From the NCBI GenBank assembly GCA_965216315.1, contig CBDCFN010000016.1, forward strand, positions 840,733-904,732: a DNA stretch of 64,000 nucleotides, in the 5' to 3' direction. The stretch comes from a bacterium. GTDB taxonomy: Bacteria > UBA10199 > 2-02-FULL-50-16 > JAJFLM01. Positions 1 through 64,000 of this stretch are shown here, one piece after another; within the stretch, counting starts at the first letter, position 1; each line of letters starts with the position of its first letter. The translations under genes were made by a program, and so were the position numbers. The notes beneath the pieces are model-generated. The model was given only the letters and a program-made list of their open reading frames with translations. It ran no database searches and was not told where the DNA came from.

Positions 1-81
1 CCGGAGCGATGTGCCGAGTCCTTATTGAATAATGAGGATGGGCGTCCCTTGTTCGAATCGATTGTAAAGACATGCACATGA
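1..81 (+). CDS. purQ: 3' end of phosphoribosylformylglycinamidine synthase subunit PurQ (partial)
   Basis: Frame 1 reads [26 protein letters not shown], matching the PurQ (H)PER...DG..LF.S C-terminus; its stop overlaps the purL ATG (ATGA at 78-81). Confidence 0.85.
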
Positions 82-2294
82 CCTACGATCCACAAGTTAT
101 TGCCGACCATGGTCTGACGCCGGAAGAGTATGAGAAGATCTGCGATCACCTGGGGCGTGAGCCCAGTTATGTGGAGTTGGGGGTTTTTTCAGTCATGTGG
201 AGCGAACATTGTTCGTACAAGTCTTCGCGTATTCACCTGAAAAAACTGCCGACCAAGGGGCCTCAAGTTGTGTGTGGTCCCGGTGAAAACGCCGGCATTG
301 TGGATTTAGGAGATGGTCTTTGCGCGGCCTTTAAGATGGAGTCGCATAATCACCCTTCATTTATCGAACCTTATCAGGGCGCCGCGACGGGTGTCGGTGG
401 CATTATGCGCGATATCTTTACTATGGGCGCGCGGCCCATCGCGCTCCTCGATAGCTTGCGTTTCGGTGATATCAACCTGAGCAAGACAAAATCGTTGGTT
501 CATGGCGTTGTCGCCGGGATCGCCGGTTATGGGAACTGCATGGGTGTTCCGACCGTGGGCGGTGAGACGAGCTTTGATCCTTCTTACAATGGAAACAATT
601 TAGTAAATGCTTTTTGTGTAGGGATTCTGCGTAAGGAAAAGATTTTTAGGGCCAAGGCGGCGGGTATCGGGAATCCTATTATCTATGTGGGTGCGAAGAC
701 GGGTCGTGACGGCATCCACGGGGCGACCATGGCCTCGGCTGAGTTTGATGAGGGTTCCGAGGAAAAGCGGCCGACGGTTCAGGTGGGGGACCCCTTTACC
801 GAGAAGCGATTGTTGGAGGCCTGTCAGGAACTTATGGCCGGAGGGGATATTGTTGCGATTCAGGATATGGGAGCGGCGGGTTTGACCTGTTCCAGTCTTG
901 AGATGGCGGCAAGCGGCCGTGTCGGCGTCGAACTCGATTTGGATCAGGTTCCGTGCCGTGAAGACGAAATGACCGCTTACGAGATGATGCTCTCCGAGTC
1001 TCAAGAGCGTATGTTGATGGTGGCCAAGAAGGGGAGTGAAAAACGGGTTCAAGAAATCTTTGAAAAATGGGATTTAGATGCCGCCGTTGTCGGCAAGGTT
1101 GTTCGAGGAGACCAGGTTACCGTAAGGTATCAAGGAGAGGTCGTGGCACAACTACCGAGCCTTCCGATTACCGAGGAAGCCCCCATTTATAAGCGGCCGA
1201 CACGTGTTCCGAGTTATCTGAAGAAAGCACAGGAGTTGAATGAGGCGAGCATAAAAGAACCGAAACAACTCGTTAATGTACTAAAAGACTTGTTGTCCAG
1301 TCCGAATCTTTGTTCGAAAAAATGGATCTATCAGCAGTATGATCATATGGTGGGGACAGATACAGTTGTTTTGCCCGGATCCGATGCGGCCGTGTTGCGG
1401 TTGAAAGGCAGTGGAAAGAATGGGCGGCCTGATAAAGGGATTGCAATCTCGGTCGATTGTAATAGTCGCTACTGCTATCTTGATCCGCGACGTGGCGCGA
1501 TGCATGCGGTCGCGGAGGCGGCGCGTAATATTGTTTGTTCCGGTGGTAAGCCCTTGGCGGTTACCGACTGTCTTAATTTTGGTAATCCCGAGAATCCGGA
1601 AATTATGTGGCAGTTTCAAAGTGCCGTTGAGGGAATTCGCGATGCCTGTCGCATTCTCGATACGCCCGTCGTTTCTGGTAATGTCAGTTTGTATAACGAG
1701 ACCCAGGGACAGGCAGTGGATCCGACTCCCGGAATTGGAATGGTTGGTTTGCTCGACGATGTGAGTCGGCATTGTCGCCAGTTTTTTCAAGAGACGGGTG
1801 ACGTTATTTTGCTCCTCGGGTGGAATCAGCCCCAGCTAGGCGGCAGCGAGTATCTTTACACGATTCACGGTCAGAAAGCGGGCCGTCCACCGGCGCTCGA
1901 TTTAAAGCGGGAAAAACGGTTGCAAGGGCTTTGCCGGGAGCTTATTCGCCGGGGCTGGTTGCGCAGTGCCCATGATGTTTCGGATGGGGGGCTTGCGGTA
2001 GCGCTTGCCGAGGCCTGTATTGGTCAGGAAGGGCAGGCCATCGGGGCCAAGGTCCATATCCCCGGAGAAAAGCGCGCCGATATTGCACTGTTCGGAGAGT
2101 CGCCGTCCCGTATTCTCGTCAGCGTTTCGCAGGATTACTTGCGTCAAGTCTTGGAATTGACCCGCAAAGAGGCCTGCCCGGTCGACCGTCTTGGCACGGT
2201 GGGCGGAAAAGAGCTGCAAATTGACGATAAAATCAAGGTCGGTATTGACCTTATGGCTGAATGGTGGTGGCATAGCTTTGAAAGGATGACTTAA
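78..2294 (+). CDS. purL: Phosphoribosylformylglycinamidine synthase subunit PurL
   Basis: [33 protein letters not shown] motifs; start placed at the ATGA overlap with purQ. Confidence 0.98.
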
Positions 2295-2296
2295 CC

Positions 2297-3673
2297 ATGT
2301 GCGGTATTGTGGGTATTTACAATCATCCCGAAGCGAGCAATCGGACCTATCTCGCGCTCCACGCCCTCCAGCATCGGGGCCAGGAGAGCGCTGGCATTGT
2401 TTCTTCCACCGGTGAGCGTCTCTTTGCGCAGCGGCGTATGGGGCTGGTGGCCGACATTTTTACGGAAGCGGTACTTAAGCGTTTACCCGGTCCCCATGCC
2501 ATCGGTCATGTCCGTTATTCAACGACAGGTATGAGTGAATTGAAAAATGCACAGCCCTTTCGGGTTGAGTATGCACGTGGGGGTCTGGCCGTTGCGCACA
2601 ACGGTAATTTGGTCAACATCCAGAAAATACGTGGAGAGTTAGAGGCACATGGATCCATTTTTCAGTCGACAATGGATACCGAGGTTCTTGTTCATTTGAT
2701 TGCGACTTCGCGTAAGAACTCGTTGCCGGATCGTATTGTCGATGCATTAAAACAGGTTAAGGGGGCCTACTCGCTGGTCTTTTTGTCAGAGACTCGCATG
2801 ATAGCTGTAAGGGACCCGCATGGGTGGCGTCCGCTTGTTGTCGGTAAGCTGGGCGATGGCTATGTCGTTGCTTCCGAGACCTGTGCACTAGATCTCATTG
2901 AGGCTGACTTTATCCGTGAAGTCGAACCGGGCGAGATGTTGGTTTTCGACAAGGCGGGAATGCATTCAAGTAAGCCGTTTGAGCAGTTGAAGAAAAAAGC
3001 CATGTGCATCTTCGAGTTTATTTATTTTGCCAAGCCCGACAGCCATATTTTTGGCCGTGATGTTTATTCAATGAGAAAAGGGTTTGGCCACCAGTTGGCG
3101 CGCGAGCATCCGGTTGATGCCGATGTTGTTATTGCTGTTCCTGATTCGGGCCTGCCTGCGGCCATAGGGTATTCCGAAGAGTCCGGGATCCCATTTCAGA
3201 TGGGTTTGGTACGCAACCACTATGTTGGGCGTACCTTTATCGAGCCTAAACAGTCTATTCGGCACTTTGGTGTGAAGCTAAAACTCAATCCTGTCAAAGG
3301 TGTTCTGGAAGGTAAGCGAGTCGTTGTTGTTGATGATTCAATTGTGCGTGGTACGACATCGCGGAAGATTGTTGAAATGATACGCGGTGCGGGTGCCAAA
3401 GAAATCCATTTCCGTGTTTCAGCGCCTCCCACGGCTTGGCCCTGTTTCTATGGAATCGATACGCCGACACGTGAGGAATTGATGGCATCAGATCATTCCG
3501 TCGATTCGATTCGAGATTTTATCAGCGCCGACACGTTAGGGTATCTTTCTTCGCAAGGCCTTTATTGGTTTGAGAAGAATCCTGGTGAATGGTTTTGCGA
3601 TGCCTGCTTTACGGGGAATTATCCGGTCACCGTGGAAGACCAGGCCGTTCAACCTGTCAAGTTAGTCAAGTAA
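2297..3673 (+). CDS. purF: Amidophosphoribosyltransferase
   Basis: N-terminal [20 protein letters not shown] loop [12 protein letters not shown]-terminal CDACF. Confidence 0.98.
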
Positions 3674-3750
3674 TAATCAATGATAACTACCGTAGCCCAA
3701 CCCATAGCGAGCAAAGCGAGCGAGAGGGGGAGGCTCCACGAGCCCCTATT

Positions 3751-5097
3751 ATGCTGTTTCGTTTAGGCGCTGCGTTTTCAACCCTTTCTCGCCGCTTCAT
3801 CCCTGAACCCTACGTTTTTGCTCTGTTCCTGACGCTGCTGGCTCTCGTGATGACGGTGCTGGGACAGTTTCAATTGGGGAAATCCTGGTCCGGGGTGGGA
3901 GAGTTGCTCGTCTTCTGGCAAAAGACCGGACTGTGGCAGTACCTCGAATTTGGTATGCAGATGGTGTTGGTCTTAGTGACGGGTCATGCTGTTGCCACCT
4001 CGCGTCCTGTTTTTAAGGTACTAAAAGGCATGGCCAATTGGCCACGCACGCCGACCAGTGCGATTATCATGACGGCGGCGCTGAGTATCTTGGCGGGCAT
4101 CGTTCACTGGGGCTTGGCGTTGATAGTAGGTGCTTATTTTGCGCGTGAAGTCGCTCATCGCTTTCAAGCGAGGGGTGAGTTGCTTCATTACCCCCTCTGT
4201 GGAGCCGCGGCCTATTTGGGTCTCATGATATGGCATGGCGGTTTGTCCGGTTCGGCGCCTCTCGTTATGAATACGCCGGGCCATTTTCTGTCCGATCAAG
4301 TTGCGCTCATTCCGATCACAACGACCGTCCTTTCTTCGATGAACCTCATCTTGTTGTTAGTGCTGTTGGTCGGTTTGCCTCTGGTTGTTGGAATGATGCA
4401 CCCGCGCCGTGCGGATCAAGTTGACATGTCGGCCGTTCCACCGTTGGAGCCTGAGATGGAGGCCGAGGAAAAGGGTTCTAGCTTGGCTCAGTGGTTGGAG
4501 CGAAGCAGTACGCTTTCTATGTTGGTTGCCATCATCGGGCTCGCGTCACTGTTTATCGCGGGGTGGGGGCGGTTTCGTTTATCGCTAAACTCGCTTAATT
4601 TTATTTTTTTGTTTCTAGGAATTATTTTACACCGCACACCGCGAAGTTATCTCAACTCCATTCAAGCAGGCGTGAAGTCAGCCAGCGGCATAATTATATT
4701 GTTTCCTTTTTATGCCGGTATTTATGGACTCTTGGCCTATGACGACATGATACGACAGTGGATTCAATGGGCCGTGACCAGCGCGAATGAGACAGTATTT
4801 ATCGTGGGGACGTTTCTGAGTGCCGGATTGTTGAATCTATTTGTACCGTCGGGTGGGGGGCAGTGGGGCATCCAAGGTCCGTTGGCAATTGCGGGGGCTG
4901 AGCAGCTGGGCATTCCTTTCTCCAAGATTACTATGGCCGTCGCCTATGGCGATGAATGGACGAATATGTTGCAGCCGTTTTGGGCTTTGCCTATCCTTCA
5001 GATTACTGGCTTGAAAGCCCGTGAAATAGTGGGATATACCTCGTTGATTATGTTGTTGTCACTGCCTGCGTATCTGTTGGTGTTAATTCTCTTTTGA
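3751..5097 (+). CDS. atoE: Short-chain fatty acid transporter (AtoE/TIGR00366 family)
   Basis: FGMQMVLVLVTGHA, WHGGLSGSAPL, NLFVPSGGGQW, YGDEWTNMLQPFWALP motifs; polytopic membrane protein; start moved to ATG 3751. Confidence 0.88.
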   Translation: MLFRLGAAFSTLSRRFIPEPYVFALFLTLLALVMTVLGQFQLGKSWSGVGELLVFWQKTGLWQYLEFGMQMVLVLVTGHAVATSRPVFKVLKGMANWPRTPTSAIIMTAALSILAGIVHWGLALIVGAYFAREVAHRFQARGELLHYPLCGAAAYLGLMIWHGGLSGSAPLVMNTPGHFLSDQVALIPITTTVLSSMNLILLLVLLVGLPLVVGMMHPRRADQVDMSAVPPLEPEMEAEEKGSSLAQWLERSSTLSMLVAIIGLASLFIAGWGRFRLSLNSLNFIFLFLGIILHRTPRSYLNSIQAGVKSASGIIILFPFYAGIYGLLAYDDMIRQWIQWAVTSANETVFIVGTFLSAGLLNLFVPSGGGQWGIQGPLAIAGAEQLGIPFSKITMAVAYGDEWTNMLQPFWALPILQITGLKAREIVGYTSLIMLLSLPAYLLVLILF

Positions 5098-5107
5098 GGA
5101 GTAAATT

Positions 5108-5356
5108 GTGTTTGGCTTAGGTTTTGGTGAAGTAACGATAATCCTGCTCGTGGCTCTGGTTTTTCTGGGTCCCAAGCGACTCCCTGATGTTGGTCGAAAA
5201 ATCGGTGAATTCTACCGCCAGTTTCGCGATGCTGCGGATACCGTTAAAGGAACGATTTCGGGTGAATTTGAAGAAACAACGGAAAAGGATTCCGCTGAAT
5301 CGTCGCAAGTGAATTCAGTGAGCAGAGATAAGGATAGCAGTGACCGAAGCGAATAA
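5108..5356 (+). CDS. Twin-arginine translocase TatA/TatB subunit
   Basis: MFGLGFGE...LVFLGPKRLP, directly upstream of tatC; GAGGAG RBS. Confidence 0.9.
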   Translation: MFGLGFGEVTIILLVALVFLGPKRLPDVGRKIGEFYRQFRDAADTVKGTISGEFEETTEKDSAESSQVNSVSRDKDSSDRSE

Positions 5357-6065
5357 AATGCCCTTGATGCAGCACCTGGAGGAGTTGCGTACGCGTATTT
5401 TGCGCATTATGGCGGCCATGGCGGCAGGGTGTGTCATTGGCCTGATTTTCTCCAAAAAAATCTATCATTGGCTGGCGGCGCCGATGCAGCAAATCCTCGG
5501 TGAGCAGGCTCATTTTATTGCCACGAGTCCGTTGGAAGCCTTCATGACTTATATGCGGACCGGCTTTGTTGCAGGCCTGTTTCTTGCCGTGCCGGTAATT
5601 TTTTTCCAGTTTTGGCAGTTTATCGCCCCTGGGCTGCATAAAGGCGAGCAAAAGGGCACGATGTTGTTCGTCACCATGACTACCTTCTTTTTTATAGGGG
5701 GGGCATTATTTGGTTACTTCATTGTGTTTCCCACAAGCTTTCATTTTTTTGCCGCATTGCTGTCTGATACCGGCATTCAATTGCTTCCTAAAATGAATGA
5801 ATATTTCGGATTTGCCGTCCGGCTTCTCCTGGCGTTCGGTCTCGTTTTTGAGCTGCCCGTCTTGATATTGATGTTGGCGCGGCTGGGAATTGTCAGCTCA
5901 GCCATGTTGAAAAAAGCGCGGCCCTATACAATCGTAGCCGTGTTTATTGTGGCGGGCTTGATGACAGGCCCTGATATTGCCTCACAGTTTTTAATGGCGA
6001 TTCCGCTCTTGATCCTTTTTGAAGTAGGGATCATACTAGCACGGTTGTTTGGCAAAAAGGGGTAA
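5340..6065 (+). CDS. tatC: Twin-arginine translocase TatC
   Basis: MPLMQHLEELRTR, WQFIAPGL, FGLVFELP motifs. Confidence 0.96.
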   Translation: MTEANKMPLMQHLEELRTRILRIMAAMAAGCVIGLIFSKKIYHWLAAPMQQILGEQAHFIATSPLEAFMTYMRTGFVAGLFLAVPVIFFQFWQFIAPGLHKGEQKGTMLFVTMTTFFFIGGALFGYFIVFPTSFHFFAALLSDTGIQLLPKMNEYFGFAVRLLLAFGLVFELPVLILMLARLGIVSSAMLKKARPYTIVAVFIVAGLMTGPDIASQFLMAIPLLILFEVGIILARLFGKKG

Positions 6066-6143
6066 GGAAAGGCTTGGTAGGATCGATATAGCTGTGGTAG
6101 TATTTGGTTCATTTTTTCAATAAGCACAAATGGGGGTATTCCA

Positions 6144-6887
6144 ATGAAGTTTCGAAAGAATCAGGTTAATAAGCTTATCTTCGCGATGATCATGGCAAGT
6201 TTTCTACCGGCTGCAGGTTGCACGGGGGGCATGTCGGATGAGGCGATTAAAGCCTATCTCGAGAAAAATCCCGAAATCATTAAGGCCCAGGTTGAGGCCG
6301 TTCTTAACGAGAAAGGGATTCGGGGTCGGCCCAAGCCGAAATCGATCGACGAATTGATGAAATCCCGCATTAAGGTGGGGTTGAACAATGCCCCGATCAA
6401 AGGGGCCAAAGATGCCCCGATCACGATTGTCGAATTTTCCGACTTTCAATGTCCTTTTTGTAAGCGCGTCAATCCTACCATGGATCAGTTGCTGAAAGAC
6501 TACGAGGGTAAAGTTCGCGTCGCGTTTCGTCAGCATCCTTTAAGTTTCCATAAGCAGGCCATGCCGGCAGCGAAGGCGTCTTTGGCGGCCCATGAGCAGG
6601 GGAAATTTTGGGAAATGCACGACGAGTTATTCGAAATTCAGCGGCAGCTGACGGATGAGAATATTCTCAAGGCGGCTAAAAAAATTGGCCTGGATATTAA
6701 AAAATTCGAAAAAGACTGGAAGTCGAATAAATATGATGCCCAGATTCAGGAGGACATCAAATTTGCACGTTCCAATGGGGCAACCGGGACGCCGGCTTTC
6801 TTTGTCAATGGTGTTTACGTTAAGGGCGCGAAGCAAGCCCCTTATTTTAAGCGCTTGATCGATAAATTATTGGCAGAAAATAAGTAG
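6144..6887 (+). CDS. DsbA-family thioredoxin-fold disulfide oxidoreductase (probable lipoprotein)
   Basis: EFSDFQCPFC, RQHPL, GTPAFFVNG; signal peptide with AAGC lipobox. Confidence 0.9.
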   Translation: MKFRKNQVNKLIFAMIMASFLPAAGCTGGMSDEAIKAYLEKNPEIIKAQVEAVLNEKGIRGRPKPKSIDELMKSRIKVGLNNAPIKGAKDAPITIVEFSDFQCPFCKRVNPTMDQLLKDYEGKVRVAFRQHPLSFHKQAMPAAKASLAAHEQGKFWEMHDELFEIQRQLTDENILKAAKKIGLDIKKFEKDWKSNKYDAQIQEDIKFARSNGATGTPAFFVNGVYVKGAKQAPYFKRLIDKLLAENK

Positions 6888-6890
6888 GCT

Positions 6891-7403
6891 TTACTCAATG
6901 ACGATGAGGGTCTGGCCGTCTTCGACGGCCTGACCTTCTTCGCATTGGATCTCTTTGACCGTTCCGGCAACTTCCGCGTTTAATTCATTTTCCATTTTCA
7001 TGGCCTCGACAATCACAACCCCTTGGCCGGGTTCGACTTTGTCTCCTACCGCCACCTCGATTTTGACGACACGGCCCGGCATGGGACTGGAAACGACTTG
7101 GGCCCCCTCCACGAGGCCTCCGGCAGCGGCGCCCGACCGTTTGCGCCGTGGATCATAGACATCGATGTCCCAGGTGGCGCCACGCAAAGTGACGCGCAAT
7201 TTGTTGTTTTTTAGGGGCTGAATCGTGGCTTCATATGACTCGCCACCGATAATCAATGACCAGACGTCCGGTTCGACACGTTGTGAGTCGACAGTGAACG
7301 TCTTGTCGCCAAGCCGGATTGTATTGAGTCCCGCCTCATCTGTTTCCAGCTCAATCGTTTTGGTGTCGCCGCCAAAGAGGGCCTCGAGTTTTTTCTTAGT
7401 CAC
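6891..7403 (-). CDS. Biotin carboxyl carrier protein
   Basis: SPMPGRVV...EAMKMENE biotinylation motif; GTG start at 7403 overlaps the end of the biotin carboxylase gene. Confidence 0.92.
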   Translation of the reverse strand: MTKKKLEALFGGDTKTIELETDEAGLNTIRLGDKTFTVDSQRVEPDVWSLIIGGESYEATIQPLKNNKLRVTLRGATWDIDVYDPRRKRSGAAAGGLVEGAQVVSSPMPGRVVKIEVAVGDKVEPGQGVVIVEAMKMENELNAEVAGTVKEIQCEEGQAVEDGQTLIVIE

Positions 7404-8901
7404 TGTGAGTGGCCTCCCGACGCGCAGCAATTTTCCAGGGTGAGATAGCCGGGCCCGCCGCTTCGCGATCATCGGAGTCTTGGGGACCCAGCTCATCAAA
7501 GGCGAGGGAGGCTGCGATGATCGCAACTTCTTCGAGCTCTGTAGGGTGTCCGGCCTGATACCATTCACCCATTGTGCCGATAAAGCCGGTGTCAAACTTG
7601 CCTTCGCAAAAATCTTTATTGTTGAGAACTTCTTGGTGGAAGAGGATATTATGTTTGACGCCATCAATTCGATACTCGCGGAGTGCACGTCGCATTCTCT
7701 CAATCATTTCTCGGCGGGTTCGACCCCAAACGATGAGTTTGGCTATCATTGGATCGTAGTAAATGCTGATTTCACTTCCGGGGAATACCGCCGAATCAAT
7801 GCGAATTCCAGGCCCCTCCGGATTGCGCACGGCTTCAATGGTTCCGGGCGATGGCATGAAGTTATTCTCGGCATCTTCAGCGTAGATCCGACATTCGAGG
7901 GCATGGCCGCGCAGTTGGATCTCATCTTGTTTGTAGCGTAAAGGTTCTCCTGCGGCGATGTGAAGCTGCTCTTTGACCAAGTCGAGACCGGTAACGAGTT
8001 CAGTGACGGGATGTTCCACTTGGAGGCGCGCATTCATTTCGAGAAAATAATAGTTTTGATCTCTATCGACGAGAAACTCCAGTGTCCCCGCGCCCGCATA
8101 ACCGACTTCTTTGGTGAGGTTGACGGCCGCTTCGAGGAGTTTTTGTCGAGTGTTATCAGAGATGAACGGGGAAGGCGATTCTTCTAAAACTTTTTGATGA
8201 CGTCGTTGAATAGAGCAGTCACGTTCTCCCAACGCAATAACATTACCGTGGGTATCACCAAGGATCTGAATTTCAATATGATGGGGCTCAACGACAAATT
8301 TCTCAATAAAGACCGCATCATCGCCGAACGAGGACTTGGCTTCGGACTGTGTCATTTGAAAGGCCGATTCGATTTCTTCGGCGCTCTCGACCCGACGCAT
8401 GCCTTTGCCCCCGCCGCCGGCGCTGGCTTTAAGCATAACCGGGTACCCAATTTTGTCGGCAACCTCTTTGGCCTCGGGGGCGTCTTTGAGGGGGCGCTCA
8501 ATACCTGGTACGGTTGGAACCCCGGCGCGATCCGCTAATTTGCGTGCTGAGATCTTGTCTCCGAGTGATTTCATTGCTTTGGACGTGGGACCGATGAAGA
8601 CAATGCCGGCTTTTTTGCAGGCGTCACTGAAGGCGGCATTCTCAGAGAGGAAACCATAACCGGGATGAATCGCCTCTGCTTCAGTTTGCTTGGCGACTTC
8701 GAGTATCTTATCCATAACCAGATAGCTCTCATTCGCCGGTGCGGGACCGATGAGATAGGCCTCATCGGCCATGCGCACGTGGAGACCATCGCGGTCGGCC
8801 TCGGAATAGACGGCAACCGTCTTGATGCCACGTTCGCGACAGGTGCGGATGACGCGGATGGCAATTTCACCGCGGTTGGCTATGAGAATTTTTTTAAACA
8901 T
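7396..8901 (-). CDS. accC: Acyl-CoA carboxylase biotin carboxylase subunit
   Basis: [43 protein letters not shown]. Confidence 0.95.
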   Translation of the reverse strand: MFKKILIANRGEIAIRVIRTCRERGIKTVAVYSEADRDGLHVRMADEAYLIGPAPANESYLVMDKILEVAKQTEAEAIHPGYGFLSENAAFSDACKKAGIVFIGPTSKAMKSLGDKISARKLADRAGVPTVPGIERPLKDAPEAKEVADKIGYPVMLKASAGGGGKGMRRVESAEEIESAFQMTQSEAKSSFGDDAVFIEKFVVEPHHIEIQILGDTHGNVIALGERDCSIQRRHQKVLEESPSPFISDNTRQKLLEAAVNLTKEVGYAGAGTLEFLVDRDQNYYFLEMNARLQVEHPVTELVTGLDLVKEQLHIAAGEPLRYKQDEIQLRGHALECRIYAEDAENNFMPSPGTIEAVRNPEGPGIRIDSAVFPGSEISIYYDPMIAKLIVWGRTRREMIERMRRALREYRIDGVKHNILFHQEVLNNKDFCEGKFDTGFIGTMGEWYQAGHPTELEEVAIIAASLAFDELGPQDSDDREAAGPAISPWKIAARREATHSD

Positions 8902-10451
8902 TATAGTGGAATATTGCCGTGCTTCTTCGGTGGATTCTTATCCCGCTTGTTTTCTAGCATCTCGAGAGCATTAATGACCCGCGGCCGTGTTTCCGCCGGA
9001 CGGATCACTTCATCGATATAACCAAGCTCCGCTGCCTTGTAAGGATTGGCAAAGGTATCACGGTAATTTTGTACGAGCTCTGTTCTCTTACTATCCGCAT
9101 CATCGGCATTGGCCAGTTCTTTCCGAAAGATAATGTTAACGGCGCCGTCGGGGCCCATCACTGCGATTTCGGCTGTCGGATAGGCGAAATTGACGTCGCC
9201 GCGGATATGCTTGGAACTCATGACGTCATAGGCGCCCCCGTAAGCCTTGCGGGTAATAACCGTGACTTTGGGGACCGTGGCCTCGCAGAAGGCGTAGAGC
9301 AGTTTGGCTCCATGGCGGATAATGCCACCCCATTCTTGGTCCGTGCCCGGCAAGAAACCGGGAACATCGACAAAGGTGACGATGGGGATGTTAAAGGAGT
9401 CGCAAAAGCGGACAAATCGAGCGCCTTTTACCGAGGCGTTAATATCGAGGCAGCCGGCCAGGACACTGGGCTGGTTGGCGACGATGCCTACCGTGCGTCC
9501 GTCCATGCGCGCAAAGGCAATAATCATATTTTTGGCATAGTGCTCGTGGACCTCAAAGAAGGAGTCGGTATCGATGACGGCTTGGATGACTTTTTTCATG
9601 TCATAAGGTTTATTGGGATTGTCTGGAATGAGTTTGTCCAAGGACTCATCCATGCGATCCGCTTTATCCGTCGTCGGCAACTTGGGTGGGTCTTCCAGAT
9701 TATTGGAAGGGAGGTAGCTGATTAGCTCGCGGAGACGATGGAGGCAATCTTCATCGTTTTCGGCGGCAAAGTGAGCGACGCCGGAGGTGGCGTTGTGAGT
9801 CATGGCACCGCCTAAGTCTTCCTTGTTAACATCCTCATGAGTGACGGTTTTGATGACTTCGGGGCCCGTAATAAACATGTGAGACGTGCCTTTCACCATC
9901 ATAATAAAATCTGTCATGATTGGTGAGTAGACAGCGCCGCCAGCACATGGTCCCATAATCGCTGAGATCTGCGGAATAACCCCCGATGACATGACGTTGC
10001 GTTGAAAGATATCGGCATAACCGGCGAGGCTGACGACACCTTCTTGAATGCGCGCGCCACCAGAGTCATTGAGCCCAATAACGGGGGCGCCGACTTTCAT
10101 GGCATGGTCCATCACCTTGCAGATTTTTTCAGCAAAGGCCTGGCCCAGAGAGCCGCCAAAGACCGTGAAGTCCTGGGCGAAAACAAAGACGAGCCGACCG
10201 TCTATCTTGCCATAACCCGTGACGACGCCATCGCCGTAGACCTTTTTCTTGTCGACCCCAAAATCAGTGCAGCGGTGGGTGACAAAACGATCGGTTTCGA
10301 CGAAGCTCCCCGGGTCGAGGAGGAGATCGATGCGCTCACGGGCAGTTAATTTGCCCGCGGCGTGGTGCTTTTCGACGCGCTCGGGCCCGCCCGCTTGCGC
10401 GGCCAGTTCGGTTTTCTCTTGTAATTCCTTTAGCTTAGCTTCTAAACTCAT
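8901..10451 (-). CDS. pccB: Acyl-CoA (propionyl-CoA type) carboxylase carboxyltransferase subunit
   Basis: [30 protein letters not shown]-terminal KKHGNIPL. Confidence 0.93.
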
Positions 10452-10540
10452 GGGTAATCTCTTGAAATTATTGCGCTTTTTCTAAATATCCTGACGCAGA
10501 ATGTCAATAAAAATTCCGGCGGGTCTCCAGCCCGCTTTAG

Positions 10541-10565
10541 CAACTCTGGGCGATCCCCGTCGATA
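10541..10565 (+). promoter_or_regulatory. Putative sigma-28-like promoter CAAC-N15-TCGATA
   Basis: Recurrent bipartite motif with fixed spacing; -10 resembles the sigma-28 GCCGATAA box. Confidence 0.65.
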
Positions 10566-10580
10566 GAAATGCATCGGGTC

Positions 10581-11462
10581 ATGGTGCTACTCAACCTCCA
10601 TTCAGTGAAATTTGCTCAGGCCGCGGTGCTTGCGGGCAGTTCGGCCGCGCTGACACTTACCCAGGTCATGCACAATATCAATACGCGCCTCGGGCACATC
10701 GAGCGGACCCTGGCCACGGAGCCGAATGTCCTGGCCGTAAAGGGGATCCAGGAGGTGGTTGATAAGCACATGAGCTTTATCGCGGGGTTTGACCGCCAGC
10801 CCATCCATGTAGATGGTGAGATCGAACAAGATATTCGCGTCGATTTAGGCCGTTGGATTGACGGGATGATCCAGTTTAACGAATATTTTAAAGTGCAAGG
10901 TGATCTTGAAAGGGCGCGGTATGATTTCAGTATTATGCGCAAGCCTTTCGATGAGCTCCAAGTCCGTTTGCGCGATGCGGATTTTTCGGACGCGATAGTC
11001 ATAGAAGATGATGACATTGTTGAGGTCGATTCGTCCGAGCATGATATTTATATTTATGAAGAAGGCGATGAGGCGGACTTACATCGGGTTGCGGCGGGTC
11101 GGCGCCATCATCGGGCCGCACGTGCGCGTTATCTTTTTCCGCAAGAAGTGATTGATTTGCGTCAGTATAAAGATCGGGTGACCGTGGAGTATTTAATTGA
11201 AAAAATAATTAATCCACGGTTGGCGCTATTGTCAGAGGGGACGCATTTTATCATTGATGTTGAAGTCGATCGGCAGACACTGCAAAATATGGCGTGGGCC
11301 CTTTGGCAGCGCTATAAATTGTCGGCAACGGCGTTTGAAGATAAGGCACTTATTTTAAGACTTTCCTCACAAGGTCAGCAATGTCGCATCTATATTGACT
11401 CGACAAGTTCGCGTGGCAACTACCTGACGATGACACCAGAGGCCATTCCGATCCCGGAATAG
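10581..11462 (+). CDS. Orphan hypothetical protein, no signal peptide, with acidic linker
   Basis: ~293-aa ORF filling the intergenic space; ATG 10569 lies too close to the putative -10, so ATG 10581 is preferred. Confidence 0.75.
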   Translation: MVLLNLHSVKFAQAAVLAGSSAALTLTQVMHNINTRLGHIERTLATEPNVLAVKGIQEVVDKHMSFIAGFDRQPIHVDGEIEQDIRVDLGRWIDGMIQFNEYFKVQGDLERARYDFSIMRKPFDELQVRLRDADFSDAIVIEDDDIVEVDSSEHDIYIYEEGDEADLHRVAAGRRHHRAARARYLFPQEVIDLRQYKDRVTVEYLIEKIINPRLALLSEGTHFIIDVEVDRQTLQNMAWALWQRYKLSATAFEDKALILRLSSQGQQCRIYIDSTSSRGNYLTMTPEAIPIPE

Positions 11463-11507
11463 GGCTTTTCTTGCGAAATTTCGATAATTGACGCGGCGTT
11501 CAGGTCA

Positions 11508-11532
11508 CAACGGGAGCGAATCTTATCCGATA
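11508..11532 (+). promoter_or_regulatory. Putative sigma-28-like promoter CAAC-N15-CCGATA
   Basis: Exact motif, followed by AGGAGG RBS and GTG at 11551. Confidence 0.7.
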
Positions 11533-11550
11533 AGGGCTTAGGAGGTGACT

Positions 11551-12183
11551 GTGATTCTAACCAGTGGACTATCGCTTTGCGCACTGCCGGCCGCTATCTG
11601 TGCGGCGGCGCCCCCGCAAAATACGACCGTCAATGAGTCAATGAGTGTCGATGATGTACTGAGTGCAACGCAGGCCATTGATGCGGGGGCACCTATTGTT
11701 AGCCGGTCTGTGCGACACTACTATCGATTGCCGGCAGCGATTGATGAAAGCACCGGAATACTCGCCAATGCAATCACGGCCCTGAAAGCCACGCCATCTA
11801 ATGGGGAAGCTATATTGCGCTTTAGCGTTGGATCGGAGACTCTTGAGACTATCGCGGCCCACTTAAGAGATGTCTTTAGTATTCGCGCGGGAGAGATCGC
11901 GACTCCTTTAAAGGCAATGAGTGCCGGTCTCAACAGGTTATACCTGGATGTCATTAATGACTGGGCGGCTGCAAATAAGGATTATCCTGCGGTGTCACGG
12001 TTTCAGGCTCTCGCTCGACAGGTCGGTGATGAATGGGTATTTCATCTGAAGAATCACGAATTACCATCGGAGCCAAAGACGCTCGTCTTGCAGGCCTGGG
12101 GAGCCTATGACAATCAAAAACTGCTCAATGAGATTAGAATCCAGATTGGTGCTGTATCTCAAGACGCAGCGAGCCTCAATTAA
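11551..12183 (+). CDS. Orphan hypothetical protein
   Basis: ~210-aa ORF with AGGAGG (11540-11545) ahead of GTG 11551. Confidence 0.75.
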   Translation: MILTSGLSLCALPAAICAAAPPQNTTVNESMSVDDVLSATQAIDAGAPIVSRSVRHYYRLPAAIDESTGILANAITALKATPSNGEAILRFSVGSETLETIAAHLRDVFSIRAGEIATPLKAMSAGLNRLYLDVINDWAAANKDYPAVSRFQALARQVGDEWVFHLKNHELPSEPKTLVLQAWGAYDNQKLLNEIRIQIGAVSQDAASLN

Positions 12184-13369
12184 AGCGAATTTTTCTAAAC
12201 TTACGCTTGCCAACCTGACAAAGATAGGCGCCGGGAACCTTTAGTTGGGTTTTGACATCACTTACTTTCTTCTCATCAATACGAACACCGCCTTGTTCAA
12301 TCATTCGCCTTGATTCCGACTTGGATGCCGTCATGCCGGCCTCAGTGATGGCCTGAATGAGTGGATAGTTCGACTTCCCCGTCTCGATTGCAAATTCCTC
12401 GATTTCAGAAGGCAGCTGTTTGGCTGCAAAAATCTTTTCAAACTCCTGAACCGCGGCTTTGGCTGCAGCCTCATCGTGAAACCGCGCGGTTAATTCTTGG
12501 GCGAGTTGAGATTTGGCCGCTTTAGGGTGAAGGGTGCCGGCCGCGACGTCCTTTTTGAGCTGCTGTATTGCTTCGCCCGAGCGATCGGTGAGGAGCTCGA
12601 AGTAATTCCACATTAATTCATCGCTGATCGACATGACCTTGCCGTAGATTTCTCCCGGGGCCTCCTGGATACCGATGGCATTCCCATAAGACTTACTCAT
12701 CTTTTGAGCGCCGTCCGTTCCTACTAAGAGGGGGAGGGTCATAATGCATTGCGGTTCTTGATCGTAACGCTTCTGGATCGTGCGACCGGTAAGTAAATTG
12801 AAGAGTTGATCCGTGCCTCCCAATTCAATATCAGCTTTTAATACGACCGAATCGTAGGCCTGAATCAGCGGATAATAAAATTCCATGATGCTGATATCTT
12901 GTCCCTGGTCCATCCGCTTTTTGAAGTCATCGCGTTCCATCATTCGAGCGACCGTATGTTTAGAGCCTAAGGTGGCAAATTCAATGATAGACATCTTATC
13001 AAGCCATTCGGAGTTGTAACGAATTTCGGCCTTGTCGATGTCAACAACTTTGCCAGCCTGTTTGATATAGGTTTCGGCGTGCGCGCTAATTTCTGCTTCG
13101 GAGAGCATGGGGCGCGTTTCGCTTCGTCCGGTAGGGTCGCCGATCCGTGCGGTGAAGTCACCGACTAGAAATATGACTTGATGTCCCAATTGTTGAAGTT
13201 GGCGCAGTTTTTGTAAAAGGACGACATGCCCCAAGTGGAGGTCGGGTGCGGTGGGGTCGAAACCCGCCTTAATGCGTAGCGGCTTGTTGCGGTTCAGCTT
13301 TTTTTGAAGCTCGTCCTCAGAGATGATCTCTACGGTTCCGCGACGAATTATAGTTAGTGGTTCGGTCAT
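12176..13369 (-). CDS. tyrS: Tyrosine--tRNA ligase
   Basis: GFDPTAPDLHLGH, KMSKS, C-terminal S4 domain. Confidence 0.98.
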   Translation of the reverse strand: MTEPLTIIRRGTVEIISEDELQKKLNRNKPLRIKAGFDPTAPDLHLGHVVLLQKLRQLQQLGHQVIFLVGDFTARIGDPTGRSETRPMLSEAEISAHAETYIKQAGKVVDIDKAEIRYNSEWLDKMSIIEFATLGSKHTVARMMERDDFKKRMDQGQDISIMEFYYPLIQAYDSVVLKADIELGGTDQLFNLLTGRTIQKRYDQEPQCIMTLPLLVGTDGAQKMSKSYGNAIGIQEAPGEIYGKVMSISDELMWNYFELLTDRSGEAIQQLKKDVAAGTLHPKAAKSQLAQELTARFHDEAAAKAAVQEFEKIFAAKQLPSEIEEFAIETGKSNYPLIQAITEAGMTASKSESRRMIEQGGVRIDEKKVSDVKTQLKVPGAYLCQVGKRKFRKIRFN

Positions 13370-14148
13370 CAAATTGAAATATCGATACGTTCGATAGCCG
13401 TCGCCTGGCGAGTCATTTCATTGGCCTCGATAAGCACGGAGCAAAAACGCACATCGCCTGTGGCGACGATAAATTTTTCACGAAGATGACCGAAAAGGCG
13501 TTTGAGCGCAACATTTTTGTCCAGCCCAATGACCGACTCATAAGGCCCTGTCATGCCGATATCGCCAATGTAGGCGGTTCCACCGGGTAGGACTTGCGCA
13601 TCGGCGGTCGGAATGTGGGTGTGGGTTCCGACGACGCCGGTCACGCGCCCGTCACAGTGCCAGCCCATTCCTCGTTTCTCGGAGCTTGCTTCCGCGTGCA
13701 TATCGACGAGGATAATCTCGGCCTTGCCCTGCATTTTTTTAATTTCGCGGTCAACGGCACGAAAAGGGCAGTCCGTGCGGCCCATAAAGAGTTGCCCTTC
13801 GACGTTAATGATGCCGACCGGAACATCATTGCGCGCCGTGACGACGACGCTGCCCGCGCCGGGCTGTTCGGGCGGGTAGTTAGCAGGGCGGATCAGCTTT
13901 GGGTTTTCCGAGATATAGGACAGGATTGAACGCTGATCCCAGATATGATTTCCCGTCGTAATGACATCAACGCCATTTTTGAATAGTTCGTCACACATCT
14001 TAGGGGTAATGCCGCGCCCTCCGGCTGCGTTTTCACCATTGGCGACGACAAAATCAATATTTTGGTCTTGTATCAGTTGGGGGAGTACGCTTTTGACCGC
14101 ATTGCGGCCGGGTTCTCCAAAAATATCTCCGATTAATAGTAGTTTCAT
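13369..14148 (-). CDS. ymdB: YmdB-like metallophosphoesterase (TIGR00282)
   Basis: GDIFG, NGENAAGG, TTGNH, DMHAEASSEK, GTHTH. Confidence 0.93.
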   Translation of the reverse strand: MKLLLIGDIFGEPGRNAVKSVLPQLIQDQNIDFVVANGENAAGGRGITPKMCDELFKNGVDVITTGNHIWDQRSILSYISENPKLIRPANYPPEQPGAGSVVVTARNDVPVGIINVEGQLFMGRTDCPFRAVDREIKKMQGKAEIILVDMHAEASSEKRGMGWHCDGRVTGVVGTHTHIPTADAQVLPGGTAYIGDIGMTGPYESVIGLDKNVALKRLFGHLREKFIVATGDVRFCSVLIEANEMTRQATAIERIDISI

Positions 14149-14711
14149 AGGGTCTCAATGTGGCGTTTTTCGGTTATCACTTGGGCGCAGGGGACGTCAT
14201 GTGGTTCGATCGGCAACTGGTCGACAATTTGAAAGTCATACGCAAGGCCGCAACTTCGGTGAGTCACACCTGCTAATACGCGATCGTAGCCCCCATATCC
14301 ATAGCCGAGGCGATACCCTTGCTTGTCAAAGGAGACTCCTGGAATCAGGATGAAGTCGAGTTCCTGAACCGAAATCTCCGTGTCAGGATCAGGTTGCGGT
14401 TCACGTGTTCCCCAATTCTTTTTTTCTAATTGGGTGATATCGGTTGCTTTAAAAAAGCGAATGGCCAATTGATCCGGATCCCAATGCGGAAAAAAGACTT
14501 CCTTGCCTGACTTCATGGACAGTCGAATGATTTTGTTGGTTCGAACTTCGTTGCGGATGCCATCATAGACGGCAATTTTGCTGCTGTTCTTGAATTGATT
14601 CGATTCCAGCACGGCTTCTTGAATAAAATGGCTTAGGTTTCGAACCGTAGCGGCGTCAAGAGAAGTACGTTTTTTCAGGATCTGCTGTCGAATAGAGTCT
14701 TTATCTGCCAT
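14145..14711 (-). CDS. ygfA: 5-formyltetrahydrofolate cyclo-ligase
   Basis: IPGVSFDKQGYRLGYGYGGYDR, EPHD motifs; lies downstream of 6S RNA. Confidence 0.92.
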   Translation of the reverse strand: MADKDSIRQQILKKRTSLDAATVRNLSHFIQEAVLESNQFKNSSKIAVYDGIRNEVRTNKIIRLSMKSGKEVFFPHWDPDQLAIRFFKATDITQLEKKNWGTREPQPDPDTEISVQELDFILIPGVSFDKQGYRLGYGYGGYDRVLAGVTHRSCGLAYDFQIVDQLPIEPHDVPCAQVITEKRHIETL

Positions 14712-14721
14712 GCCTAAAAAT

Positions 14722-14915
14722 GCGTAATCCCCTGCCAATATGCCGTGTGGGAGGCGTCTTTAGAACCCCGTTTATCTAGGTGGAAATTTCATTACTGCTT
14801 TAGGCGTCCCGGAACGAAGTGCCGGGCAGGCACACCACAGTAAGCGGAAACTCCCGGGGTCTATGATAGGTCCTTAAAGCTAGCCACCAACTCACGAACA
14901 CGGAAGGGGATCCGC
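14722..14915 (-). ncRNA. ssrS: 6S RNA
   Basis: ~190 nt between zapA and ygfA (canonical synteny); complementary ends (GCGGATCCCCT.../...AGGGGATTACGC) and an internal hairpin. Confidence 0.85.
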
Positions 14916-14980
14916 GAAAGTCATACTAAATATTAAAAGATCTATAGTTGATAAAACGACCACAGGGCCCAAATGTCAAC

Positions 14981-15259
14981 CTAAAGCTGTAAGTCTACGA
15001 TCTCCAAAAGGTCTTGAAGTTTCTTTTCGGCAAGCAGCTTTTTGTCCTCATTTTTGTTCTGTTGGCTGATCAATTCATCGGCAATATTCATGCAGGCCAA
15101 AAGGGCGACGTTGAGGGAGGAGGCTGATTTCGCTTGGGTTTGAATTTCTCGGATCTTTTTGTTTACCAGGCTAGCGACCTGATTCACGTGCTTTTCCGTC
15201 GCATCGGTTTCGATGGAAAAGGTCTGATTCATTATCGATACTTGGAGTGCACTCTTCAT
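14981..15259 (-). CDS. zapA: Cell division protein ZapA
   Basis: VALLACMNIADEL motif, 92 aa, upstream of 6S RNA. Confidence 0.9.
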   Translation of the reverse strand: MKSALQVSIMNQTFSIETDATEKHVNQVASLVNKKIREIQTQAKSASSLNVALLACMNIADELISQQNKNEDKKLLAEKKLQDLLEIVDLQL

Positions 15260-15359
15260 GTGATGTGGAAGCTATCAAAGGTCATTTAGGCGAAAATGGC
15301 AAGTCGATTAAGCAGGGCCTGAAGAGAGGTAGGGTAAGTCCCTGTCTTAAAAAGATATT

Positions 15360-17129
15360 TCAGCTATCATCGGGGGGAGGTGCCATCTCAAGGTCAATCC
15401 AGCGCTTCTCCAAATCGACGCTGGCAATACGCACGTCGAGGGTATCCCCAATGCGGTAGTGCTTTTTCCGTCGCTTGCCGATCAGCGTGTGGGTTTCCTC
15501 GATAAAATGGTAATAATCATCATCCAGCTTGCGGATATGAAGCAGGCCCTCCACGAAAAAAGGAACGAGTTCTACGTAAAGGCCGAAGCGGGTGACTCCC
15601 GAAACGACGCCCGGGCAGCAGGTACCGATTCGGTCCGTCATGAAGGCGGCCTGCATCAGGCTGCGGACGGCCCATTCGGCCTGCATGGCAATGCGTTCTC
15701 GCAAGGAGCATTGCTCAGCCATTTGATCGAGCCGTCTCAGGTTGGTTTTGCCGTCTTTTTTCTGCTCAAGCAGGGCCCCGAGCGTCCGATGCACCATGAG
15801 ATCGGGATAACGCCGGATGGGCGACGTGAAGTGGGTGTAGCAGGTTGAGGCGAGGCCAAAGTGCCCCCTGTTCTCAATGCTGTAGATAGCCTTGGCGAGC
15901 GAACGCAGTAACAACGTGTTGATCATGCGGCTCTCGGGGCGGTCAGCCGCCTTTGCAATGATTTGCGCCAATGCTTTCGGTTCCAGCCGCTTTTTAGGGA
16001 TTTTGAGGGCATAGCCAATATTGTGCAGCGTTGCTTGCAGCTCTTTGATGTTGTCGCGGCTGGGCTCTTCGTGGATACGGTAGATCATGGCGGATTCTTG
16101 TTCGGTAATGAAAGTAGCGACGGCTTCATTGGCCGCGATCATGAATTCCTCGATCATCATATGGGCTTCGGTTCGCTTGGACTTGACGATAGAATCAATG
16201 GTGCCTTCTTCAAGATTCATAATGATAACGGGTTCCGGCAGGTCAAAATCCAGGCTGCCTCGATCGAGGCGGCATTTGCGGAGCCGCTTGAACAGCGTAT
16301 GCATAAGTTCCAGGTGAGGCAGTATGTGTCGAAGCTTGTGTCGTGTCGCTTCGTCTTTGTCTACCAGCGCACTTGCAACTTCGGTGTAAGTGAGTCGATG
16401 GTGATTGCGGATAATGCTCCGATAAAAATCTGTGTGAAGGATCTTTCCGGTGCGATCAAAGTCTATTTCGGCCGTAAAAGTCAGTCTATCTTTGTGCGGC
16501 ACGAGAGAACAAATATCGTTTGATAATTTTTCCGGTAACATCGGGAGGACGCGCTCAGGAAAATAAACGCTTGTGCCGCGTCCATAGGCCTCTTTGTCAA
16601 TGCGGCTTCCGGGGGCGACATAGTAGCTTACATCCGCGATGGAGACGCGGAGACGGATGCGATTCTGACCGATATCCTCGACAGCAATGGCATCATCAAA
16701 ATCTTTGGCCGTTTCCCCATCTATGGTTACGGTGATTTGACTGCGTAAATCCGTACGTCGTTGGATTTCTTCTTTGTCAATGGAATCGGATATTTCGGCG
16801 GCTTCGGCCAACACGGCTTCAGGGAATTTTTTTGGCAGCTGAAACTCTTCTATGATTGAATCCATGTGCTCTGCGAGAACTTCTGCGATATCGTCAGTCT
16901 TTTGTTCGATCTGATCGGTTTGTTCTCTTTTCTCAGTAGGGTAAGCGAAGCGTTTGCCTCGATGGGTTGCGATCAAAGTCCCTTGTTTGACAAGTGTCTT
17001 AAGATGGAGGCGTAGTTTTCTTTTTTCCGGGAGTGGAACTTTCAGAAAGCGCGCCAGTTCTGATACGGTAAAAAAGGTGTCGGGATGTGCTTGAAGCCAT
17101 GAAAGGGCACGGTCATGCTGTGAAGCCAT
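15360..17129 (-). CDS. rnr: RNase R/RNase II family exoribonuclease (short form)
   Basis: TIDGETAKDFDDA, IEEFMIAANE, YTHFTSPIRRYPDL, C-terminal S1 domain, N-terminal HTH-like segment. Confidence 0.88.
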   Translation of the reverse strand: MASQHDRALSWLQAHPDTFFTVSELARFLKVPLPEKRKLRLHLKTLVKQGTLIATHRGKRFAYPTEKREQTDQIEQKTDDIAEVLAEHMDSIIEEFQLPKKFPEAVLAEAAEISDSIDKEEIQRRTDLRSQITVTIDGETAKDFDDAIAVEDIGQNRIRLRVSIADVSYYVAPGSRIDKEAYGRGTSVYFPERVLPMLPEKLSNDICSLVPHKDRLTFTAEIDFDRTGKILHTDFYRSIIRNHHRLTYTEVASALVDKDEATRHKLRHILPHLELMHTLFKRLRKCRLDRGSLDFDLPEPVIIMNLEEGTIDSIVKSKRTEAHMMIEEFMIAANEAVATFITEQESAMIYRIHEEPSRDNIKELQATLHNIGYALKIPKKRLEPKALAQIIAKAADRPESRMINTLLLRSLAKAIYSIENRGHFGLASTCYTHFTSPIRRYPDLMVHRTLGALLEQKKDGKTNLRRLDQMAEQCSLRERIAMQAEWAVRSLMQAAFMTDRIGTCCPGVVSGVTRFGLYVELVPFFVEGLLHIRKLDDDYYHFIEETHTLIGKRRKKHYRIGDTLDVRIASVDLEKRWIDLEMAPPPDDS

Positions 17130-17139
17130 AATAGTTGCC

Positions 17140-18600
17140 TTACCAATGCAAAAGACGACGCCACTGGCTTCGTGACGTGGTCATTACAAAATAGAGGATT
17201 AAACTAGGTATTCCCGCGCTGAAAATCACCAGCACAGGACTAAGATCGCGCATGATGTTTTTCAGTAAGTAAATAGCGATTCCGCTGGCAATACCAGCAA
17301 AGATAATTTGAACTGTATGGGCTGTCATGAAGTCTTTACTGTGGAGGCGGAATGTTTGAATGATTGAAATAATCATGATCAATGAATATCCACTGCTGAT
17401 GCTCACGGCAGCACCAAAGACGCCGTAAGCAGGAACAACAATGATTCCAGTGATTGTGACGGCTGCTAAGATGAGCAGCTCAGCCAATAGGAAAAACCGT
17501 GATCGTTGAGTTGTGACGAGAAAGAACATCAGGACAGAAAACGTCGAATACATGAATTGCCCGATCAAAAGAGCCAGGAAAGTATTATAGGACAGCAGTG
17601 AAGCATCCTTGCCGATCATCAGCATAATTTCAGGGCCGAAGGCGCCGAGAAAGAGGGCGAAGGCGATGTTGAGGAGCAATAGCTTTTCCATGGCAAAGCG
17701 CATTTGGCCCCACATTTCGCCTTTATCGTTGCGCAAGTAGGACTCCGAGGTGACTGGCACAAAGATGGGGCCGAAGGCATTTTTAGTCTGCGTGATGACG
17801 CGAGCAATTTGTTTGGCAAAGCCGTAAACGCCGACGACTTTCATCTGAGTTGGAGTTCCTGTTCCCAGGAAGAAAGTAACCAGAAAAATATCAATTCGGT
17901 AGAGCGTCGCATCTACAACTTCGATGATGTACATCGGTAGTGCATAACGAATGATCGCAAAGTAACGTCCCGGGCGGCGCCAGGTACGGAAAACTTCACG
18001 CCAGGAGAAAAACTTGCGAAATGTGAAGGCGCTCAGGATTACGACAATGAGCAGAGCCACGCCTTGGGCGAGGATGACTCCATAGGGCTTAAGCGGCGTT
18101 TTCCAGAATACAAAGAGCAATAGCAGCATCGCCGTCGGTTCAATGGCACTTCGGATGATGGCGTGGTATTTCATCTCCTTGAGGCCCATGGTGGCCTGGA
18201 TCAGCAGGACGCCAACATTATATAGGGGGATGATAGGTGCCAGGATGTACAAGCTGTTTCGAATCAGTGGCGTGTCGACAAAAATATAAGTGTAGAGGAT
18301 GAGAGCGACGGCTCCTAGAGTTGAGACGGTGAGGCAGGCCTTTAAGCTGGAGGCGATCTTTTGATAGAGCTTTCGTGTTTCACCCGTATTTTTAAAATGA
18401 GCGAGCTCAAAGAGCATGCCGTGTTCGAGGCCGAGCATGCCATAGCGGTTTAGAAGTTCGGCAGAGGCCCAGGCGACCGTATAAACTCCGAATAATTCAG
18501 TCCCATAAAGTAGTGCGGCGACAACGAAGAAACCGGTGCGGCTAAAACGGAAGACGTTACCAATGATATTAATTTTAATACCGCGAATCAGTTCCTGCAT
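17140..18600 (-). CDS. Polysaccharide/oligosaccharide flippase (MOP superfamily)
   Basis: 486 aa, many hydrophobic segments, FGVY...GMLGL and VGVYGFA patterns typical of Wzx-like flippases. Confidence 0.7.
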   Translation of the reverse strand: MQELIRGIKINIIGNVFRFSRTGFFVVAALLYGTELFGVYTVAWASAELLNRYGMLGLEHGMLFELAHFKNTGETRKLYQKIASSLKACLTVSTLGAVALILYTYIFVDTPLIRNSLYILAPIIPLYNVGVLLIQATMGLKEMKYHAIIRSAIEPTAMLLLLFVFWKTPLKPYGVILAQGVALLIVVILSAFTFRKFFSWREVFRTWRRPGRYFAIIRYALPMYIIEVVDATLYRIDIFLVTFFLGTGTPTQMKVVGVYGFAKQIARVITQTKNAFGPIFVPVTSESYLRNDKGEMWGQMRFAMEKLLLLNIAFALFLGAFGPEIMLMIGKDASLLSYNTFLALLIGQFMYSTFSVLMFFLVTTQRSRFFLLAELLILAAVTITGIIVVPAYGVFGAAVSISSGYSLIMIISIIQTFRLHSKDFMTAHTVQIIFAGIASGIAIYLLKNIMRDLSPVLVIFSAGIPSLILYFVMTTSRSQWRRLLHW

Positions 18601-18613
18601 GTGGGGTCAGTTC

Positions 18614-20551
18614 TTAGGCCTTAGGAGGGGTGACGTCAAGGATGGGCAGATAGACCTCAAAAATTGTCTTGCCCGGTCGACTATCGACACGAACAAAGCC
18701 ACCTCGTTGGCTGACCAAATGGCGCAAATTGGTTAGGCCGAGGCCTAAGTGGCCGGTCGCCGCTGTAAACGAGTAGCGTGGCTTGGTGGTATAAAAAGGG
18801 TCGAAAAGGAGATGCCATTGGTCGCGGGGTATTCCGGGGCCGCTATCTTGGACGACAAACTTAACATATTCGCCGGGCTGAGCCGCTGAAAAGCTCAAGT
18901 TTACTTCCAGCGAAGCGAGCGAATCCGTTGTAATCGTCCGCCGTGAGGTCCGGACCCAGATGCGGCCGCGATCACCTTCTGGGATGGCTTCGTAGGCATT
19001 TTCCAGCATGATGAAGTAAAGCTGCTGAATTTCCTCGACAGGTCCCCTGATTGGAATGGGATTGTCATCCAGCTCAAAGGTAAGATCTGCGGCGTATCGG
19101 ATGCGCTGGGGAACGGCCTCCGGGGTAAGGAGGTCATGTAGATTAAGGGGCGTGCCATCGGTCGATCCGTCTGTCAGGCCCGGGAGCCTGTTGAAGACTG
19201 TCTGAATTTGTTCAAGTTCATGTTTGAGCTCTTCGAGGGTAGTGATTTCAAGTTGTGGCGTGCGCCTCTCCCCTTGACGTCCCAAGGTGTTTATCTTGTG
19301 TTGTAAATCCTCAATGATTTCTAGTAGTGCCCGGCTGACTTGATGCTCGTGGTCGCGAATGACACTTAAGAAGGATTGGGCGCGATGAACTTGTAATAAC
19401 TGTTTCTCAGTTTGAACGCGTATGCCCGCATTTGTATAAACGACCATGGCGTATTGTTTGTCTCCGGCCAAGCTGGGATGAGCCTGAATATCAACTTGGA
19501 CAGTGCTACCATCTTTGCATATCATTTCTGCACCTCTCCAGTGAAACATGCCGGTGTTAACGAACGCGTCGATATGCTCCTTTAATTTAGGGCGAGTGGC
19601 TTCAGGGAAAAATGTTTCAAGAGGACTCTGAATCATCTCGTCATGCGTGTACCCTAAGAGGCGCTCAAGTGATTGGCTGCTCAGGATGGCGCGAGGGATC
19701 AGTTCGTAATCGGCTGTTTCATCAAGCACGAAGATAGATAGCGGTTGGAAGGAATTCTTGAGTAGCTCTTGGTAGCGTTGAATTTCTGCAAGGGCGCGTT
19801 GTCTTTCCGTTTGATCAAATAGGACATAATAGCCGATGCGTCGCCCTTCACGTCCGAATGGAAGGGTGGCGACGTGGATGTCGGCCCATAAATAGCTGCC
19901 GTCTTCTTTAAGGAGACGGACATTTTCAATGAAGCCGACGCCGTTCGCAACAACTCCCATGATGAATTCACCAAAACGGGCAAGGTCTGTCGGATGCACG
20001 TTCTTGGAGATGGTTTCCATCGACGTCAGATAGCCGGCTTCAAAGCCGGATGTACTGTCGTTGGCCGGATTCGTTTCGATTAAGCGAACCATGTCATCGG
20101 GTGTTGCGGCCGCTGGGTTTAATTCAAATACACCCATGGGATGAGGAAAAGGCTTGATGACATCTGACAGTAAAGAGACGATTTTTTCATATTCGGGATC
20201 TGCTGTGCTTTGTTGCGTTGCGTTTCCCCAGCGCCGTTGAAGCAAGCTGTAAAGACGTTTTGTTTCGTCATCGGCTTGTTCGATGCGGGGTGCTAAGCCG
20301 TTGACGACCTGACGCAGAGCCGTCTCAAAACTTACGGTATCATTGTAGGTATCGACGCCGGCATGATTTTCAACAAGAACATGAATGGGTTGGACGATCG
20401 GTGCGAGCACCGCGTCTTGATTCGCGAGTTGAATCGGGTGAGCGAGTCCCCGCAGGAGAACCCCCGCTGAGGTACCGAGAGTCAAACTCGCATCTGTTAC
20501 CACGAGTTGTTGGATGACTCCATTGATGATTGGAATATTTGGTACGACCAC
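18614..20551 (-). CDS. PAS-PAS-HATPase sensor-kinase-like protein with degenerate H-box and orphan N-terminus
   Basis: PAS/PAC motifs (KEDGSYLW, LLGYTHDEM, CKDGSTVQV); ENAYEA, DSGPGI, FDPFYTTK, GLGL boxes; start reassigned to GTG 20551 (AAGGGG RBS, promoter motif upstream). Confidence 0.8.
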   Translation of the reverse strand: MVVPNIPIINGVIQQLVVTDASLTLGTSAGVLLRGLAHPIQLANQDAVLAPIVQPIHVLVENHAGVDTYNDTVSFETALRQVVNGLAPRIEQADDETKRLYSLLQRRWGNATQQSTADPEYEKIVSLLSDVIKPFPHPMGVFELNPAAATPDDMVRLIETNPANDSTSGFEAGYLTSMETISKNVHPTDLARFGEFIMGVVANGVGFIENVRLLKEDGSYLWADIHVATLPFGREGRRIGYYVLFDQTERQRALAEIQRYQELLKNSFQPLSIFVLDETADYELIPRAILSSQSLERLLGYTHDEMIQSPLETFFPEATRPKLKEHIDAFVNTGMFHWRGAEMICKDGSTVQVDIQAHPSLAGDKQYAMVVYTNAGIRVQTEKQLLQVHRAQSFLSVIRDHEHQVSRALLEIIEDLQHKINTLGRQGERRTPQLEITTLEELKHELEQIQTVFNRLPGLTDGSTDGTPLNLHDLLTPEAVPQRIRYAADLTFELDDNPIPIRGPVEEIQQLYFIMLENAYEAIPEGDRGRIWVRTSRRTITTDSLASLEVNLSFSAAQPGEYVKFVVQDSGPGIPRDQWHLLFDPFYTTKPRYSFTAATGHLGLGLTNLRHLVSQRGGFVRVDSRPGKTIFEVYLPILDVTPPKA

Positions 20552-20573
20552 ACCCGACCCCTTGCGAGAGGGG

Positions 20574-20598
20574 CATCGGATAGTTGCCAAAAAGGTTG
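20574..20598 (-). promoter_or_regulatory. Putative sigma-28-like promoter CAAC-N15-CCGATG
   Basis: Reverse strand reads CAAC-ctttttggcaactat-CCGATG, just upstream of GTG 20551. Confidence 0.65.
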
Positions 20599-20713
20599 TG
20601 GGTTTTATGCCAACGAGGGCTTGTTCCATAACTAATTGATCTAAAATGTGTTTTTGGCCATGTCGGGGTGATCGTTCTTGCCATCAGCTCGATGCTGTGC
20701 TTGGATGCGGCTC

Positions 20714-21445
20714 ATGAAAGCGTCTCGATTGATTGTTAGTTTTGTCATTCTGGCTTTATTCGGAATTTCTCCAGCGAGTGCCGGTTGGGACTGGGGGAAG
20801 CTGAAAGATGTGGCTGAAGAAGCGATTCGGGGGAAAGGATCGCTCAGTAATCAGGAAGTCATTCGTGGGCTGAAACAAGCCCTGGAAATAGGAACGAAAA
20901 ATAGCACCAGCCGCGCCTCTCGGATCAATGGATACTATAAAAATCCGCGGATTCGAATCCCGTTTCCGCCGAGTGCACAAAAGGTCAAAAAGACGGCTGA
21001 GACGCTGGGGATGAAAAGTCAGGTTGATAAGTTTGTGATGACTTTAAATCGCGCGGCGGAAGAAGCGGCTAAGCAGGCGGCACCGATTTTCATCAATGCG
21101 ATCAAATCAATGACAATTGAAGATGGCTTTCAGATCTTAAATGGTGGCAATAACGCCGCCACTCAATTTCTTAAGCGCAAGACCTCACGCCCTTTGTACA
21201 ACAAATTTCAGCCGGTTGTAAAAAGTGCTATTAACCGGGTGGGTGTGACCAAGTATTGGAATCCGCTGGCGTCCCGTTATAATCAACTGCCCATGGTCAC
21301 CAAGGTCAATCCTGATCTCGATCGTTATGTGACCGAGCGTGCGCTGAAAGGACTATTCACTTTGATTGCCGCCGAAGAATTAAAGATACGCAAGGACCCG
21401 GCAGCACGAGTGACGGACTTGTTAAGGCGTGTGTTTGGCAGTTAA
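20714..21445 (+). CDS. DUF4197 family secreted protein
   Basis: GLKQAL, IPFP, LNRAAEEA, LDRYVT...EELKIRKDPAAR...LLRRVFG; signal peptide. Confidence 0.88.
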   Translation: MKASRLIVSFVILALFGISPASAGWDWGKLKDVAEEAIRGKGSLSNQEVIRGLKQALEIGTKNSTSRASRINGYYKNPRIRIPFPPSAQKVKKTAETLGMKSQVDKFVMTLNRAAEEAAKQAAPIFINAIKSMTIEDGFQILNGGNNAATQFLKRKTSRPLYNKFQPVVKSAINRVGVTKYWNPLASRYNQLPMVTKVNPDLDRYVTERALKGLFTLIAAEELKIRKDPAARVTDLLRRVFGS

Positions 21446-22158
21446 GGCCTGCATTTTACCGAAAAATCAACGTGATAGTGTTCATCATGTCGAACCCATG
21501 AGCGGCGCTTAGAAAAGCGGAGCTTATTTCTTAGTAAACCTCCATATTTGGTTGCAAATAAATAGGGTTGCAGCTGGGGATCAAAGATAACCCGTCGAAT
21601 GCCGATGCCATTTTTCTGTGCCGATTGATGCAAAGCCAATAAGTGAGCGCCGATGGCTTCAAAATCAATACGGTATTTTTTGAACTGTCCGGCGGCATCA
21701 AATTCAATTGCATAACCCAACTTATTAATGAGGCTAGTGGGCAAGGGCACGGATTGATTTTTTTGATTGATGACGGGCACCATAAAGTCAACCGATAAGC
21801 CGTTTTGATGAGTCTTGTGCGGCTTAAAAGGCCCACCATGTTCAAAGCCGGTTTCGCCATACATATAGACTGTATCAGGTCTTTGTTCGCTGAGCGCTTG
21901 GTAAGCCGAGGTGATAACCTGATAGACGGAGCTATGCACGTAGGTGCGCTGCAACCAGCCGCCGATCTGGCTGTAAGCGACAAAGTTTTCTCCCTGGGCC
22001 GGCAGTTGCCAGCCGTGTTCCAGGCGACCCTCACGCGTGGTTCCGTAACAAACACTCTTGGGCCGGGGTTTAGAATTCGGTGCTGTGGCAGTTACTGGGA
22101 TGGATACGAAGATGGACGTGATCAGCGCTATTTGTGTTAAAAATTGTTTCGTGTGCAT
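21442..22158 (-). CDS. Penicillin-insensitive murein endopeptidase (MepA-like)
   Basis: GGPFKPHKTHQNGLSVD and HDEHYHVDF zinc-binding motifs; signal peptide. Confidence 0.8.
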   Translation of the reverse strand: MHTKQFLTQIALITSIFVSIPVTATAPNSKPRPKSVCYGTTREGRLEHGWQLPAQGENFVAYSQIGGWLQRTYVHSSVYQVITSAYQALSEQRPDTVYMYGETGFEHGGPFKPHKTHQNGLSVDFMVPVINQKNQSVPLPTSLINKLGYAIEFDAAGQFKKYRIDFEAIGAHLLALHQSAQKNGIGIRRVIFDPQLQPYLFATKYGGLLRNKLRFSKRRSWVRHDEHYHVDFSVKCRP

Positions 22159-22302
22159 CGCTAGGCACGCTTTCTAACATCTTTGTTGCCAAGCGTCTCT
22201 GACTATTACGGTCCGCTGATTTCGTTTGGTCTCATTCTCGCGGTATAGTATGATCTCCCTCATGATTAGTTCTAACTACCTTGAATTATAGGAGATTTTA
22301 TT

Positions 22303-23376
22303 ATGGCCCCTGCAGCGACCCCTCAAGATATGGAAACAACTATGAATTTTGCCTTTAAGGTCGTCGGTGATCTGGCGGCGGCCATGTCGGGGCCGTTGAT
22401 TTATATCGGGGATCGCCTCGGGCTATTTAAGTTGATCGCTGAAGAGGGGCCTTTAACGGTCGACGAGCTGGCAAGTGAAAGCGGGTTGCAGCGCCGCTAT
22501 CTCAAGGAGTGGCTCTCGGCGATGGTCGCGTCGGAATACGTGACCTATAAGCCGAGTAATAAGACCTTTTTTCTCACGAGTTCTCAGGCGATGGTGTTTG
22601 CTAATGAAGAGAGCCCGGTATTTGTCCAGGGCTTTGCTCAAATGATCCCGGACCATTACGGGAAAATTCCCGGGATTATGCGCGTGATGAAGGAGGGCGG
22701 CGGTATCCCGTATTCGGAATATAGTCATGACACCTTTGAAGGAACGGAACGTTTCTTTAAGCCGGGATATCTGAATTTTCTCGTCCAAGAATGGTTGCCG
22801 GCGACGGGTTATGAAGAACGACTCAAGGCCGGCATCAAGGTCGGTGATGTCGGTTGCGGACGAGGCTGGGCGATCATTACAATGGCTAAGGCCTATCCCA
22901 ATTCGCAATTTGTTGGCTTTGATAATTATGGGCCCAATGTCGAAGCAGCACGCGCCAATGCAGAAGCAGCAGGTGTGTCGGCAAACGTCAGTTTTGAGGA
23001 ATGCGATTCAACGGAACTGCCACAGACGGGCGATTTCACCCTCATGACGAACTTTGACAGTTTACATGATATGACCGACCCGGAAGCGTGTGCGCGATCC
23101 GTTTATGGGACGCTCCAAGATGGAGGCGCGTGGATGGTCGTAGAACCTAATGTGCAGGATAACTTGGAAGATAACATTAATCCGTTGGCACGGGCCTTCT
23201 ATTCCGTAAGCATGCTGCAATGCATGACCTGCTCATTAGCCAATGATGGTGCCGGCTACGGAGCTTGCATGGGGCCCGCCAAGCTCAAGGAAATCGCTGA
23301 GCAGGCGACATTTAAGAGTCACGAGCGCTTACCGATTGATAACCCGTTCAATGCAATATCGTTGTCGACTAAGTAG
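22303..23376 (+). CDS. SAM-dependent methyltransferase with N-terminal wHTH
   Basis: DVGCGRG, FDSLHDM, RYLKEWL; AGGAG RBS. Confidence 0.88.
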   Translation: MAPAATPQDMETTMNFAFKVVGDLAAAMSGPLIYIGDRLGLFKLIAEEGPLTVDELASESGLQRRYLKEWLSAMVASEYVTYKPSNKTFFLTSSQAMVFANEESPVFVQGFAQMIPDHYGKIPGIMRVMKEGGGIPYSEYSHDTFEGTERFFKPGYLNFLVQEWLPATGYEERLKAGIKVGDVGCGRGWAIITMAKAYPNSQFVGFDNYGPNVEAARANAEAAGVSANVSFEECDSTELPQTGDFTLMTNFDSLHDMTDPEACARSVYGTLQDGGAWMVVEPNVQDNLEDNINPLARAFYSVSMLQCMTCSLANDGAGYGACMGPAKLKEIAEQATFKSHERLPIDNPFNAISLSTK

Positions 23377-23451
23377 AGCCGCGGGTAAGCCGTATTTATA
23401 TCTTAATTTGTTTCCTAGACAGAGTTAGGGAGGCAGAGTAGCCTAGTCGGT

Positions 23452-24096
23452 ATGTCGCAAGCATCTGTTTCTGGCAAAGGTCAAGCCCTGACACGGCTCG
23501 AACAGAAGGCGCAGACACGGCGTACGCTCGTGCAAGCTGCCCTGCGTTTAAGCGGACAGGTTGGTTTTGCGGGTATCAGCTTGCGAGAGGTAACGCGTGA
23601 AGCCGGAGTAGCTCCCGCGACTTTTTATCGCCACTTTGCTGATATGGATGAGCTCGGTCTGGCTTTGATCGATGAGGTCGGTCTTTCATTACGCCAGATG
23701 ATGCGTCAGGCGCGGCAACGAATTGGACGGCAGGGGAGCTTGACTCAGACTTCAATCGACGTGTTCATGGAGTTTCTCGATACCAACGGGAATTTGTTTC
23801 GTTTGCTGTTAGGGGAACGTTCGGGGAGCTCCGCGGCATTTCGGGCCGCACTTCGCGCTGAAATGAATCGATTTATTCATGAGTTGAGTGAAGACCTTGA
23901 GCGGCAGGCTCAGGCCATGGAGCGCCCCCTTGTCGATCCGGAGCTGACGGCAGAGGCGATTGTCGCGGTCGTTTTCACGGTCGGGGCGGAGGCCCTCGAT
24001 CTCTCGGAGCCGGGCCGTAAGCAACTAGCCGATCGCCTGGTCAAAGAAATTCGCATCATTCTGCGTGGTGCTGAATCTCTCGCTCGGGCTAAATAA
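23452..24096 (+). CDS. fabR: TetR-family regulator (FabR-like)
   Basis: SLREVTREAGVAPATFYRHF, DELGLALIDEVGLSLRQMMRQARQR, LLGERSGSS. Confidence 0.8.
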   Translation: MSQASVSGKGQALTRLEQKAQTRRTLVQAALRLSGQVGFAGISLREVTREAGVAPATFYRHFADMDELGLALIDEVGLSLRQMMRQARQRIGRQGSLTQTSIDVFMEFLDTNGNLFRLLLGERSGSSAAFRAALRAEMNRFIHELSEDLERQAQAMERPLVDPELTAEAIVAVVFTVGAEALDLSEPGRKQLADRLVKEIRIILRGAESLARAK

Positions 24097-24118
24097 ATTC
24101 CTATCACGATGGGGGATT

Positions 24119-24184
24119 GTTAAGGGGGAGAGAGATTTTCTCCCCCTTAACTAAAGCAGGCGGGAAGCTGCGCTTTTTGCCTGC
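24119..24184. terminator. Two adjacent 13-bp hairpins between convergent fabR and tRNA-Leu
   Basis: GTTAAGGGGGAGA/TCTCCCCCTTAAC (perfect) and GCAGGCGGGAAGC/GCTTTTTGCCTGC (with G-U pairs). Confidence 0.5.
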
Positions 24185-24191
24185 GTAATAG

Positions 24192-24275
24192 TGCCCGGGA
24201 ATGGACTCGAACCATCACAGGGTTGCCCCCACATGAACCTGAATCATGCGCGTCTACCAATTCCGCCACCCGGGC
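24192..24275 (-). tRNA. tRNA-Leu (anticodon CAG)
   Basis: Reverse complement GCCCGGGTGGCGGAATTGGTAGACGCG-CATGA-TTCAGGT-TCATG...GGTTCGAGTCC...CCCGGGCA; long variable arm; CCA not encoded. Confidence 0.95.
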
Positions 24276-24400
24276 GAGGCGTCGTTCGTAGCCCATCCAC
24301 CGGGACGCCTGCAAGGCAAATCCGATTATAACGCAAGTTGCTTATATTATTAAATAATTTACTACCACCTCAGCGCGATTTTTAATACAATGCCCTCTTC

Positions 24401-27400
24401 ATGTCGCCGATTATCGCCTTTTTCATCAAGCACAGACGCGTCACGCACATGTTGGTTGTTCTGGTCCTCTTCGCCGGGCTCTTTTCGATGTCTCGGGTTC
24501 AGCGCCAAAAATTTCCCTCGTTTGCGTTGGATATCCTGAAAATTTCGGTCGTTTACCCGGGGGCCAGCCCCGAGGATATCGAAGTGAATGTTGTCGACCC
24601 GATTGAAGACGAACTGATCGAGGTTGAGGACATTGATGAGATCAAAAGTATCTCGATGGAAAATTTTGCAATGATCATGATCTATATTGATCCTGATGCT
24701 GCCGATATTCAGGAGGTCAAGGCGGATGTGCGGGCGGCAATCGATCGTGTTTCAGGGCTTCCGGATAGGGCAGAGACTCCGCAAATAGAGGAATTGCGCT
24801 CATCAAGTGTGCCGACACTGGAACTTGCATTGACAGGGACAGCTCCAGAACGGGTGTTGCGGGAATTCGCGCATGACCTTGAAATTGACATCAAAAATAT
24901 TTCCGGTGTGGGGAGCATCGAGAAGGTCGGATATAGAAAGCGGGAAGTCCATATCTCTGTCGACCATGATAAACTTGAAGAAATGCATGTTTCATTGAAT
25001 GAAGTGATGCATGCGGTTCGGGCGCGCAACGTCCGTCAGGCAGGCGGGACATTGCAATCTTACGTCTCCGAGGCCGACATTGTGACATTTTCCGAATACG
25101 AGGATCCGCTTGATGTAGCTGATGTAATCATTCGATCGACTTTTACCGGAGAACACGTTCGTATCTCTGATATTGCTGATGTGGGAGAGACATTCGAAGA
25201 TCATGAGATTATCACGCGTGCCAATGGGGATAGCGCCATATCGTTGATCATTAGGCCGCAAGAGCATGCGGATATTATCACGCTTTCAGAGAATATTATG
25301 GAGCGCGTCAGTCAGTTTCGGCGTCGGCTTCCGGCGCATATTAAAGTAGAGCCGCTTTATGATATCTCAAAATACACCGGCAGTTTGCTGAAGATCGTTT
25401 CATACAATGCCTTGATAGGGTTTTGTTTGGTTCTTTTTGTGTTGGCGTTTTTTCTTGATCTGCATACCGCATTTGGACGGCTTTTGGCCTGCCCGTTACC
25501 ATTTTAGGATCATTTATCCTCTTTTTGCCTATGGGAATCACTTTAAACGTCATCAGTTTGTCTGCTCTGATTCTTGTCTTAGGGATCATGGTCGATGACG
25601 CTATTATCATTGCTGAAAATGTCCACCGTTATAAGGAGAAGGGGATGGCGCCCGTGGCTGCGACGGTGGAAGGAGTTAGCAATGTCTTGGCGCCTATTGC
25701 TGCATCAACTCTGACAACGATGTTTGCGTTTATGCCCATGCTGTTTATAGGTGGCATTTCCGGCAAACTTCTTTGGACCGTTCCTGTCGTTGTTATCATT
25801 GTTATATTGGCTTCTTTAGTAGAATCGAGCTTGTTGCTGCCCTGCCATATTGCCTATACCGACGTTTCAAAGATAAATCCTTTGAGAACCCGTTGGTTGA
25901 GGCCGATCATTTGTCTTTATCGCTGGATTATTCGGCTATGCCTTCGCTTTAGGAAGAGCGTATTATTCCTGTTGATCGCTTTTTCCTTATGCGTCTTCTG
26001 GCAAGCGAAAGAAAAATTACAGACGGTTCTGTTTCCCCAAGAAGATCCAAATATATTCTTTATTGTCATTGAAACGCCTCGAAATACACCGTTGGAAACA
26101 ACATCTCGCAAAATCGTCGAAATAGAAAAAATTGTTGATGAAGTCGTTCCGGCACGGGCGAGGCAAAGTGTTGTCACTCGTATTGGCCATCATGATACAG
26201 ATGTTTATGGTGACAGCCTAGGTCGCTATGATAATTGGGCATTGCTTAGCGTGTATCTGCACCCCTCGGAAGAACGAGATGTCCTGTCTGAAGATCTGAT
26301 GGAGAAGCTTGAAAAACGCTTTGAAGGGCTAGCGGGATATGAGCGCTTGAGCGTTATTGCTCAGGATGACAGCCCGCCGGTAGGGAAGCCGATTACCGTT
26401 ATTTATTCGTCATATCATGACGATACCCGCAATAAATTGGAGCAGCAAACTATCGAGTTCCTCAAGGGCCTCGATGGTGTGTTTGCCATTCAGACCAGTA
26501 ATGTGGAAGGGAAAAATGAGCTGCGGTTATTGCTTGATCATGAGCAGATGGCCCGCTTTGGGATTACGGCGATGCAAGTCGCTCAGACTGTAAGGGCAGC
26601 ATTTGAAGGCGAGGTTGTGACGTCTATCCGACGCGAGGGCGAAGAGATTGATTTCCGAGTTCGTTTGCAGAATCCAGCAAAATATCGTGCCGAAGGGATC
26701 CGCAGTTTGCTTATTGCAAACAATCAAGGGGATTTGGTGCAACTTGGCAGCTTTGCTCGCTTAGGCCCGGCTCGTGGTGCCGCCGCGCTACACCATTATG
26801 ATGGAGACCGATCTGTGACCATTACGGCAGAAGTCGACCCGCGTAAAATTACGTCTATGCAGGCAAGCGACTTGATTCGAGACAAATTTGAGCCGCTTCT
26901 GTTGCAATATTGGGGGGTCACGATGGAAGTGACAGGGGAGGCGAAACAAACACGTGAGAATATGAAGGACTTTTTGTGGGCCATGCTCATTGCATTGGTT
27001 GCAATCTATATTCTTTTAGTTGTTGTCTTTGATTCTTATGCCCAGCCGTTTATGGTGATGTCGGTGATTCCCTATGCCGTTGTCGGGGTTCTCCTGACTC
27101 TATTGATGCATGGCCTCCCGATGAGCTTTGTTGCGACTGTTGGCTTGCTTGGTTTGTTCGGCGTGGTCGTTAATGATACGATTGTCATGACAGCTAGAAT
27201 TAACGAGTTTTGTGCAATTAAAGGCAAGACGCTTGATGCCGTCGCGGAAGGGGCGGCAAGTCGTTTTCGGGCGGTGGTTCTTACGTCCGTGACGACATTT
27301 GTTGCCTTGATACCGACGGCCTACGGAATTGGCGGCAAGCTTCATTTTGTCAGGCCGATGATACTCGTTCTGGCATGGGGGATCGCATTTGCGACCATAA

Positions 27401-27456
27401 TTTCGCTCGTGATGATTCCCACGCTTTATGCGCTATTGGAGCGGATTCGGAAGTAG
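24401..27456 (+). pseudogene. AcrB/RND-family efflux permease split by a 1-nt frameshift (possibly a sequencing error)
   Basis: YPGASPEDIE, GIMVDDAIIIAEN, GVVVNDTIV, RFRAVVLTS; adding one T at ~25472-25474 restores HTAFWTAFGLPVTILG and joins the two ORFs. Confidence 0.8.
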
Positions 27457-27464
27457 CGTCTTCG

Positions 27465-28055
27465 TCAGGAGGATGATGCGTAGAAGGGTTGGGTTCCTGA
27501 TGCATGATCCGTTTCATCGACAACGGCGACGATCTCGGGAATGGCCTCTTTAATCCTGGTTTCAATACCTTGCTTCAAGGTAACGGCAGCCATGCCACAG
27601 CCCTGACAGCCCCCACCCATAAGCAAATAGACTATATTATCCTTGACCGCGACGAGACGTGCGAAGCCACCATGGGCGGCGATGCCTGGATTGATTTCAT
27701 TGACGAGGATGTCATGGACTTTTTTGACTAATGGGTCAGAAAGATCAATCTCAACCCCTTCTGCGATTGGACTGGTTGCCTTAGGCTCAATTTTGAATCC
27801 CGTCGAGAGTTCGGACTCAATGAAATCGACGGTGGCTTCATTAAGTTGGCCGGCCGAGACTTCGTCGATGAGGATCTTGACTTCACCCACATCGATGATG
27901 ACATCAGACTCCTGTGCCTTGCTTAGCTCAGTAATCGAGAAGGCATAGTCATTCTTGGTCCGCAGCATGATACGTATGCCCCATTCATTGCGATCACGGT
28001 CTTTAAGGTAGAAAAGCATCTTTTCGAGGGCAATATCAGTAACATTTAAATCCAT
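27465..28055 (-). CDS. nfuA: Fe-S biogenesis protein NfuA
   Basis: Degenerate A-type carrier N-domain plus INPGIAAHGG...GGGCQGC...DETDHASG. Confidence 0.9.
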   Translation of the reverse strand: MDLNVTDIALEKMLFYLKDRDRNEWGIRIMLRTKNDYAFSITELSKAQESDVIIDVGEVKILIDEVSAGQLNEATVDFIESELSTGFKIEPKATSPIAEGVEIDLSDPLVKKVHDILVNEINPGIAAHGGFARLVAVKDNIVYLLMGGGCQGCGMAAVTLKQGIETRIKEAIPEIVAVVDETDHASGTQPFYASSS

Positions 28056-28171
28056 TAATAATCCTTTAGTATGGGTTCTTCGCGGAACCAATTATGACCT
28101 GTACTCCTGAAAGTCTATGTTGTAGAGAGCCGGGTGTCAACTGGCTGATTTTCAATGTATCTGGAATAGTT

Positions 28172-29020
28172 ATGCATTTTGCCTCTGATGAAACATATGC
28201 TCACCCACCGTACTTGCAGATCACTCTCGATCAGTTTCAATTAATTGGTCGCAGTATTGCCGGCATCGAGACGGTGCTCTGTATTCCGCAATGGAACCTT
28301 TGCTTTGATGCCGGGCGGAGTCCGGATTTTGCTTTTGCTCAAAATTATTTGGCACTGACGCATTGGCATTTGGATCATGCAGGAGGCATTGCCTATTATC
28401 TGGGGCTCCGCCATCTCAATGGCCTCGAGCCACTTAATATCATCATGCCGCGAGCCAAGATCGATCAGGCCGCCGAATATCTTCACCGTTTGAGACAGCT
28501 GAGTGAGAGCGAGCTCGATTACCAATTATGTGCGGCCGAAGAGGATTTGCCTCTTCCGCATCATAGGGTGCTGAAGGGGACTGAAAATTTTCACTGCACT
28601 CCGAGCACGGGCTATTTAGTCGAGCTGACGAAACATCATCTTAAAGAGGAATTTCAAGGGAAGTCGGCTGATGAAATTGTCTCGGCCAAGCAAAACGGTA
28701 TTGCTGTTGAAGACGAAGTTTCTGAGCTGGTGTTGGCGGTTTCAGGCGACAGTAAGGGAGAGTTTCTGGAGACGGAAGCCGTTAAGGCCAAGCATCTGAT
28801 TATGGAGTGCTCTTTTTTTGGAGATACGAGCAATTATGAAAAAATTCGTGCCTATGGGCACACGCATATTGCTGATTGGAAACGATATGCGGATAAAATA
28901 GCAAGCCCGCATGTCATCATGTCACATACCTCGCAACGCTATTCAAGGCAGGAGATTGAAGCGTCTTGTCGTAAATATCTTCCCAAAGACTTGCAGGATC
29001 GCCTGATTGTCCTTAGGTGA
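28172..29020 (+). CDS. MBL-fold metallohydrolase, RNase Z-like
   Basis: FDAG, THWHLDH, SGD, MECSF, GHTH, HTSQRY. Confidence 0.8.
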   Translation: MHFASDETYAHPPYLQITLDQFQLIGRSIAGIETVLCIPQWNLCFDAGRSPDFAFAQNYLALTHWHLDHAGGIAYYLGLRHLNGLEPLNIIMPRAKIDQAAEYLHRLRQLSESELDYQLCAAEEDLPLPHHRVLKGTENFHCTPSTGYLVELTKHHLKEEFQGKSADEIVSAKQNGIAVEDEVSELVLAVSGDSKGEFLETEAVKAKHLIMECSFFGDTSNYEKIRAYGHTHIADWKRYADKIASPHVIMSHTSQRYSRQEIEASCRKYLPKDLQDRLIVLR

Positions 29021-29026
29021 TTGCGT

Positions 29027-30205
29027 CTAGATCGTCCATAAGTTCTGCCGACGCAGGGCGTCGACCGCTTCAGTCAGACCGCTGACGCTGAGTGGAAACA
29101 TTTTAAATATCTTGCCGATTTCATCAATCGTGGGGTGGTGCCAATAATGTTCCGGTTCGGGATTGAGCCAGACTGAGAGTGGATAATGCTGATGGAGGCG
29201 TTTGAGCCATTCAATGCCCGGAGTATCCTCATGAGACCAATAGTCGATGTTGCCGCCGGCAAAGAAGAGTTCGTAGGGATTCATGCAGGCGTCCCCAACG
29301 ATGATCACGTAATGTGTTTTGCGGTAGCGGCGAAATAACTCATCAACGGAAATGGCGTTACGCCGATATATGTCGGTATAGACCGAAGAATAAATGCAGT
29401 TATGGAAATAGTAGGAGTGAAAGGCTTTAAAATGGTTGGATGCATGGGCTGCGGAAAATAGAGCTTCGGCCATATGGGCATACATATCCATGCTACCGCC
29501 GGCATCCATCAGAAGAAGTAGCTCTGTTTGGTTCTTGCGAGGTGGGGCAAAGACGAGCTCGATGTCGCCGGCATTACGGCAGGTCTTGTCGATGGTGGCC
29601 TCCATTTGCAGTTCTTCCGGAAGGCCGATACGATCGAGCTTGCGCAACCGTTTGAGAGCCACCTTTAACTGCCGTGTATCGAGGATGCGATCATTGCGGT
29701 AGTTTTTAAAACGCCTTTCTTCAGCTACTTGGACGGCGGAACGCCCGCCACCAGGCCCTCCAATGCGGATTCCGGAAGGGTGGGCCCCTGAATGTCCAAA
29801 AGGTGACGTTCCTCCCGTGCCAATCCAATGGTTGCCGCCATGGTGTTCTTCCAGCTGCTCTTTAAGCCGCTCGAGAAAACGGCGGCGCAATTCTTCCAGG
29901 TCTAGCTTTTCCAGACCGGGAGGTAATTGCGGACGCTGAGCCGGGTCGACCATGCGATTGAGCCAATCTAACAACTCTTCCTTGATGTTAATGGATTCTT
30001 CGCCCTTGAAGCAGACGAGAAAAGCCTGGTCGAAGGCATCGTAGAGCGCTTCCGACTTCACGAGGATAGCGCGCGCTAAGTAATAAAACCGGGTAAGCGA
30101 GGATGCGGCCAAGTCCTGGCTCAGGGCCTCCATAAGAGTGACCCATTCTTGGGTGCCGACGGGAATCTTATGGGCGCGGAGGGTATATAAGAAGGGGATA
30201 AACAT
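29027..30205 (-). CDS. VWA-domain CoxE-like protein
   Basis: WIGTGGTSPFGHSG, LLMDAGGSM MIDAS, YYFHNC, VGDACM, WLNP. Confidence 0.88.
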   Translation of the reverse strand: MFIPFLYTLRAHKIPVGTQEWVTLMEALSQDLAASSLTRFYYLARAILVKSEALYDAFDQAFLVCFKGEESINIKEELLDWLNRMVDPAQRPQLPPGLEKLDLEELRRRFLERLKEQLEEHHGGNHWIGTGGTSPFGHSGAHPSGIRIGGPGGGRSAVQVAEERRFKNYRNDRILDTRQLKVALKRLRKLDRIGLPEELQMEATIDKTCRNAGDIELVFAPPRKNQTELLLLMDAGGSMDMYAHMAEALFSAAHASNHFKAFHSYYFHNCIYSSVYTDIYRRNAISVDELFRRYRKTHYVIIVGDACMNPYELFFAGGNIDYWSHEDTPGIEWLKRLHQHYPLSVWLNPEPEHYWHHPTIDEIGKIFKMFPLSVSGLTEAVDALRRQNLWTI

Positions 30206-30238
30206 TTATAGTTACTCGAACCACCCGGCGTCCAATCG

Positions 30239-31039
30239 TTATGATACATTCGGTAAGTCTTGTTCATTTTTAAGTAAGCAGCCGAGCAAAGGGGTGTCCG
30301 CGATGCCCTTGGCATCGACTCCCATGGCAATGAGGGCATGGAGCCAGTCAATGAGTTCCGACGTCGAAGGCGGTTTGCGTAGCTTATTCCAGCTGCGGAT
30401 TTGATAAAATTTTTCCACGGCGGCTGCCATCAGTTTTTTGTCAATGTCAGGAAAGTGAACCTTGATGATACGACCCATCAGCTCCATGTCAGGGAATTCA
30501 ATAAAATGAAAGACGCAGCGACGCAGAAAGGCGTCGGGTAATTCTTTTTCCGAATTAGAAGTAATAACGACCATCGGCCGCTGTTTGGCTTCAATGTGGG
30601 TATCCGTCTCCGGAATATGAAAGCGCATTTCATCGAGTTCCGCGAGGAGGTCGTTCGGGAACTCGAGATCCGCTTTATCAATTTCATCGATGAGGAGGAC
30701 GACCGGTTCATCCGCGACAAACGCCTCACCGAGCTTTCCGAGTTTTATGTAATGTTTGATGTCCGCGACATCCCCGTCGCCAAAGCGGCTGTCATTGAGA
30801 CGCTGGACGGTATCGTAGATATAGAGCCCATCAATCGCCTTGGTCGTCGACTTGATGTTCCAGCGGATCAGCGGGCGGCCGACGGCCTCTGCAATCGAGG
30901 CGGCCAACAGTGTTTTTCCGGTCCCCGGTTCGCCTTTGAGGAGCAGGGGACGCTCAATGGCCAGTGAGACGTTGACGACCTCCTGGAGGGCGTCCGAGGC
31001 GACGTAATTATTGGTTCCGGTGTAAATATCTTTTGCCAT
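30239..31039 (-). CDS. MoxR/CoxD-family AAA+ ATPase
   Basis: GEPGTGKT, LLIDEIDKAD, ITSNSEKELPDAFLRRC. Confidence 0.92.
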   Translation of the reverse strand: MAKDIYTGTNNYVASDALQEVVNVSLAIERPLLLKGEPGTGKTLLAASIAEAVGRPLIRWNIKSTTKAIDGLYIYDTVQRLNDSRFGDGDVADIKHYIKLGKLGEAFVADEPVVLLIDEIDKADLEFPNDLLAELDEMRFHIPETDTHIEAKQRPMVVITSNSEKELPDAFLRRCVFHFIEFPDMELMGRIIKVHFPDIDKKLMAAAVEKFYQIRSWNKLRKPPSTSELIDWLHALIAMGVDAKGIADTPLLGCLLKNEQDLPNVS

Positions 31040-31091
31040 GGGGGATTAGACTTAGCGAATTATGGGCGCTGGATCAAGTTGCATGGGGACA

Positions 31092-31116
31092 CAACTTTTA
31101 AACGCCGGCGCCGATA
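31092..31116 (+). promoter_or_regulatory. Putative sigma-28-like promoter CAAC-N15-CCGATA
   Basis: Exact motif (GCCGATAG) a few nt before an orphan ORF. Confidence 0.7.
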
Positions 31117-31123
31117 GGTTGGC

Positions 31124-31588
31124 ATGCCCTATATGGCCCATATTCCCCTCATGCAGGGTCTCAGCATCAGTTACGTCGAGGCATTGATGTTTCAGCGTCA
31201 AGCCTATACGGCGGCGGCGCAGGCTAAACTGGGGCCTTTTCTGACGGCCGCCGGCAGTACGCTGGAGCGATTCCAGCGTGATGTCATTCAGGCTCCGGGG
31301 GCTATTTTGATGAAAAAAAGCGATTTGGAGGCGATGACGGCGTTTACGGTTATGACCGCAACACCAGCTGATTTATATGCTTGGAGTGATAGTCTCGGTT
31401 GTGACTGGCTGGCGCAGATTCATTTGAATGCGAGTTTTCACTCCACGGCCCACTATGCGCGCGCCTTTAACGAACGCCATCGATCCGCTGATTTTCATAT
31501 CGCTGAGCCGGAATATTTTCCGTGGATTGATTTTTCGCTACAATTATCGCCGTCAATATTGGTGGGTATCGACGCGGGCCTGCATTAA
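31124..31588 (+). CDS. Orphan hypothetical protein
   Basis: 154-aa ORF (alternative start 31133) behind the motif; no signal peptide. Confidence 0.65.
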   Translation: MPYMAHIPLMQGLSISYVEALMFQRQAYTAAAQAKLGPFLTAAGSTLERFQRDVIQAPGAILMKKSDLEAMTAFTVMTATPADLYAWSDSLGCDWLAQIHLNASFHSTAHYARAFNERHRSADFHIAEPEYFPWIDFSLQLSPSILVGIDAGLH

Positions 31589-31636
31589 GGCCTCACTAAA
31601 AAAATAAATAATTACAATTAGTTAATGTGTTTTAAG

Positions 31637-31712
31637 CAACTAAACAGTCTTCAGTGCCGATATATCATTTTAGATATAATTGGGCTAGACGAGGTATATC
31701 ACTAATGATATA
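31637..31712 (+). promoter_or_regulatory. CAAC-N16-CCGATA motif plus two TATATC...GATATA operator-like palindromes
   Basis: TATATCATTTTAGATATA (31661-31678) and TATATCACTAATGATATA (31695-31712) upstream of the HTH gene. Confidence 0.55.
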
Positions 31713-31721
31713 TAATTATCA

Positions 31722-32093
31722 ATGGCAGCACACAAGAGCGAGATAGAATTTGATACATTGTTAGGGACTGCACGTTTTGTGGCGGATTTCCGTATTCCTG
31801 CCGCTGCAAGAGAAGTTATTGAAAAAAGCATCGCAAAGGCTTTTGAGGATTATATTCCCGCGAGTGAAGTGCAGAAGAAAATCAAAAAAGATATTGATTG
31901 GGTTGATACGCCCAGAGGGGCACTGGTTGTATTTATGACGGCTCAAGGATTGACTCAAAAGAAACTCGCTAAAAAAACCGGGATTAATCAACCGAATATA
32001 TCTGCGATGGTTAATGGGCGCCGCCCTATTACAGTGAAGACCGCGAAGTTGTTAGGGAAGGCGTTTGGGGTGAGTCATAAGTTGTTTCTTTGA
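31722..32093 (+). CDS. XRE/HigA-like helix-turn-helix protein
   Basis: GLTQKKLAKKTGINQPNISAMVNGRRPITVKTAKLLGKAF. Confidence 0.85.
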   Translation: MAAHKSEIEFDTLLGTARFVADFRIPAAAREVIEKSIAKAFEDYIPASEVQKKIKKDIDWVDTPRGALVVFMTAQGLTQKKLAKKTGINQPNISAMVNGRRPITVKTAKLLGKAFGVSHKLFL

Positions 32094-32167
32094 GTGCTAT
32101 GATGTCTTCGTGTTGGTGAAGTATATGTATTTTGAGAATATTTTATTGAATATATGCTTAGATTGTC

Positions 32168-32998
32168 ATGAAGAAATCTCACGAAATAAATTTAGAAATA
32201 TACCAAGTTACTGAAGAAACTCTTTTGTATGATTATTTTTGCTTGTCCTCTCAAGTAAATGCAATGTCAGCTGAGGCAAACTACGAGAAATACCAAAAAA
32301 CAAAAGATGGCTTTGAAAGGCTAAGTATTTTCCTTGCACAGAATGCACTCTTTGTTAATAGCTTGGAAGACACGGCTAGATTTTTGAATGCTATAAGTCT
32401 CAGTAAGGATTCTCAATCGTCTCTTTTTTCTCATCTTGCTGATAGAAGTAACTCATGTGGTTGGTTTGATAAGGTATTAGATCATGCCACTGATCTTTCT
32501 AAGTTTCTAATATGGCTTGGGTTAGATCTGAAGCTTTTGGCTGATAGCACGGAGAAGCAATTTAAAGTATCTCGTGACGAATGCCTAAGTAGCCTTGACG
32601 AACACTTCAATGCTTTAATGAATAGTATAAAAATGTGCCATACATATAAGATGCAACGGCAGGCTAGTTATAATAAGACGAAGCATGGTAAATCGGTATT
32701 CAGTAATCACCCTTTGTTTTTGAACAATCCAGATCAGATTGTGAAAGGTAGTGGGCCATATTTTGTCGTCGAAGCGAATAGCAACGGCGGATCTATGTGT
32801 CTCAGTGGATTTGGTATTCCATATACGGAAAATGATTTTAAAAAATTTACGTCAAATATTTTTATTATGTCTGAAGTAATACGTGACCTAATCGTTTTGT
32901 ATGCACTGCAACACTATCCAAAATTGGTTGAGAAACTACAGGGCCTTGAGAAAGACCAATCAAAGTTTAGAAGACGTTTTCCTGATTTATTTGATTAA
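32168..32998 (+). CDS. Hypothetical protein, AT-rich gene
   Basis: 276-aa ORF, visibly more AT-rich than its neighbours; contains YNKTKHG. Confidence 0.7.
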   Translation: MKKSHEINLEIYQVTEETLLYDYFCLSSQVNAMSAEANYEKYQKTKDGFERLSIFLAQNALFVNSLEDTARFLNAISLSKDSQSSLFSHLADRSNSCGWFDKVLDHATDLSKFLIWLGLDLKLLADSTEKQFKVSRDECLSSLDEHFNALMNSIKMCHTYKMQRQASYNKTKHGKSVFSNHPLFLNNPDQIVKGSGPYFVVEANSNGGSMCLSGFGIPYTENDFKKFTSNIFIMSEVIRDLIVLYALQHYPKLVEKLQGLEKDQSKFRRRFPDLFD

Positions 32999-33036
32999 TG
33001 ATATGCGATCTACTTAATCATTAGTAAAAAATCATA

Positions 33037-33369
33037 TCAAAAATGACACATCTTGCGACTGGTATGGCATTCGGCGCTGCCTTCGGAGCGTTCCCAGTTT
33101 TTGCTCTTTGGCTTGGCGCCCGGTTGCGGGCGTGAGATGACGACCGGGATGTATTTGCTGGTCCGGTAGCGGCAGACGACTTTGTCGGTTTCGATGACCG
33201 CGGATTTCCAGTAGGCCCCGCGGGAGTAGGAATTGTCTTCGACTTTCCATCCTTCCGGAGGATACTTTTTAAGCAAAGGACAGACCTCGGCCCAAAGTAT
33301 AGAAGCTGGAAGTAATAGCATCCCCAGGGTCGCTATACGGATGAGTATTTTTGTTTGTCTCCGTTTCAT
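33037..33369 (-). CDS. Small secreted hypothetical protein with four Cys
   Basis: MKRRQTKILIRIATLGMLLLPASILWA signal peptide. Confidence 0.55.
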   Translation of the reverse strand: MKRRQTKILIRIATLGMLLLPASILWAEVCPLLKKYPPEGWKVEDNSYSRGAYWKSAVIETDKVVCRYRTSKYIPVVISRPQPGAKPKSKNWERSEGSAECHTSRKMCHF

Positions 33370-33428
33370 GCGCCCTGCATTACGGAATAAAATTGCGAAG
33401 GTCAAGGTCAGGATGTATAAGAGAGTCC

Positions 33429-34130
33429 ATGGCTCGTCGAGCAACTCAATTACGCCCTATTAAAATAAAACCCAAGCCGATCAAGACGGCCGATGGCTCC
33501 TGTGAGATTTCCTTTGGTGATACGCGGGTGATTTGCACCGCCATGTGGGAAGAGGGGGTGCCTCCTTGGAAGCAAGGGCATGGGAGTGGTTGGGTGACGG
33601 CTGAGTACGGGATGCTGCCGGGCTCCTCCCCGCAGCGGATCAAGCGCAAACATTCCAGTCGTGCGACCGAAATTCAACGTCTCATCGGACGCTCTTTGCG
33701 GGCGGTAACGGATTTGGAGGCGCTGGGTGAGAATATGATCAATGTCGATTGCGATGTTATTCAGGCGGATGGTGGCACGCGCACGGCGGCGATTACGGGC
33801 GGCTTTGTTGCGATGGTCTATGCCATGGTGAAGGCGAAGAAAAATAAGATTATTTCGGAGATTCCCGTTAAAGATTATGTTGCGGCGGTATCGGTTGGGA
33901 TTATCAATAATCGACTTTGCCTGGACTTGGATTACGAGCTCGATTCGCGTGCCGATGTGGATATGAATGTCGTGATGACCGGATCCGGCAAGCTCATTGA
34001 AGTGCAGGGAACGGCGGAAGGCGATCCATTCAGCCGGCGGGAGCTTAATGATTTGGTTACGCTGGCGGCCAAAGGAATTCGCAAACTAATGGACGGTCAG
34101 AAAAAGTTGATTGGTAAGTACATCGACTAG
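33429..34130 (+). CDS. rph: Ribonuclease PH
   Basis: GWVTAEYGMLP, EIQRLIGRSLR, CDVIQADGGTRTAAITG, EVQGTAEG. Confidence 0.96.
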   Translation: MARRATQLRPIKIKPKPIKTADGSCEISFGDTRVICTAMWEEGVPPWKQGHGSGWVTAEYGMLPGSSPQRIKRKHSSRATEIQRLIGRSLRAVTDLEALGENMINVDCDVIQADGGTRTAAITGGFVAMVYAMVKAKKNKIISEIPVKDYVAAVSVGIINNRLCLDLDYELDSRADVDMNVVMTGSGKLIEVQGTAEGDPFSRRELNDLVTLAAKGIRKLMDGQKKLIGKYID

Positions 34131-35695
34131 GCGGGTTGCATGCGGTTCCTCGCTAAATGAACTGCAAGAATGAGCATTTGAATCCCAAATATTGTCCCTA
34201 GAAAGATCGTTCCGCCCTCGCTGAACCCATAGCTGTGGAGGCCAGCGGCGAGAATGTAATTGACGCCAAACCAGGCCATCAAAATCCCTAAAAAGCTCAG
34301 CGCGACGAGCGGAATGAAACGTCGGAATGGGATCCAGCCCGAGAAGCGCCCATGGAGAATGGCGACGTACATTAAGAGGGCGATGAGTGACCAGGTTTCT
34401 TTGGGGTCCCAGCCCCAGAAGCGTCCCCAACTGTAGTCCGCCCAGATTCCTCCGAGGATGATGCCGGCGGCTAACAAGATGACACCGACTTTGAGGCAGA
34501 CATAGCAAAGGTTGCTGATGCGCCGGGTAAAAACTTGCGGTACGTCGCCAAAACTCGAGCGGATAAGATAATAGTTGGCCATGAACCAGCTCAATGCAAA
34601 GACTGCGTAGCTGATCGTAATCGTTGTAACATGCGTTGAAAGCCAAAAATTATCGCGCAGGACGGGGACGAGAGGTTTGATTTTAGGGTCGAGCATGCCA
34701 TGGGCAAAGGTCATCATAAACAGACAGCTCAAATTAAGTCCGAGCCCGACCAAGACAAAGATTTTTTCGCGGCGCCAATAGGCGAGAATTGTTGCAATCA
34801 GGAGGCCGCCGACGCCGACCCACATTACGGTTTCGTACATATTCGTGACAGGTGCACGCTGGGAGATCATGACGCGATAAACGATGGCCACTATTTCAAT
34901 GATGAACGTGATGGCGAGTCCGGTGATGACAGCCGGGTGATTGATGCGTCGGCACGCGGCTGTTACGATGAGTGTCAAGAGCGCTGCTAAGATCGCCCAA
35001 TGAAATAAGCGAAGTCGCTCATAAGTCAATTCAGTCAGATGAGCATTGTCAACTTTGGCGGCATAATCGGCACCCATCCTGAGAAGAATCGGGGTCATCT
35101 TTGCAACGCCGTTTTGGTTTTCCTTAGACAGTGCGGCAAGTTCTCGTAACGGAATCCAAATAACCTTGTCAGCACTGACCTGGGCCCCGTCATGAAAAAA
35201 AGGCGCTTTCCAGTTATTGCCGTTGATGATGTCGTGGTAGAGCCGCGTTTTTTGAATGACTGCGCCAATATCCTTAGCGAATGGTGATTTGTCTTTTTTC
35301 TCCGTCTTGAGAATAGAAAGCTGCGCTTCGAGTTCAGGGATCTTGGCGGTGATGTCAGTGTAGGTAATCTGATTGCTGTCGATCTTGAGCAAGGCTTGGG
35401 TCTTGATATGATCCACGCGGATGGGCAGCGCGGGGGCTTTCTGCTGCGCCGGATCGAGGGAGCTTAAACTAAGTCGGCAATACAACTCCATCGCCGATTG
35501 GCCCTCCCATTTTGATTTGCCGTAGATAAATTTAATGGTTTCCTTCGCATGAACCTCGAGGGGTTTAACGCGCCCGCCTGCCAGAATAGGCAGGGCCTCC
35601 AGCTCTTTGGGGCAATCTTCCGCGGCAAGTGCCGGGGTGGCACAAAAAACTACCGTGATGAAGAGGACGGTTTTAATGAGCAATTTGTGGGTCAC
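34127..35695 (-). CDS. ccsA: Cytochrome c biogenesis protein CcsA/ResC
   Basis: WWD domain WADYSWGRFWGWDPKETWS, GLHSYG; GTG start overlaps the ccsB stop. Confidence 0.93.
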   Translation of the reverse strand: MTHKLLIKTVLFITVVFCATPALAAEDCPKELEALPILAGGRVKPLEVHAKETIKFIYGKSKWEGQSAMELYCRLSLSSLDPAQQKAPALPIRVDHIKTQALLKIDSNQITYTDITAKIPELEAQLSILKTEKKDKSPFAKDIGAVIQKTRLYHDIINGNNWKAPFFHDGAQVSADKVIWIPLRELAALSKENQNGVAKMTPILLRMGADYAAKVDNAHLTELTYERLRLFHWAILAALLTLIVTAACRRINHPAVITGLAITFIIEIVAIVYRVMISQRAPVTNMYETVMWVGVGGLLIATILAYWRREKIFVLVGLGLNLSCLFMMTFAHGMLDPKIKPLVPVLRDNFWLSTHVTTITISYAVFALSWFMANYYLIRSSFGDVPQVFTRRISNLCYVCLKVGVILLAAGIILGGIWADYSWGRFWGWDPKETWSLIALLMYVAILHGRFSGWIPFRRFIPLVALSFLGILMAWFGVNYILAAGLHSYGFSEGGTIFLGTIFGIQMLILAVHLARNRMQPA

Positions 35696-37356
35696 GCTTC
35701 GCTTCTCCTTCGTTTGGCGCGAATCCTGTGATGAATAAGGATACCGCCAATCAATAATATGCAACCTAAGTATTTGATCGGTCGCCCGGGATCTCTATTG
35801 ACAGACAGCACCGAGGCATATGATTTGCCGTCGCCTAAGGCAAAATAAGAGGCTTGATACAGGGTAAAGCCCCCTTTTTTAAGGGGATTATTCATATAGA
35901 TATGGGCCTGAGTCGTTTCACTGGCGTCACTGACTTTGACGAAACTTTCGTAGCTAGCGGCATCCATCGTGCCTGGATTGGTGGCCATTTTGAATTCTTC
36001 GAGTTCAATCTGAAAGGGAAGTTGATGGACCCGGTCACCCAACATAATTTGGAAGCTGTCACCGTTTGCCGCCTCAAATGTCTTTGGGCTCTGGTTGTCG
36101 ACCCAAAAAGAGTGACTCGTCGCTTGGCTTTCACGATCCGTAATCTTGATGAGAGCAGCGCGATGTCGCTGCGCTTGGCTGCCATCCGGGGGCTCATAAG
36201 ACCACTCCAGATAAGGGAGCTTGTTGTCGATAATGCGCGTCAGTGTCATTTCCAGTCCCATCCAGGGGAGGCTGTAACCCCTGAAGAGCTCCTCGTCTTC
36301 GAATGTCCACTGGGTTCCTTTGCCATAAGCCAGCCGCTTATCTCGAAAAAATACAATGTTCGGTGATTGACGCCAGGTCTCCAACGGAACGAGATTCATG
36401 TCAGAATCTTCGTCAATGCGAATTTCTTCAGTGATGGGTTGGGCAATCATCTGCGGAAAGAAATTGTATGTTGTTCCGTCGCGCGTTATCACGACTTTTT
36501 GATAAGGTTCCTCTTGCTCGGTTTTAAATTGCAGGCCTTGCTGCTTAATTCCTTGTAATGAGATTGCCGGGAGCACGAGGCAGCGTTGGTTATCCTGGTA
36601 GAGATACTGGGCCTGAGTGTCTTTGATAGCGCGGGCAAAGCACTGACTATCAATTCTCATCAAGAGGGTGATGCTCAAAGGCCCTAACTTTTTCTTGTCA
36701 TCGCCGCGATTGTGATTGGAGACCTCAATTTTCTGCTGCATATTGGCGCCGGCGAGTTTGGCCCAGATAAGACGTTTGGCCGGCTTGCCCGCGGGGTTGT
36801 CTCGCCAGAGCTGTCGGCCGGTTGCAAACGGGATATAGCGTTCGATGGAGATGTCGTAGTTGGCAAGGTTGATGTATGGGGTGTCCCCAAGTTCAATCTC
36901 TTTTGTCGCACGTGGTAGATCTGAGGCGTAGCGCAATGATGATTGTTTGGCATTGTCAAAGTAGTGGACGTAGATTCGAGGCTCATTGATGAGGACATTG
37001 CCATTTGCCTTGCCCGGCATGAGTTCGAGCGAACCGTCGATCCCGAAGAGGGCGGTCACGGCGCTACCAATCAGTATGGTGAGAAGCCCCGCGTGAATAA
37101 TATAAAAGCCGGTCAAGCGCACTCGATAGGGGAGGCGAACGAGGGCCGCAAACAGGATATTTAAAAAGAGGAAAATTTCTGTAATGATGAAAGGCGTAGA
37201 AAGGTAGACGGCGTCCTTAGCAAATGCCGCCCCATATCGAGATTCGGTGATGGTCCCCCAGATCATCAGAACCATCAGCGACAAAATCACGCAGACCGCC
37301 AGTTTGAGCGAGGCGAGAAATTTAACGACTTCATTTTTACAGAATTTCTTCCACAT
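35692..37356 (-). CDS. resB: Cytochrome c biogenesis protein ResB/CcsB
   Basis: FLASLKLAV, GFYIIHAG, IYMNNPL...LYQASY, DPGRPIKYLG. Confidence 0.88.
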   Translation of the reverse strand: MWKKFCKNEVVKFLASLKLAVCVILSLMVLMIWGTITESRYGAAFAKDAVYLSTPFIITEIFLFLNILFAALVRLPYRVRLTGFYIIHAGLLTILIGSAVTALFGIDGSLELMPGKANGNVLINEPRIYVHYFDNAKQSSLRYASDLPRATKEIELGDTPYINLANYDISIERYIPFATGRQLWRDNPAGKPAKRLIWAKLAGANMQQKIEVSNHNRGDDKKKLGPLSITLLMRIDSQCFARAIKDTQAQYLYQDNQRCLVLPAISLQGIKQQGLQFKTEQEEPYQKVVITRDGTTYNFFPQMIAQPITEEIRIDEDSDMNLVPLETWRQSPNIVFFRDKRLAYGKGTQWTFEDEELFRGYSLPWMGLEMTLTRIIDNKLPYLEWSYEPPDGSQAQRHRAALIKITDRESQATSHSFWVDNQSPKTFEAANGDSFQIMLGDRVHQLPFQIELEEFKMATNPGTMDAASYESFVKVSDASETTQAHIYMNNPLKKGGFTLYQASYFALGDGKSYASVLSVNRDPGRPIKYLGCILLIGGILIHHRIRAKRRRSEA

Positions 37357-37525
37357 TTCTTTATTTTTCCACGGGTTCCCGATCGCGCCAATGATCTCAT
37401 TACATTGGTGCTCATGACGAATATCATATCTGTCAGAGATATCAATCATGGCTGTAAGACCCTTATTTAAGGTATATAGATGGGATCTATAGGCGCAATT
37501 TATTTAATCTTTTTGAGGAGGCATC

Positions 37526-38980
37526 ATGAAGCCGGTTAAATTTAAGAGCCCTTTTCTACTTGGTCTCGTTGCAGCGGTAGTGATTCCGCTGATGGCGGCG
37601 CATGCGGGCAGTCTCCCCACTGAACTCAGCGCCGAGAGCAAGAAATGCGCAACCTGTCACCAGCAAGAAAATGATTCCATCTACCAACAGTGGGGCGAGT
37701 CAAAGCACTATCGGGCGAATGTTGGTTGTTTTGAGTGTCACGAGGCTCAAGCGGGAGATAAGGATGCCTTTAGTCATTATGGGCAGACAATCGCGACGAT
37801 TGTTTCTCCTCAGGACTGCGCGAGTTGCCATGAAAAAGAAGTGAAGGAATTTACTGAAAGTCATCATGCTAAGGCCGGGCGGATTATGGGCTCATTGGAT
37901 AATCTCCTCGCCGAAGTCGTTGAAGGGAATACCGGTATGAAGACAGCGGCCTTTCCCCATGGGATCTCCGCGGCGGCGGTCAATGGCTGCTGGCAGTGTC
38001 ATGGTTCTGAAATCAAAGTTCTCAAGGGCGGAAAACTGGATCCTGCGACCTGGCCCAACTCGGGAATGGGGCGGATCAACCCGGATGGGTCCGAAGGTTC
38101 CTGTTCGGCCTGTCATTCACGCCACAGTTTTTCAGTCGCTCAGGCCCGCAATCCTGAAAATTGCGGTAAATGCCATATGGGCCCCGATCACCCACAACTT
38201 GAGATCTATAATGAATCAAAACACGGTATTGCCTACCAGGCGCACAAAGCCGATTTAAAGATGGATAGCGCTAAATGGGTTGTCGGCGAGGACTATAGCG
38301 CCGCCCCAACTTGCGCGACCTGTCATATGTCGGCGACCAAAAACCAGCCGGTCACTCATGATGTCGGACTCAGGTTGTCGTGGAATAATCGGCCTCCTAA
38401 GTCGGTTCGACCCGAAGTCTCCGATGCTAAACTGGGGCTCAAGACAGCGAGCATCCCGTGGACGAAACGACGTGCCAACATGAAGGACGTTTGTACTTCA
38501 TGTCACAATAAGGATTTTACGGATAATTTTTACTTTCAGTATGATGAGCTTATCAAGCTGTACAATGATAAGTTTGCAGACCCCGGGTTGAAGCTGATGG
38601 CTGCGGCCAAGCCCTTAATGAACAAGCCAAAATTTGCGAGTGACATTGATTTTATCTGGTTCGAGATCTGGCATCATGAAGGGCGCCGTGCTCGTCATGG
38701 CGCCTCGATGATGGGGCCTGACTATACGCATTGGCACGGAACCTATGAAATTGCGAAGCATTTTTATGTAAAACTGATTCCAGCGTTAGAAGAGCTTGCG
38801 AAGGATAATCTCAGTTCCAAGGATGCAACCACAGTTGCTGCCGCGAAGAAGTTGCAGGCAACGATCAGCGAGGTGCTCAACTCGGATGATCATAAGTGGT
38901 ATTTGGACAAGGAAGATCCCAAGGTCAAGGCGGCCCGCAAGAAACGTCAGACTGAATTTAAGAAGCGCTACGGGAAGTAA
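37526..38980 (+). CDS. Octaheme hydroxylamine-oxidoreductase-family cytochrome c (copy 1, Sec signal peptide)
   Basis: 8 CxxCH motifs; CGKCHMGPDH; HHEGRRARHGASMMGPDYTHWHG. Confidence 0.9.
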   Translation: MKPVKFKSPFLLGLVAAVVIPLMAAHAGSLPTELSAESKKCATCHQQENDSIYQQWGESKHYRANVGCFECHEAQAGDKDAFSHYGQTIATIVSPQDCASCHEKEVKEFTESHHAKAGRIMGSLDNLLAEVVEGNTGMKTAAFPHGISAAAVNGCWQCHGSEIKVLKGGKLDPATWPNSGMGRINPDGSEGSCSACHSRHSFSVAQARNPENCGKCHMGPDHPQLEIYNESKHGIAYQAHKADLKMDSAKWVVGEDYSAAPTCATCHMSATKNQPVTHDVGLRLSWNNRPPKSVRPEVSDAKLGLKTASIPWTKRRANMKDVCTSCHNKDFTDNFYFQYDELIKLYNDKFADPGLKLMAAAKPLMNKPKFASDIDFIWFEIWHHEGRRARHGASMMGPDYTHWHGTYEIAKHFYVKLIPALEELAKDNLSSKDATTVAAAKKLQATISEVLNSDDHKWYLDKEDPKVKAARKKRQTEFKKRYGK

Positions 38981-38996
38981 TTAAACGAGGTGATAG

Positions 38997-40481
38997 ATGA
39001 GATTAGTAATGATATCGGGAGCTGTTTTACTGCTCATCCCGTTCATGTTGGCCTGTTCCGGTGAAGCCGGTTCGCATGGTTTTTCCTCTTCCAAGTATGC
39101 GGTCAATACGTCGACCTTGCCGGCAGAACTGACTGACGAATCGCAAGCCTGCATTTCCTGCCATATGAAGGAAAACCCAAGCATCTACCAGCAATGGGGT
39201 GGTTCCAAGCACTACCGTGCCAATGTCGGCTGTTATGAGTGTCATCGCGCCAATAGCTCGGATCCTGATGCCTTTGATCATTATGGGATGAGTATCTCCA
39301 TTCTCGTGTCTCCTCAGGATTGTGCGCAATGTCATGCCAAGGAAGTCAAAGAATTTACATCGAGTCATCACGCCAAAGCGGGCCGCATTATGGGCTCACT
39401 CGACAACCTTCTCGCTGAAGTCGTTGAAGGGAATAATAAAATGGTGACGGAGGGGTTCCCGGACGGGATCTCGGCAGCTGCGGTTAACGGCTGTTGGCAG
39501 TGTCACGGGTCTGAGATCAAGGTGCTCAAGAATGGCAAATTGGATCCGGCGACCTGGCCGAATTCCGGTATGGGGCGGATTAACCCGGATGGCTCGGAAG
39601 GATCTTGTTCCGCTTGTCACTCACGGCATGAATTTTCCGTTGCACAGGCGCGCGGCCCTGAGAATTGCGGTAAGTGTCATATGGGTCCGGATCATCCGCA
39701 GATAGAGGCCTTTAATGAGTCAAAACACGGCATCGCTTTTTATGCCCACCGCGATAAGATGAACTTAGATAATCCGAAATGGATTGTCGGCCAAGATTAT
39801 ACTGCGGCACCGACTTGTGCGACCTGTCATATGTCGGCGACCAAAGATCTGCCGGTGACCCATGATGTCGGACTTCGCATCTCTTGGAACAATCGACCGC
39901 CAAAATCAGTTCGACCTGAGTTGTCGGACGCCAAGCTGGGGCTTCCAACCGCCAAGGTAAAATGGACAGAGCGTCGTGATAATATGAAGAAAGTTTGTGT
40001 ATCCTGCCACAATCAACAATTCACTGATAATTTTTATGTTCAATACGATGCCTTGATCGATCTTTATAATACTAAGTTTGCGGATCCGGGTCTCAAGTTG
40101 ATGAAGGCGGCCAAGCCGCTGCTTAAGCCCGTCAAATTCAGTAATGAGTTAGACTTTATCTGGTTTGAATTATGGCATCATGAAGGGCGGCGAGCCCGTC
40201 ATGGTGCTTCAATGATGGCGCCCGATATTACGCACTGGCACGGGACCTACGAGATCGCGAAACATTTCTATGAGAAGTTTATTCCTAAGCTGCAGAAGTT
40301 GGCTAAGAAGAATCTCGATAATAAAGATGCCGGCAAGGCAAAGGCCGCCAAAGAACTCAAAGAACTCATTGTCACGGTACTCAACTCAGATGATCATAAA
40401 TGGTTTATTGGGCAGGAGAGTCCGGAGGCAAAGAGAAAAAGAGAGCAGCGGCGAGAAGAATTTAAGAAACGGTATAAGTAG
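38997..40481 (+). CDS. Octaheme HAO-family cytochrome c (copy 2, probable lipoprotein)
   Basis: 8 CxxCH motifs, highly similar to copy 1; MLAC lipobox. Confidence 0.9.
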   Translation: MRLVMISGAVLLLIPFMLACSGEAGSHGFSSSKYAVNTSTLPAELTDESQACISCHMKENPSIYQQWGGSKHYRANVGCYECHRANSSDPDAFDHYGMSISILVSPQDCAQCHAKEVKEFTSSHHAKAGRIMGSLDNLLAEVVEGNNKMVTEGFPDGISAAAVNGCWQCHGSEIKVLKNGKLDPATWPNSGMGRINPDGSEGSCSACHSRHEFSVAQARGPENCGKCHMGPDHPQIEAFNESKHGIAFYAHRDKMNLDNPKWIVGQDYTAAPTCATCHMSATKDLPVTHDVGLRISWNNRPPKSVRPELSDAKLGLPTAKVKWTERRDNMKKVCVSCHNQQFTDNFYVQYDALIDLYNTKFADPGLKLMKAAKPLLKPVKFSNELDFIWFELWHHEGRRARHGASMMAPDITHWHGTYEIAKHFYEKFIPKLQKLAKKNLDNKDAGKAKAAKELKELIVTVLNSDDHKWFIGQESPEAKRKREQRREEFKKRYK

Positions 40482-40486
40482 ATCTT

Positions 40487-41011
40487 ATGTTTAGACTACG
40501 TGTTGCTACGGTATTTTTTGTAGGATTTGTGCTGGCAGGTTTGTTGCTATTAATTTCATCTCAAACGCGCGCGATCGAGCTGGATCCTAATGTTGAGATT
40601 GATGTAAGGGGGATGCGTCTGGAGATGTTCCCTTGTTCTAAATGTCATAATCTAATCGGAAAAAGTGAAGGGCGTAAAGAAGCGGCGCATCGCAATGTCC
40701 ATGTCCGTCACGGGGAGATCAATAAAAATTGTCTCAATTGTCACAATGGCGATAATATGGATACCTTGCATTTACTGAATTCAAAGAATGCCCTGCCATT
40801 CGAGAAGTCTTATCAAATTTGTGGGCAGTGCCATGGCAATATCTTGAATGAGTGGAATCTTGGAATTCATGGTCAGCAGACGGGGAGTTGGAACGGCAAA
40901 AAACTGCGGCAAACCTGCTCGGCATGCCACAATCCGCACCAACCAAAATTTAAGGACATGAAGCCTCTTCCGGCGCCGCAACATCCGCATGAGAGGAGGG
41001 CAAGACGTTGA
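40487..41011 (+). CDS. Tetraheme cytochrome c
   Basis: CSKCH, CLNCH, CGQCH, CSACH; N-terminal signal/anchor. Confidence 0.88.
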   Translation: MFRLRVATVFFVGFVLAGLLLLISSQTRAIELDPNVEIDVRGMRLEMFPCSKCHNLIGKSEGRKEAAHRNVHVRHGEINKNCLNCHNGDNMDTLHLLNSKNALPFEKSYQICGQCHGNILNEWNLGIHGQQTGSWNGKKLRQTCSACHNPHQPKFKDMKPLPAPQHPHERRARR

Positions 41012-41952
41012 TACAGTGGACTCGAACCGATAAACGCGTGAGCGCCAAACTTAAGAAGCAGCTGCGGTCGCGAGTCAGTCGTCGCAATGTTCTCAAAGGA
41101 TTATTTCTGGGAGCGGCGGCCGCGATGGTGACACCGGCAAAGACGGCCAAAGCTTTTTCTTGGGGCGAATTTTTTCAGCGTCATTATAAAGAGCTAAGCC
41201 CGGAAGATAAGAAGAAGGTATTTGCGCGCATCGAAACGGAAACAAAAGAGCGCTATGGTGTCAATGTAGAGATCACTGATCCGCCTGCTATGGATGGTGT
41301 CGAGTTTGTTTATTGTCTTAATCTGTCCAAGTGTAATGGCAATAGAAAGTGCGTTGAGGCCTGCGTCAAAGAGAATAATCAATCGCGCGACCCGCAGATC
41401 CAATATATCAAGGTCCTTGAGATGCCGAAGGGTTCCATGAACTTAGAAGCAGGGGACCAATACTATGAACATGATAAGGTTCCTCAGCAGGACAAGTATT
41501 ATCTGCCGGTTCAGTGCCAGCAATGTCGTAATCCTCCCTGCACGAAGGTGTGCCCGGTTGAAGCGACCTGGCAGGAAAAAGACGGAATTGTGGTTATTGA
41601 TTATAACTGGTGCATTGGTTGTCGTTATTGTGAGGCGGCCTGTCCCTATGAGGCGCGACGCTTTAATTTTACGACGCCGACAATTGCGCCATCGGAGATC
41701 AATCCTAAGCAAGGCTATCTATCGAATCGCGTCCGCCCCAAAGGGGTCGTGGAGAAATGTACGTTTTGCTTGCAAAGAACCCGGAAGGGCCAGTATCCGG
41801 CCTGTTTGGAGGCGTGTCCCACGGGTGCGCGCAAGTTCGGTAATATCCTCGATCCCAAGAGTGAGGTGAGGGCGATCCTCGAGAACAAGCGCGTCTTTGT
41901 CTTGAAAGAAGACTTGGGAACGATGCCGCGCTTTTATTACTTTTTTGATTAG
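41008..41952 (+). CDS. NrfC/DmsB-like 4Fe-4S protein with Tat signal
   Basis: SRRNVLK Tat motif; CQQCRNPPCTKVCP, CIGCRYCEAACP, KCTFC...PACLEACP. Confidence 0.92.
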   Translation: MIQWTRTDKRVSAKLKKQLRSRVSRRNVLKGLFLGAAAAMVTPAKTAKAFSWGEFFQRHYKELSPEDKKKVFARIETETKERYGVNVEITDPPAMDGVEFVYCLNLSKCNGNRKCVEACVKENNQSRDPQIQYIKVLEMPKGSMNLEAGDQYYEHDKVPQQDKYYLPVQCQQCRNPPCTKVCPVEATWQEKDGIVVIDYNWCIGCRYCEAACPYEARRFNFTTPTIAPSEINPKQGYLSNRVRPKGVVEKCTFCLQRTRKGQYPACLEACPTGARKFGNILDPKSEVRAILENKRVFVLKEDLGTMPRFYYFFD

Positions 41953-41960
41953 GAAGAGCT

Positions 41961-43184
41961 GTGATTAAATATTTACACTTTTGTAAAGCGATGACCCTTG
42001 AGGTCCTGAGAGGATCAAAGCGCTACTATGCATGGATGGGATTTCTCGCGGTGATCATCCTTATCGGGGTCGTGGGCTATATTCATCAGTTAAATGAGGG
42101 GCTTATTGTCACGAATATGACGGACCAGGTGTCATGGGGCGCCTATATTGCGAATTTTACCTATATCGTCGGGCTTGCTGCAGCCTCGGTCATGCTAGTA
42201 ATCCCGGCCTATTTTTATAAAATTAAAGAACTGATCCATATCACTTTTGTCGGTAAGTTGTTTGCGGTGGCTTCGATCATTATGTGCCTCTTGTTTGTTG
42301 TCGTTGATATGGGGCGCCCGGATCGTTTTTGGCACATTATGCCCTTTGTCGGCCGCATGAATTTTCCATATTCTATCCTTGCCTGGGACGTCATTGTATT
42401 GTCGGGTTATCTGTTGCTCAATCTGCATATTCCCGGGTATCTTTTATATAAGAAATATATTGGTCACCCCCCAACCGACAATTACTATAAACCCTTTGTT
42501 TATATTGCCGTCTTCTGGGCAATCAGCATTCACACCGTGACCGCCTTCTTATACGCCGGCCTGGGCGGACGGCCTTTTTGGAATTCTGCAATTGTGGCGC
42601 CCCGTTTTATTGCATCTGCCTTTGCGGTCGGGCCGTGTTTTCTGCTGATCGCGTTGCAGTTTATCAGACGATACACCCATCTTAAGGTGGAGAATTACAT
42701 CTACACCGTGCTTAAACGGATTATTGCGGTTGCGATGATTATCAATCTCTTTTTGCTTGGTTCGGAGGTCTTTAAGGAGTTTTATACGCAGTCGGCCCAT
42801 ACCGCAGCGGCGAAATATCTCTTTTTTGGGTTGCATGGGCACAACATGCTGGTTCCCTACATCTGGATTGCGGTGGTTTTTAATGTCATCGCGACAATCA
42901 TTTTTGCCAGTCGCAAACTGAGCCGCAAAATGAGACTCGTCAATGTCGCTTGCATTATGGCGATTGTGGGCATCTGGATTGAAAAGGGGATGGGTTTATT
43001 GGTTCCGGGCTTCATTCCCTCTCCGTTGGGCGATATTGTTGAGTACACCCCATCAATAACGGAGATTTCGGTGTGTGCCGGGATTTGGGCACTGGGGTTC
43101 TTCCTCTTTACGCTCTTCCTTAAGGCAGCGATCCCTATAGAAACGGGTGAGCTGCGGCTACATAAAAAAACGGCAACCCGGTGA
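41961..43184 (+). CDS. NrfD/PsrC-family membrane quinol dehydrogenase subunit
   Basis: VSWGAYIANFTY, DMGRPDRFWH, SIHTVTAF, PRFIASAF; polytopic. Confidence 0.92.
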   Translation: MIKYLHFCKAMTLEVLRGSKRYYAWMGFLAVIILIGVVGYIHQLNEGLIVTNMTDQVSWGAYIANFTYIVGLAAASVMLVIPAYFYKIKELIHITFVGKLFAVASIIMCLLFVVVDMGRPDRFWHIMPFVGRMNFPYSILAWDVIVLSGYLLLNLHIPGYLLYKKYIGHPPTDNYYKPFVYIAVFWAISIHTVTAFLYAGLGGRPFWNSAIVAPRFIASAFAVGPCFLLIALQFIRRYTHLKVENYIYTVLKRIIAVAMIINLFLLGSEVFKEFYTQSAHTAAAKYLFFGLHGHNMLVPYIWIAVVFNVIATIIFASRKLSRKMRLVNVACIMAIVGIWIEKGMGLLVPGFIPSPLGDIVEYTPSITEISVCAGIWALGFFLFTLFLKAAIPIETGELRLHKKTATR

Positions 43185-43200
43185 AGGGTTGCCGTTTTTT
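43165..43200. terminator. Bidirectional intrinsic terminator
   Basis: AAAAAACGGCAACCC-N6-GGGTTGCCGTTTTTT between convergent genes. Confidence 0.85.
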
Positions 43201-43220
43201 ATCTCTACGTTAAAGCGCGC

Positions 43221-44528
43221 TTAGAAGGAGAGGTTCGTCTGTAGGTAACCCCACAGCGGAACTTTCGAGCCCACGTTGGATTTGATAAATCCAGCGGGGA
43301 TGAAGGCGCCAGCCCCGAATTGAAAGGCCAAGATATCGAGCGGTTTATAACGAAGCGTAAGATCCGCTTCGACGCCCGCAAAACGCGAGCCCGAAGGCCC
43401 TGCGGCACCGATCGGAGTCACGCCGTTGAGCCGGAAGAGTCCCGCTGACGTCTTGGTCCGCATCATCATGTGCGTATCCAACTTGACCAGCCATTTTTCG
43501 CCTGGTTTCGCTGAAAGGTGGAGAACACCGCCCATGATGTTCCGGCGCCCGAAAAGGTCGATAAAGCCGAGCCATTTGTGGGCCGTCGGAAAGAGTTGGT
43601 TGTAATTGAGTGAGGTGACAAAGAACTCCAGGCCGACCCGGAAGTTGTACCAGTCTTCCCAGGTGTATCCGCCCTCGACATCAAATTGCCAGTCGCGTTG
43701 ATTGGCTCCAGCCAGTTTGCCGAACTGCCCGGTTCCTTCAAAACGATAGTCCCAGTTGTTGGGTTTCGATTTGATGCGGAGCCCCCCGGTCACGTAGTTG
43801 TGGGGTCGAGGCGATGCCGTCTGATCGAGGCGATATAAGGCATACAGATCTAAGGCTTGAAAGAAGCGTCCCAAATCCAACGATGAATAGACACCGCCGA
43901 AATGGGCGTCTCCGAAGGAGCCGGTTGCGACACCGCGGCCAAACCCTGCTTCGACGTCATTGAGCAAGGACCAAAATAAGTCGACCCAGCCACTGTCGTG
44001 TTTGAAGTTTAGTTTGAGGGCATCAAAACTGCGGCCGACGTTGCTCCAGCCGACGTTGCCGATGACAAGATGATCCCCATAGATGAGTTCTTGTCGTCCT
44101 AGTTTGAAAGTGAACCAGTCAGAGGGGCTATAAGCGAGCCAACCCTGGTGGACACCGAGTGCCGGATCGTTGAGGACCGTCCCGCTCGTTGCCGCCGCGC
44201 CGGTCGCATTGGCGGCCGAATTGACTGTCGACAAGCTTGCAGTTGTCTCTCCCCAGCCGGCGGTGAATTGAGGCTGAAAGAAGAGGACAATTTGCTCATG
44301 GGGGATGAAAGTAATGTCCGGGCGAATTCTCGTTAGAACAAAATCTCGGCGATCGGATGCCGAGGTAAAATCCGTATTTTGGAAATGTTCGTAACGGAAG
44401 CGTGCTTGCCCGCCGAACTTAAGTTTACCGTCAAGTAGCTCAAATTTCTCAGCCTGTGCGGTCGCCGGAAAGATAAAACCGACCGAGCACAGTGCGACGA
44501 GGAAGAGCTTCCAATAGTGCTGTTTCAT
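43221..44528 (-). CDS. Outer-membrane beta-barrel, alginate-export family
   Basis: Signal peptide, RFRYE, GRQELIYGD..VIGNVGWSNVGRSFD, LFPTAHKWLG, terminal Phe; AGGAGG RBS. Confidence 0.85.
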   Translation of the reverse strand: MKQHYWKLFLVALCSVGFIFPATAQAEKFELLDGKLKFGGQARFRYEHFQNTDFTSASDRRDFVLTRIRPDITFIPHEQIVLFFQPQFTAGWGETTASLSTVNSAANATGAAATSGTVLNDPALGVHQGWLAYSPSDWFTFKLGRQELIYGDHLVIGNVGWSNVGRSFDALKLNFKHDSGWVDLFWSLLNDVEAGFGRGVATGSFGDAHFGGVYSSLDLGRFFQALDLYALYRLDQTASPRPHNYVTGGLRIKSKPNNWDYRFEGTGQFGKLAGANQRDWQFDVEGGYTWEDWYNFRVGLEFFVTSLNYNQLFPTAHKWLGFIDLFGRRNIMGGVLHLSAKPGEKWLVKLDTHMMMRTKTSAGLFRLNGVTPIGAAGPSGSRFAGVEADLTLRYKPLDILAFQFGAGAFIPAGFIKSNVGSKVPLWGYLQTNLSF

Positions 44529-44584
44529 GGCAGAGCCTCCTTATGATTGTGGGCTTATACAATTCCATATAGCCAGACATGAAA

Positions 44585-44598
44585 ATGATGCTTATCAA
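44585..44598. promoter_or_regulatory. FNR/Crp-family-like box
   Basis: ATGAT-GCTT-ATCAA, one mismatch to TTGAT-N4-ATCAA, ~60 nt upstream of the porin gene. Confidence 0.5.
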
Positions 44599-44628
44599 GG
44601 CCCCATATGATCTTGAATAGGCCGATTA

Positions 44629-46371
44629 TCATAGGATTTTGCGTTTGAGGACGCGGCCAATGAGGCGGGCGCGATCACGCCAGGGAAACCGGAGGAAATT
44701 CGTCTTGATGACGCCACGTGAGAAATAAGTCGGTGCGGAGTAGTCGATACGTACATTCACCAGGACGGGTTTTCCCTGTTGACTGAGCCGTCTTGCGGCG
44801 GCGAGCCGATCAGCGATATCGCCGTCCGTTTCAATTTCGAGGTATTCGAGATGGAGTGCGGCACTGAAGGCCTTGAAATCGAGGCTGGGTAGACTGGTAC
44901 AGGTCTCGCGATTCAGCGAAGCTTTTTGAAATTGGGCGATTTGCGATAATTTCCCATCATTGAGAACGCAGATGACGGGGCCGATTCCATAGGTGGCGGC
45001 GGTCAGCAGCTCAAGTCCCGTCATCAAGAAGGCGCCATCACCGGCGAGGGCGACGACGGGGCGATCGGGGCTGGCTAATTTTGCACCGATGGCGGCGGGC
45101 ACACTGTAACCCATGCAGGAATAATCCGTTGGGGCCAGAAACGAGCGTGCTCGGGTTAAACGAAGCAGCTCCATGGCGAGAAATGTGCCGTTACCACTGT
45201 CAGCGACATAGAGACTCTCGGGGCCAAATTCTTTGTCCAGAGCGTCGAGTAATTTGACTGGAGACACGCGCCGATTGTGGCTGGTTGCCCCTGCTTGTTC
45301 GTTTTTAACCGCTTCATGGGCTGCGCGTAAGGTCTTTAATCGGTTTTCGTTGCGTGGTTTGGCTTTAAGTTCCGTAGTGGTGAGTAGGGACGATAATGCT
45401 TCCGTGGCTTCACTCGTCCATGTGACTTCGGCCGGATAGTTCTTGTTAAAGACCTCCGGGTTGATGTCGATATGAAGCAGTCGTGATGGTGGTTTGAAAC
45501 CGTAGCTGGCGGTCGCTACCTCGCCAAAGCGACAACCAATAGCCAAGAGGCAATCAAAATTTTTCTCGAGCTGGCGGATTGGCGTTGGAGCGGCGGCTCC
45601 CATCGTATTCCAGGCCCAGCGTGGATGATCCTCGGGAAAAACACCTTTGGCGGAGATGGTCGTAAAAACGATCGCGTCAAGGCGGTCCGCCAGTTCGATG
45701 AGTTGAACGCGAGCCTGCTGGGTTCCGATGCCGGCATAGATAGCGATAGATTGAGATTCGTTAAGAGCCTGAACGATGGCATGAAGGTTGTGTTCGGAAG
45801 GGCTTGTTTTATAGGTTTCGATTGTTGAATCTTCATCATATTGTAACGCTTGTTCGTCAATGCCACCGATAAATAGGTAGAGATTGGCTGGGATTTCTAT
45901 CATGACGGGTCCTGCTGGCGCCAAGCGCGCGAGTGTGCAGGCTTCGCGAATCAGCCGATATAATTCCTGATGGGTATGGGCTTTAAAGACTTTTTTGCAA
46001 ACCGGTGTAGCGATAGCGCATTGGTCAACGTCATGAAGTTGAAAGGCTGCACCTGTATCTTCACGAAGGCCACAGGAGAGCACGAGCATGGGGGTTTGAT
46101 CGAGAAAGGCCTCGGCGATGCCGGAGAGGGCATGCGTGAGGCCGGCTCCCGGTACCAAGTTGAGGGCGGCCAGTTCCCCTGACGCGCGAGCGACGCCGTC
46201 GGCCATAAAGGAGGCGCATTGTTCATCGGTGACGAGTATGGGTTGGAGCCGGTCCGATTCGATCATCGCATCATAAAGTTCGATGTTGTGAGTTCCCGGA
46301 ATTCCAAAGGTGAAGCGAACTCCTGCGTCTTCCAAGGAGCGACAGACGATTCGGGCGCCGCTCATTTTCAT
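44629..46371 (-). CDS. Thiamine-pyrophosphate-dependent enzyme (acetolactate synthase-like)
   Basis: FGIPGTHN, MGYSVPAAIGA, GDGAFLM...LND. Confidence 0.9.
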   Translation of the reverse strand: MKMSGARIVCRSLEDAGVRFTFGIPGTHNIELYDAMIESDRLQPILVTDEQCASFMADGVARASGELAALNLVPGAGLTHALSGIAEAFLDQTPMLVLSCGLREDTGAAFQLHDVDQCAIATPVCKKVFKAHTHQELYRLIREACTLARLAPAGPVMIEIPANLYLFIGGIDEQALQYDEDSTIETYKTSPSEHNLHAIVQALNESQSIAIYAGIGTQQARVQLIELADRLDAIVFTTISAKGVFPEDHPRWAWNTMGAAAPTPIRQLEKNFDCLLAIGCRFGEVATASYGFKPPSRLLHIDINPEVFNKNYPAEVTWTSEATEALSSLLTTTELKAKPRNENRLKTLRAAHEAVKNEQAGATSHNRRVSPVKLLDALDKEFGPESLYVADSGNGTFLAMELLRLTRARSFLAPTDYSCMGYSVPAAIGAKLASPDRPVVALAGDGAFLMTGLELLTAATYGIGPVICVLNDGKLSQIAQFQKASLNRETCTSLPSLDFKAFSAALHLEYLEIETDGDIADRLAAARRLSQQGKPVLVNVRIDYSAPTYFSRGVIKTNFLRFPWRDRARLIGRVLKRKIL

Positions 46372-47873
46372 GTACAGCCTCCAAGGTCGCGACGGATTCC
46401 TTCGGCGACACGATCAGCCAACGCCATGACAGTCAGGTAGGGATTGACTTCGGCAGCGGCAGGAAAGAGGCTGGCATCCGCCACGTAGATATCGTTATGG
46501 CCGTGGAGCTTCCCCCAGGGATTGGTGACGGAGCTTTGTTTGTCTTCGCCCATGCGACATCCCCCCATGAGATGGCCAGCAGAAATGGAAGCTTGCCCCA
46601 ATTTGAATAGCTTGCTTTGAATGAGCTTGTCCACCTCATTGGCCTGGGTGGAGCGAATAAAGAATGGATCCATCGCCGGGGTGTGGACCTCTTCGGCTCC
46701 CGCAGCAAACAAGATCCGGGCTCCGGCGCGGCAGCCTTGTGTGAGGGCCTCAATGGTTTTTTTGCTGAAGCGGTAGTTTACCTGGGGATTGCCGTTTTGA
46801 TCAAAACCGATGTGGTTATGTTCCTCGGCTTCATCAATCGCGAGCAAGAGGATCATTTGGAGGCTGTCAAAGTGGTCCGTATATTCGTCGAGTTCATGAC
46901 CATAGGCGGCAACGCTTTTGGCGAAGGTGAAAGGGAAGTACATGCAAGTTTCCAACAAGAAGCGGTTTGAGTCGACAAAGTCATCGCAATAATAGCTCTT
47001 GGGGTGGCCGGCCGTGTTTTTGATCGCACGCGGGTGGCGTCCAGCCAGCATAAGAGCCGGGTGACAAGTGAAGAAATGTCCCAGCGCCGGAGATAAGTCG
47101 GAGCCATAAGAGCGGTGCAGTATAGCGGGTGAATGAATGGCTCCCGCTGCAACGACAATTTTATGGGCGTGAATGCGATAAGCGCCGGGGGCTAACGGAG
47201 AGGCATCGAGTCCGTGTTCGGGCGGAACGACTTCGGCGATGACGTCGTGATCGTCGATTTTGCGAACGCGGCAGAAGGGAATGACCTCAACGCCTAGCTC
47301 TTCCGCGCGGGGAATCTGGACAACGGCTGTTCCCTGTTTCGCGTGGACGGCACACCCAAGATTGCAAGTTCCGAGTCCCTGACAGTCTCTGACATTAACC
47401 GGGAACTGTTGGGCGTTCCACTTGAGCTGTTCACAGCCTTTAACAAAGAGACGATTATTGTCGTTGATTTCATCCGGCGGAAGTAAATGTACGTTGTTTT
47501 CTTCACGGTATTTTTGAGTCCGTGGTTCCATGTCCGCGTTGTCAACGCCGGGGATGTTCCATTTTCGAAGCACGGTGTCGGGGATGCCGAGACTTGTTCC
47601 CGTGTAGACAGTGGTTGAGCCGCCGACGGCATGTGCAAGTGCCATTGTCATGTCCTGGCTCGTCGTTGGATAGGCACCCTTGTGAAAATAATACTTTTCG
47701 GCCATTTCTAATTCACGACGTGTATTGTCTTGAGGGCGAAATCGTCCTCCCCATTCGAGCAAGGCGATTCGGGTTCCCTGCTGACACAAAGGAGCGAGTT
47801 CCTTGGCGACAGTCCCGCCACCGGCTCCGGAGCCGATGATCACAATGTCGTATTGAAGGCTTTGTTCAGTCAT
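46368..47873 (-). CDS. GMC-family FAD oxidoreductase
   Basis: GSGAGG, CQGLGTCNLGC, HLMGGCRMG, VADASLFP...VNPYLT. Confidence 0.9.
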   Translation of the reverse strand: MTEQSLQYDIVIIGSGAGGGTVAKELAPLCQQGTRIALLEWGGRFRPQDNTRRELEMAEKYYFHKGAYPTTSQDMTMALAHAVGGSTTVYTGTSLGIPDTVLRKWNIPGVDNADMEPRTQKYREENNVHLLPPDEINDNNRLFVKGCEQLKWNAQQFPVNVRDCQGLGTCNLGCAVHAKQGTAVVQIPRAEELGVEVIPFCRVRKIDDHDVIAEVVPPEHGLDASPLAPGAYRIHAHKIVVAAGAIHSPAILHRSYGSDLSPALGHFFTCHPALMLAGRHPRAIKNTAGHPKSYYCDDFVDSNRFLLETCMYFPFTFAKSVAAYGHELDEYTDHFDSLQMILLLAIDEAEEHNHIGFDQNGNPQVNYRFSKKTIEALTQGCRAGARILFAAGAEEVHTPAMDPFFIRSTQANEVDKLIQSKLFKLGQASISAGHLMGGCRMGEDKQSSVTNPWGKLHGHNDIYVADASLFPAAAEVNPYLTVMALADRVAEGIRRDLGGCT

Positions 47874-48268
47874 TTTATGGGAGGGATAAGATAATGAAGG
47901 TCCGCATAGACCGAACTCTGGCCATAAACCCCTAGCTTGGCGAGAGTGCTGAGCCCCCAGAACCCCTTGCGCATCAGACCGATTGGCGAATTGTAAAATT
48001 GATGGAGCAGGGCCTCCTGTCGTGCGGGATTAAGACCCTTAAAGAGGTGGCCGGTCATGCATAATGACCAGATATCGACAATAGTGAAAAAAAGGCTTAG
48101 TTTTTTCAGTTGTTGTGGTGGCTGTGAACGGAGAATGCGGTTGATGAGCTCAAGTGATTGTTTTCGCTGAGCGGCGGTAAAGTGCCGAGCTCGCGGAACG
48201 AGGCAGGCCTGCAGTGCTTCAAAACGTCGGGCGCGCTTTCCCTGTAAAAAGGGAGGTTTTGTTGCCAC
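47870..48268 (-). CDS. Small GMC-partner protein (gluconate-2-dehydrogenase subunit-3-like)
   Basis: Overlaps the GMC start; resembles the N-terminal domain of the GMC at 53066. Confidence 0.6.
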   Translation of the reverse strand: MATKPPFLQGKRARRFEALQACLVPRARHFTAAQRKQSLELINRILRSQPPQQLKKLSLFFTIVDIWSLCMTGHLFKGLNPARQEALLHQFYNSPIGLMRKGFWGLSTLAKLGVYGQSSVYADLHYLIPPIK

Positions 48269-48299
48269 GCTCGGGCCTTAGCCTGCCGGTTGTTCCGTG

Positions 48300-48920
48300 T
48301 CAATTCGAATGATAGCGATAGTGGCCTGTTATCGGATAGGTGAAGAGGATATCTTCTATTTGCGGGCCTTTCCCAATGTTGTGGACGATCAGTGGACGTT
48401 TGCCATCCGCAGAGTAGCGGTCGATGACGAGACCAATATGAGGAAGGTTGCCGGGAATCGTCCAGGTGACTAGGTCCCCCGGCCGGTACGTCTCAGGTTT
48501 TTGGTTTGCCAGCAATTTTTGCCCCTTGCGACTGAAGAAGACCTGGAGGTTGGGAACGCGACGATGATCGATATTGGTATCCGGTTGTCGCAGTCCCCAC
48601 TTCTTCGGATAGAGGGCAAAATGAGCTTTCATGTCTTGATGGACTTCTTTCTGCAGGTCAATGCCGACAGCCCGGTAAGCGCGGACAATGACATCCGTAC
48701 AGACCCCGATGTTGTCCGGGACATCGCCTCCCGGATAGGGGATTTTCCGGTAACTACCGTCATAGCGCACCTGATGCTGGGTTCGTTCCGTTGCCGCGGT
48801 GATCAACTGACGCACGAAGTCGTTTGTCGGGGCAGCCGTCACTTGCGCCCCGATGGGGGCGGCCACCGCCATTATAAAGAGGAGAATCGTCGAGACCTGA
48901 TTTTTTATGAGCCAACGCAT
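48300..48920 (-). CDS. DUF1287 family protein
   Basis: YPGGDVP..GVCTDVIVRAYR, DTNIDHRRVPNL, PHIG, HNIG; signal peptide. Confidence 0.9.
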   Translation of the reverse strand: MRWLIKNQVSTILLFIMAVAAPIGAQVTAAPTNDFVRQLITAATERTQHQVRYDGSYRKIPYPGGDVPDNIGVCTDVIVRAYRAVGIDLQKEVHQDMKAHFALYPKKWGLRQPDTNIDHRRVPNLQVFFSRKGQKLLANQKPETYRPGDLVTWTIPGNLPHIGLVIDRYSADGKRPLIVHNIGKGPQIEDILFTYPITGHYRYHSN

Positions 48921-48997
48921 GAGAGTTGTCAGATAACATATCGAAATATATTAATATTTCAATAATATTTAGTAGTCATTATAATAGGAGGAAAGGG

Positions 48998-49022
48998 CAA
49001 CTTTTGAGGGGGCAGACCGAAG
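48998..49022 (+). promoter_or_regulatory. Variant sigma-28-like motif CAAC-N15-CCGAAG
   Basis: Same -35 and spacing, weaker -10. Confidence 0.4.
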
Positions 49023-49087
49023 AATTGCGTAGGAAATGAGTATTTGACCGTTTGGGGTCGCAAGGGTAGAGAGAGTCTTCAGCTGAT

Positions 49088-49741
49088 ATGATTTCAAAGC
49101 TCAAAGAACCAGTGAATGGCCTGACTCACTTGGCAGGTCTTTTCTTGGCAATCGCGGGTTTCTGCCTCTTGCTGATCGCTGCGGCAGAATACGGGACGAA
49201 GTGGCATCTGATCGCATTTGCGGTCTTCGGGACGAGTCTTATCCTCATGTACACATCGAGTTCACTCTATCATCTTCTGCCGCTCTCCGAGCGCGGGACG
49301 CGCATGCTCAAGCGGGTTGACCATATGATGATTTTTATTTTGATCGCAGGGACGTATACACCGATTTGCTTGGTTCCCTTGCGTGGCGTCTGGGGCTGGA
49401 CGCTTTTCGGGGTCGTTTGGGGGATGGCTGTGCTCGGGTTTGTGATTAAGCTGTTTTGGATCCACGCCCCACGTTGGTTTTCAACCGCCATCTATTTGGC
49501 CATGGGGTGGGTTTGCGTCTTGGCAATTTATCCCATGGTTGAAAAGCTTCCCATCGGTGCGCTGGCATGGCTTGCCGCGGGTGGGCTCATTTATAGTGTG
49601 GGGGCTATCATTTACGGAACAAAGTGGCCCGATCCTTTTCCGAAGGTCTTCGGCTTTCATGAGATTTGGCATTTATTTGTTCTCGGTGGCAGTTTTTGTC
49701 ATTTTTGGCTGATGTACTCATACGTGACTTATATAGGATAA
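49088..49741 (+). CDS. Hemolysin III / PAQR family membrane protein
   Basis: EPVNGLTH, SSLYH, DHMMIFILIAGTYTP, HEIWHLFV. Confidence 0.93.
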   Translation: MISKLKEPVNGLTHLAGLFLAIAGFCLLLIAAAEYGTKWHLIAFAVFGTSLILMYTSSSLYHLLPLSERGTRMLKRVDHMMIFILIAGTYTPICLVPLRGVWGWTLFGVVWGMAVLGFVIKLFWIHAPRWFSTAIYLAMGWVCVLAIYPMVEKLPIGALAWLAAGGLIYSVGAIIYGTKWPDPFPKVFGFHEIWHLFVLGGSFCHFWLMYSYVTYIG

Positions 49742-49746
49742 CAATA

Positions 49747-50802
49747 ATGGCACAGGCACAGACGATACCCGCAGATTTTCTTGAAATGAATGACTTGATG
49801 CAGGTCTTCTTGGAACGGGTGCAGGCCGATATGGCGGCATTGAGTGAAAGTTCCGCGGAGGCCTTCCAAGGGCTTAAGGAAAACGTGCTTAAGTCGTGGG
49901 AAAAACTTCCTACAGTGATCAATGATTATAAGCGGTCGATGCAAAACATGCCGTGGGAACTGCGACAACGTCGTTTTATCAAGGGGCTTTCCAAAGATAT
50001 TGAAGCCTTTGAGCAGGATGTCAGGCGTTATGTCGCTGAATTAAAGGAAGCAAAGCTAGCGGATGTCTACCGCAAAGCTCTGTACTCGCGGACACGACGC
50101 CTGGCTGAACGCATTGCTGAGTTGGAAAATCACAACCTGTTTCAAAAGTTCTTAAAGGGCGAAGTGATTCTGGCCAGTAAGAAATCCATTCAGTGGGGCC
50201 GCAAGTTTGCGCATGCGGCCTTGGGGATGGCGTTTCTCTATATTTTTATCTATTCGGGATTTCCGCAAACAGTTATCTGGTCGATAGCGGGTGCTTATTT
50301 GATTTGGTCCTTTTCGCTGGAGACGGCACGTCACATGAACCCTCGGATCAATGAGTGGGTGTGTAAGGCCTTTCGACCGATAATGCGAGAACGCGAGAAG
50401 ACGCGGGTTAACTCGGCCATCTTCTACAGTATCTCGATGGCGATTGTGTATTTCGGTTTTCCGACCGAAGTGACCGTGTTGACGATGCTGTTTATTGCAT
50501 TGGGCGACCCCGCCGCGGGTATTGTCGGTATCTACTGGGGGCGGAAAAAACTGACGCAGCATTCAAGTCTCGAAGGCTCCTTGGCATGCTTTGCTGTTTG
50601 CGCCCTTTCGGCCGCTATCTGTGGGGCTTTTCTTTTTGAGGTGTCACTCGGCTTTTTTCCGCTCGTTCTTTTCGCCGGGCTCTGTGGGCTCGTTGGGGCG
50701 GTCGCGGAGACCTCCTTTAAAAAATTCGATGATAATCTTGTCATGCCGCTCCTATCGGCGCCGGCCCTCTGGGTGTTGATGCAGGTTTTCGGTATTATCT
50801 AG
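49747..50802 (+). CDS. Phytol/dolichol (polyprenol) kinase-family membrane protein with soluble N-terminal extension
   Basis: RKFAH, LGDPAAGIVG..WGR, SLEGSLA, DDNLVMP. Confidence 0.8.
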   Translation: MAQAQTIPADFLEMNDLMQVFLERVQADMAALSESSAEAFQGLKENVLKSWEKLPTVINDYKRSMQNMPWELRQRRFIKGLSKDIEAFEQDVRRYVAELKEAKLADVYRKALYSRTRRLAERIAELENHNLFQKFLKGEVILASKKSIQWGRKFAHAALGMAFLYIFIYSGFPQTVIWSIAGAYLIWSFSLETARHMNPRINEWVCKAFRPIMREREKTRVNSAIFYSISMAIVYFGFPTEVTVLTMLFIALGDPAAGIVGIYWGRKKLTQHSSLEGSLACFAVCALSAAICGAFLFEVSLGFFPLVLFAGLCGLVGAVAETSFKKFDDNLVMPLLSAPALWVLMQVFGII

Positions 50803-50813
50803 CCGTAATCGAA

Positions 50814-51587
50814 CTAGGTATCGAGATGACGGAAGCGCGCCGCTCTTTTCTCAAGAAATGCGGCCATGCCTTCGCGTAATTCAGGACTGCCGTAGCAGGG
50901 ATAGAGCGCATCAAGGCCTCGTTCCCAGAGTTCCCAGGGGATTGATTCTTCAAGCGCGCGTCGAGAGAGACGCAACGACTGGGGGCTCTTGTCGAGGATT
51001 TCCTGACAGACTTTGGCGACCTCAGTGTCGAGGGATTCCGGTGTTGTCACTCCATTAATTAAGCCCATCGCGACTGCGTCTTCTGCCGTGTATTGGCGAC
51101 ACAGGTAAATGATCTCGCGTGCCCGTTTTTGGCCGACGACTTGCGGAAGGATCTGCGTCGCTCCCCAGAGCGGGACGCTGCCGACTTTCGGTCCGGTCTG
51201 GCCGAAACGAGCCGTCGTATCGGCATAAGTCAGATCACACATGAGATGGATCTCGTGGCCGCCACCGAGGCAATAACCACGGACTTTAGCGATGATCGGT
51301 TTATCAAGTTCTCTCATGGCGCGAGCAAAACGGCGGAGTACTTCAATAAAGGCCTGTCCCGATTGTTGATCGAGATCCTTCATTTCGCTGATGTCGCCCC
51401 CGACGCAGAAGGCCTTGTCTCCCGCGGCAGTGAGAACAACGACGCCGAGGCTCGAGTCTTTGGCGATGTCTTCCAGTGCCTCGCTGGCTTCAACTAAGGT
51501 CTGAGTGCGAAAGGCATTCAGTTTGTCAGGGCGGTTCAAAGTTAGGGTGGCAATGCCGTTTTGTTTATTGATGATGATATCGGTCAT
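50814..51587 (-). CDS. Crotonase-family enzyme, MenB/BadI-like
   Basis: LNRPDKLNAF, AFCVGGD, GGGHEIH, FGQTGPKVGS, KRAREI. Confidence 0.82.
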   Translation of the reverse strand: MTDIIINKQNGIATLTLNRPDKLNAFRTQTLVEASEALEDIAKDSSLGVVVLTAAGDKAFCVGGDISEMKDLDQQSGQAFIEVLRRFARAMRELDKPIIAKVRGYCLGGGHEIHLMCDLTYADTTARFGQTGPKVGSVPLWGATQILPQVVGQKRAREIIYLCRQYTAEDAVAMGLINGVTTPESLDTEVAKVCQEILDKSPQSLRLSRRALEESIPWELWERGLDALYPCYGSPELREGMAAFLEKRAARFRHLDT

Positions 51588-51665
51588 GCTGGTAACAAAC
51601 GATCTTGGCGTCAATATGTCAATGGTTGCCTTGTGGGGCGCATTCTGGCATCTTAAGTCCTATCC

Positions 51666-53066
51666 ATGAGCCGCTCTCTTTACTCACGGATTGTCTTGAT
51701 CTGGGCTTGGGTTTTCTTGATCGTCGGTTTGCTTTTTTGTCTGATGCCGGTGCGAGTCGGGCAGACCCTGACAGGTTGGGCTCATCTGATTGGTTTGACC
51801 GGGACCATTACGGCGCCGGCCGGAACCCTTTGGCTCGTTCTCTCACTCTCCTTAATGAGTATCATTACCTATTGTTCCTTTAGGAGTGCCAAACATCCTC
51901 ATTGTGTGGGGCCATATCGGGCGCTTTTGGTGGCGAAGTCGGTCAGTACGCTTGGTTTTGCGTGGCTGGCCATTACGCTGGGGCCGGCCTGGATTATTTG
52001 TGCGGTGGGAGATGGTTTTGTCGGCCTTACGCTATGGGCAAGCCATCGGTATAGCTTCCACAATCAAGGGCTCATTCGGCAAGACTTTGCGCGTCGCTAC
52101 ACGAGACAATCGCCTTTCTATGAAATATGGTTCGGAAAATTTAATATCGCGCCGGGGATCGCGTTTTGGTTTCGCTATACTTTACTGAATGGGGTGCGCC
52201 AAGAGGCCAGTAGCTGGGCCATACTCTTTCGTGACGGCGAGATTGAAGCCGGCAAGGATACAATGGAACTTGGACAATTATCTCCGGCCAATCGTATCGT
52301 TGTTCCTTATAGCGACGCTCCCGAACGTTTTGGAGCGCATCCCCAAGTCTTTCATTTGGGTGCCAATTATTTGGATGCATCGAATGCGCTCGGCAAGGCA
52401 GGTAATCTGACCTGGGACCTGGATTTTTTCGATCACGGCCTGAGTTTTAATCATGTTCCTAAGAGCTTGGCGTGCCTTGGACTTGCAAAAAGCACTTTGG
52501 CGAGTTGTTTCCTTGATCTCCGTTTCTCCGGCTATGTCGCCAATCAAGCGGAGGAACTCAGTTTCGAAGATGTTCCCGGAATGATTGGTCATATCTATGG
52601 CAAGCAACAGGCGCGCGAGTGGGCCTGGGCTCATTGCAATATTTTTGACGGTGGTGAAGATGTTGTCTTTGAAGGCCTGTCGGCGCGGATTCGTGTTGCG
52701 GGACGGCTGACACCACCGCTATCGTCATTTGTTCTCTTTGTAGAAGGGCAGCGTTATGCGTTTTCATCAGTGTGGAAAATTGCCTCGGCTGAATCCGAGT
52801 TTGGCGAGGGACGCTGGCGTTTTCGCGCTCAATCGGGGGGAGTCATTTTAGAAGGGGAGCTGGAGGCTCCTCCAGGGCAAGTAGCGGTCGTGACTTATAC
52901 CGATACGGATGATTCGCATTTATGGTGCCACAACAGCAAACTCAGCCGCTTGCATTTGCATCTCATCGATCCGACACGCAAGATTGATCGCCATTTCGAA
53001 GCGGGGGAGACAGCGGCCTTTGAAATTGTCAATCGCCAATCCCCTAAGAGGAGTGTGGTGCTCTAA
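51666..53066 (+). CDS. Membrane-anchored tocopherol-cyclase/AttH-like beta-rich protein
   Basis: Four N-terminal TM segments; YEIWF..., FWFRYT, GHIYG...WAWAHCN, YTDTD..WCHNS. Confidence 0.6.
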   Translation: MSRSLYSRIVLIWAWVFLIVGLLFCLMPVRVGQTLTGWAHLIGLTGTITAPAGTLWLVLSLSLMSIITYCSFRSAKHPHCVGPYRALLVAKSVSTLGFAWLAITLGPAWIICAVGDGFVGLTLWASHRYSFHNQGLIRQDFARRYTRQSPFYEIWFGKFNIAPGIAFWFRYTLLNGVRQEASSWAILFRDGEIEAGKDTMELGQLSPANRIVVPYSDAPERFGAHPQVFHLGANYLDASNALGKAGNLTWDLDFFDHGLSFNHVPKSLACLGLAKSTLASCFLDLRFSGYVANQAEELSFEDVPGMIGHIYGKQQAREWAWAHCNIFDGGEDVVFEGLSARIRVAGRLTPPLSSFVLFVEGQRYAFSSVWKIASAESEFGEGRWRFRAQSGGVILEGELEAPPGQVAVVTYTDTDDSHLWCHNSKLSRLHLHLIDPTRKIDRHFEAGETAAFEIVNRQSPKRSVVL

Positions 53067-54895
53067 TGATCAAGGCTTTTTGTGTGCGCTGGTTGCAGGC
53101 GGCAGGTCTGACCGGTGAAGAAGCCCGCCAGAGAGTTGTCTTCGCGCTTGAGCGGGTGAAGCGTTATCCCTTTCCAATGTCGTTCTTCTATCGGCTGTGT
53201 GTCTTTTTTTTGGAATATTTCGGGCCCATCTTTTCCATCGGAAAATTGAAGCGAGCGAGTAATCTGAACGCCTTTGATTTTGAAAAGTTCGAACAAAAAT
53301 TTCATAATTTTCGTTTTACTTTAATTCGCGGCATTTTTATTTTGGCGCGAGCACCACTATGGGAGCAACTGGCTCCCGAACCGCAACCGGAAGCGCGTGC
53401 GCCGCATCCACTTGCCGGTAAGCTTTCCGTCCCCGCTAAGGGGGACCGCTTTGATGTCATTATTATTGGGTCCGGCGCCGGCGGGGCCCCATTGGCTTGG
53501 AAGCTCGCGCGTTCGGGCGTCAAAGTTGCCCTCATTGAATCCGGGGGCTTGGTCGTGCCGCAGACAACGGCTTATGCCCTTGAGCATTATTATCTCCATC
53601 AAACGATGACCTTTTCCATGAAGGGCGGTCTGCTTCCCGTCTTTGCCGGCGATACGATCGGGGGGACGACGTCGATTAATTCGGGGACCTGCCTGCGGCC
53701 CGATCCCGAGTGTCTCGCTGTCTGGGACAAAAAACTTGGGACATCGTTTGCCGAGGGCCTTCTCGATGCCTATTTTGACGTTATCGAAGATGTCTTGGGA
53801 ATAGCGCCGCCGCCGCGGGAGATACTCGGACCATCGGCGTTTAAGTTTGAGGCGGGCTTAAAACAATTAGGTCGGAATGGCGCTTATGTATTACCTCGTA
53901 ATGCTCCTGGCTGTGAAGGGTCGGGTCGTTGCTGTTTTATTTGTCCGACGGGTTCCAAGCTGGGCACGGATCTCGCGTTTTTACCGGATGCTATAGATAA
54001 CGGGTGCGTGCTTTTCGGTGAAACGCGGGCACTTAAAATTCGTGAGCATGGAGACGGTGTTTGGGTGCGGGTTGTGCACCGAGGCCGTAAGAAGACACTC
54101 GAAGCCAAGAATTTGATTATTGCCGCCGGGGCCTTTGGAGCGACGCGGCTTATTCGCAATAATCGACTGGGGACTCATTGGCGCCAGGCCGGAAAACATC
54201 TGCGCGTTCATCCGGCATCCAAGGTGTTTGCGTATTATTCGGACCCCATCCACGGTGAGCGCGGCGTGCCGCAGGCGTTGGGTTACCGTGCGCCTGAGTT
54301 AGAGCGAGTTGTCTTCGAAGGCATTTTTACGCCCAAGTCGACGGCCGGGCCGGTGCTTTCTTCTGCGGGGGCTGCCCAAACCTGGTGGTTGGAGCGCTAT
54401 GATCATCTCGCGAGTTTTGGGCTCATGGTTAGAGAGCGGGGCGAGGGCCGGTTATTCTATATCAAGGATTGGCCGGTTATTCGTTATCGTCTGCACAAAA
54501 AGGACGTTCGCGATATGATGGCGGGGTTGATCCTCTGTGGGCAGGCCTTCTTGGCCTCCGGAGCCGAGCGCATTCTCTTGCCACTCATTGGGCATAAAAA
54601 TGAATACGATGATATCGATGAACTCGGTGAGCTGGACCCCGCGGCCTTTAAGCAATCACACTTGATTAACAGTGGTTTTCACCCGCAAGGGACCGCGGCG
54701 ATGGGAGTGGTTGTGAACAAGAATTTATCACTGAAGGGGACCAATCACATTTACGTCTGCGATGCGTCCGTGTTGCCGGCGACACCGGGCGTGAATCCGA
54801 TGGTGACGATCATGGGGCTCGCGCTTTATTTAGCGGATATGTTGCGGGCGAAAGATGAATTTAAGAGTGCGGTTTCTTGCCGCAAGAAGAATTGA
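53066..54895 (+). CDS. GMC-family FAD oxidoreductase with N-terminal extra domain
   Basis: GSGAGG, GGTTSINSG, CEGSGRCCFICP, HPQGT, CDASVLP..GVNP. Confidence 0.9.
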   Translation: MIKAFCVRWLQAAGLTGEEARQRVVFALERVKRYPFPMSFFYRLCVFFLEYFGPIFSIGKLKRASNLNAFDFEKFEQKFHNFRFTLIRGIFILARAPLWEQLAPEPQPEARAPHPLAGKLSVPAKGDRFDVIIIGSGAGGAPLAWKLARSGVKVALIESGGLVVPQTTAYALEHYYLHQTMTFSMKGGLLPVFAGDTIGGTTSINSGTCLRPDPECLAVWDKKLGTSFAEGLLDAYFDVIEDVLGIAPPPREILGPSAFKFEAGLKQLGRNGAYVLPRNAPGCEGSGRCCFICPTGSKLGTDLAFLPDAIDNGCVLFGETRALKIREHGDGVWVRVVHRGRKKTLEAKNLIIAAGAFGATRLIRNNRLGTHWRQAGKHLRVHPASKVFAYYSDPIHGERGVPQALGYRAPELERVVFEGIFTPKSTAGPVLSSAGAAQTWWLERYDHLASFGLMVRERGEGRLFYIKDWPVIRYRLHKKDVRDMMAGLILCGQAFLASGAERILLPLIGHKNEYDDIDELGELDPAAFKQSHLINSGFHPQGTAAMGVVVNKNLSLKGTNHIYVCDASVLPATPGVNPMVTIMGLALYLADMLRAKDEFKSAVSCRKKN

Positions 54896-55001
54896 CTTCA
54901 CAGTCCGAACAGTGACCTTTCTTTTTCCAATATGATCGGTAAAGCACCACAGTGACGATACCGAAGATGCCGATCAGCCAGAGATAGTCATAAAGGCCCA
55001 T
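54861..55001 (-). CDS. FeoB-associated Cys-rich small membrane protein
   Basis: 46 aa: one TM followed by KKKGHCSDC...C, directly after feoB. Confidence 0.75.
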   Translation of the reverse strand: MGLYDYLWLIGIFGIVTVVLYRSYWKKKGHCSDCEVNSSCGKKPHS

Positions 55002-55008
55002 AACCTGA

Positions 55009-57219
55009 TTATCCTCCCCATCCGAGTAAAGATCCACCCTGATAGACCGCAAAGGCTGCGAGCCAGGCGAGGGCGGTTTGATAGGCGAAGGCGAGCGCGG
55101 GCCACTTCCAGGTGCCGAATTCAGTGCGCATCGCGATCGCGACAACGACGCAGGGCATGTAGAGCAGGACAAAGATAAGAAAGGCGTAACTTTGTAATGG
55201 AGTGAAGGCGCGGCGGACAGACGATTGCAAGGGGGAGTTATTGGCGTCTGCTTCCGTCGACAGGCTGGCGATCCCGAAGGTCGAAACGATATTCGTCCCG
55301 GCTTGCTTGACGGCGGTGCCAAAAGAACTGCCGATTTCAATCAAGTCCGCTTTGAACGTCGGAGCCTCGATTTCTTCCTCGGACTGTGGGGTGTAGATTT
55401 CGCCCATCGATCCGACGATGATCTCCTTGGCAATCACTCCGGTGATCAGTGCAGCGGAGGCTTCCCACGTACCGAAGCCCAAGGGCTCAAAAATCGGGGC
55501 AATCGCTTGGCCGGTTTTCCCTAAGTAAGAATCTTGCTTGTCGGCGACCCCCCAAGGCAAATTAAGTAAAAACCAAACGAGGATAGAAACGGCAAAAATA
55601 TAGGTTCCGGCCTTCTTTAGAAAGTGTTTTCCTTTTTCCCAGGTATGAATCATCAAATTCTTAAAAGTAGGGAGGCGATAGGGTGGTAATTCCATGATGA
55701 ACATCGGGGCTTCGCCTCGAAACAGCGTTTTTTTGAAAATGATGCCGACGAGAACGGCAAAGAGGATGCCGGCGACATAGAGCGACCACAATACCAGCCC
55801 GGAGTGCTTGACGAAAAAAACGCTCGCAAACAAGACATAGACCGGCAAACGCGCGCCGCATGACATCAAGGGGATAAGTAATGAAGTCAGGACCCGGTCG
55901 CGCGTACTTTCTAGGGTGCGCGTGGCATAAACGGCGGGGACGTTGCAGCCGAAGCCCATCAGCATGGGGATAAATGACTTACCGTGGAGTCCAATCGTGT
56001 GCATGGCGCGGTCCATGACAAAAGCGGCACGCGCCATGTAGCCGCTCGCTTCCAGAAAGGTCAGGAAAAACATCATTGCAAAGATCACCGGGACAAAGAC
56101 CAGAACAAAGCCGACTCCGGCAATGACTCCATCAGTCGCTAATGAACTGACCCATGGAGGCGCATGGATCAAAGTGAAGAAGGCGGCAGTCCAACGCGAG
56201 ATTGGACCGGCCATCATCATATCTACCCAGTCGACGAAAGGCGTCGAGACATCAAAGGTCAACTTAAAAACAAACCACATGGTGCCAAGAAAAATCGGGA
56301 TACCGAGGAAACGATTTAAAACAATGCGGTCGATGCGTTCGGTCAGCTCTTTGCGTTTTACGCGCGGGCGCTGCAGAATTTCCTGCGTCAGACCGGCCGC
56401 TTGGCCGTAGCGGGCTTCGGCGAGTTGCCCTTCAATGTCGTCATCATGGGCTTTCCTGAGATGAGTCAACGCGGGTTCAGTGAGCTCCTCGATATTTAGG
56501 AGGCGGGTCTCCTTAAGTACGTGACGATCTCCTTCGATGATTTTGAGCGTCAACCATCTTAGCGGATACTTCTTGACCAGTTCCGGGTGTCTCTCTTGTA
56601 GTTGTAATTGCACTTGTTGGACGGCTGTTTCGATATCTTCGCCGTAATAGCAGGGCTTCGGCGGGGAGGGATGCTTACGCATGGCGACTTGAGCCGCGGC
56701 TTCAAATAATTCTTGGGTGCCGATTCCCTTCGTTGCGACTGTCTTGATGACGCGAATACCGAGGATCTCTTCCATTAATTGGGTATTGATTTTAAAGCCT
56801 TTCGCCTCGGCCTCGTCGTAAATGTTGAGCGCGAGCACGACCGGTATGCCCATTTCGATTAATTGAATCGTCAGATAGAGGTTTCTTTCCAGATTGGTGG
56901 CATCAATCACATTAATGACGACGTCGGGATTTTTGTGGACGAGGTAATCGCGGGCGATGATTTCTTCTTGTGAGTAGGGACTGAGACTATAGGTTCCGGG
57001 AAGGTCGATGAGTTTCACGCGTTTGCCGCGGTGGTTTAGAATGGCTTCTTTTTTTTCGACCGTGACGCCGGACCAATTGCCGACTTGGAGACGAGTACCG
57101 GCGATGGCATTGATGAGCGTTGATTTCCCCGAGTTCGGATTGCCGGCAACGGCAATCGTCAGGTCTTTTTTAGGGACCGAAGCGGGGACTTCGGGGTGCT
57201 GCGAAGATACGGTTGACAT
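55009..57219 (-). CDS. feoB: Ferrous iron transporter FeoB
   Basis: GNPNSGKS, GNWSGVTVE, DLPGTYSL, GFGCNVP, MSCGARLP. Confidence 0.97.
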   Translation of the reverse strand: MSTVSSQHPEVPASVPKKDLTIAVAGNPNSGKSTLINAIAGTRLQVGNWSGVTVEKKEAILNHRGKRVKLIDLPGTYSLSPYSQEEIIARDYLVHKNPDVVINVIDATNLERNLYLTIQLIEMGIPVVLALNIYDEAEAKGFKINTQLMEEILGIRVIKTVATKGIGTQELFEAAAQVAMRKHPSPPKPCYYGEDIETAVQQVQLQLQERHPELVKKYPLRWLTLKIIEGDRHVLKETRLLNIEELTEPALTHLRKAHDDDIEGQLAEARYGQAAGLTQEILQRPRVKRKELTERIDRIVLNRFLGIPIFLGTMWFVFKLTFDVSTPFVDWVDMMMAGPISRWTAAFFTLIHAPPWVSSLATDGVIAGVGFVLVFVPVIFAMMFFLTFLEASGYMARAAFVMDRAMHTIGLHGKSFIPMLMGFGCNVPAVYATRTLESTRDRVLTSLLIPLMSCGARLPVYVLFASVFFVKHSGLVLWSLYVAGILFAVLVGIIFKKTLFRGEAPMFIMELPPYRLPTFKNLMIHTWEKGKHFLKKAGTYIFAVSILVWFLLNLPWGVADKQDSYLGKTGQAIAPIFEPLGFGTWEASAALITGVIAKEIIVGSMGEIYTPQSEEEIEAPTFKADLIEIGSSFGTAVKQAGTNIVSTFGIASLSTEADANNSPLQSSVRRAFTPLQSYAFLIFVLLYMPCVVVAIAMRTEFGTWKWPALAFAYQTALAWLAAFAVYQGGSLLGWGG

Positions 57220-57231
57220 GATTCGACTCTA

Positions 57232-57456
57232 CTAAGATTGCTCGAGCTCGATGGCCTCGGCTTCTTTTTTGCGCAGCGAGAGATGATAATTCTTGATAGT
57301 GACTTCCAGCGGATCACCCAAGGGGGCGATTTTTTTCATCGTAACCGTTTCACCGTTAAGCACGCCCATATCCATGAGACGACGCTTGAGAGCACCGGAG
57401 ACACCGACTCGTTTAATGACTCCACTTTCGCCAGGTCGCAGCATGGCGAGGTTCAT
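57232..57456 (-). CDS. feoA: FeoA
   Basis: RRLMDMG...APLGDP...LSLRKKEA. Confidence 0.93.
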   Translation of the reverse strand: MNLAMLRPGESGVIKRVGVSGALKRRLMDMGVLNGETVTMKKIAPLGDPLEVTIKNYHLSLRKKEAEAIELEQS

Positions 57457-57698
57457 CGGCCATCCTTTTTAACAATAATTTTGTGGGCCATCCGACGCGC
57501 GATTGCAATACGTGAGTTGTCGACTTTGATGAGGAGGGGACCATGGCGGCCATTCGATAGCATTTCGACCGATTGCCCTTCGCGGAGACCCATGGAAGCG
57601 ACGCGTTGTTGTGCCTTCGGGTCAGGATCTTTGGGGGTGCCACGGACTTCGATGACGGTAGCCGTTTCTCCTGAGGATAATAGGCCTAATGCGACCAT
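57453..57698 (-). CDS. feoA: FeoA (second copy)
   Basis: RVASMGLREG...GPLLIKVDNSRIAIARRMAHKI; AGGAGG RBS. Confidence 0.88.
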   Translation of the reverse strand: MVALGLLSSGETATVIEVRGTPKDPDPKAQQRVASMGLREGQSVEMLSNGRHGPLLIKVDNSRIAIARRMAHKIIVKKDGR

Positions 57699-57719
57699 AG
57701 GGGCCTCCTGAAGTCGTTA

Positions 57720-57738
57720 ATTGAAAATGACTTTCAAT
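57720..57738. promoter_or_regulatory. Fur box (deltaproteobacterial type)
   Basis: 19-bp near-palindrome ATTGAAAATGACTTTCAAT upstream of feoA; TTGACA -35 on the minus strand at 57766-57771. Confidence 0.8.
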
Positions 57739-57875
57739 ACCTATTAACCCCATTTTAGGTCGATCTGTCAATATGTTTTTCATCAGTAATGGGGCTCAGA
57801 CGCCTTATTTCAGGGGGTTGCGGGGCTCGGCGGCCCCCTCCCGGAGGAGAGGGCTCGCTGAGGCGTCCGCAGAGC

Positions 57876-58727
57876 TTAGCTCGATTCGGAACTGTCGTCA
57901 TCATCGAGATCCGTCGAGTCTTCGATGTTGTCGGCGATGATGTCGTCGATATTGCCGCACTCATTCTCAGTGGTGTCTTTGCTGATGACCAGAGTGCCGT
58001 CAATACTGAGGATATCACCTGAGTCCACGCAACTCTGGATATCAACGCCTTGCAGCCACTGTCCGATGTCTAAGGTCAGCAAGAGTTCATTGACATCCAA
58101 TGCTTCAGAGATCGTTGCTCCCGTCGCACTTTCAAAGCGAATCTCTTTGTCGTCGTCGAGGAGCATAATGAAGTCGGTGTCGCCGGCATCCAGCATCAGG
58201 GCCCCGGCAAAGAATACGGAGTGTTCTTTGAGCTCGTCGGGAACGCCGCTCGGCAACACGATGCCCTCATCGGGATCATCTAATTTCAAATCGACCCTCT
58301 TTACGAGTCCGGAGGGTAAGATCACACTGCTTAAGTCAGGAGTCGCCTCACCGCTGAGTAAGTTATAGTAAAAGGGCCCATTAAATTGGATTTCATCTCC
58401 TTCATCGACTTCTATCTCGACTTCACATTCGGCTCCTGGGGGCAATGTAATGTCGAGAGAGTCACAACTGACTCCATCCGGTAAGTGGACTTCTACTTTT
58501 TCAATAGCGATCCAGGCTTGATCTAAATCGAAGCCGGTTCCGCCGCTGTCGGCTACCACTAAGGCGGCCGGAGTATTATTAATTGCGAGCAAGCGAATAT
58601 TGGTACTGCTGGCGTCGCCATCCAGGTTTTCGGGTGCATTGATGTTATTGCTTGTCCCGGAACCGCAGCCGGCAAGCCATAGCATGCAAATGACCGAGAA
58701 CCCCATGAATTGTTTGAATTTCAACAT
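57876..58727 (-). CDS. Acidic lipoprotein
   Basis: LAGC lipobox; Asp/Glu-rich; paralogous to the upstream lipoprotein. Confidence 0.8.
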   Translation of the reverse strand: MLKFKQFMGFSVICMLWLAGCGSGTSNNINAPENLDGDASSTNIRLLAINNTPAALVVADSGGTGFDLDQAWIAIEKVEVHLPDGVSCDSLDITLPPGAECEVEIEVDEGDEIQFNGPFYYNLLSGEATPDLSSVILPSGLVKRVDLKLDDPDEGIVLPSGVPDELKEHSVFFAGALMLDAGDTDFIMLLDDDKEIRFESATGATISEALDVNELLLTLDIGQWLQGVDIQSCVDSGDILSIDGTLVISKDTTENECGNIDDIIADNIEDSTDLDDDDSSESS

Positions 58728-58750
58728 GGCTCTCCTCCTTGAGATTGTGA

Positions 58751-58784
58751 GCTGAATGGCTTAGCCGGCGTTAAGCCATTCAGC
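58751..58784. repeat. Perfect 13-bp intra-operon inverted repeat
   Basis: GCTGAATGGCTTA-N8-TAAGCCATTCAGC, no U-tract. Confidence 0.7.
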
Positions 58785-58792
58785 GTATGTTA

Positions 58793-59608
58793 CTATGGAA
58801 CAAGTTGCCCCTGCGCTAAGGAGTTTTCTTGCTCCGCTTCGTCTAATTCATCATCATTGTCACTGTCTTCAAACAAGTCCGAAGATAGTTCCAAATTCTT
58901 AATGATCTGCTCCAATAATATTTGATTGTGGCCTTCTTCGAGCAGAATGATGGGCTGGCCATCGGGCCCCAGGCTGATTTCAACATCAGGGGCATCGAGG
59001 TCGACATTGTTAAACCATTGATCCAGATCGAAGGCGATAAAGACTTGTTCAGTCCCGTTTTGAGAACTTAATTCAAAACCGGTGTTTTCATTTTCAAGTT
59101 CAAATTCTTCGTCCTTATTAAGCGTTACCTGAAAGGGGGTGCCGTCGCCGCGTTCACCGCTAATGACAACGCTCTTGCCGGCGAGCGGGCTCGAAACGCT
59201 TTCTTCCAGCTTGGCGAGACGGAGTTCAATGCGGCAGTAGACGTCCTCCGGAATGCCTACCCCGACTAAGTTGGATTCATTGGTCGGATCGAGTAGGTCG
59301 ACGATAAAAGGTCCGTCGAAGCGAATCTCTCCATTATCATCGAGAGTCTCGTCTTCACAGACTTCGATGGGCCGGAAACGAATCCGCTCCAGCACGATGT
59401 CGGCCTGGGTCACATTTAAAGTTCCAACGATCAAGTGGGGCAATAGGACATTTTGGAGCGTGGAATTTTGATAGGCGATCACGCGCAGGTTAATCTTACT
59501 GGGATTGCCTGTCTCCGTACCTCCTTCCAGGGAAGATGTTTGGTTGCCGCAGGCCAGGCAGCCGATTAAGCCCAGCGTCCAAAATAGTTTGCTGAATAAA
59601 TTTTTCAT
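58793..59608 (-). CDS. Acidic lipoprotein with GGTETGN motif
   Basis: LAC lipobox followed by GGTETGNP; overlaps the TIGR02147 stop. Confidence 0.8.
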   Translation of the reverse strand: MKNLFSKLFWTLGLIGCLACGNQTSSLEGGTETGNPSKINLRVIAYQNSTLQNVLLPHLIVGTLNVTQADIVLERIRFRPIEVCEDETLDDNGEIRFDGPFIVDLLDPTNESNLVGVGIPEDVYCRIELRLAKLEESVSSPLAGKSVVISGERGDGTPFQVTLNKDEEFELENENTGFELSSQNGTEQVFIAFDLDQWFNNVDLDAPDVEISLGPDGQPIILLEEGHNQILLEQIIKNLELSSDLFEDSDNDDELDEAEQENSLAQGQLVP

Positions 59609-60459
59609 CGCTTCGCTTTCCCCGGTTCCAGTGTAAGTGGAAACATTTGAATATTTATTTGAACGACGTCTTCCGTCGCCTCATTTGTGGCAATCATTTT
59701 TAAGATTTCTTGTCGGAATTCTTGGATTTTGTCCTTCAATTCCGGGAGCCTTTTCTTGCTGACGCCTAAGGTGAGGGCGCTGATATCTCTTTTTTCGGCC
59801 GGCAATCTATCTAGTACGAATTTGCTCAGGTCGAGCAGATTGAGATGATAGTTAAATACACTGAGCGATTTGACTTCGGGCCCTGTGGAGGCGAGCGAAC
59901 TCACTTGACGCCACTGTCCATCGGGTGCCTTCTCGATAAGAGAAAGCTTTTCCAGGAGTGCGATGGATTTATCGACTTGCTCTGGTGAAACGGCCGGATA
60001 GAGTCTTTCACTGATCCATTCCGCTGTTCCGTCAAAGTCCTTTGCGACGACCAACTCGCGGATGACGGTATGATACCAGGTGTTATAATAATCATACTGC
60101 GCCTGGTCGATAGGTTTTAATTCCTTCAGTTTGCGGGTTTTGAGGAGGGCGCGAAAGTGTTCATCCTTCTCCTGATGGCTTTCCGCTTGATTGAATAAGA
60201 CGAGGTGGTGAAAAAATTCGCGTTCTTGCTTATTCAATTTAAGTCCAGAGGCAAACTTTTCGATACTTTCAATCGTGAGATTGCGGTCGCCATCCATGAC
60301 CAGCTTAAAAATATTGGAGGAGGTAAAACCGGCGCGTTTGGAAAAGGTCCGAAACGAAAATGCGGCGCGCGTTCCTTTGGCTTGTTGATACCAATCCCGC
60401 AGGAATTTACGGTAATCCCGGTAGCTGAAGAGGTCGATTGCTTTGGGTGGCTTGGCCAT
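59605..60459 (-). CDS. TIGR02147 family protein (HTH + DUF4423-like)
   Basis: YRDYRKFL...FSFRTFSKRAGF.S...V..G.RNL, WYHTVIREL, RDISALTL, QINIQMFPL. Confidence 0.88.
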   Translation of the reverse strand: MAKPPKAIDLFSYRDYRKFLRDWYQQAKGTRAAFSFRTFSKRAGFTSSNIFKLVMDGDRNLTIESIEKFASGLKLNKQEREFFHHLVLFNQAESHQEKDEHFRALLKTRKLKELKPIDQAQYDYYNTWYHTVIRELVVAKDFDGTAEWISERLYPAVSPEQVDKSIALLEKLSLIEKAPDGQWRQVSSLASTGPEVKSLSVFNYHLNLLDLSKFVLDRLPAEKRDISALTLGVSKKRLPELKDKIQEFRQEILKMIATNEATEDVVQINIQMFPLTLEPGKAKR

Positions 60460-60699
60460 GAATCAAAGCTACGCCGTCTCACGGAGTTCAGCAAGCTATT
60501 TGTATATTTTCAGCATACTTGAGTATGCATTTATTATTATAATTTATTGTAATAATTGAATAATTTATATGGTTTTAGTTAAATAGGATAGATTAAAGTA
60601 TGCAACCCGCCTCTGAGCTGGGCCCTGTAATCATTGGGGAATTACGCAGCTCCGCCTAGGGTTTTCCAATTTTCGCAAATTCCGCGCCCGAATTCCCAA

Positions 60700-60724
60700 C
60701 AACAAAAGCCCTTATTTTCCGATA
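60700..60724 (+). promoter_or_regulatory. Putative sigma-28-like promoter CAAC-N15-CCGATA
   Basis: Exact motif ~50 nt before an orphan ORF. Confidence 0.7.
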
Positions 60725-60772
60725 AATTAGGGGAGTATTCGGTAATTATTAAGTTTTACCAAGGGAAGAACC

Positions 60773-61531
60773 ATGACTCTGCTAAGCCAAGTGAATGCCG
60801 CGACCTATCAGCAAGCCGTTGCCAGCTCGTTTTTTCAGAGCTTGGGCGTGCCGACGGATACCTATGCGGTACAGCTGGCCCCCCATATCTATTTAGAAGG
60901 TCACTCCAGCATCCGGCCGCCCCATTTTGGGAACTTTCAGCTGTTTCAAAGTACGCAGCCCCGACCGGTGTATGTGGCGGCATTGTTCGCCCAGACTGAA
61001 CGATTCGCGGCCGAGGCGGCTCGTCCCGACCGGGTGAGTGAGAATGCCGGACACTATATGTTTGTCGGGACTCCAACGGCGGCGGATCGTATTAGCTTTG
61101 TCCCCGCACGCATCGAGACAACTTCGAGAAGTGACGTGACAAGTGGGCGTATCATGTCATCCTTATCGCTGCATGATTTTGGCATTGATGCCCTTATCCG
61201 ACTCGGCCGAGATGATATGCTGGAATTCAAACGGGATCATCCCACGAGTCCGTATAGCTTGGCCTATTGGCTGGGTGGTTCGACTCTGGCCAGCAGATTT
61301 GAAGAGGTATCTGATCCAGATGAACTCTATGACATTATTGCCATCAGTGGCTTTCATTTTTTCAGCGATGCCCCGTTTTTAAATTACTACCATACCCGCA
61401 AAAGGGCTGGCTTGAGCTCAACTCCTCCCCCCGACGAAGAGATCACGCAGCGCATCGATATACGCGCCGAACGTGTAGTACCACCACCACCGCCATTGCC
61501 GTCTATTGAGCCGGTCCGGCAAATTGCGTAA
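60773..61531 (+). CDS. Orphan hypothetical protein with Pro-rich C-terminus
   Basis: 252-aa ORF, AAGGGA RBS, no signal peptide. Confidence 0.7.
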   Translation: MTLLSQVNAATYQQAVASSFFQSLGVPTDTYAVQLAPHIYLEGHSSIRPPHFGNFQLFQSTQPRPVYVAALFAQTERFAAEAARPDRVSENAGHYMFVGTPTAADRISFVPARIETTSRSDVTSGRIMSSLSLHDFGIDALIRLGRDDMLEFKRDHPTSPYSLAYWLGGSTLASRFEEVSDPDELYDIIAISGFHFFSDAPFLNYYHTRKRAGLSSTPPPDEEITQRIDIRAERVVPPPPPLPSIEPVRQIA

Positions 61532-61661
61532 TTTCGCCTCAAATCAGCGGATTCATTTTTGCTTTTCATAAGCTCTCTGCTCGCGTAAAAGAATAGTCAA
61601 TGAAAATTCAAAGGAATAAGAGTGACGGTAGTATAACCAGCCTAATTACGGTAGGAATGCG

Positions 61662-62483
61662 ATGACGACACCGAATATGAGTTTTGACGGCGAGGCGATC
61701 GCTAAGGGTTACGACGACTATCTGGTGCCGGTCATGTTCGATCCGTGGGCAGAGCGATTGATTGAGCGTGTTCCCCCTCACGCTGGGGCGACGGTACTGG
61801 ATTTGGCCACCGGAACGGGGATTGTTGCAAAAAAATTGGCCGAGCGACTCGGGGTGGATGGGAAAATCTACGGAGTTGATCTGAACACAGCGATGATGCG
61901 GTTGGCGAAAGAACGCTGCGCTGATATTTCCTGCGCCATCGAATTCGTCGAAAGCTCAGCTGAAGCCATTGACCTGCCCGATGCTTCCGTTGATTATGTC
62001 TATTGTCAGCAAGGGTTTCAGTTTTTTCCGGACAAGCAGGCGGCTGCGCGAGAAATCTATCGCTTATTGCGGCCGGGAGGTCGGGCGATTCTCACGACCT
62101 GGTTGCCGCTTTCAGAGTGCCCCTTTTTTGGGGCGATTTGTACTGCCTTAAACGAATGTGATGAGCCGGATATTGCGGCTATCATGGCGAGGCCTTTTGA
62201 TCATATGCCGGCTGATGAACTGCGGCAGCCTTTTGACGCACAACCATTTGCCAAGGTGCAATTGGAGCAAGATGTGCGTGAGATGTGCATTACAGGGGGG
62301 ATCGAAAGGGCCTATCAAACCGTCTTTGGGACGCCCATCGCACCCCTGTTGGAGGCGTTGCCGAATGTGAAACAAGAGGCCTTTCGGAACGCCATGCTCG
62401 GTCAGCTGGAGAAATTGCGTGGTGAGGATGGGATCACTTACGGTCACTTGGTAACCCACGTGCTCATTGCTGAAAAGGGCTAG
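61662..62483 (+). CDS. Class I SAM-dependent methyltransferase (UbiE-like fold)
   Basis: VLDLATGTG, CQQGFQFFPD, RLLRPGG. Confidence 0.9.
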   Translation: MTTPNMSFDGEAIAKGYDDYLVPVMFDPWAERLIERVPPHAGATVLDLATGTGIVAKKLAERLGVDGKIYGVDLNTAMMRLAKERCADISCAIEFVESSAEAIDLPDASVDYVYCQQGFQFFPDKQAAAREIYRLLRPGGRAILTTWLPLSECPFFGAICTALNECDEPDIAAIMARPFDHMPADELRQPFDAQPFAKVQLEQDVREMCITGGIERAYQTVFGTPIAPLLEALPNVKQEAFRNAMLGQLEKLRGEDGITYGHLVTHVLIAEKG

Positions 62484-62564
62484 TCGGTGTCTGTTGCCGA
62501 GGTAGAGAAAATCTACCTGGAAGCCAGTTGATCTGCTACAATCGGAGGCCGGAGGTACCCGGTC

Positions 62565-63068
62565 ATGAAGCACGGCATTCATCTCGTCCTCGCGGCATTC
62601 ATCTTGACGGTCATCCCTGGTAGGCTGTGCCAAGCTGATCTAACGCTATTTAAGAAAGAGGCGGTCATAGCAGCCATCAAAACGACTCAGCCTAATCAAC
62701 GTTATTGTAGCAGTCCCGCCGAGTTTGTTCCCGAGACTGAATGCAAGTATAAGTTTACAGGTAAAATTGTCGGGCTTGAGATCTCGATGGAGGGGGTTCA
62801 AAAAAATATCGATTGCGTGGCCTACATTAGGACGCCGGACAATAAGTTAGTGAAGGGAACCGTGAGCAATTTTGTATCGGGATCGCCTCCGGGTGAAGAA
62901 CGCTGTGCATTGTTGAGGACCGGATTTAGTAGAGAAGACTCTGCCGAAATTACAATCTATTACTATAGTGTCGAGCTCGGTAGCACTGAGCCTTATCAGG
63001 AAATAATCGACGTGGGGCTCTTTAAGGGCGGTAAAAGTGCAGTAAAGTCTTTGCCGATGGCCTGGTAA
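62565..63068 (+). CDS. Secreted hypothetical protein
   Basis: Signal peptide, several Cys, GGAGG RBS. Confidence 0.65.
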   Translation: MKHGIHLVLAAFILTVIPGRLCQADLTLFKKEAVIAAIKTTQPNQRYCSSPAEFVPETECKYKFTGKIVGLEISMEGVQKNIDCVAYIRTPDNKLVKGTVSNFVSGSPPGEERCALLRTGFSREDSAEITIYYYSVELGSTEPYQEIIDVGLFKGGKSAVKSLPMAW

Positions 63069-63096
63069 GAGTGCCGCATTTCTACCTGTGTCCTGT

Positions 63097-63552
63097 CTAT
63101 GCTTGATACAACTCCATCGCCTTTTCACGTTCCATTACACTCGCCTCGATCTTGATGTGCCCCCAACCGCCGCTGCAAACACCGACATCAAAGCAACCGG
63201 CATGTCTAAAGGCGAGTTTATTAGGATTAATGCCCGCATACCATAGCTCCTGAATACCGAAGATGGCCTGGGTCATCACCGGCAAAATATAGGCACAGAC
63301 TTTGGAGGGTGCCATCTTGCTGATCAGGTTTCCGTCTCCGGAAAAAAAGAAGCGAGTTCCTACCGTATGCTGACTGTTGCATGCATTTGATTCAATGACT
63401 TCGAATATGATGGTCTTATTTTTCATGTCCGGAGCCACAGCCATCACCTTGGCGTTGCGCGGGTTGTTCTTAAATTGCTCGATTTCGACGTCTGAATAAT
63501 TAAGGTGCTGTTTCATTAGTTCCCAGAGCTGGTCTGGAATTTGATCGGCCAT
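63097..63552 (-). CDS. Cys-containing hypothetical protein (TIGR04076-like pattern)
   Basis: EVIES..C...H.VG..F, C.....P, GC.D....C; GAGGAGG RBS before ATG 63552. Confidence 0.65.
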   Translation of the reverse strand: MADQIPDQLWELMKQHLNYSDVEIEQFKNNPRNAKVMAVAPDMKNKTIIFEVIESNACNSQHTVGTRFFFSGDGNLISKMAPSKVCAYILPVMTQAIFGIQELWYAGINPNKLAFRHAGCFDVGVCSGGWGHIKIEASVMEREKAMELYQA

Positions 63553-63587
63553 AGAAACCTCCTCTTGACTTTTTATTTGGATCAATA

Positions 63588-63605
63588 TATTTCGTATGCA
63601 AACTA
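63588..63605. promoter_or_regulatory. Probable MarR operator
   Basis: Imperfect palindrome TATTTCGTATGCAAACTA between the divergent genes. Confidence 0.45.
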
Positions 63606-63606
63606 A

Positions 63607-64000
63607 ATGTCCAGTGAAATCTCTACAATTAAACCCGTCGAGTGTCCTTATTATCTGGTTTCGCGTGTGAATCTCGTAGTGGCGGCCGCACTCAAGCGAG
63701 AACTAGCCGAAGCAGGGGTGGAACAAGTCAAACCCGCGTATCTGGGGGTGCTGATGTGTCTTTGGCGTGAGGATGGGCTGAAGGGTATTGAATTGGGAAG
63801 TAGGGCCGGCCTTGAACCGTCGACGATGACGGGTTTGATTGATCGCATGGAGCGCGATGGTCTCGTGGTACGGAAGTCGAGCCCGAGTGACCGGCGGGTC
63901 CAGCTCATCTATTTAACCGCCCAGGGAAAGCGCGTGCGCAAACCCGTCGAGGTCCTGCTCGATCGGGCACTCCCTAAAGTTTTTAAGGGCATCACTAAGC
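63607..64000 (+). CDS. MarR-family transcriptional regulator (runs off the window end)
   Basis: Manual translation: ...ELGSRAGLEPSTMTGLIDRMERDGLV.R.....DRRVQLIYLT..G; missing from the ORF track because no stop lies in the window. Confidence 0.9.
   Translation, partial: MSSEISTIKPVECPYYLVSRVNLVVAAALKRELAEAGVEQVKPAYLGVLMCLWREDGLKGIELGSRAGLEPSTMTGLIDRMERDGLVVRKSSPSDRRVQLIYLTAQGKRVRKPVEVLLDRALPKVFKGITK

Follow-up and report, generated by a model that had tools for sequence, protein, structure and literature searches.

A sigma-28-like promoter motif ahead of scattered orphan genes and its probable link to a type III secretion sigma factor

Seven copies of a two-box motif, CAAC followed after 15 or 16 bases by CCGATA or a near variant, lie ahead of genes in the 64-kb stretch of bacterial DNA analysed here (the window). 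They raise the question of whether the motif is a promoter, which factor would read it and what the genes behind it have in common.

Motif sites in the window and across the genome

All seven copies reported by the first-pass annotation were found again, at the same positions and on the same strands. They are given here with the genes behind them and with two further exact matches that the annotation had missed; distances are counted from the end of the hexamer to the first start of a long ORF, and scores come from a weight matrix derived from the genome.

10541..10565 (+): promoter-like site CAAC-N15-TCGATA; score 15.2; first start at 3 nt, next ATG at 15 nt
10569..11462 (+): target ORF, 297 aa (293 aa from the second ATG); no Pfam family, even at E<=1
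11508..11532 (+): promoter-like site CAAC-N15-CCGATAA; score 17.9; GTG start 12 nt downstream
11545..12183 (+): target ORF, 212 aa; no Pfam family
20574..20598 (-): promoter-like site CAAC-N15-CCGATG; score 14.7; GTG start 22 nt downstream
18614..20551 (-): target sensor kinase-like gene; PAS and HATPase_c domains, without a HisKA match
17140-18600 (-): Pfam-less ORF directly after the kinase gene, with which it may be co-transcribed
29344..29368 (+): exact match, antisense inside the VWA_CoxE gene 29027-30205 (-); score 13.6
31092..31116 (+): CAAC-N15-CCGATA, the strongest site of the window; score 24.9; ATG 7 nt downstream
31124..31588 (+): target ORFan, 154 aa; no Pfam family; homologue not found in 30 relatives
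31637..31662 (+): site CAAC-N16-CCGATA; score 19.8; ATG 59 nt downstream
31722..32093 (+): target regulator gene, 123 aa, HTH_3 (Xre-type)
48998..49022 (+): candidate site CAAC-N15-CCGAAG; score 11.1; ATG 65 nt downstream
49088..49741 (+): possible target, HlyIII-family membrane protein, 217 aa
50753..50778 (-): exact N16 match, antisense in the 3' end of the membrane-protein ORF 49666-50802 (+); score 14.0
60700..60724 (+): site CAAC-N15-CCGATAA; score 21.5; ATG 48 nt downstream
60773..61531 (+): target ORFan, 252 aa; no Pfam family; no homologue in 30 relatives; charge-poor N-terminus

Exact CAAC-N15/16-CCGATA occurs six times in the window against a mean expectation of 0.26 (100 shuffles, none of which reached six), and the looser CAAC-N16-CGAWR occurs 13 times against 2.82 expected (shuffle maximum 8); chance is thus excluded as the source of the sites. 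By score, four of the seven are strong (31092, 60700, 31637 and 11508), two are intermediate (10541 and 20574) and one is weak (48998). The weak site is a double variant, with two variant positions in CCGAAG, and the score-bin estimate for promoter-placed matches gives it slightly better than even odds of being real; the HlyIII protein behind it would be atypical, since no target scoring >=16 is polytopic. At 10541 the first ATG follows by only 3 nt, so that translation more probably begins at the ATG 15 nt away, and the mRNA from the 31092 site is probably leaderless, given its ATG at 7 nt. A low-GC ORF (32168-32998) comes after the HTH_3 gene. Both matches that had been missed are probably background, the one at 50753 being conceivably an antisense promoter; they fit the in-gene background seen genome-wide (16 of 86 exact matches), which is similar to that of off-spacing controls. 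The first-pass annotation had also stated that all four host-GC orphans lacking a signal peptide carry the motif. As a rule about orphans this holds only roughly: the motif is absent from other Pfam-less ORFs of the window that have no obvious signal peptide (28094-29020, 47870-48268 and 63097-63585).

Across the 2.96-Mb genome there are 86 exact CAAC-N15/16-CCGATA matches, of which 65 are promoter-positioned and oriented: 56 are intergenic and face a gene within 300 nt, and nine more fall inside maximal ORF calls, within their first 150 nt. Controls with spacers of N10-13 and N18-21 yielded 21-25 matches each, only 0-5 of them promoter-like, and TAAA-N15/16-CCGATA was promoter-like in none of 18 cases. 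Resolved by spacer, promoter-like matches make up 50/60 at N15, 15/26 at N16, 12/18 at N17 and 1/4 at N14. Enrichment in promoter position and orientation, on which the earlier interpretation depended, is thus found genome-wide and is confined to spacers of N15-17. The motif tolerates only a few single-base variants; the TCGATA form of the -10 box was promoter-like in 32/66 matches versus 2/20 at control spacing, and the CCGATG class in 18/41 versus 2/23. In the 50 N15 seed sites, CAAC is preceded by G 32 times and by A 16 times and is followed by three positions with T at 26, 37 and 30 of the sites respectively, while CCGATA is followed by A 35 times; the consensus is (G/A)CAACtTT-N11-(A/G)CCGATAA, which may also be written GCAACTTT-N11-RCCGATAA.

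With the weight matrix, 140 of 186 matches scoring >=16 were promoter-like, as against 45 of 337 at scores of 8-10, and we put the promoter total at about 140 high-scoring copies, or about 210 by estimate. Start codons lie 6-11 nt after the hexamer for 37 of 135 targets and in no case at 14-15 nt; ATG accounts for 37 of the 46 starts within 13 nt, a spacing from which about a quarter of the transcripts would be leaderless. Paralogue families hold only 30 of the 135 targets, so copied upstream regions are not the cause of the enrichment. Taken as sequence, the motif looks like a promoter read by a flagellar-type sigma factor.

A sigma factor gene within a type III secretion cluster

The most likely reader, judged from genomic comparison, is the product of the following gene, hereafter the T3S-type sigma.

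G000:C16:350511-351410: T3S-type sigma gene, a sigma-28-family paralogue; outside the window

Among curated families the protein matches FliA_WhiG best, and among solved structures WhiG and FliA, which are also the best matches of its sigma-4 domain alone, ahead of ECF sigmas; its score of 133 bits lies under the curated FliA_WhiG cut-off of 189.6. The gene is flanked by a YscJ gene on one side and by FliG_C-like, FliH/SctL, ATPase and YscO genes on the other, where the cluster continues with FliK-like, FliM/N-like, FliO and FliP/Q/R genes; of 45 loci, 33-41 keep this synteny on the downstream side of the sigma gene and 32 on the upstream side. The export gate scores 648.6 bits as SctV versus 468 bits as FlhA, and flagellin and rod genes were found nowhere in the genome. 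The export genes that the first-pass annotation had suggested looking for are present, and by gene content the cluster is one for non-flagellar type III secretion. Neither a secretin inside the cluster (the genome's two secretin-family matches lie elsewhere) nor a needle subunit was identified, which weakens the case for export past the inner membrane.

Motif and sigma occur together across the phylum sample. The stringent form GCAAC-N15-CCGATAA was present in all 81 genomes of this sample, at 2-66 copies versus 0-2 for the reversed-pattern control, and the T3S-type sigma in 80 of the 81, including all 61 of high quality. A relative belonging to a different family has 23 exact sites, 20 of them in non-coding sequence with an ORF starting within 250 nt. 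Five of five flagellated relatives encode a canonical FliA (215-240 bits) within 3 kb of an FHIPEP (FlhA-type) gene and carry the T3S-type sigma as well (129-147 bits), and five of five non-flagellated relatives have the T3S-type sigma only. None of 13 flagellin upstream regions from relatives contained the motif or even the CCGATA hexamer. By these comparisons the T3S-type sigma is a paralogue and not the flagellar FliA. Moreover, 23 of 38 loci in relatives have a site scoring >=13, nearly always with an N17 spacer, at a distance of 0.8-1.5 kb upstream of the sigma gene, compared with 6 of 38 on the control strand, and a site occupies the same place in the genome studied here.

Just upstream of the sigma gene lies a gene for a 119-aa protein predicted to bind the sigma as FlgM does. 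The genome has no match to the FlgM Pfam family. Complex prediction gave the pair a score of 0.67, and the best of three controls scored 0.00; of 80 solved complexes 58 reach this mark, as do 2 of 110 mismatched pairs. The alignments were self-made, one averaging only 21% identity, and the score may in part reflect known FliA-FlgM structures retained by the predictor. At least 65% of contacts recur between runs, with partner pLDDT of at least 53, and in the model partner residues 74-114 touch the sigma at residues 133-186 and 210-260, the recognition helix among them. We regard it as an even chance that this is a FlgM-like anti-sigma that may couple expression to secretion competence.

Targets of the motif and their possible roles

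The targets are strongly enriched for proteins without a Pfam family, as their first description as orphans implied: 96 of 135 (71%) lack one, versus 11 of 53 (21%) in a background made up of the genes of the single 64-kb window (odds ratio 9.4, p=3.6e-10). The regulon is not made up of orphans alone: hydrolases and regulators belong to it too, as do some genes of housekeeping type (BioB, RtcB, a DEAD-box helicase, glutamate dehydrogenase and a PFOR subunit). According to gene calls, signal-peptide tests and membrane-helix tests that were all crude custom scripts, 28 of 135 targets genome-wide have a signal-peptide or lipoprotein-like N-terminus, and none is polytopic versus 238 of 2398 background genes. 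Given these Sec-type and housekeeping-like members, the regulon is not simply a list of secretion substrates. Targets lacking a signal peptide have charge-poor N-termini (a mean of 2.9 charged residues at positions 2-25 versus 5.5 in the background, p=1e-18) enriched in Ser, Thr, Asn and Ala, with no charge difference at residues 61-84. Just past the secretion cluster, three of five consecutive Pfam-less genes carry the motif.

We consider it fairly probable (about 0.72, from sequence comparisons) that the motif is a promoter read by the T3S-type sigma of the non-flagellar cluster and serves late and cargo genes. The alternative sigma factor proposed at first sight is supported by motif placement, the FliA/WhiG-like sigma, the export genes and the orphan targets alike. 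The T3S-type sigma would act as a late-gene sigma, as FliA does for flagella, turning on late genes adjacent to the secretion cluster together with a scattered cargo set; the weaker N17 copy ahead of its own operon may provide positive feedback, and the 119-aa protein may tie expression to secretion competence. Whether many of the targets without signal peptides are secretion substrates we would put at even odds; the remainder (Sec-type lipoproteins, murein hydrolases, protease and regulators) would belong to the same attack or host-contact programme. As the likely promoter read by a sigma encoded with the secretion system, the motif probably marks that system's late genes and cargo, and it precedes roughly 140-210 mostly species-unique genes in an uncultured bacterial phylum.

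It is also possible, though less likely, that promoter and sigma are correctly assigned but the targets are not secretion substrates, the regulon being a general late, attack or dispersal phase and the sigma's location merely reflecting co-regulation of the machine with that life stage. The Bdellovibrio FliA regulon offers a precedent: 92 of 140 attack-phase promoters carry TTAAG-N16-CCGATA and govern many non-flagellar genes (PMC3627812). The 28 Sec- or lipoprotein-type targets would suit such a programme, as would a phage-type lysozyme, two SLT transglycosylases, a subtilase, alpha-2-macroglobulin, a GGDEF protein, a kinase and HTH/DUF4423 regulators, and a target GC content slightly above the genome mean (0.538 versus 0.510). 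Against it stand the distinctive N-termini followed by ordinary residues 61-84, the lack of polytopic targets, the motif-bearing genes immediately flanking the cluster, and the absence from 30 relatives of all three tested cargo genes or families although machine and sigma are conserved. These sequence features argue for export and do not prove it.

Other readers and comparison with sigma-28 systems

Far less probable is a reader other than the T3S-type sigma, namely either of the two ECF sigmas or the one RpoH-like sigma that the genome encodes. Typical -35 boxes of ECF-type promoters contain AAC, and the motif recalls them in its -35 core AAC and its AAC-N16-CG layout; in alignment, the S-R-L-H of the T3S-type sigma corresponds to (S/T)-R-(I/L)-(H/F) in ECF sigmas. 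However, homologues of the two ECF sigmas occur in only 10 and 8 of 61 phylum genomes (E<=1e-25), the sigma-4 domain of the T3S-type sigma is not ECF-like, and the CCGATAA -10 box is a sigma-28 hallmark. Neither ECF gene has a good motif upstream, unlike the T3S-type sigma operon, and an ECF reader was set aside on these phyletic and contextual grounds. That the motif is no promoter at all, but a dispersed repeat, transcription-factor binding site or compositional artefact, is hardly credible: one gene island does have about ten of the top sites sharing extended upstream sequence with short inverted arms, conceivably a repeat or a site for an additional regulator, but this reading is disfavoured by the two-box structure with its strict N15-17 spacer (permuted or re-spaced controls are all depleted), the fixed orientation 6-100 nt from start codons, the few paralogous targets and the conservation in 81/81 genomes.

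A promoter read by the T3S-type sigma can be set beside known sigma-28 systems. Relative to the E. coli consensus TAAAGTTT-n11-GCCGATAA (PMC2859248), the motif has an equal -10 box and equal spacing and differs at three of eight -35 positions, and we regard its -35 box as a recoded form of that of sigma-28. The sigma itself, as the first-pass annotation had anticipated, is FliA/WhiG-like with an altered region 4.2: its helix LSKSW(T/V)SRLH, unchanged in all 44 homologues, whose identity is otherwise 52-87%, has Arg in place of the Gln that canonical FliA presents at a base-contacting position. In P. aeruginosa sigma-28 the -35 box is contacted by S224 and Q228, and R97 and D66 work at the -10 region or close to it (PMC12784957); aligned with that protein, the T3S-type sigma keeps the Ser, R97 and D66, and differs by Q228->R, R225->W and E223->K.

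A conserved bipartite promoter

The first-pass annotation had reported seven copies of a two-box signal, CAAC-N15/16-CCGATA or a close variant, in front of orphan genes in the window, and all seven were confirmed at their coordinates and on their strands. Exact matching added two copies that it had overlooked, both intragenic. The sites are listed with the scores obtained from the two-block weight matrix with spacer terms that we used for scoring sites genome-wide.

Motif sites in the window, with matrix scores
31092-31116 (+), promoter-like site: 24.9
60700-60724 (+), promoter-like site: 21.5
31637-31662 (+), promoter-like site with N16 spacer: 19.8
11508-11532 (+), promoter-like site: 17.9
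10541-10565 (+), promoter-like site with TCGATA as its -10 box: 15.2
20574-20598 (-), promoter-like site with CCGATG as its -10 box: 14.7
50753-50778 (-), intragenic exact match: 14.0
29344-29368 (+), intragenic exact match: 13.6
48998-49022 (+), weak candidate site with CCGAAG as its -10 box: 11.1

The exact motif occurs 6 times in the 64-kb window, against a mean of 0.26 in 100 dinucleotide-preserving shuffles, none of which reached 6; the looser pattern CAAC-N16-CGAWR occurs 13 times (2.82 expected, shuffle maximum 8). Across the assembly (2.96 Mb in 16 contigs, 98% complete), in which a crude greedy longest-ORF script called 2533 ORFs, we counted 86 exact matches: 56 are intergenic and face a gene within 300 nt, 9 lie in the first 150 nt of a maximal ORF call whose start is probably over-extended, 5 are otherwise intergenic and 16 are intragenic. 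The enrichment in promoter position and orientation proposed in the first-pass annotation is thereby borne out (56 + 9 of the 86), since the same boxes at control spacings of N10-13 or N18-21 gave 21-25 matches with only 0-5 promoter-like. Scrambled boxes gave 4-13 matches genome-wide, of which 0-2 were promoter-like. The canonical sigma-28 promoter TAAA-N15/16-CCGATA was rejected, as 0 of its 18 matches in the genome are promoter-like.

The spacer and both boxes are tightly constrained. Promoter-like matches account for 50 of 60 at N15, 15 of 26 at N16, 12 of 18 at N17 and 1 of 4 at N14. A single-base scan showed that CAAC is nearly obligatory in the -35 box, the sole tolerated variant being AAAC (11/29 promoter-like), and that the -10 box tolerates only TCGATA (32/66), GCGATA (19/34), CCGAAA (16/28) and CCGATG (18/41); the degenerate window sites 10541 and 20574 belong to these tolerated classes. 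Among 50 N15 seed sites, the base preceding CAAC is G in 32 and A in 16, the three bases after it are T in 26, 37 and 30, the base preceding CCGATA is A in 19 and G in 20, and the base after it is A in 35. These flanking counts give the consensus c(G/A)CAACtTT-N11-(A/G)CCGATAA. The published E. coli sigma-28 consensus is given as TAAAGTTT-n11-GCCGATAA (PMC2859248). The spacing and the -10 octamer are identical, GCCGATAA being matched by (A/G)CCGATAA, and the -35 octamer is instead GCAACTTT, which departs from TAAAGTTT at positions 1, 2 and 5.

At matrix scores of at least 16 there are 186 matches in the genome, 140 of them promoter-like, compared with 45 of 337 at scores of 8-10; taking this low-score bin as background, we estimate that there are about 210 real promoters. 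The 140 high-scoring sites lead to 136 distinct ORF calls and, once a spurious 1-codon call is dropped, to 135 targets. Because BLASTP paralogue families take in only 30 of these 135, the enrichment is not explained by copied upstream regions. About a quarter of the targets look leaderless: the start codon falls 6-11 nt after the hexamer in 37 of the 135 and at 14-15 nt in none. Starts lie within 13 nt of the hexamer in 46 targets, 37 of which begin with ATG, and a Shine-Dalgarno-like word precedes 12 of these 46 versus 51 of the 89 with longer leaders. In the P. aeruginosa fliC promoter the -10 octamer is described as occupying positions -15 to -8 (PMC12784957), so that a start codon 8 nt after CCGATA would be +1. 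The window example of this probably leaderless class is site 31092, with an ATG at 7 nt.

The promoter is conserved throughout the phylum. The related records are metagenome-assembled genomes labelled Deltaproteobacteria, UBA10199 and similar, and one relative, nXX_bin1, is assigned to phylum UBA10199 in a preprint (bioRxiv 10.1101/2020.04.27.061960). A stringent 12-base version, GCAAC-N15-CCGATAA, was present in 31 of 31 sampled relatives including the genome under study (5-52 copies; reversed control 0-2) and in 81 of 81 genomes of a phylum sample spanning 23 families, that of the window among them (2-66 copies; reversed control 0-2). A relative belonging to another family has 23 exact sites, of which 20 were non-coding and had an ORF of at least 60 aa within the next 250 nt. 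We regard the motif as probably lineage-specific on account of the reversed-pattern controls and the published consensus sequences of other bacteria.

A sigma-28 paralogue in a type III secretion cluster

Five sigma-70-family genes were found in the genome: one RpoD-like, one RpoH-like, two of the ECF type and a 299-aa ORF (275 aa in the public gene call) at 350511-351410 of the contig that carries the window. The last is the FliA/WhiG homologue with an altered region 4.2 that the first-pass annotation had suggested looking for, and we refer to it as the T3S-type sigma. Its best NCBIfam model is FliA_WhiG (TIGR02479), covered over positions 1-222 of 224 at 133 bits, below the curated cut-off of 189.6. 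Its best solved relatives are WhiG-type and FliA proteins, and its sigma-4 domain, searched alone, found FliA and WhiG best rather than ECF sigmas. Annotation pipelines label the protein 'FliA' or 'sigma-70 family'. Searched at E<=1e-40, it was detected in 80 of the 81 phylum genomes, including all 61 of high quality; the one genome without a match is 73% complete.

In the open complex of P. aeruginosa sigma-28, S224 and Q228 are reported to make base-specific contacts in the 5' part of the -35 element, and D66 and R97 to act at the -10 and extended -10 elements (PMC12784957). Residues were matched through a structure-relative alignment, with the chain numbering offset by 5. In the T3S-type sigma, D66, R97 and S224 are conserved and Q228 is replaced by Arg, R225 by Trp and E223 by Lys. 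All 44 sequences compared (the protein itself and 43 loci), otherwise 52-87% identical, carry the resulting helix, LSKSW(T/V)SRLH. By manual alignment, the changed helix residues appear to sit at the changed -35 bases, which would fit co-variation of protein and DNA.

This gene is embedded in a type III secretion cluster. YscJ comes first, then a 151-aa ORF, a 119-aa ORF, the sigma, a 162-aa ORF and a FliG_C-like protein, followed by FliH/SctL, the ATPase, YscO, a FliK/SctP-like protein, a FliM-like protein, FliN, FliO and FliP/Q/R; an FHIPEP gene and FHA/YscD-like genes lie about 9 kb upstream, and FlhB/SctU is encoded elsewhere in the genome. Export genes of the flagellar/T3SS kind that the first-pass annotation had envisaged are present: the core export apparatus and sorting platform of a T3SS (SctV, SctU, SctR/S/T, SctN, SctL, SctQ and SctJ) are all represented by Pfam matches (FHIPEP, Bac_export_1, Bac_export_2, Bac_export_3, FliP, T3SS ATPase, FliH/SctL, FliMN_C, YscJ_FliF and YscO). 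Flagellin_N, Flg_bb_rod and FlgM have no Pfam match in the genome. The gate protein scores higher as SctV (648.6 bits) than as FlhA (468 bits), the ATPase about equally as the flagellar and injectisome kinds, and the FliG_C, FliM and FliO matches are flagellum-like. Two secretin-family matches both lie far from the cluster, and no needle or translocon family was found among the scanned cluster ORFs. Relaxed scans (Pfam E<=1, NCBIfam E<=0.01) of small cluster ORFs, T3SS-adjacent targets and window ORFans returned nothing informative.

The arrangement is shared by relatives. Downstream of the sigma in 45 related loci we found FliG-like in 41, FliH in 38, the ATPase in 37 and YscO in 33, with YscJ upstream in 32 of the 45; the misses fall mostly at contig ends. 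A further copy of the promoter may serve the operon of the sigma itself: the interval between YscJ and the 151-aa ORF, some 1 kb 5' of the sigma, contains CAAC-N17-GCGATAA (score 13.9), so placed that autoregulation is possible. Among 38 relatives' loci with enough sequence upstream of the sigma, 23 have a plus-strand site scoring at least 13 at 0.8-1.5 kb upstream, versus 6 of 38 on the control strand, and nearly all of these upstream sites are N17. We rejected an ECF or RpoH-like sigma as the reader of the motif because of distribution across genomes and gene context: homologues of the two ECF genes occur in only 10 and 8 of the 61 high-quality phylum genomes at E<=1e-25, and neither ECF gene in this genome has a comparable upstream motif site.

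A candidate anti-sigma factor is the ORF immediately 5' of the sigma, 119 aa here and about 100-125 aa in relatives, which is poorly conserved (mean 21% identity) and of low complexity in its N-terminal half. We predicted its complex with sigma residues 45-275 from custom alignments and obtained a median score of 0.67, the best of 3 controls reaching 0.00. In calibration, 58 of 80 solved complexes reach that mark, as do 2 of 110 mismatched pairs; these counts hold only roughly given the custom alignments, and part of the score may reflect likeness to the FliA-FlgM complexes already solved. Contact agreement between runs was at least 65% and the pLDDT of the partner at least 53; the predicted contacts join residues 74-114 of the 119-aa protein to two stretches of the sigma, residues 133-186 and 210-260, the recognition helix among them. 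The model supports, at the level of a prediction, binding of the 119-aa protein to the T3S-type sigma. The 162-aa ORF directly 3' of the sigma (L013:4408-4896, + strand, in the extracted sigma locus) overlaps the sigma stop codon, is kept in 40 related loci and has a conserved C-terminal block with no Pfam match. By a likeness of its C terminus it may be an inner-rod-like (SctI-type) T3SS part, and on that ground we set it aside as an anti-sigma in favour of the 119-aa protein.

Some members of the phylum also have a flagellar FliA. Flagellin genes occur in 11 of the 81 phylum genomes (10 of the 61 high-quality ones), and 5 of 5 flagellated relatives carry two FliA-type genes: a canonical FliA at 215-240 bits, above the 189.6 cut-off and 1.4-2.7 kb from an FHIPEP (FlhA-type) gene, and the T3S-type sigma at 129-147 bits. 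All 5 of 5 non-flagellated relatives have the T3S-type sigma only (133-144 bits). A second FHIPEP gene is also present in the flagellated relatives, in 2 of 5 no more than about 10 kb from the T3S-type sigma, and the one adjoining canonical FliA presumably belongs to a separate flagellar apparatus. In the canonical paralogues the helix reads (S/T)ESRI(S/C)Q, and identity to the T3S-type partner is 23-25% (3 usable sequences of 5).

In the 400 nt upstream of flagellin genes the motif was found in 0 of 13 cases, the best score being 9.2, reached once, and the CCGATA hexamer was likewise found in 0 of 13. Inspection of the same flagellin upstream regions (L149-L161) suggested another pattern, xAAGxTx-N10-13-CCGT(T/C), located 69-99 nt 5' of the start of the Flagellin_N match in 8 of 13 versus 1 of 13 on the control strand, counts to be read as a lead only because the pattern was derived by eye after viewing the sequences. 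Its -35 box would be of canonical type and its -10 box non-canonical and, if this reading holds, the two sigma-28 paralogues would have diverged in opposite boxes.

Targets of the promoter

The regulon is large and largely Pfam-less. At E<=1e-5, 96 of the 135 targets (71%; 45/70 and 51/65 in the two sets scanned) have no Pfam family, compared with 11 of 53 window ORFs without a strong site (21%), a difference with a Fisher odds ratio of 9.4 (p=3.6e-10) for which a single 64-kb window is the background. The families that do occur are listed below.

Pfam families among the targets
Cell-wall and degradative: phage lysozyme, SLT (two), LysM, subtilase, Exo_endo_phos
Secreted and surface: CAP, alpha-2-macroglobulin, RTX repeats, FGE-sulfatase (three), pentapeptide repeats
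Signalling and regulation: FHA/YscD, GGDEF, HTH_3, DUF4423 (three)
Housekeeping (few): BioB, RtcB, DEAD-box helicase, glutamate dehydrogenase, PFOR subunit, class-V aminotransferase

By simple scripts of our own, a signal-peptide or lipoprotein-like N terminus is present in 28 of 135 targets versus 673 of 2398 background genes, and 0 of 135 targets are polytopic versus 238 of 2398. Residues 2-25 of the 107 signal-less targets are poor in charge (mean 2.9 versus 5.5 in 1725 background proteins, Mann-Whitney p=1e-18) and enriched in Ser, Thr, Asn, Ala and Gly, while residues 61-84 hardly differ from background (5.33 versus 5.68, p=0.14). Type III secretion signals are generally N-terminal stretches of this composition, poor in charge and rich in Ser, Thr, Asn, Ala and Gly. 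The target N termini resemble such signals, a resemblance in composition that is suggestive of export and not proof of it. Just 3' of the T3SS cluster, 3 of five consecutive Pfam-less genes bear the motif; one T3SS-adjacent target, of 491 aa, gave no usable match in the ESM Atlas.

The sigma and the promoter are conserved phylum-wide, while three tested target families were not found in the 30 relatives searched: the window ORFans at 31124-31588 and 60773-61531 had no homologue there at E<=1e-5, and a five-member family with the best promoters had none at E<=1e-8. An AlphaFold2 model of this paralogue family, from a 5-row alignment, reached a mean pLDDT of only 46.7. Outside the window, an island of about 45 kb (2161715-2208403 of the same contig; loci L114-L117) has some 20 Pfam-less genes in a row, every one behind a top-scoring promoter of its own (scores 24-30). 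It is home to two five-member paralogue families, one of them without a homologue in the 30 relatives. Nine or ten of its promoters have a common extended upstream sequence in which short inverted arms, GCGAA ... TTCGC, bracket the -35 box; these could be the site of a second regulator.

Several individual loci deserve mention. One motif-driven target of 998 aa (L073:1-2997, - strand; 91474-94470 of the contig) is an unusual fusion of a ResIII/DEAD helicase with Sigma70_r4 (58 bits). Another, of 860 aa (L088:1-2583, - strand; 825991-828573), has RTX and TSP3 repeats and a first dozen residues that we take to be reminiscent of the flagellin N terminus; a flagellin origin is unsupported, as Flagellin_N matches neither there nor anywhere in the genome. 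Between T3SS-adjacent genes, TGGCAT-N5-TTGCT (L079:4005-4030, at about 364600 of the contig), some 70 nt 5' of a 460-aa Pfam-less gene, looks like a sigma-54 promoter, and a different sigma may therefore serve at least one T3SS-adjacent Pfam-less gene.

Further observations concern the window itself:

59605-60459 (-): member of a small DUF4423 family, with no site scoring at least 10; three motif-driven copies lie elsewhere, including at loci L073 and L078
32168-32998 (+): Pfam-less ORF of 36% GC (genome about 51%), directly after a motif-driven HTH_3 gene; its 2-kb bin is the GC minimum of the window (0.44), and it may be foreign DNA co-transcribed with the HTH_3 regulator
24401-25507 and 25525-27456 (+): AcrB-type RND transporter split into two adjacent ORFs covering positions 1-353 and 379-1020 of the ACR_tran model; a frameshift, a stop codon or an assembly error could be the cause
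37526-43184 (+): two multihaem cytochromes, a small cytochrome, a 4Fe-4S protein and an NrfD-like membrane subunit, with ResB- and CcsA-like cytochrome c assembly genes upstream on the opposite strand; no gene of the cytochrome cluster has the motif

The proposed programme and known systems

We propose, tentatively and with a probability of roughly one in three, that the UBA10199 phylum as a whole possesses a non-flagellar T3SS run on flagellar logic, in which a sigma-28 paralogue is held by a secreted FlgM-like anti-sigma and its -35 element has been recoded through helix changes, without cross-talk to the true FliA that some members have kept. The motif would then label, in the sequence itself, all of the cargo of an early-type T3SS, possibly a needleless one, that attacks other cells; this cargo would turn over fast, differ largely between species and amount to roughly 100-200 genes per genome. 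Apart from that broader reading, the mechanism that we consider likely is one in which the T3S-type sigma reads the motif promoter and serves the T3SS as its late-gene sigma; the 119-aa protein might restrain it until secretion competence is reached, and the N17 promoter may exert positive feedback on the sigma operon. Many signal-less cargo proteins might exit through the T3SS, and the co-regulated Sec-dependent hydrolases and lipoproteins would serve the same programme of contact, attack or host interaction. Where members have both regulons, the recoded -35 box would insulate this one from that of the flagellar FliA.

To our knowledge, the regulators described for non-flagellar T3SSs are AraC-type activators, sigma-54 activators or the ECF sigma HrpL. 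If our reading is true, this T3SS, with its retained FliA-type sigma and perhaps also a checkpoint of the FlgM type, would represent a regulatory 'living intermediate' bearing on the flagellum-to-injectisome exaptation scenario set out in PMC3459982. Two sigma-28 paralogues that appear to read different boxes within one phylum would also be a natural case of sigma-promoter co-change, with the helix change mapping to a residue already known to contact -35 DNA. From sequence alone, the motif would point to the probable late genes and cargo of an uncultured phylum and, by analogy, could lead to the effectors, still unknown, of T3SSs of the needleless, Myxococcus-like kind. Our searches of open-access papers and bioRxiv found no published work on the promoter, regulon or T3SS link of this sigma; in that searchable literature UBA10199 appears only in metagenome-assembled genome catalogues, magnetosome studies and community surveys, PMC11484514 and a soil preprint being examples.

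The closest functional precedents are the FliA/FlgM hierarchy, Bdellovibrio FliA, HrpL with its hrp box and the chlamydial sigma-28 late genes. As in the FliA/FlgM systems of E. coli, Salmonella and Pseudomonas, the sigma here is a group-3 factor with FliA and WhiG as its best matches; its promoter retains the CCGATAA -10 box and the inter-box distance, its gene is linked to a type III export apparatus, a copy of its own promoter precedes its operon, and a small, partly disordered neighbour is predicted to wrap sigma domains 3 and 4. It differs in a recognition helix with K, W and R where the canonical one has E, R and Q, in a score below the curated family cut-off, in a genome where no flagellin or rod gene was found and in a regulon that is far larger and mostly Pfam-less.

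A comparable case is Chlamydia, described as non-motile and T3SS-bearing, with a sigma-28 that drives late developmental genes. The chlamydial sigma-28 regulon is small, with canonical-type promoters.

The -10 box of HrpL promoters is CCAC-type, whereas the sigma here is FliA/WhiG-like with a sigma-28 -10 box. As described for Pseudomonas syringae and Erwinia, the HrpL/hrp-box system also pairs a T3SS-encoded alternative sigma with a distinctive bipartite promoter, and hrp promoters precede T3SS genes, scattered fast-evolving effectors and some non-effectors, so that the repertoire can be read from them (PMC4544800). In that account HrpL belongs to the ECF (group 4) sigmas and its -35 box is GGAACC (PMC4544800); membership of this type is rejected here, since both the sigma and its sigma-4 domain match FliA/WhiG and the promoter is not GGAACC-type.

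In the account of the Bdellovibrio bacteriovorus attack phase, TTAAG-N16-CCGATA is found in 92 of 140 promoters (PMC3627812). Its FliA regulon resembles ours in the CCGATA -10 box, in a size of the order of 140 promoters and in many non-flagellar, uncharacterised, surface and hydrolytic proteins (PMC3627812), and this FliA is the nearest precedent for a FliA-type sigma as global programme regulator. Bdellovibrio has a TTAAG-type -35 box, a flagellum and a single FliA (PMC3627812), whereas the sigma described here is a paralogue linked to a T3SS, its -35 box is recoded and no flagellin gene was found.

With respect to the machine itself, the word 'sigma' is absent from the texts of PMC3459982 and PMC12075869, which deal with the Myxococcus 'needleless' T3SS* and the early-branching Myxo-type non-flagellar T3SS; the Myxococcus system is described as acting in bacterial predation, with effectors still unknown. 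Like the systems presented there, ours combines an export apparatus and a sorting platform with no secretin in the cluster; it also has no recognised needle or translocon among the scanned cluster ORFs, FHA/YscD-like proteins nearby and, for its part, FliG_C-like, FliM-like and FliO matches. By this comparison, the closest machine may be the needleless, secretin-less Myxo-type T3SS.

Follow-up and report, generated by a model that had tools for sequence, protein, structure and literature searches.

Two genes in the window analysed here, a stretch of bacterial DNA of 64,000 nucleotides, raise the question of whether two otherwise different proteins under the same type of promoter carry a common N-terminal module. 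In the initial annotation a segment of ~45 residues had been noticed at the N-termini of the products of gene A (10581..11462, + strand; 293 aa) and gene B (18614..20551, − strand; 645 aa). It had been interpreted as a targeting or chaperone-binding domain fused to different cargo, as in secreted effectors. The picture that we consider probable is a different one: there is no common module, both genes have corrected starts and belong to a sigma-28-like regulon, and their products carry an uncharged leader that is a feature of the protein.

Genes A and B and their start codons

In the public gene call the two genes start at 10569 and 20629, respectively. The initial annotation had moved both starts downstream, to ATG 10581 and GTG 20551, and the relatives of both proteins bear this out. 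The promoter of A (CAAC-N15-TCGATA, 10541..10565, + strand) has a single mismatch to the core CCGATA and fits the extended consensus cGCAACtTT...g[CT]CGATAa. ATG 10569 lies only 3 nt past the −10 hexamer and upstream of the expected transcription start. In the relative in genome G002, a syntenic locus adjoining tyrS, CAAC-N15-GCGATA is located 15 nt before the ATG, exactly as for ATG 10581. The two other relatives of A, P0003 and P0005 (found among 1.84e9 representatives), begin at the equivalent position. The coding score of A is positive in frame from about 10569 onward. A is lineage-restricted and had no Pfam or NCBIfam match. Its structure, predicted at low confidence, consists of helices at the N-terminus and an alpha/beta domain at the C-terminus with an acidic linker between them. 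Helices are predicted at residues 30–50 and 55–75 (numbered from 10569), with pLDDT values of 36–67 in their 10-residue blocks and an overall mean of 48.5.

The promoter of B (CAAC-N15-CCGATG, 20574..20598, − strand) is situated inside the longest open reading frame, which starts at 20629, and above about 20550 the coding score is not yet positive. In both G010 and G074 the orthologue has its initial Met in line with GTG 20551, and in G074 this ATG is preceded by CAAC-N15-TCGATG at a distance of 19 nt. The relatives of A and B in G002 and G074 carry the same type of promoter at the same spacing, and these relatives support both promoters and both new starts independently. From GTG 20551 the protein comprises a conserved helical region at the N-terminus, two PAS-like regions and a histidine-kinase ATPase domain. 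Pfam reported PAS_3, PAS_9 and HATPase_c, and the NCBIfam matches were to sensor-kinase families, each below its cut-off. The N-terminal region of about 140 aa (20132..20551, − strand) is conserved in three of the 93 genomes of the phylum and matched no known family. No membrane segment was seen in B. As a PAS histidine kinase it looks cytoplasmic and would be an unusual cargo for export.

Comparison of the two N-terminal segments

The residues and coordinates on which the module had been based are correct. Positions 10644–10769 (+ strand) encode a 42-aa segment of A starting with AALTL (residues 22–63), which consists of the tail of the leader and a predicted helical hairpin. Positions 20491–20363 (− strand) encode a 43-aa segment of B starting with ASLTL (residues 21–63 from GTG 20551), which lies in the N-terminal region conserved only in B's small family. 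The claimed starting points, residues 22 and 21, are confirmed as well, though to use them as independent support for the new starts is circular. The count of ~14 identities was real as well: depending on the alignment we found 14 (semi-global, residues 21–66) to 16 (MAFFT, 56 columns of slightly longer segments). A single BLASTP comparison returned the same alignment with 13.9 bits and an E-value of 11.

Shuffle statistics were most favourable to the similarity for identities anchored by position and less so for local scores (p = 0.03–0.1) and for the full proteins (p = 0.41). The Smith-Waterman score of the claimed segments was 27 compared to 20.5 ± 4.2 for shuffled sequences, and 8.8% of 5000 shuffles scored as high. 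For the N-terminal 100 × 120 aa the local score was 39 (p = 0.028). With anchored positions we counted 14 identities versus 6.0 ± 3.1, which 0.67% of 3000 shuffles equalled, and the anchored score was equalled by 2.3%; both fractions are uncorrected for the choice of the pair by eye. As a background for this choice we used all 3570 N-terminal pairs among 85 motif-controlled proteins of the same genome. The local score of A and B was reached by 57 of these pairs, the anchored score by 31 and the identity count by 18 (top 0.5%). With the selection of the pair taken into account, the similarity does not exceed chance. The next-best partners of A scored 38, 37 and 36, and B had a better partner than A, at 40. 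At the DNA level we found no similarity between A and B: codon shuffles placed the local score at p = 0.21, and the blastn matches were words of only 7–9 nt.

No further members of a module family turned up in the genome. An HMM built from the two segments gave no third member in the six-frame translation (next match E = 5), and phmmer with either N-terminus recovered neither the other protein nor another member. The profile of the three-member B family scored A at −0.1 bits, and hhalign assigned this comparison a probability of 0.11% in a different register. Family against family the probabilities were 0.07% and 0.06% with the best stretch outside the N-terminus, all profiles being built from only 3–4 sequences each. 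Only 4 of the 16 identities are retained in both B orthologues. Over the aligned stretch 13 residues are invariant in the B family; A shares four of them, all Leu or Ala, and lacks the other nine, including G52, R60, P65, Q67, P77 and E87. In the four-member A family a single column of the module is invariant, a Leu. The landmarks AxLTL, L[GA]H and [KN]H are not conserved inside either family, and AxLTL is lost in A's own homologue in G002.

We therefore rejected a homologous module of 45 residues: the E-value was 11, between 18 and 57 of the 3570 pairs were as good, the hhalign probabilities were 0.06–0.11% and 4 of 16 identities were kept. A truly homologous but highly diverged module at residues ~21–65, such as a chaperone-binding or targeting domain, would be compatible with the 14 identities in 46 anchored positions and with the equal distance of both segments from the corrected starts. 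Both segments are also predicted, with low pLDDT, as helix-loop-helix with a short loop, the genome encodes a type III system, and a very remote kinship could escape profiles of so few sequences. Against these points stand the chance-level local scores, the mutually blind profiles, the missing third member, the loss of AxLTL in G002 and the selection of the pair by eye out of several proteins; moreover, we found no small chaperone-like gene flanking A or B. We consider such a module very improbable. Judged by these comparisons A and B are not related, and each protein belongs to a small family of its own. In both, AxLTL forms the end of the uncharged leader, and the remaining identities are at chance level in predicted helices rich in Leu, Ala and Val.

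Promoter class and sigma factor

Across the window the exact motif occurs at 6 sites compared to 0.53 expected, a number that none of 100 shuffles reached. Genome-wide there are 86 exact sites, 60 with N15 and 26 with N16, versus 4–19 at other spacers. The TCGATA variant is found 66 times (4–34 for scrambled controls) and the CCGATG variant 41 times. The resulting consensus is CAAC-N15/16-[CT]CGATA, in its extended form cGCAACtTT...gYCGATAa, with a −10 element identical to the sigma-28 consensus GCCGATAA as quoted in PMC12784957. The motif is enriched in all 93 genomes of the phylum; in G000, for example, we counted 60 sites and 2 for the reversed control. A and B both belong to this large FliA/sigma-28-type regulon, and so does the neighbour of A, a 212-aa orphan (11545..12183, + strand). 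It has an exact motif at 11508..11532 (+ strand), a start codon 12 nt downstream of the −10 element, no charged residue in positions 2–25 and no Pfam or NCBIfam match. Outside the window, 23 of 34 genes with the exact motif have no Pfam family.

A single FliA/WhiG-like sigma factor of 299 aa was found in the genome. Its best match is FliA_WhiG with 133 bits, under the cut-off of 189.6 bits, and it is by family resemblance alone that we tentatively assign the motif to it. The gene is located inside a type III secretion cluster, between SctJ and homologues of SctL/N/O/P/Q/R/S/T. No flagellin or rod proteins were found in the genome, which is 98% complete. An FlgM-like anti-sigma factor was not identified either, and the small neighbouring open reading frames had no family match.

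The uncharged leader

To characterize the N-termini we reduced the 234 sites of the relaxed motif to a regulon set of 85. A site was kept if an open reading frame of 90 aa or more started no further than 60 nt away and had a coding score exceeding 10, and if the site did not lie far within a longer coding frame; 149 sites were dropped in all. Forty of the 85 genes have their start codon 5–12 nt after the −10 element and are referred to as leaderless. Charged residues in positions 2–25 averaged 2.58 in the whole regulon set and 1.62 in its leaderless part, compared to 4.90 in 1037 controls (Mann-Whitney p = 1.7e-13). The starts of the controls were chosen by the presence of a Shine-Dalgarno-like word, so that leaderless genes from outside the regulon are not represented among them. 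At most one charged residue together with no Sec-like hydrophobic core was observed in 37 of the 85 proteins compared to 64 of the 1037 controls (odds ratio 11.7, p = 1.7e-19). This leader is present in 26 of the 40 leaderless genes and in 11 of the 45 with longer leaders. The charged fraction stays at 0.05–0.08 up to residue 25 and is back to 0.18 at residues 26–31. Within the leader Ser (×1.46), Thr (×1.17), Pro (×1.25), Leu (×1.18) and Ala (×1.15) are enriched and D/E/K/R reduced to ×0.46–0.65. Gibbs sampling of the leaders yielded no positional motif (8.9 bits over 10 columns at scattered positions). The leader is a matter of composition: Asp, Glu, Lys and Arg are almost lacking, and Ser, Leu and Ala are abundant. 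It is not a homologous 45-aa domain.

Residues 2–25 of A (10584..10655, + strand) and of B (20477..20548, − strand) each contain 1 charged residue in 24. Counted by eye, there are 0, 1 and 0 in P0003, P0005 and the G002 copy of A, and 1 in each B orthologue. Genome G002, from the same family, replicates the effect, with means of 2.94 for 18 open reading frames and 1.33 for 6 leaderless ones. In G090, from a distant family, the leader was not seen (16 open reading frames, mean 4.9), despite the promoter and FHIPEP being present.

The leader is selected at the protein level. Purines at codon position 2 are reduced to 0.32 compared to 0.47, and there is no such bias at position 3 (0.47 versus 0.42); that the synonymous position is unaffected speaks against a cause acting on the mRNA alone. 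One could also suppose that the N-terminal stretches are 5' untranslated sequence and that the real starts lie further downstream, and the public gene call does place the starts elsewhere. The in-frame coding score is positive across both segments, though, and over codons 3–25 the annotated frame has the highest score in 37 of the 40 leaderless genes. The charged fraction is about 7%, versus roughly 20% estimated from codon counts for random translation, and both N-termini are conserved as protein in relatives from other genomes. Untranslated stretches thus seem hardly credible.

Relation to known systems

The flagellar FliA-FlgM checkpoint ties a FliA-type sigma factor, which drives the genes of late products, genetically to the type III export apparatus. 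The same link is seen here, whereas no FlgM-like protein and no filament or rod genes were found. Chaperone-binding domains of type III effectors directly follow the secretion signal and are usually defined by their structure and partner. The claimed segments of A and B sit at about that position, but have no detectable homology and no small chaperone-like gene next to them.

In Bdellovibrio bacteriovorus, TTAAG-N16-CCGATA was reported for 92 of 140 attack-phase promoters of the FliA regulon (Karunker et al. 2013, PMC3627812). Both regulons have a sigma-28-type promoter ending in CCGATA and many non-flagellar and uncharacterised genes. The regulon described here differs from that account in its −35 element CAAC(TTT) and spacer of 15–16 nt, the absence of flagellin and rod genes, the position of the sigma gene within a type III cluster, and its many apparently leaderless transcripts whose products have a common leader.

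Known type III signals are described as the first 25 residues, enriched in Ser, Thr and Pro and depleted in acidic and alkaline residues as well as in Leu and Ala (Arnold et al. 2009, PMC2669295). The leader resembles this EffectiveT3-type compositional signal in its length of ~25 residues, its lack of sequence conservation, the increase of Ser, Thr and Pro, the decrease of charges, the unrelated and often orphan cargo and the type III apparatus in the genome. In contrast to the published description Leu and Ala are enriched, the depletion of charges is much sharper and the leader ends abruptly at residue ~26. Export is putative here, and the SctP/FliK-like ruler has no leader.

Possible function of the leader

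The leader may be a recognition signal that would hand late, sigma-28-dependent products to the type III export apparatus, by the same logic with which flagellar FliA couples the expression of late substrates to a working export gate. We regard this as a serious possibility and propose it tentatively. What had been claimed about secreted effectors with a targeting domain is borne out only in part: the motif-controlled proteins share an N-terminal class feature and the genome encodes a type III system, but the feature is not a homologous domain. The export role is a plausible hypothesis.

The leader could also be real without being a type III signal, serving instead in membrane or envelope association, another export route, as a handle for degradation or regulation, or as a need of translating leaderless mRNA. 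Several observations fit this reading: the enrichment of Leu and Ala differs from known type III signals (PMC2669295), the ruler, which is the sole recognisable canonical substrate, has 7 charged residues in positions 2–25, and the three Pseudomonas syringae rules combined were not enriched (5/85 versus 48/1037, p = 0.59). The effect is also greatest in leaderless genes, it is absent in G090 and there is a PAS histidine kinase among the cargo. On the other hand, the bias confined to codon position 2 speaks against a purely mRNA-level cause, and Sec-type signals are excluded for most of the proteins, given the scarcity of Lys and Arg and a hydrophobic maximum that stays under 2.0 in 76 of 85. 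We consider a function outside type III export possible but less likely. A type III signal is further favoured by the length of 25 residues and the loss of acidic and alkaline residues, which correspond to the signal window reported in PMC2669295, and by the sigma gene lying inside the type III cluster.

Start codons and promoters of the two genes

We compared gene A (window 10581-11462, +; 293 aa) with gene B (18614-20551, -; 645 aa), which encodes a PAS histidine kinase. The longest open reading frames (ORFs) at the two loci are 10569-11462 (+, 297 aa) and 18614-20629 (-, 671 aa), respectively. The initial annotation had moved the starts to 10581 and 20551 and drew support from a ~45-aa N-terminal module thought to be common to both proteins. 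Both corrected starts are backed by the starts of the orthologues, independently of the module. In the case of A, the protein-library relatives P0003 and P0005 start at the position equivalent to ATG 10581. The homologue in G002, a genome of the same family, carries CAAC-N15-GCGATA exactly 15 nt before its ATG, the same spacing as from TCGATA to ATG 10581 in the window. In the sigma-28 open complex the -10 element GCCGATAA covers positions -15 to -8 (PMC12784957, extract), so the transcription start of A is expected 9 nt past the hexamer at ~10574, which excludes the ATG at 10569. For B, both orthologues start with a Met aligned to GTG 20551 and the coding score of the frame is positive only below ~20550. 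CAAC-N15-CCGATG lies 22 nt before the GTG with the ribosome-binding word AAGGGG in between, and the B orthologue in G074, another genome of the phylum, has CAAC-N15-TCGATG 19 nt before its ATG. The -10 hexamers of A (TCGATA) and B (CCGATG) are one-mismatch variants and are enriched genome-wide (66 and 41 sites). Upstream of the B orthologue in the phylum genome G010 (L006, G010:C5, 320-407) the -35 half (GCAACCTTTT) is kept, while the -10 region, at ~60 nt from the ATG, reads TCGAAG; the promoter has perhaps decayed or shifted position.

Resemblance between the N-termini of A and B

The residues quoted for the proposed module sit exactly where the initial annotation placed them, and with starts at ATG 10581 and GTG 20551 the two segments begin at residue 22 (A) and 21 (B). 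A homologous unit of secreted effectors at this place would define a new targeting domain, but the module does not hold. A single BLASTP comparison gave an alignment of 13.9 bits (E=11). Pairwise alignment with shuffle statistics put the similarity at chance level, with Smith-Waterman p values of 0.03-0.09: the quoted segments scored 27 against 20.5 ± 4.2 for the shuffles, 8.8% of which scored as high, and the N-terminal 100 x 120 residues scored 39 (p=0.028), with p=0.41 for the full proteins. An alignment anchored at residues 21-66 contains 14 identities compared to 6.0 ± 3.1 after shuffling. Only 0.67% of 3000 shuffles reach 14, though this p=0.007 is uncorrected for a pair that was chosen by eye. 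As an empirical null we compared the N-termini of the genome's 85 candidate motif-controlled proteins with one another (3570 pairs). The A-B pair was equalled by 57 pairs in local score, by 18 in identity count and by 31 in anchored score. The next-best partners of A score 38, 37 and 36, and the best partner of B beats A.

The searches for further members gave the same picture. At the DNA level we found no similarity between A and B, and phmmer with either N-terminus recovered only the query and never the other protein. An HMM of both segments, run on all six reading frames of the genome (2.96 Mb), identified no other member; the next match had E=5. The family profiles are mutually blind. The B-family profile scored A at -0.1 bits with hmmsearch, and hhalign gave the same comparison a probability of 0.11% in a differing register. 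For the A family against the B family the hhalign probability was 0.07% (3 x 3 sequences) or 0.06% (4 x 3), with the best stretch outside the N-terminus. The conserved residues are equally uninformative of a common origin: 4 of the 16 A-B identities are conserved in both B orthologues, and A matches 4 of the 13 positions that are invariant in the B family over the segment, each of them a Leu or Ala. The Gly, Arg, Pro, Gln, Pro and Glu of the B family are missing from A, and the four members of the A family have one invariant column in the module, with 'AxLTL' lost in the G002 copy. Based on these relatives, with their profiles and conserved residues, we judge that the two segments do not form a homologous unit, and as far as sequence can tell it is very improbable that the module is real. 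Of the three outcomes that the initial annotation named as refuting the module, two were observed, a score within the shuffled range and a lack of further family members. Predicted folds, the third, were uninformative on this point. Single-sequence AlphaFold2 reached a mean pLDDT of 48.5 for A and 43.1 for residues 1-290 of B, and these models are too poor to compare; at that low confidence both segments are predicted as helix-loop-helix.

A leader nearly free of charged residues

The feature that A and B do have in common is the composition of residues 2-25, which we refer to as the leader. It is nearly free of D, E, K and R, and it is typical of the genes controlled by the sigma-28-like motif CAAC-N15/16-[CT]CGATA. 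We defined this regulon in the source genome from the 234 sites of a relaxed motif. A site was kept if a downstream ORF of 90 aa or longer with a positive coding score starts no more than 60 nt away, and dropped if it lies far inside a longer coding frame; 85 genes remained. In 40 of them the start codon lies 5-12 nt after the -10 hexamer (mode 8), for example at 11545, 31124 and 60773 in the window. This coincides with the predicted transcription start and implies leaderless mRNAs, apparently the norm for promoters of this class. The controls were 1037 genes with Shine-Dalgarno-defined starts, a set that holds no leaderless genes from outside the regulon.

The mean number of charged residues at positions 2-25 was 2.58 for the regulon and 1.62 for its leaderless genes, compared to 4.90 for the controls (p=1.7e-13). 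Relative to the controls Ser is enriched 1.46-fold, Leu 1.18-fold and Ala 1.15-fold, and D, E, K and R are reduced to 0.46-0.65 of the control level. Proteins with no more than one charged residue there and without a Sec-like hydrophobic core make up 37/85 of the regulon (26/40 of the leaderless ones) and 64/1037 of the controls (odds ratio 11.7, p=1.7e-19). The charged fraction stays at 0.05-0.08 up to residue 25 and then rises to ~0.18 at residues 26-31; this abrupt return indicates a leader of defined length. At codon position 2 purines make up 0.32 compared to 0.47 further in, position 3 shows no bias, and in 37 of 40 genes the best-scoring frame over codons 3-25 is the annotated one. Both the codon-position bias and the frame scores argue that the leader is translated and selected at the protein level. 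Gibbs sampling of the leaders returned no positional motif and only a weak compositional pattern, which is why we call the leader compositional.

Positions 2-25 hold a single charged residue in A and in B, and none or one in all of their relatives. What the two N-termini share is a compositional leader of the regulon class and not a homologous domain; in both proteins this leader ends with the 'AxLTL' of residues 21-26. A Sec signal peptide, with its positively charged n-region and subsequent hydrophobic core, does not fit: K and R are themselves depleted (0.46- and 0.65-fold), hydrophobicity over 15 residues peaks at 1.35 (A) and 1.26 (B), and a value of 2.0 is reached by only 9 of the 85 regulon proteins. 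The leader recurs in G002, where 18 ORFs average 2.94 charged residues and 6 leaderless ones 1.33. It was not seen in G090, a genome of a distant family, whose 16 ORFs average 4.9. The leader may thus be a family- or order-level trait. The starts, the promoters and the quoted residues of the initial annotation all stand, and a similarity beyond chance does not. The novelty is the leader together with the regulon rather than the module: a statistically strong N-terminal leader marks a promoter-defined gene set in a bacterium that has a type III system and lacks a flagellum.

Motif, sigma factor and type III secretion cluster

The window contains 6 exact motif sites where 0.53 would be expected. 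Across the genome there are 86, of which 60 have the N15 and 26 the N16 spacer; other spacers gave 4-19 sites and scrambled controls 4-34. The motif has the build of a sigma-28 promoter: the -10 element GCCGATAA is paired with a -35 element at a constant distance, and the sites are enriched in front of genes. In the extended consensus cGCAACtTT...g[CT]CGATAa the -10 half equals the sigma-28 consensus, whereas the -35 is CAAC instead of the enterobacterial TAAA. The motif is enriched in 93/93 genomes of the phylum, typically with 20-80 sites compared to 0-6 for the reversed control. FHIPEP was detected in 91/93 of these genomes and flagellin in 11/93.

A single FliA/WhiG-like sigma factor is present in the source genome. 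The 299-aa protein has FliA_WhiG as its best family with 133 bits, which is under the curated cut-off of 189.6. The other sigma-70-family matches are one RpoH and one 591-aa frame, which is taken to be RpoD. The FliA/WhiG-like gene (C16:350511-351410) lies outside the window and inside a type III cluster (G000:C16:339083-360514) that encodes FHIPEP/SctV (787 bits), an FHA/YscD-like (SctD-like) protein, SctJ, SctL, SctN, SctO (YscO-like), SctP (FliK-like), SctQ (FliM/FliN-like), FliO and SctR/SctS/SctT, the homologues of FliP, FliQ and FliR. The secretin gene is located away from the cluster at C16:974670. Searches of the genome, which is 98% complete, turned up neither flagellin nor rod proteins. 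Two sites of the promoter type with GCGATA as -10 element (G000:C16:347332 and 360554) occur in or at the end of the cluster, one of them just upstream of a 183-aa ORF without a family match. Among described systems the global FliA regulon of Bdellovibrio comes nearest, with TTAAG-N16-CCGATA in 92/140 attack-phase promoters (PMC3627812, extract). In the literature we searched there was nothing relevant on a candidate phylum with a type III system tied to sigma-28.

Export as a possible role of the leader

What constitutes a type III secretion signal remains a matter of debate. Known signals are described as occupying the first ~25 residues, with Ser, Thr and Pro enriched and acidic and alkaline residues depleted (PMC2669295, extract). 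The leader resembles this published signal in its ~25-residue window, its Ser/Thr/Pro enrichment and its acidic/alkaline depletion, but differs from the signals in that extract because Leu and Ala are enriched and not depleted. Together with this composition match, an export signal is suggested by the orphan-rich cargo, by the position of the sigma factor gene in the secretion cluster and by the two promoter-like sites found there. Outside the window 23/34 exact-motif genes have no Pfam family, and the rest include a subtilase, an endonuclease/phosphatase-family protein, a GNAT protein and an FGE-sulfatase-like protein. A type III apparatus, which substrates of this kind would need, is present in the same genome. 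We therefore regard recognition by the type III export apparatus as the most likely role of the leader, at somewhat below an even chance.

Several observations count against export. The FliK/SctP-like ruler, the one recognisable canonical substrate, has 7 charged residues at positions 2-25, and a PAS histidine kinase would be an odd cargo. The rules reported for P. syringae (PMC3338616, abstract) ask for a Ser content above 10% over residues 1-50, for Pro or an aliphatic residue at position 3 or 4, and for a stretch of 12 residues at the start that is free of acidic ones. All three are satisfied by 5/85 regulon proteins and 48/1037 controls (p=0.59) and are thus not jointly enriched; A and B satisfy the second and third, but the Ser count over residues 1-50 is only 3 in A and 2 in B. 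The leader could instead serve in envelope association, in another export route or as a regulatory or degradation handle, which we consider possible but on balance unlikely.

If the export reading is nevertheless followed through, a FliA-like sigma factor inside a non-flagellar type III cluster would drive dozens of mostly leaderless, mostly orphan genes, whose products in the family of the window would carry a sharply bounded, charge-free 25-residue leader as their type III export signal. A and the PAS histidine kinase B would then be exported cargo, and the regulon would represent a set of effectors defined by their promoter, with a secretion signal that is unusually easy to read. Taken as a whole we find this sequence of events rather doubtful. 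A lineage whose candidate substrates are flagged by both a promoter and a sharp 25-residue compositional boundary would offer a clean set for testing which features the export gate recognises, and would point to a lifestyle directed at a host or prey in a phylum known only from metagenomes.

For a type III chaperone-binding domain one would look for the gene of a dedicated small acidic chaperone beside the effector gene. No such gene was found among the immediate neighbours of A (a carboxyltransferase and a 212-aa regulon orphan) or B (a flippase-like membrane protein and DUF4197), which is a weak test because chaperones can be encoded elsewhere.

Small families of A and B

Both proteins initially appeared to be orphans, and each now has a small family. 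A word-based search of 5.8e9 proteins with A and with residues 1-290 of B returned only the query proteins. In a library of 1.84e9 proteins we detected P0003 (E=1.3e-7) and P0005 as relatives of A, each 265 aa and aligned over the full length. A profile search added a syntenic homologue in G002 that adjoins tyrS as in the window, so that the family has four members of 265-293 aa. P0004 (1009 aa, E=5.7e-5 to residues 53-136 of A) is repetitive and Ala/Glu/Leu-rich; we treated it as a low-complexity helical match and kept it out of the family. The profile returned A, P0003 and P0005 only from the 5.8e9 proteins. The G002 homologue (L049, G002:C75, 1450-2250) contains an in-frame TGA at 1771-1773, which could reflect a broken gene, two genes or an error of sequencing. 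Its locus differs from the window in having no 212-aa orphan between the homologue and tyrS.

For B, residues 34-140 match a 681-aa frame in G010 and the profile adds G074. The ~140-residue helical region that precedes the PAS/HATPase_c part therefore occurs in 3/93 genomes of the phylum. Searching genome contigs with the B-family profile gave only the already known G074 locus, and neither family profile had a match among metagenome contigs. The ESM Atlas held no usable match for A and, for residues 1-145 of B, only leads scoring under 0.9. Profile searches of the PDB gave weak coiled-coil-type matches for the A family (best E=0.016) and none for the N-terminus of B (best E=0.3). In the family, ESM Atlas and PDB searches A thus has no known family and no solved relative; a low-confidence model suggests helices at the N-terminus, followed by an acidic linker and an alpha/beta domain at the C-terminus. 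PAS_3 (48 bits) and HATPase_c (53 bits) are each above the Pfam cut-off in B, HisKA is absent from its Pfam matches at E<=0.1, and NCBIfam kinase models match partially and below their cut-offs. From these matches B looks like a soluble sensor kinase with two PAS-like regions and a HATPase_c domain. Judged by eye, the G010 and G074 orthologues run on into a receiver-like C-terminus.

Further motif sites

Two exact motifs in the window, at 29344-29368 (+) and 50753-50778 (-), are not followed by a convincing ORF. The best ORFs have 71 and 70 aa with negative coding scores, and these motifs might drive small RNAs or very small proteins. Another exact motif with a 16-nt spacer (31637-31662, +) lies ~60 nt upstream of the gene for a 123-aa HTH_3 (Xre-type) regulator (31722-32093, +). 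Outside the window, a 998-aa protein with an exact motif (locus L046, G000:C16:91477-94470) combines a ResIII/DEAD helicase with sigma-70 region 4. Also outside the window, at G000:C16:2164750-2185676, ~10 promoter sites follow each other at 1.3-3.7 kb, most of them at 1.3-2.8 kb. Their extended -35 regions are near-identical (CAACTTTCGCAA or CAACTCTTGCGAA), and the region looks like an array of paralogous motif-controlled genes.

Follow-up and report, generated by a model that had tools for sequence, protein, structure and literature searches.

Members of one branch of the HAO family, found in Beggiatoa and in cable bacteria, have been proposed or reported to reduce nitrite to ammonium. For cable bacteria, a preprint describes the cytochrome pMHC, reported there as 57% identical to BOGUAY_0691 and encoded directly after nap genes. 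In incubations that reduced nitrate, its gene ranked within the top 100 of the transcripts, and 15N measurements showed more DNRA where cable bacteria were present in the sediment than where they were not. In the same preprint epsilon-Hao appears as sister to the pMHC group, and the authors could not name the link of pMHC to the quinone pool. A paper on Thermosulfurimonas described a four-gene locus next to nap, coding for a HaoA-homologous multiheme cytochrome, a 4Fe-4S protein, an NrfD-family protein and a membrane cytochrome c, and hypothesised nitrite reduction by these proteins in two ammonifiers that lack NrfA. Here, we analysed a window of 64,000 nucleotides from the bacterial contig CBDCFN010000016.1, in which two such octaheme genes share an operon with genes for a putative quinone-linked module. 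On comparative grounds we consider it probable that this operon encodes a membrane-attached quinol:nitrite oxidoreductase, which would reduce periplasmic nitrite to ammonium in place of the NrfA that was not found. Neither the enzyme family nor the type of operon is new in itself; the new element is the retained pair of paralogues, one soluble and one lipoprotein-like.

The operon consists of five genes on the + strand, hao1 (37526-38980), hao2 (38997-40481), a tetraheme cytochrome gene (40487-41011), an NrfC-like gene (41008-41952) and an NrfD-like gene (41961-43184), with intergenic gaps of 16, 5, -4 and 8 nt and a GAGGAGG ribosome-binding site ahead of hao1. It is closed by an intrinsic terminator (43170-43200) with a 10-bp stem (ACGGCAACCC/GGGTTGCCGT), a 6-nt loop, a T6 tail and an A7 run upstream, which is probably bidirectional and common to the operon and a convergent porin gene. 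A preliminary description of this DNA had given the positions and order of these and the flanking genes correctly; the strong terminator that it had noticed at the operon end was located as this stem-loop with its T-run, and profile searches of the operon genes bore out its statement that a molybdopterin subunit and NrfA are missing from them. Upstream of the operon, a pair of ResB/CcsA genes runs divergently on the minus strand. The divergent promoter region contains an FNR/CRP-like box, ATGACGAATATCAT (37414-37427), that shares 12 of 14 bases with a palindromic box lying upstream of nar. Chance alone would give about 0.75 matches of this quality in regions as large as the two compared; the similarity is therefore not significant and the box is a candidate and a weak lead only.

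Downstream, the convergent gene on the minus strand (43221-44528) encodes an outer-membrane porin of the Alginate_exp family (PF13372, 96.7 bits), whose tie to the operon is uncertain. The proximity of a multiheme-rich operon to an outer-membrane beta-barrel could mean that the cytochromes deliver electrons to a different acceptor in the periplasm or outside the cell, for example metals, with the porin on the route. A related porin indeed occurs near hao in 5 of 80 related loci, but it is absent from the other 75 and convergent here, and the octahemes keep an invariant Asp-His pair of the substrate-converting HAO pocket (see below). An Alginate_exp-type barrel is not of the kind known to house cytochromes, and we give this route hardly any credence.

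Hao1 (484 aa) and Hao2 (494 aa) are 75% identical, carry eight CxxCH motifs each and match PF13447 with 84.7 and 92.1 bits (cut-off 21.9). Hao1 has a Sec signal peptide, is predicted to be soluble and periplasmic, and shows a Tyr at position 400. Hao2 has Ile at this position and resembles a lipoprotein in its Cys after the signal h-region and its Ser/Gly-rich linker, traits common to Hao2 and the two proteins with which it groups (P0007 and P0009; SH-aLRT 98). All eight CxxCH motifs are invariant in 28 family members, Hao1 and Hao2 included. Among solved structures, IhOCC (4qo5) matches best (E 2.7e-49, and 1.1e-64 with the family profile), with far lower scores for HAOr (6h5l; E 1.6e-21) and for the oxidative enzymes HAO, HOX and HDH (1e-13 to 1e-16). 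The HAO fold has long C-terminal oligomerisation helices. An AlphaFold2 model of low confidence (mean pLDDT 65) places long helices at residues 329-364, 373-394 and 401-428, and Foldseek listed 4qo5, HAO and HAOr first for it, with TM values of at most 0.28. Hao1 is also 59-64% identical to its counterparts in the cable-bacteria loci L034, L047, L071 and L074. By these comparisons, Hao1 and Hao2 fall within a tightly conserved branch of the HAO family, that of IhOCC, orange Beggiatoa and the cable-bacteria "pMHC". Of the relatives with a structure or a published study, IhOCC and probably the BOGUAY_0691/pMHC group stand nearest to them, and not epsilon-Hao. The probable placement of BOGUAY_0691 in the Hao1/Hao2 family follows the preprint and a homologue from Thiomargarita, whose genome has two full-length candidates.

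Does the active site of these octahemes point to oxidation or to reduction? The Asp-His pair after heme 6 (CHMGPDH), which the preliminary description had seen retained, is invariant in the 28 members (D221-H222) and aligns with D267-H268 of Nitrosomonas HAO. The string cited there for Nitrosomonas HAO is correct and contains Tyr467, and the by-eye register, with Met395 on the His and Trp403 on the Tyr, was reproduced by a profile-profile alignment (hhalign; probability 100%, E 4.5e-43) and by MAFFT L-INS-i. If the alignment is anchored on the downstream Gly instead, the register moves by one residue and His402 enters the Tyr467 column; on either register, Hao1 and Hao2 lack the Tyr467-type cross-link tyrosine of the P460 enzymes (HAO/HOX/HDH). 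Among 200 members examined, the motif was found in 192, and every one of these has Trp in the cross-link column, as does the Tyr-less HAOr orthologue; position 400 varies among the 192 (Y 135, I 44, W 12, F 1). Tyr400 of Hao1 lies three residues before the aligned cross-link column (two on the shifted register), in a part of the predicted model that is too poor to rule out a register shift. As judged from the aligned family, no Tyr is conserved where the cross-link would form.

The missing tyrosine argues against an oxidative role, in which hydroxylamine or hydrazine would be the substrate that the octahemes oxidise, and the electrons would flow via the tetraheme cytochrome and the NrfCD-type module to quinones. 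The layout of octaheme, tetraheme and quinone-reactive module does resemble the HAO-c554-cM552 chain of nitrifiers. Moreover, NrfCD modules of the Qrc type are reported to be capable of quinone reduction, and the native Beggiatoa enzyme was reported to oxidise hydroxylamine and hydrazine, an observation that also counts against nitrite reduction as the best reading. However, the cross-link-deficient HAOs tested so far are reductases. AMO was not detected in this genome by a search run without a positive control, and the only hydrazine-synthase-like match there is a generic beta-propeller far below the cut-off. We therefore regard an oxidative role as highly improbable.

The remaining three gene products are candidates for a path between quinones and octahemes. 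The c7/c3-type tetraheme cytochrome has an N-terminal anchor, matches Pfam Paired_CXXCH_1 and Cytochrome_C7 and is predicted to act as an electron relay; its four CxxCH motifs and His68, 75, 128 and 151 are invariant in 28 orthologues, and a search for solved homologues gave none of significance. The NrfC-like protein is a periplasmic iron-sulfur protein with a twin-arginine signal, whose R25-R26 and cluster cysteines are invariant in 24 orthologues. It fits the DsrO model best (179.9 bits, cut-off 200) and reaches 105.6 bits with the NrfC model TIGR03149 (cut-off 377.6). The NrfD-like protein, an integral membrane subunit of the quinone-interacting NrfD/DsrP type (PF03916, 140.5 bits), shows about 10 hydrophobic, transmembrane segments in a hydropathy scan and passes the cut-off of the DsrP model (412.5 against 350 bits); its solved relatives are the ActC subunits of alternative complex III.

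The best-scoring models for the membrane module, DsrO and DsrP, come from sulfur metabolism, and this counts against a role in nitrite reduction. By analogy with the octahemes MccA and OTR and with DsrOP, the module might instead reduce a sulfur compound (sulfite, thiosulfate, tetrathionate or polysulfide). The partners of MccA are of the NrfC/NrfD type, and sulfite is a further substrate of multiheme nitrite reductases. A sulfur role was likewise kept as an alternative for the four-gene locus in the Thermosulfurimonas paper. Yet no dsrAB turned up in the genome, where the only NIR_SIR protein is a NirA-type ORF of 703 aa, and no MccA or OTR chain appeared among the solved relatives of the octahemes at E up to 1. 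Elsewhere, in other lineages, hao has nap, narXL and Moco genes as its neighbours instead of sulfur genes, and a sulfur substrate thus seems very unlikely.

Is the linkage of hao to such a module a common arrangement? Among the 80 related loci, the complete c4-nrfC-nrfD set lies beside hao in 34, which come from many phyla and show two gene orders (17 each). In four further loci a contig end truncates the set, so that only part of it is seen; 12 lack it entirely although each flank covers at least 3.5 kb, and 30 have flanks too short for a decision. In module-less loci hao follows napAGHB, as in the cable-bacteria locus L074, or lies beside napGA and a Crp/Fnr gene (L034), narL and narX/Q (L057) or Moco genes (L017, L023). 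The 33 other genomes with the full module include two with NrfA, one with NirS and one with NirK, and 18 with Nar or a Nap-like enzyme (14 if only matches above curated cut-offs are counted). The 15 of 33 without Nar or Nap, a count that does not factor in MAG completeness and has no baseline frequency beside it, weigh against the nitrite reading.

The host genome, which is 98.3% complete, encodes NarGHJI and two NarK about 41 kb from the operon; together with Moco genes and an Fnr-type regulator they lie within 34-60 kb downstream of it. A look through the genome for nrfA and nar, as the preliminary description had proposed, thus turned up NarGHJI, while NrfA was not found: PF02335 had no match in this genome, and the control search was positive in E. 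coli and Bacteroides. Nor did we find NirK, true NirS, NOR, NosZ or Hcp in it. Because 17 of 19 NarG-bearing genomes of the host's phylum lack NrfA and 18 of 19 lack a Hao of the operon's type, stopping at nitrite is common in this phylum and a missing NrfA has no diagnostic value. This frequent lack counts against the nitrite reading.

The octahemes might also reduce nitrite to NO only, or mainly detoxify NO or hydroxylamine from nitrate respiration, instead of acting as an ammonifying reductase that yields energy. Kuenenia HAOr (Kustc0458), a demonstrated reductase that is Tyr-less and has the same CHMGPDH and Trp in the cross-link column, turns nitrite into NO in vitro. It is the nearest Tyr-less HAO with biochemical data, and that its product is NO instead of ammonium speaks against the ammonium reading as well. 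The host is otherwise aerobic, with two A-type enzymes as its only oxidases and an alternative complex III. However, NO or its products would meet none of the enzymes NOR, NosZ and Hcp, as searched for in the genome, and the octahemes are much nearer to IhOCC/pMHC than to HAOr. Two catalytic copies with a private quinol module look like high-flux respiration, and the studied branch members are tied to ammonium production. Formation of NO alone, or detoxification, is in our view rather unlikely.

The preliminary description had called the operon a self-contained island with its own cytochrome c synthase. The two divergent genes on the minus strand, for a ResB/CcsB-type protein (35692-37449; PF05140, 72.1 bits; true start probably at the second Met, about 37356, as the sequence suggests) and a CcsA/ResC-type protein of 545 aa with a long N-terminal extension (34127-35764; PF01578, 96.8 bits; TIGR03144, 143.8 bits, under the cut-off of 187.6), are adjacent and overlapping and encode the membrane proteins of a System II synthase. 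A second ResB copy was not picked up in this genome by tblastn (E 1e-4), and the one other PF01578 gene encodes 264 aa and adjoins hemA; the pair looks like the only cytochrome c synthase of the genome. The word dedicated does not suit the sole ResB and the sole synthase-type CcsA found, which adjoin hao in 1 of 80 loci. Likewise, base composition is flat across the locus, and the locus would depend on the Nar and NarK genes 41 kb away, which leaves little of a self-contained island.

What stood of the earlier proposal is its core, an NrfA-independent module for reductive conversion of nitrite and hydroxylamine that is fed from the quinone pool. It is the best-supported reading, given the missing tyrosine, the branch of the octahemes, their linkage to c4-NrfC-NrfD, the presence of Nar and the failure to find NrfA, NirS, NirK and NOR in the genome; the support for reduction is comparative throughout. 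In quinol-linked nitrite reduction of this kind, NarGHI would make nitrite and NarK would export it to the octahemes. The NrfD/DsrP-type subunit would oxidise quinol, the Tat-exported four-cluster NrfC/DsrO-type protein would take the electrons next, and the anchored bis-His tetraheme cytochrome would relay them to Hao1, which is soluble, and Hao2, which is probably lipid-anchored. There, heme 4, which would be five-coordinate and free of a tyrosine cross-link, may work reductively and take nitrite via bound NO and hydroxylamine to ammonium. The proteins may also form a physical complex, and the path may conserve energy.

How does this arrangement compare with known systems? DsrMKJOP shares with it an NrfD-like subunit of about 10 segments that passes the DsrP cut-off and an iron-sulfur subunit near the DsrO cut-off, but the operon contains neither DsrM, DsrK nor DsrJ. 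The place of DsrJ, a triheme protein, is taken here by the tetraheme cytochrome. MccA has a special CX15CH motif, whereas all eight motifs of the octahemes are plain CxxCH, which sets them apart from MccA and OTR. Epsilon-Hao is paired with a NapC/NrfH-type tetraheme cytochrome and not with an NrfCD-type module. Likened by description only, these Tyr-less relatives of HAO reduce nitrite and hydroxylamine in vitro. The Thermosulfurimonas locus, with a single octaheme, is also likened by its description alone, neither genome being among the 80 loci. HAOr is more distant and has a diheme cytochrome as partner. IhOCC of Ignicoccus hospitalis, the closest solved protein by sequence and by fold ranking, has no P460 cross-link and a Met in the Met395 column; it differs in its identity of about 26%, in Asp-Val for Asp-His and Phe for Trp403, and in being archaeal. 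The E. coli NrfABCD system follows the same logic of an NrfD-family subunit, a Tat-exported four-cluster protein, a multiheme relay and a periplasmic multiheme nitrite reductase. Here, however, an HAO-type octaheme takes the catalytic place of NrfA, a pentaheme protein with CxxCK, a tetraheme relay replaces the pentaheme NrfB, and the iron-sulfur and membrane subunits, far under the NrfC cut-off, fit DsrO/DsrP better. Finally, pMHC of cable bacteria and BOGUAY_0691 of Ca. Maribeggiatoa are, like the octahemes described here, periplasmic proteins with eight CxxCH motifs that are tied to nitrate reductase genes. Their organisms have a single hao without c4-NrfC-NrfD, whereas here the quinone link lies within the operon and the enzyme is duplicated.

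The gene order put forward in the preliminary description was borne out by an ORF listing and family scans. On the plus strand of the window, hao1 (37526-38980, 484 aa), hao2 (38997-40481, 494 aa), a tetraheme cytochrome gene, here c4 (40487-41011, 174 aa), and the genes of an NrfC-like protein (41008-41952, 314 aa) and an NrfD-like protein (41961-43184, 407 aa) follow one another with intergenic gaps of 16, 5, -4 and 8 nt. The ribosome-binding site of hao1 reads GAGGAGG, and the operon ends at a hairpin with a 10-bp stem, preceded by A7 and followed by T6, whose loop contains the nrfD stop codon. Upstream, on the opposite strand and 76 nt from the hao1 start when its longest reading frame is taken, lies a ResB-type gene (35692-37449, PF05140), followed by a CcsA-type gene (34127-35764, minus strand, PF01578). 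Downstream, a porin gene (43221-44528, minus strand, PF13372, Alginate_exp) converges on the hairpin. Its product could offer an outer-membrane route for the substrate; a PF13372 porin lies near hao in 5 of the best 80 of 577 related loci, in differing gene orders. The preliminary description had called the locus an island; by composition it is not one, because housekeeping genes flank it and G+C stays near 0.50 throughout.

Elsewhere in the window, an AcrB-type RND pump is spread over two neighbouring ORFs (24401-25507 and 25525-27456, matching positions 1-353 and 379-1020 of the PF00873 profile), which may reflect a frameshift, a stop codon or a sequencing error. A tight minus-strand cluster right after the porin gene (44629-48268) encodes a TPP-dependent enzyme, a GMC oxidoreductase and a 132-aa ORF; a second GMC oxidoreductase gene is found 5 kb past this cluster (53066-54895) and a DUF4423/TIGR02147-type regulator gene at 59605-60459.

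Is the adjoining ccsBA pair dedicated to the octahemes, as had been supposed? We found only two PF01578 genes in the genome, and the second, of 264 aa, lies directly upstream of hemA (contig positions 1182594-1184667), which we take to be the position of HemX-type proteins and which suggests a HemX-like role rather than one in cytochrome c synthesis. Since tblastn found no second ResB in the genome and the other PF01578 gene stands by hemA, the pair beside hao is most likely the general cytochrome c synthase of the cell. The adjacency of ccsBA and hao recurs in only one of the best 80 loci of 577, in a Halobacteriovoraceae MAG, and we reject the dedicated role.

Which octaheme enzymes do hao1 and hao2 encode? 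The closest solved structure to Hao1 is IhOCC of Ignicoccus (4qo5, E 2.7e-49), followed by the Tyr-less HAOr of Kuenenia (6h5l, E 1.6e-21) and then by oxidative HAO, HOX and HDH (E 1e-13 to 1e-16), and this rank order was unchanged with the family profile. The family is large and tight: a word-indexed search returned at least 8000 candidates, the 120 matches listed are 58-100% identical to Hao1, and clustering at 50% gave 276 representatives at E 1e-30 and 1830 at E 1e-3. In species-representative genomes, a relative is encoded on 577 stretches. The best 80 of them, 59-70% identical, belong to Bdellovibrionota, Myxococcota, Hydrogenedentota, Omnitrophota, Planctomycetota (anammox MAGs among them), Gammaproteobacteria (Thiomargarita) and the cable bacteria Electrothrix and Electronema.

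In the preliminary description, a by-eye alignment to Nitrosomonas HAO had put Met at the His ligand position and Trp at the cross-linking Tyr. Against this HAO, HMMER alignments made with Hao1 or with the family profile end near HAO residue 374-398, short of Tyr467, the P460 cross-link residue, and we therefore mapped the position via the HAO paralogues of a Brocadiaceae MAG, among which the HAOr orthologue was identified. One of these paralogues aligns with HAO residues 41 to 498, which confirmed both the HAO string used for the by-eye alignment and the position of Tyr467. Comparing the alignment of eight paralogues with a 28-member family profile, hhalign (probability 100%, E 4.5e-43) aligned Met395 of Hao1 with the His conserved in the 'AH' motif, and Trp403 with the cross-link Tyr. 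MAFFT L-INS-i on the pooled set gave the same register, with Trp in the cross-link column of both Tyr-less paralogues, so that the by-eye register was reproduced twice. When the alignment is anchored on the downstream Gly instead, the register moves by one and the cross-link column falls on His402; under either register, Tyr is absent from the cross-link position. The motif was found in 192 of 200 family sequences (the 120 database proteins listed and 80 ORFs of the best 80 loci), and all 192 have Met at position 395 and Trp at position 403, with position 400 occupied by Tyr (135), Ile (44), Trp (12) or Phe (1). The Asp-His pair, D221-H222, does not vary in the family and lines up with D267-H268 of HAO, whereas IhOCC has Asp-Val at this site. 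An AlphaFold2 model from a 28-row alignment was unusable for mapping at residue level, given a mean pLDDT of 65, values below 50 over residues 393-403 and Foldseek TM scores of at most 0.28.

Hao1 and Hao2 are 75% identical to each other and fall in one 7-row clade (support 91) of a quick IQ-TREE tree of 62 rows, for which only SH-aLRT support was calculated. Within this clade, Hao2 groups with the database proteins P0007 and P0009 (support 98), while Hao1 stands outside that group with P0002-P0004. P0002 and P0009 are each encoded on a contig 8517 nt long, and the two contigs are presumably identical; in that case the duplication predates the split from that relative and was then kept. Inspected by eye, the two groups differ in their signal regions and at position 400. 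In all three proteins of the Hao2 group, Hao2 included, the signal h-region is directly followed by a Cys and then by a linker rich in Ser, Gly and Asp, and position 400 is Ile; in all four proteins of the Hao1 group the signal ends in an Ala-x-Ala type sequence, this Cys is lacking, and position 400 is Tyr. We read the paralogues as one soluble and one lipid-anchored isoform, as predicted from these signal regions. Such a retained pair of soluble and lipoprotein-like paralogues is rare and is what the window newly brings; a tandem hao pair occurs in none of the best 80 loci of 577.

The proteins encoded with the octahemes suggest how electrons might reach them. Besides its four CxxCH motifs, the tetraheme cytochrome has another four invariant His, which would fit four predicted bis-His hemes, and an N-terminal hydrophobic segment that in several orthologues ends in a lipobox-like Cys; it was grouped among c7/c3-type clusters, and the search for a solved homologue gave no significant match. 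In the NrfC-like protein, the twin-arginine motif and the cluster cysteines are all invariant. Its top model is DsrO (179.9 bits, cut-off 200), and the NrfD-like protein, with about ten hydrophobic segments, scores 412.5 bits against the DsrP model, above the cut-off of 350. We ruled out a Dsr system because we detected no dsrAB in the genome; the solved relatives of the NrfD-like protein are ActC subunits. At one locus (L058:9410-10822, in a single MAG), one 470-aa ORF covers both the tetraheme cytochrome and the NrfC-like protein, which could mean either that the two are naturally fused or that a stop codon was missed.

How often does this module of c4, nrfC and nrfD accompany hao? Among the best 80 loci of 577, it adjoins hao in 34, with hao first in 17 and last in 17; four loci that break off where a contig ends hold a partial module, 12 lack it entirely although at least 3.5 kb of flank is available on each side, and in 30 its presence cannot be judged. 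Carriers of the module include Myxococcota and Bdellovibrionota. The surroundings at module-less loci include napA-napG-napH-napB-hao in Electronema, napG, napA and a Crp/Fnr gene beside hao in Electrothrix, narL and narX/Q beside a gammaproteobacterial hao, and Moco genes near hao at two loci. A Brocadiaceae anammox MAG carries a family member beside c4-nrfC-nrfD as well as some nine HAO paralogues of the canonical kind.

The preliminary description had called for a check of the genome for nrfA and nar. In this genome, 98.3% complete, we found NarGHJI and no NrfA. NarG (contig positions 919652-923224, 1538 bits against a cut-off of 1084) is encoded about 41 kb from hao1 alongside NarH, NarJ and NarI; genes for two NarK, for Moco biosynthesis, for alternative complex III and for an Fnr-type regulator accompany them. 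This stretch (contig positions 912610-938504, about 8 to 34 kb past the window end) holds narGHJI, both narK, the alternative complex III cluster, the regulator gene, moaE, moeA, moaCB, moaA, mobA and a c-type cytochrome gene, and, together with the hao operon, makes up a loosely assembled respiratory region spanning about 60 kb. Searches of the same genome found no NirK, Hcp or NosZ, no true NirS (the sole match is a beta-propeller repeat protein) and no NOR (the only two COX1 matches are both CtaD-type); AMO likewise gave no match, a weak result given that the search found none in any control genome either. A NirA-type protein of 703 aa could serve cytoplasmic nitrite reduction for assimilation.

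FNR/CRP-like boxes lie upstream of hao (window 37414-37427, ATGACGAATATCAT) and of the nar operon (contig position 918702, ATGATTAATATCAT). They agree at 12 of 14 bases, a match of which about 0.75 would be expected by chance for the region sizes, with the box pattern taken from the two sites themselves; TGAT-N4-ATCA cores number 112 genome-wide against about 41 expected. We discounted a common box as evidence linking the two promoters, the pairwise match not being significant alone.

Does a missing NrfA imply a need for Hao? In the 93 species of the host's own GTDB phylum, NarG is present in 19 and NrfA in seven, and only two of the 19 NarG carriers have NrfA. Nitrate reduction ending at nitrite is thus common in this phylum, and with 17 of 19 NarG-bearing genomes lacking NrfA, its absence is not diagnostic, which weakens that argument. 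No close Hao was found elsewhere in these 93 genomes, the only other Hao-like gene being distant (41% identity, G085:C160:5481-6635), and this points to acquisition of hao from outside the phylum. Across 33 other genomes with the full module (counting once a MAG that contributed two loci), from many phyla, 29 showed none of NrfA, NirS and NirK, in a set whose completeness is not established, whose related genomes are not independent and which has no baseline frequency for comparison; NrfA was seen in two (one a fragment), NirS in one and NirK in one. NarG occurs in 12 of the 33 and a NapA-like protein in 12 (four above cut-off), so that Nar or a Nap-like enzyme is present in 18, or in 14 by cut-offs alone.

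The observation in the preliminary description was sound, and its inference of nitrite/hydroxylamine reduction stands as the best available reading, shorn of the dedicated ccsBA and of the island. On the strength of sequence comparison, the octahemes would carry out an NrfA-independent reduction of nitrite to ammonium. We speculate that the DsrP/ActC-like ten-helix membrane subunit would make the nitrite step proton-motive, and that the soluble and lipid-anchored octahemes may divide the work, e.g. with one acting on free and the other on membrane-proximal substrate, or one on nitrite and the other on NO/hydroxylamine. Taken by itself, the window contributes modestly: a further carrier, from a phylum of small genomes otherwise without a close copy, with a clear genome context in which Nar and NarK are present and our searches turned up no other dissimilatory nitrite reductase. 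If the operon type represents a widespread ammonifying route, genomes now classed as nitrate reducers that lack a nitrite reductase would be cryptic DNRA organisms. DNRA surveys as a rule tally nrfA, at times also onr; carriers of an operon that makes ammonium from nitrite would retain nitrogen in sediments and soils uncounted.

The octaheme family is already known, and the operon type has a precedent in the literature: Slobodkina 2017 reports a four-gene locus, alike by description only, beside nap in two NrfA-less ammonifiers, for which nitrite reduction was proposed with a sulfur role as the alternative. Our literature search, with most subscription journals outside its scope, found no experimental study of a hao-c4-nrfCD operon; PMC10732223 treats an NrfD cluster of another kind and PMC11896075 a Psr-type NrfD, and neither bears on the operon. 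In the cable-bacteria preprint, the octaheme is named pMHC, its group is sister to epsilon-Hao, it shares 57% identity with BOGUAY_0691 of orange Ca. Maribeggiatoa, and it is tied to DNRA by 15N data, by a site directly downstream of nap and by high expression. Schutte 2018 shows DNRA by orange Beggiatoa without canonical genes and points to the octaheme. A link of the Hao1 family to BOGUAY_0691 is probable, not proven, because the Thiomargarita genome has two full-length PF13447 genes. Should the operon make ammonium from nitrite, it would supply the quinone link that the cable-bacteria authors could not name for the same family. We tentatively propose, with rather less than even confidence, that Hao-c4-NrfC-NrfD constitutes a third route of respiratory nitrite ammonification beside NrfA and ONR, phylogenetically widespread, proton-motive and, in this lineage, built on two enzymes.
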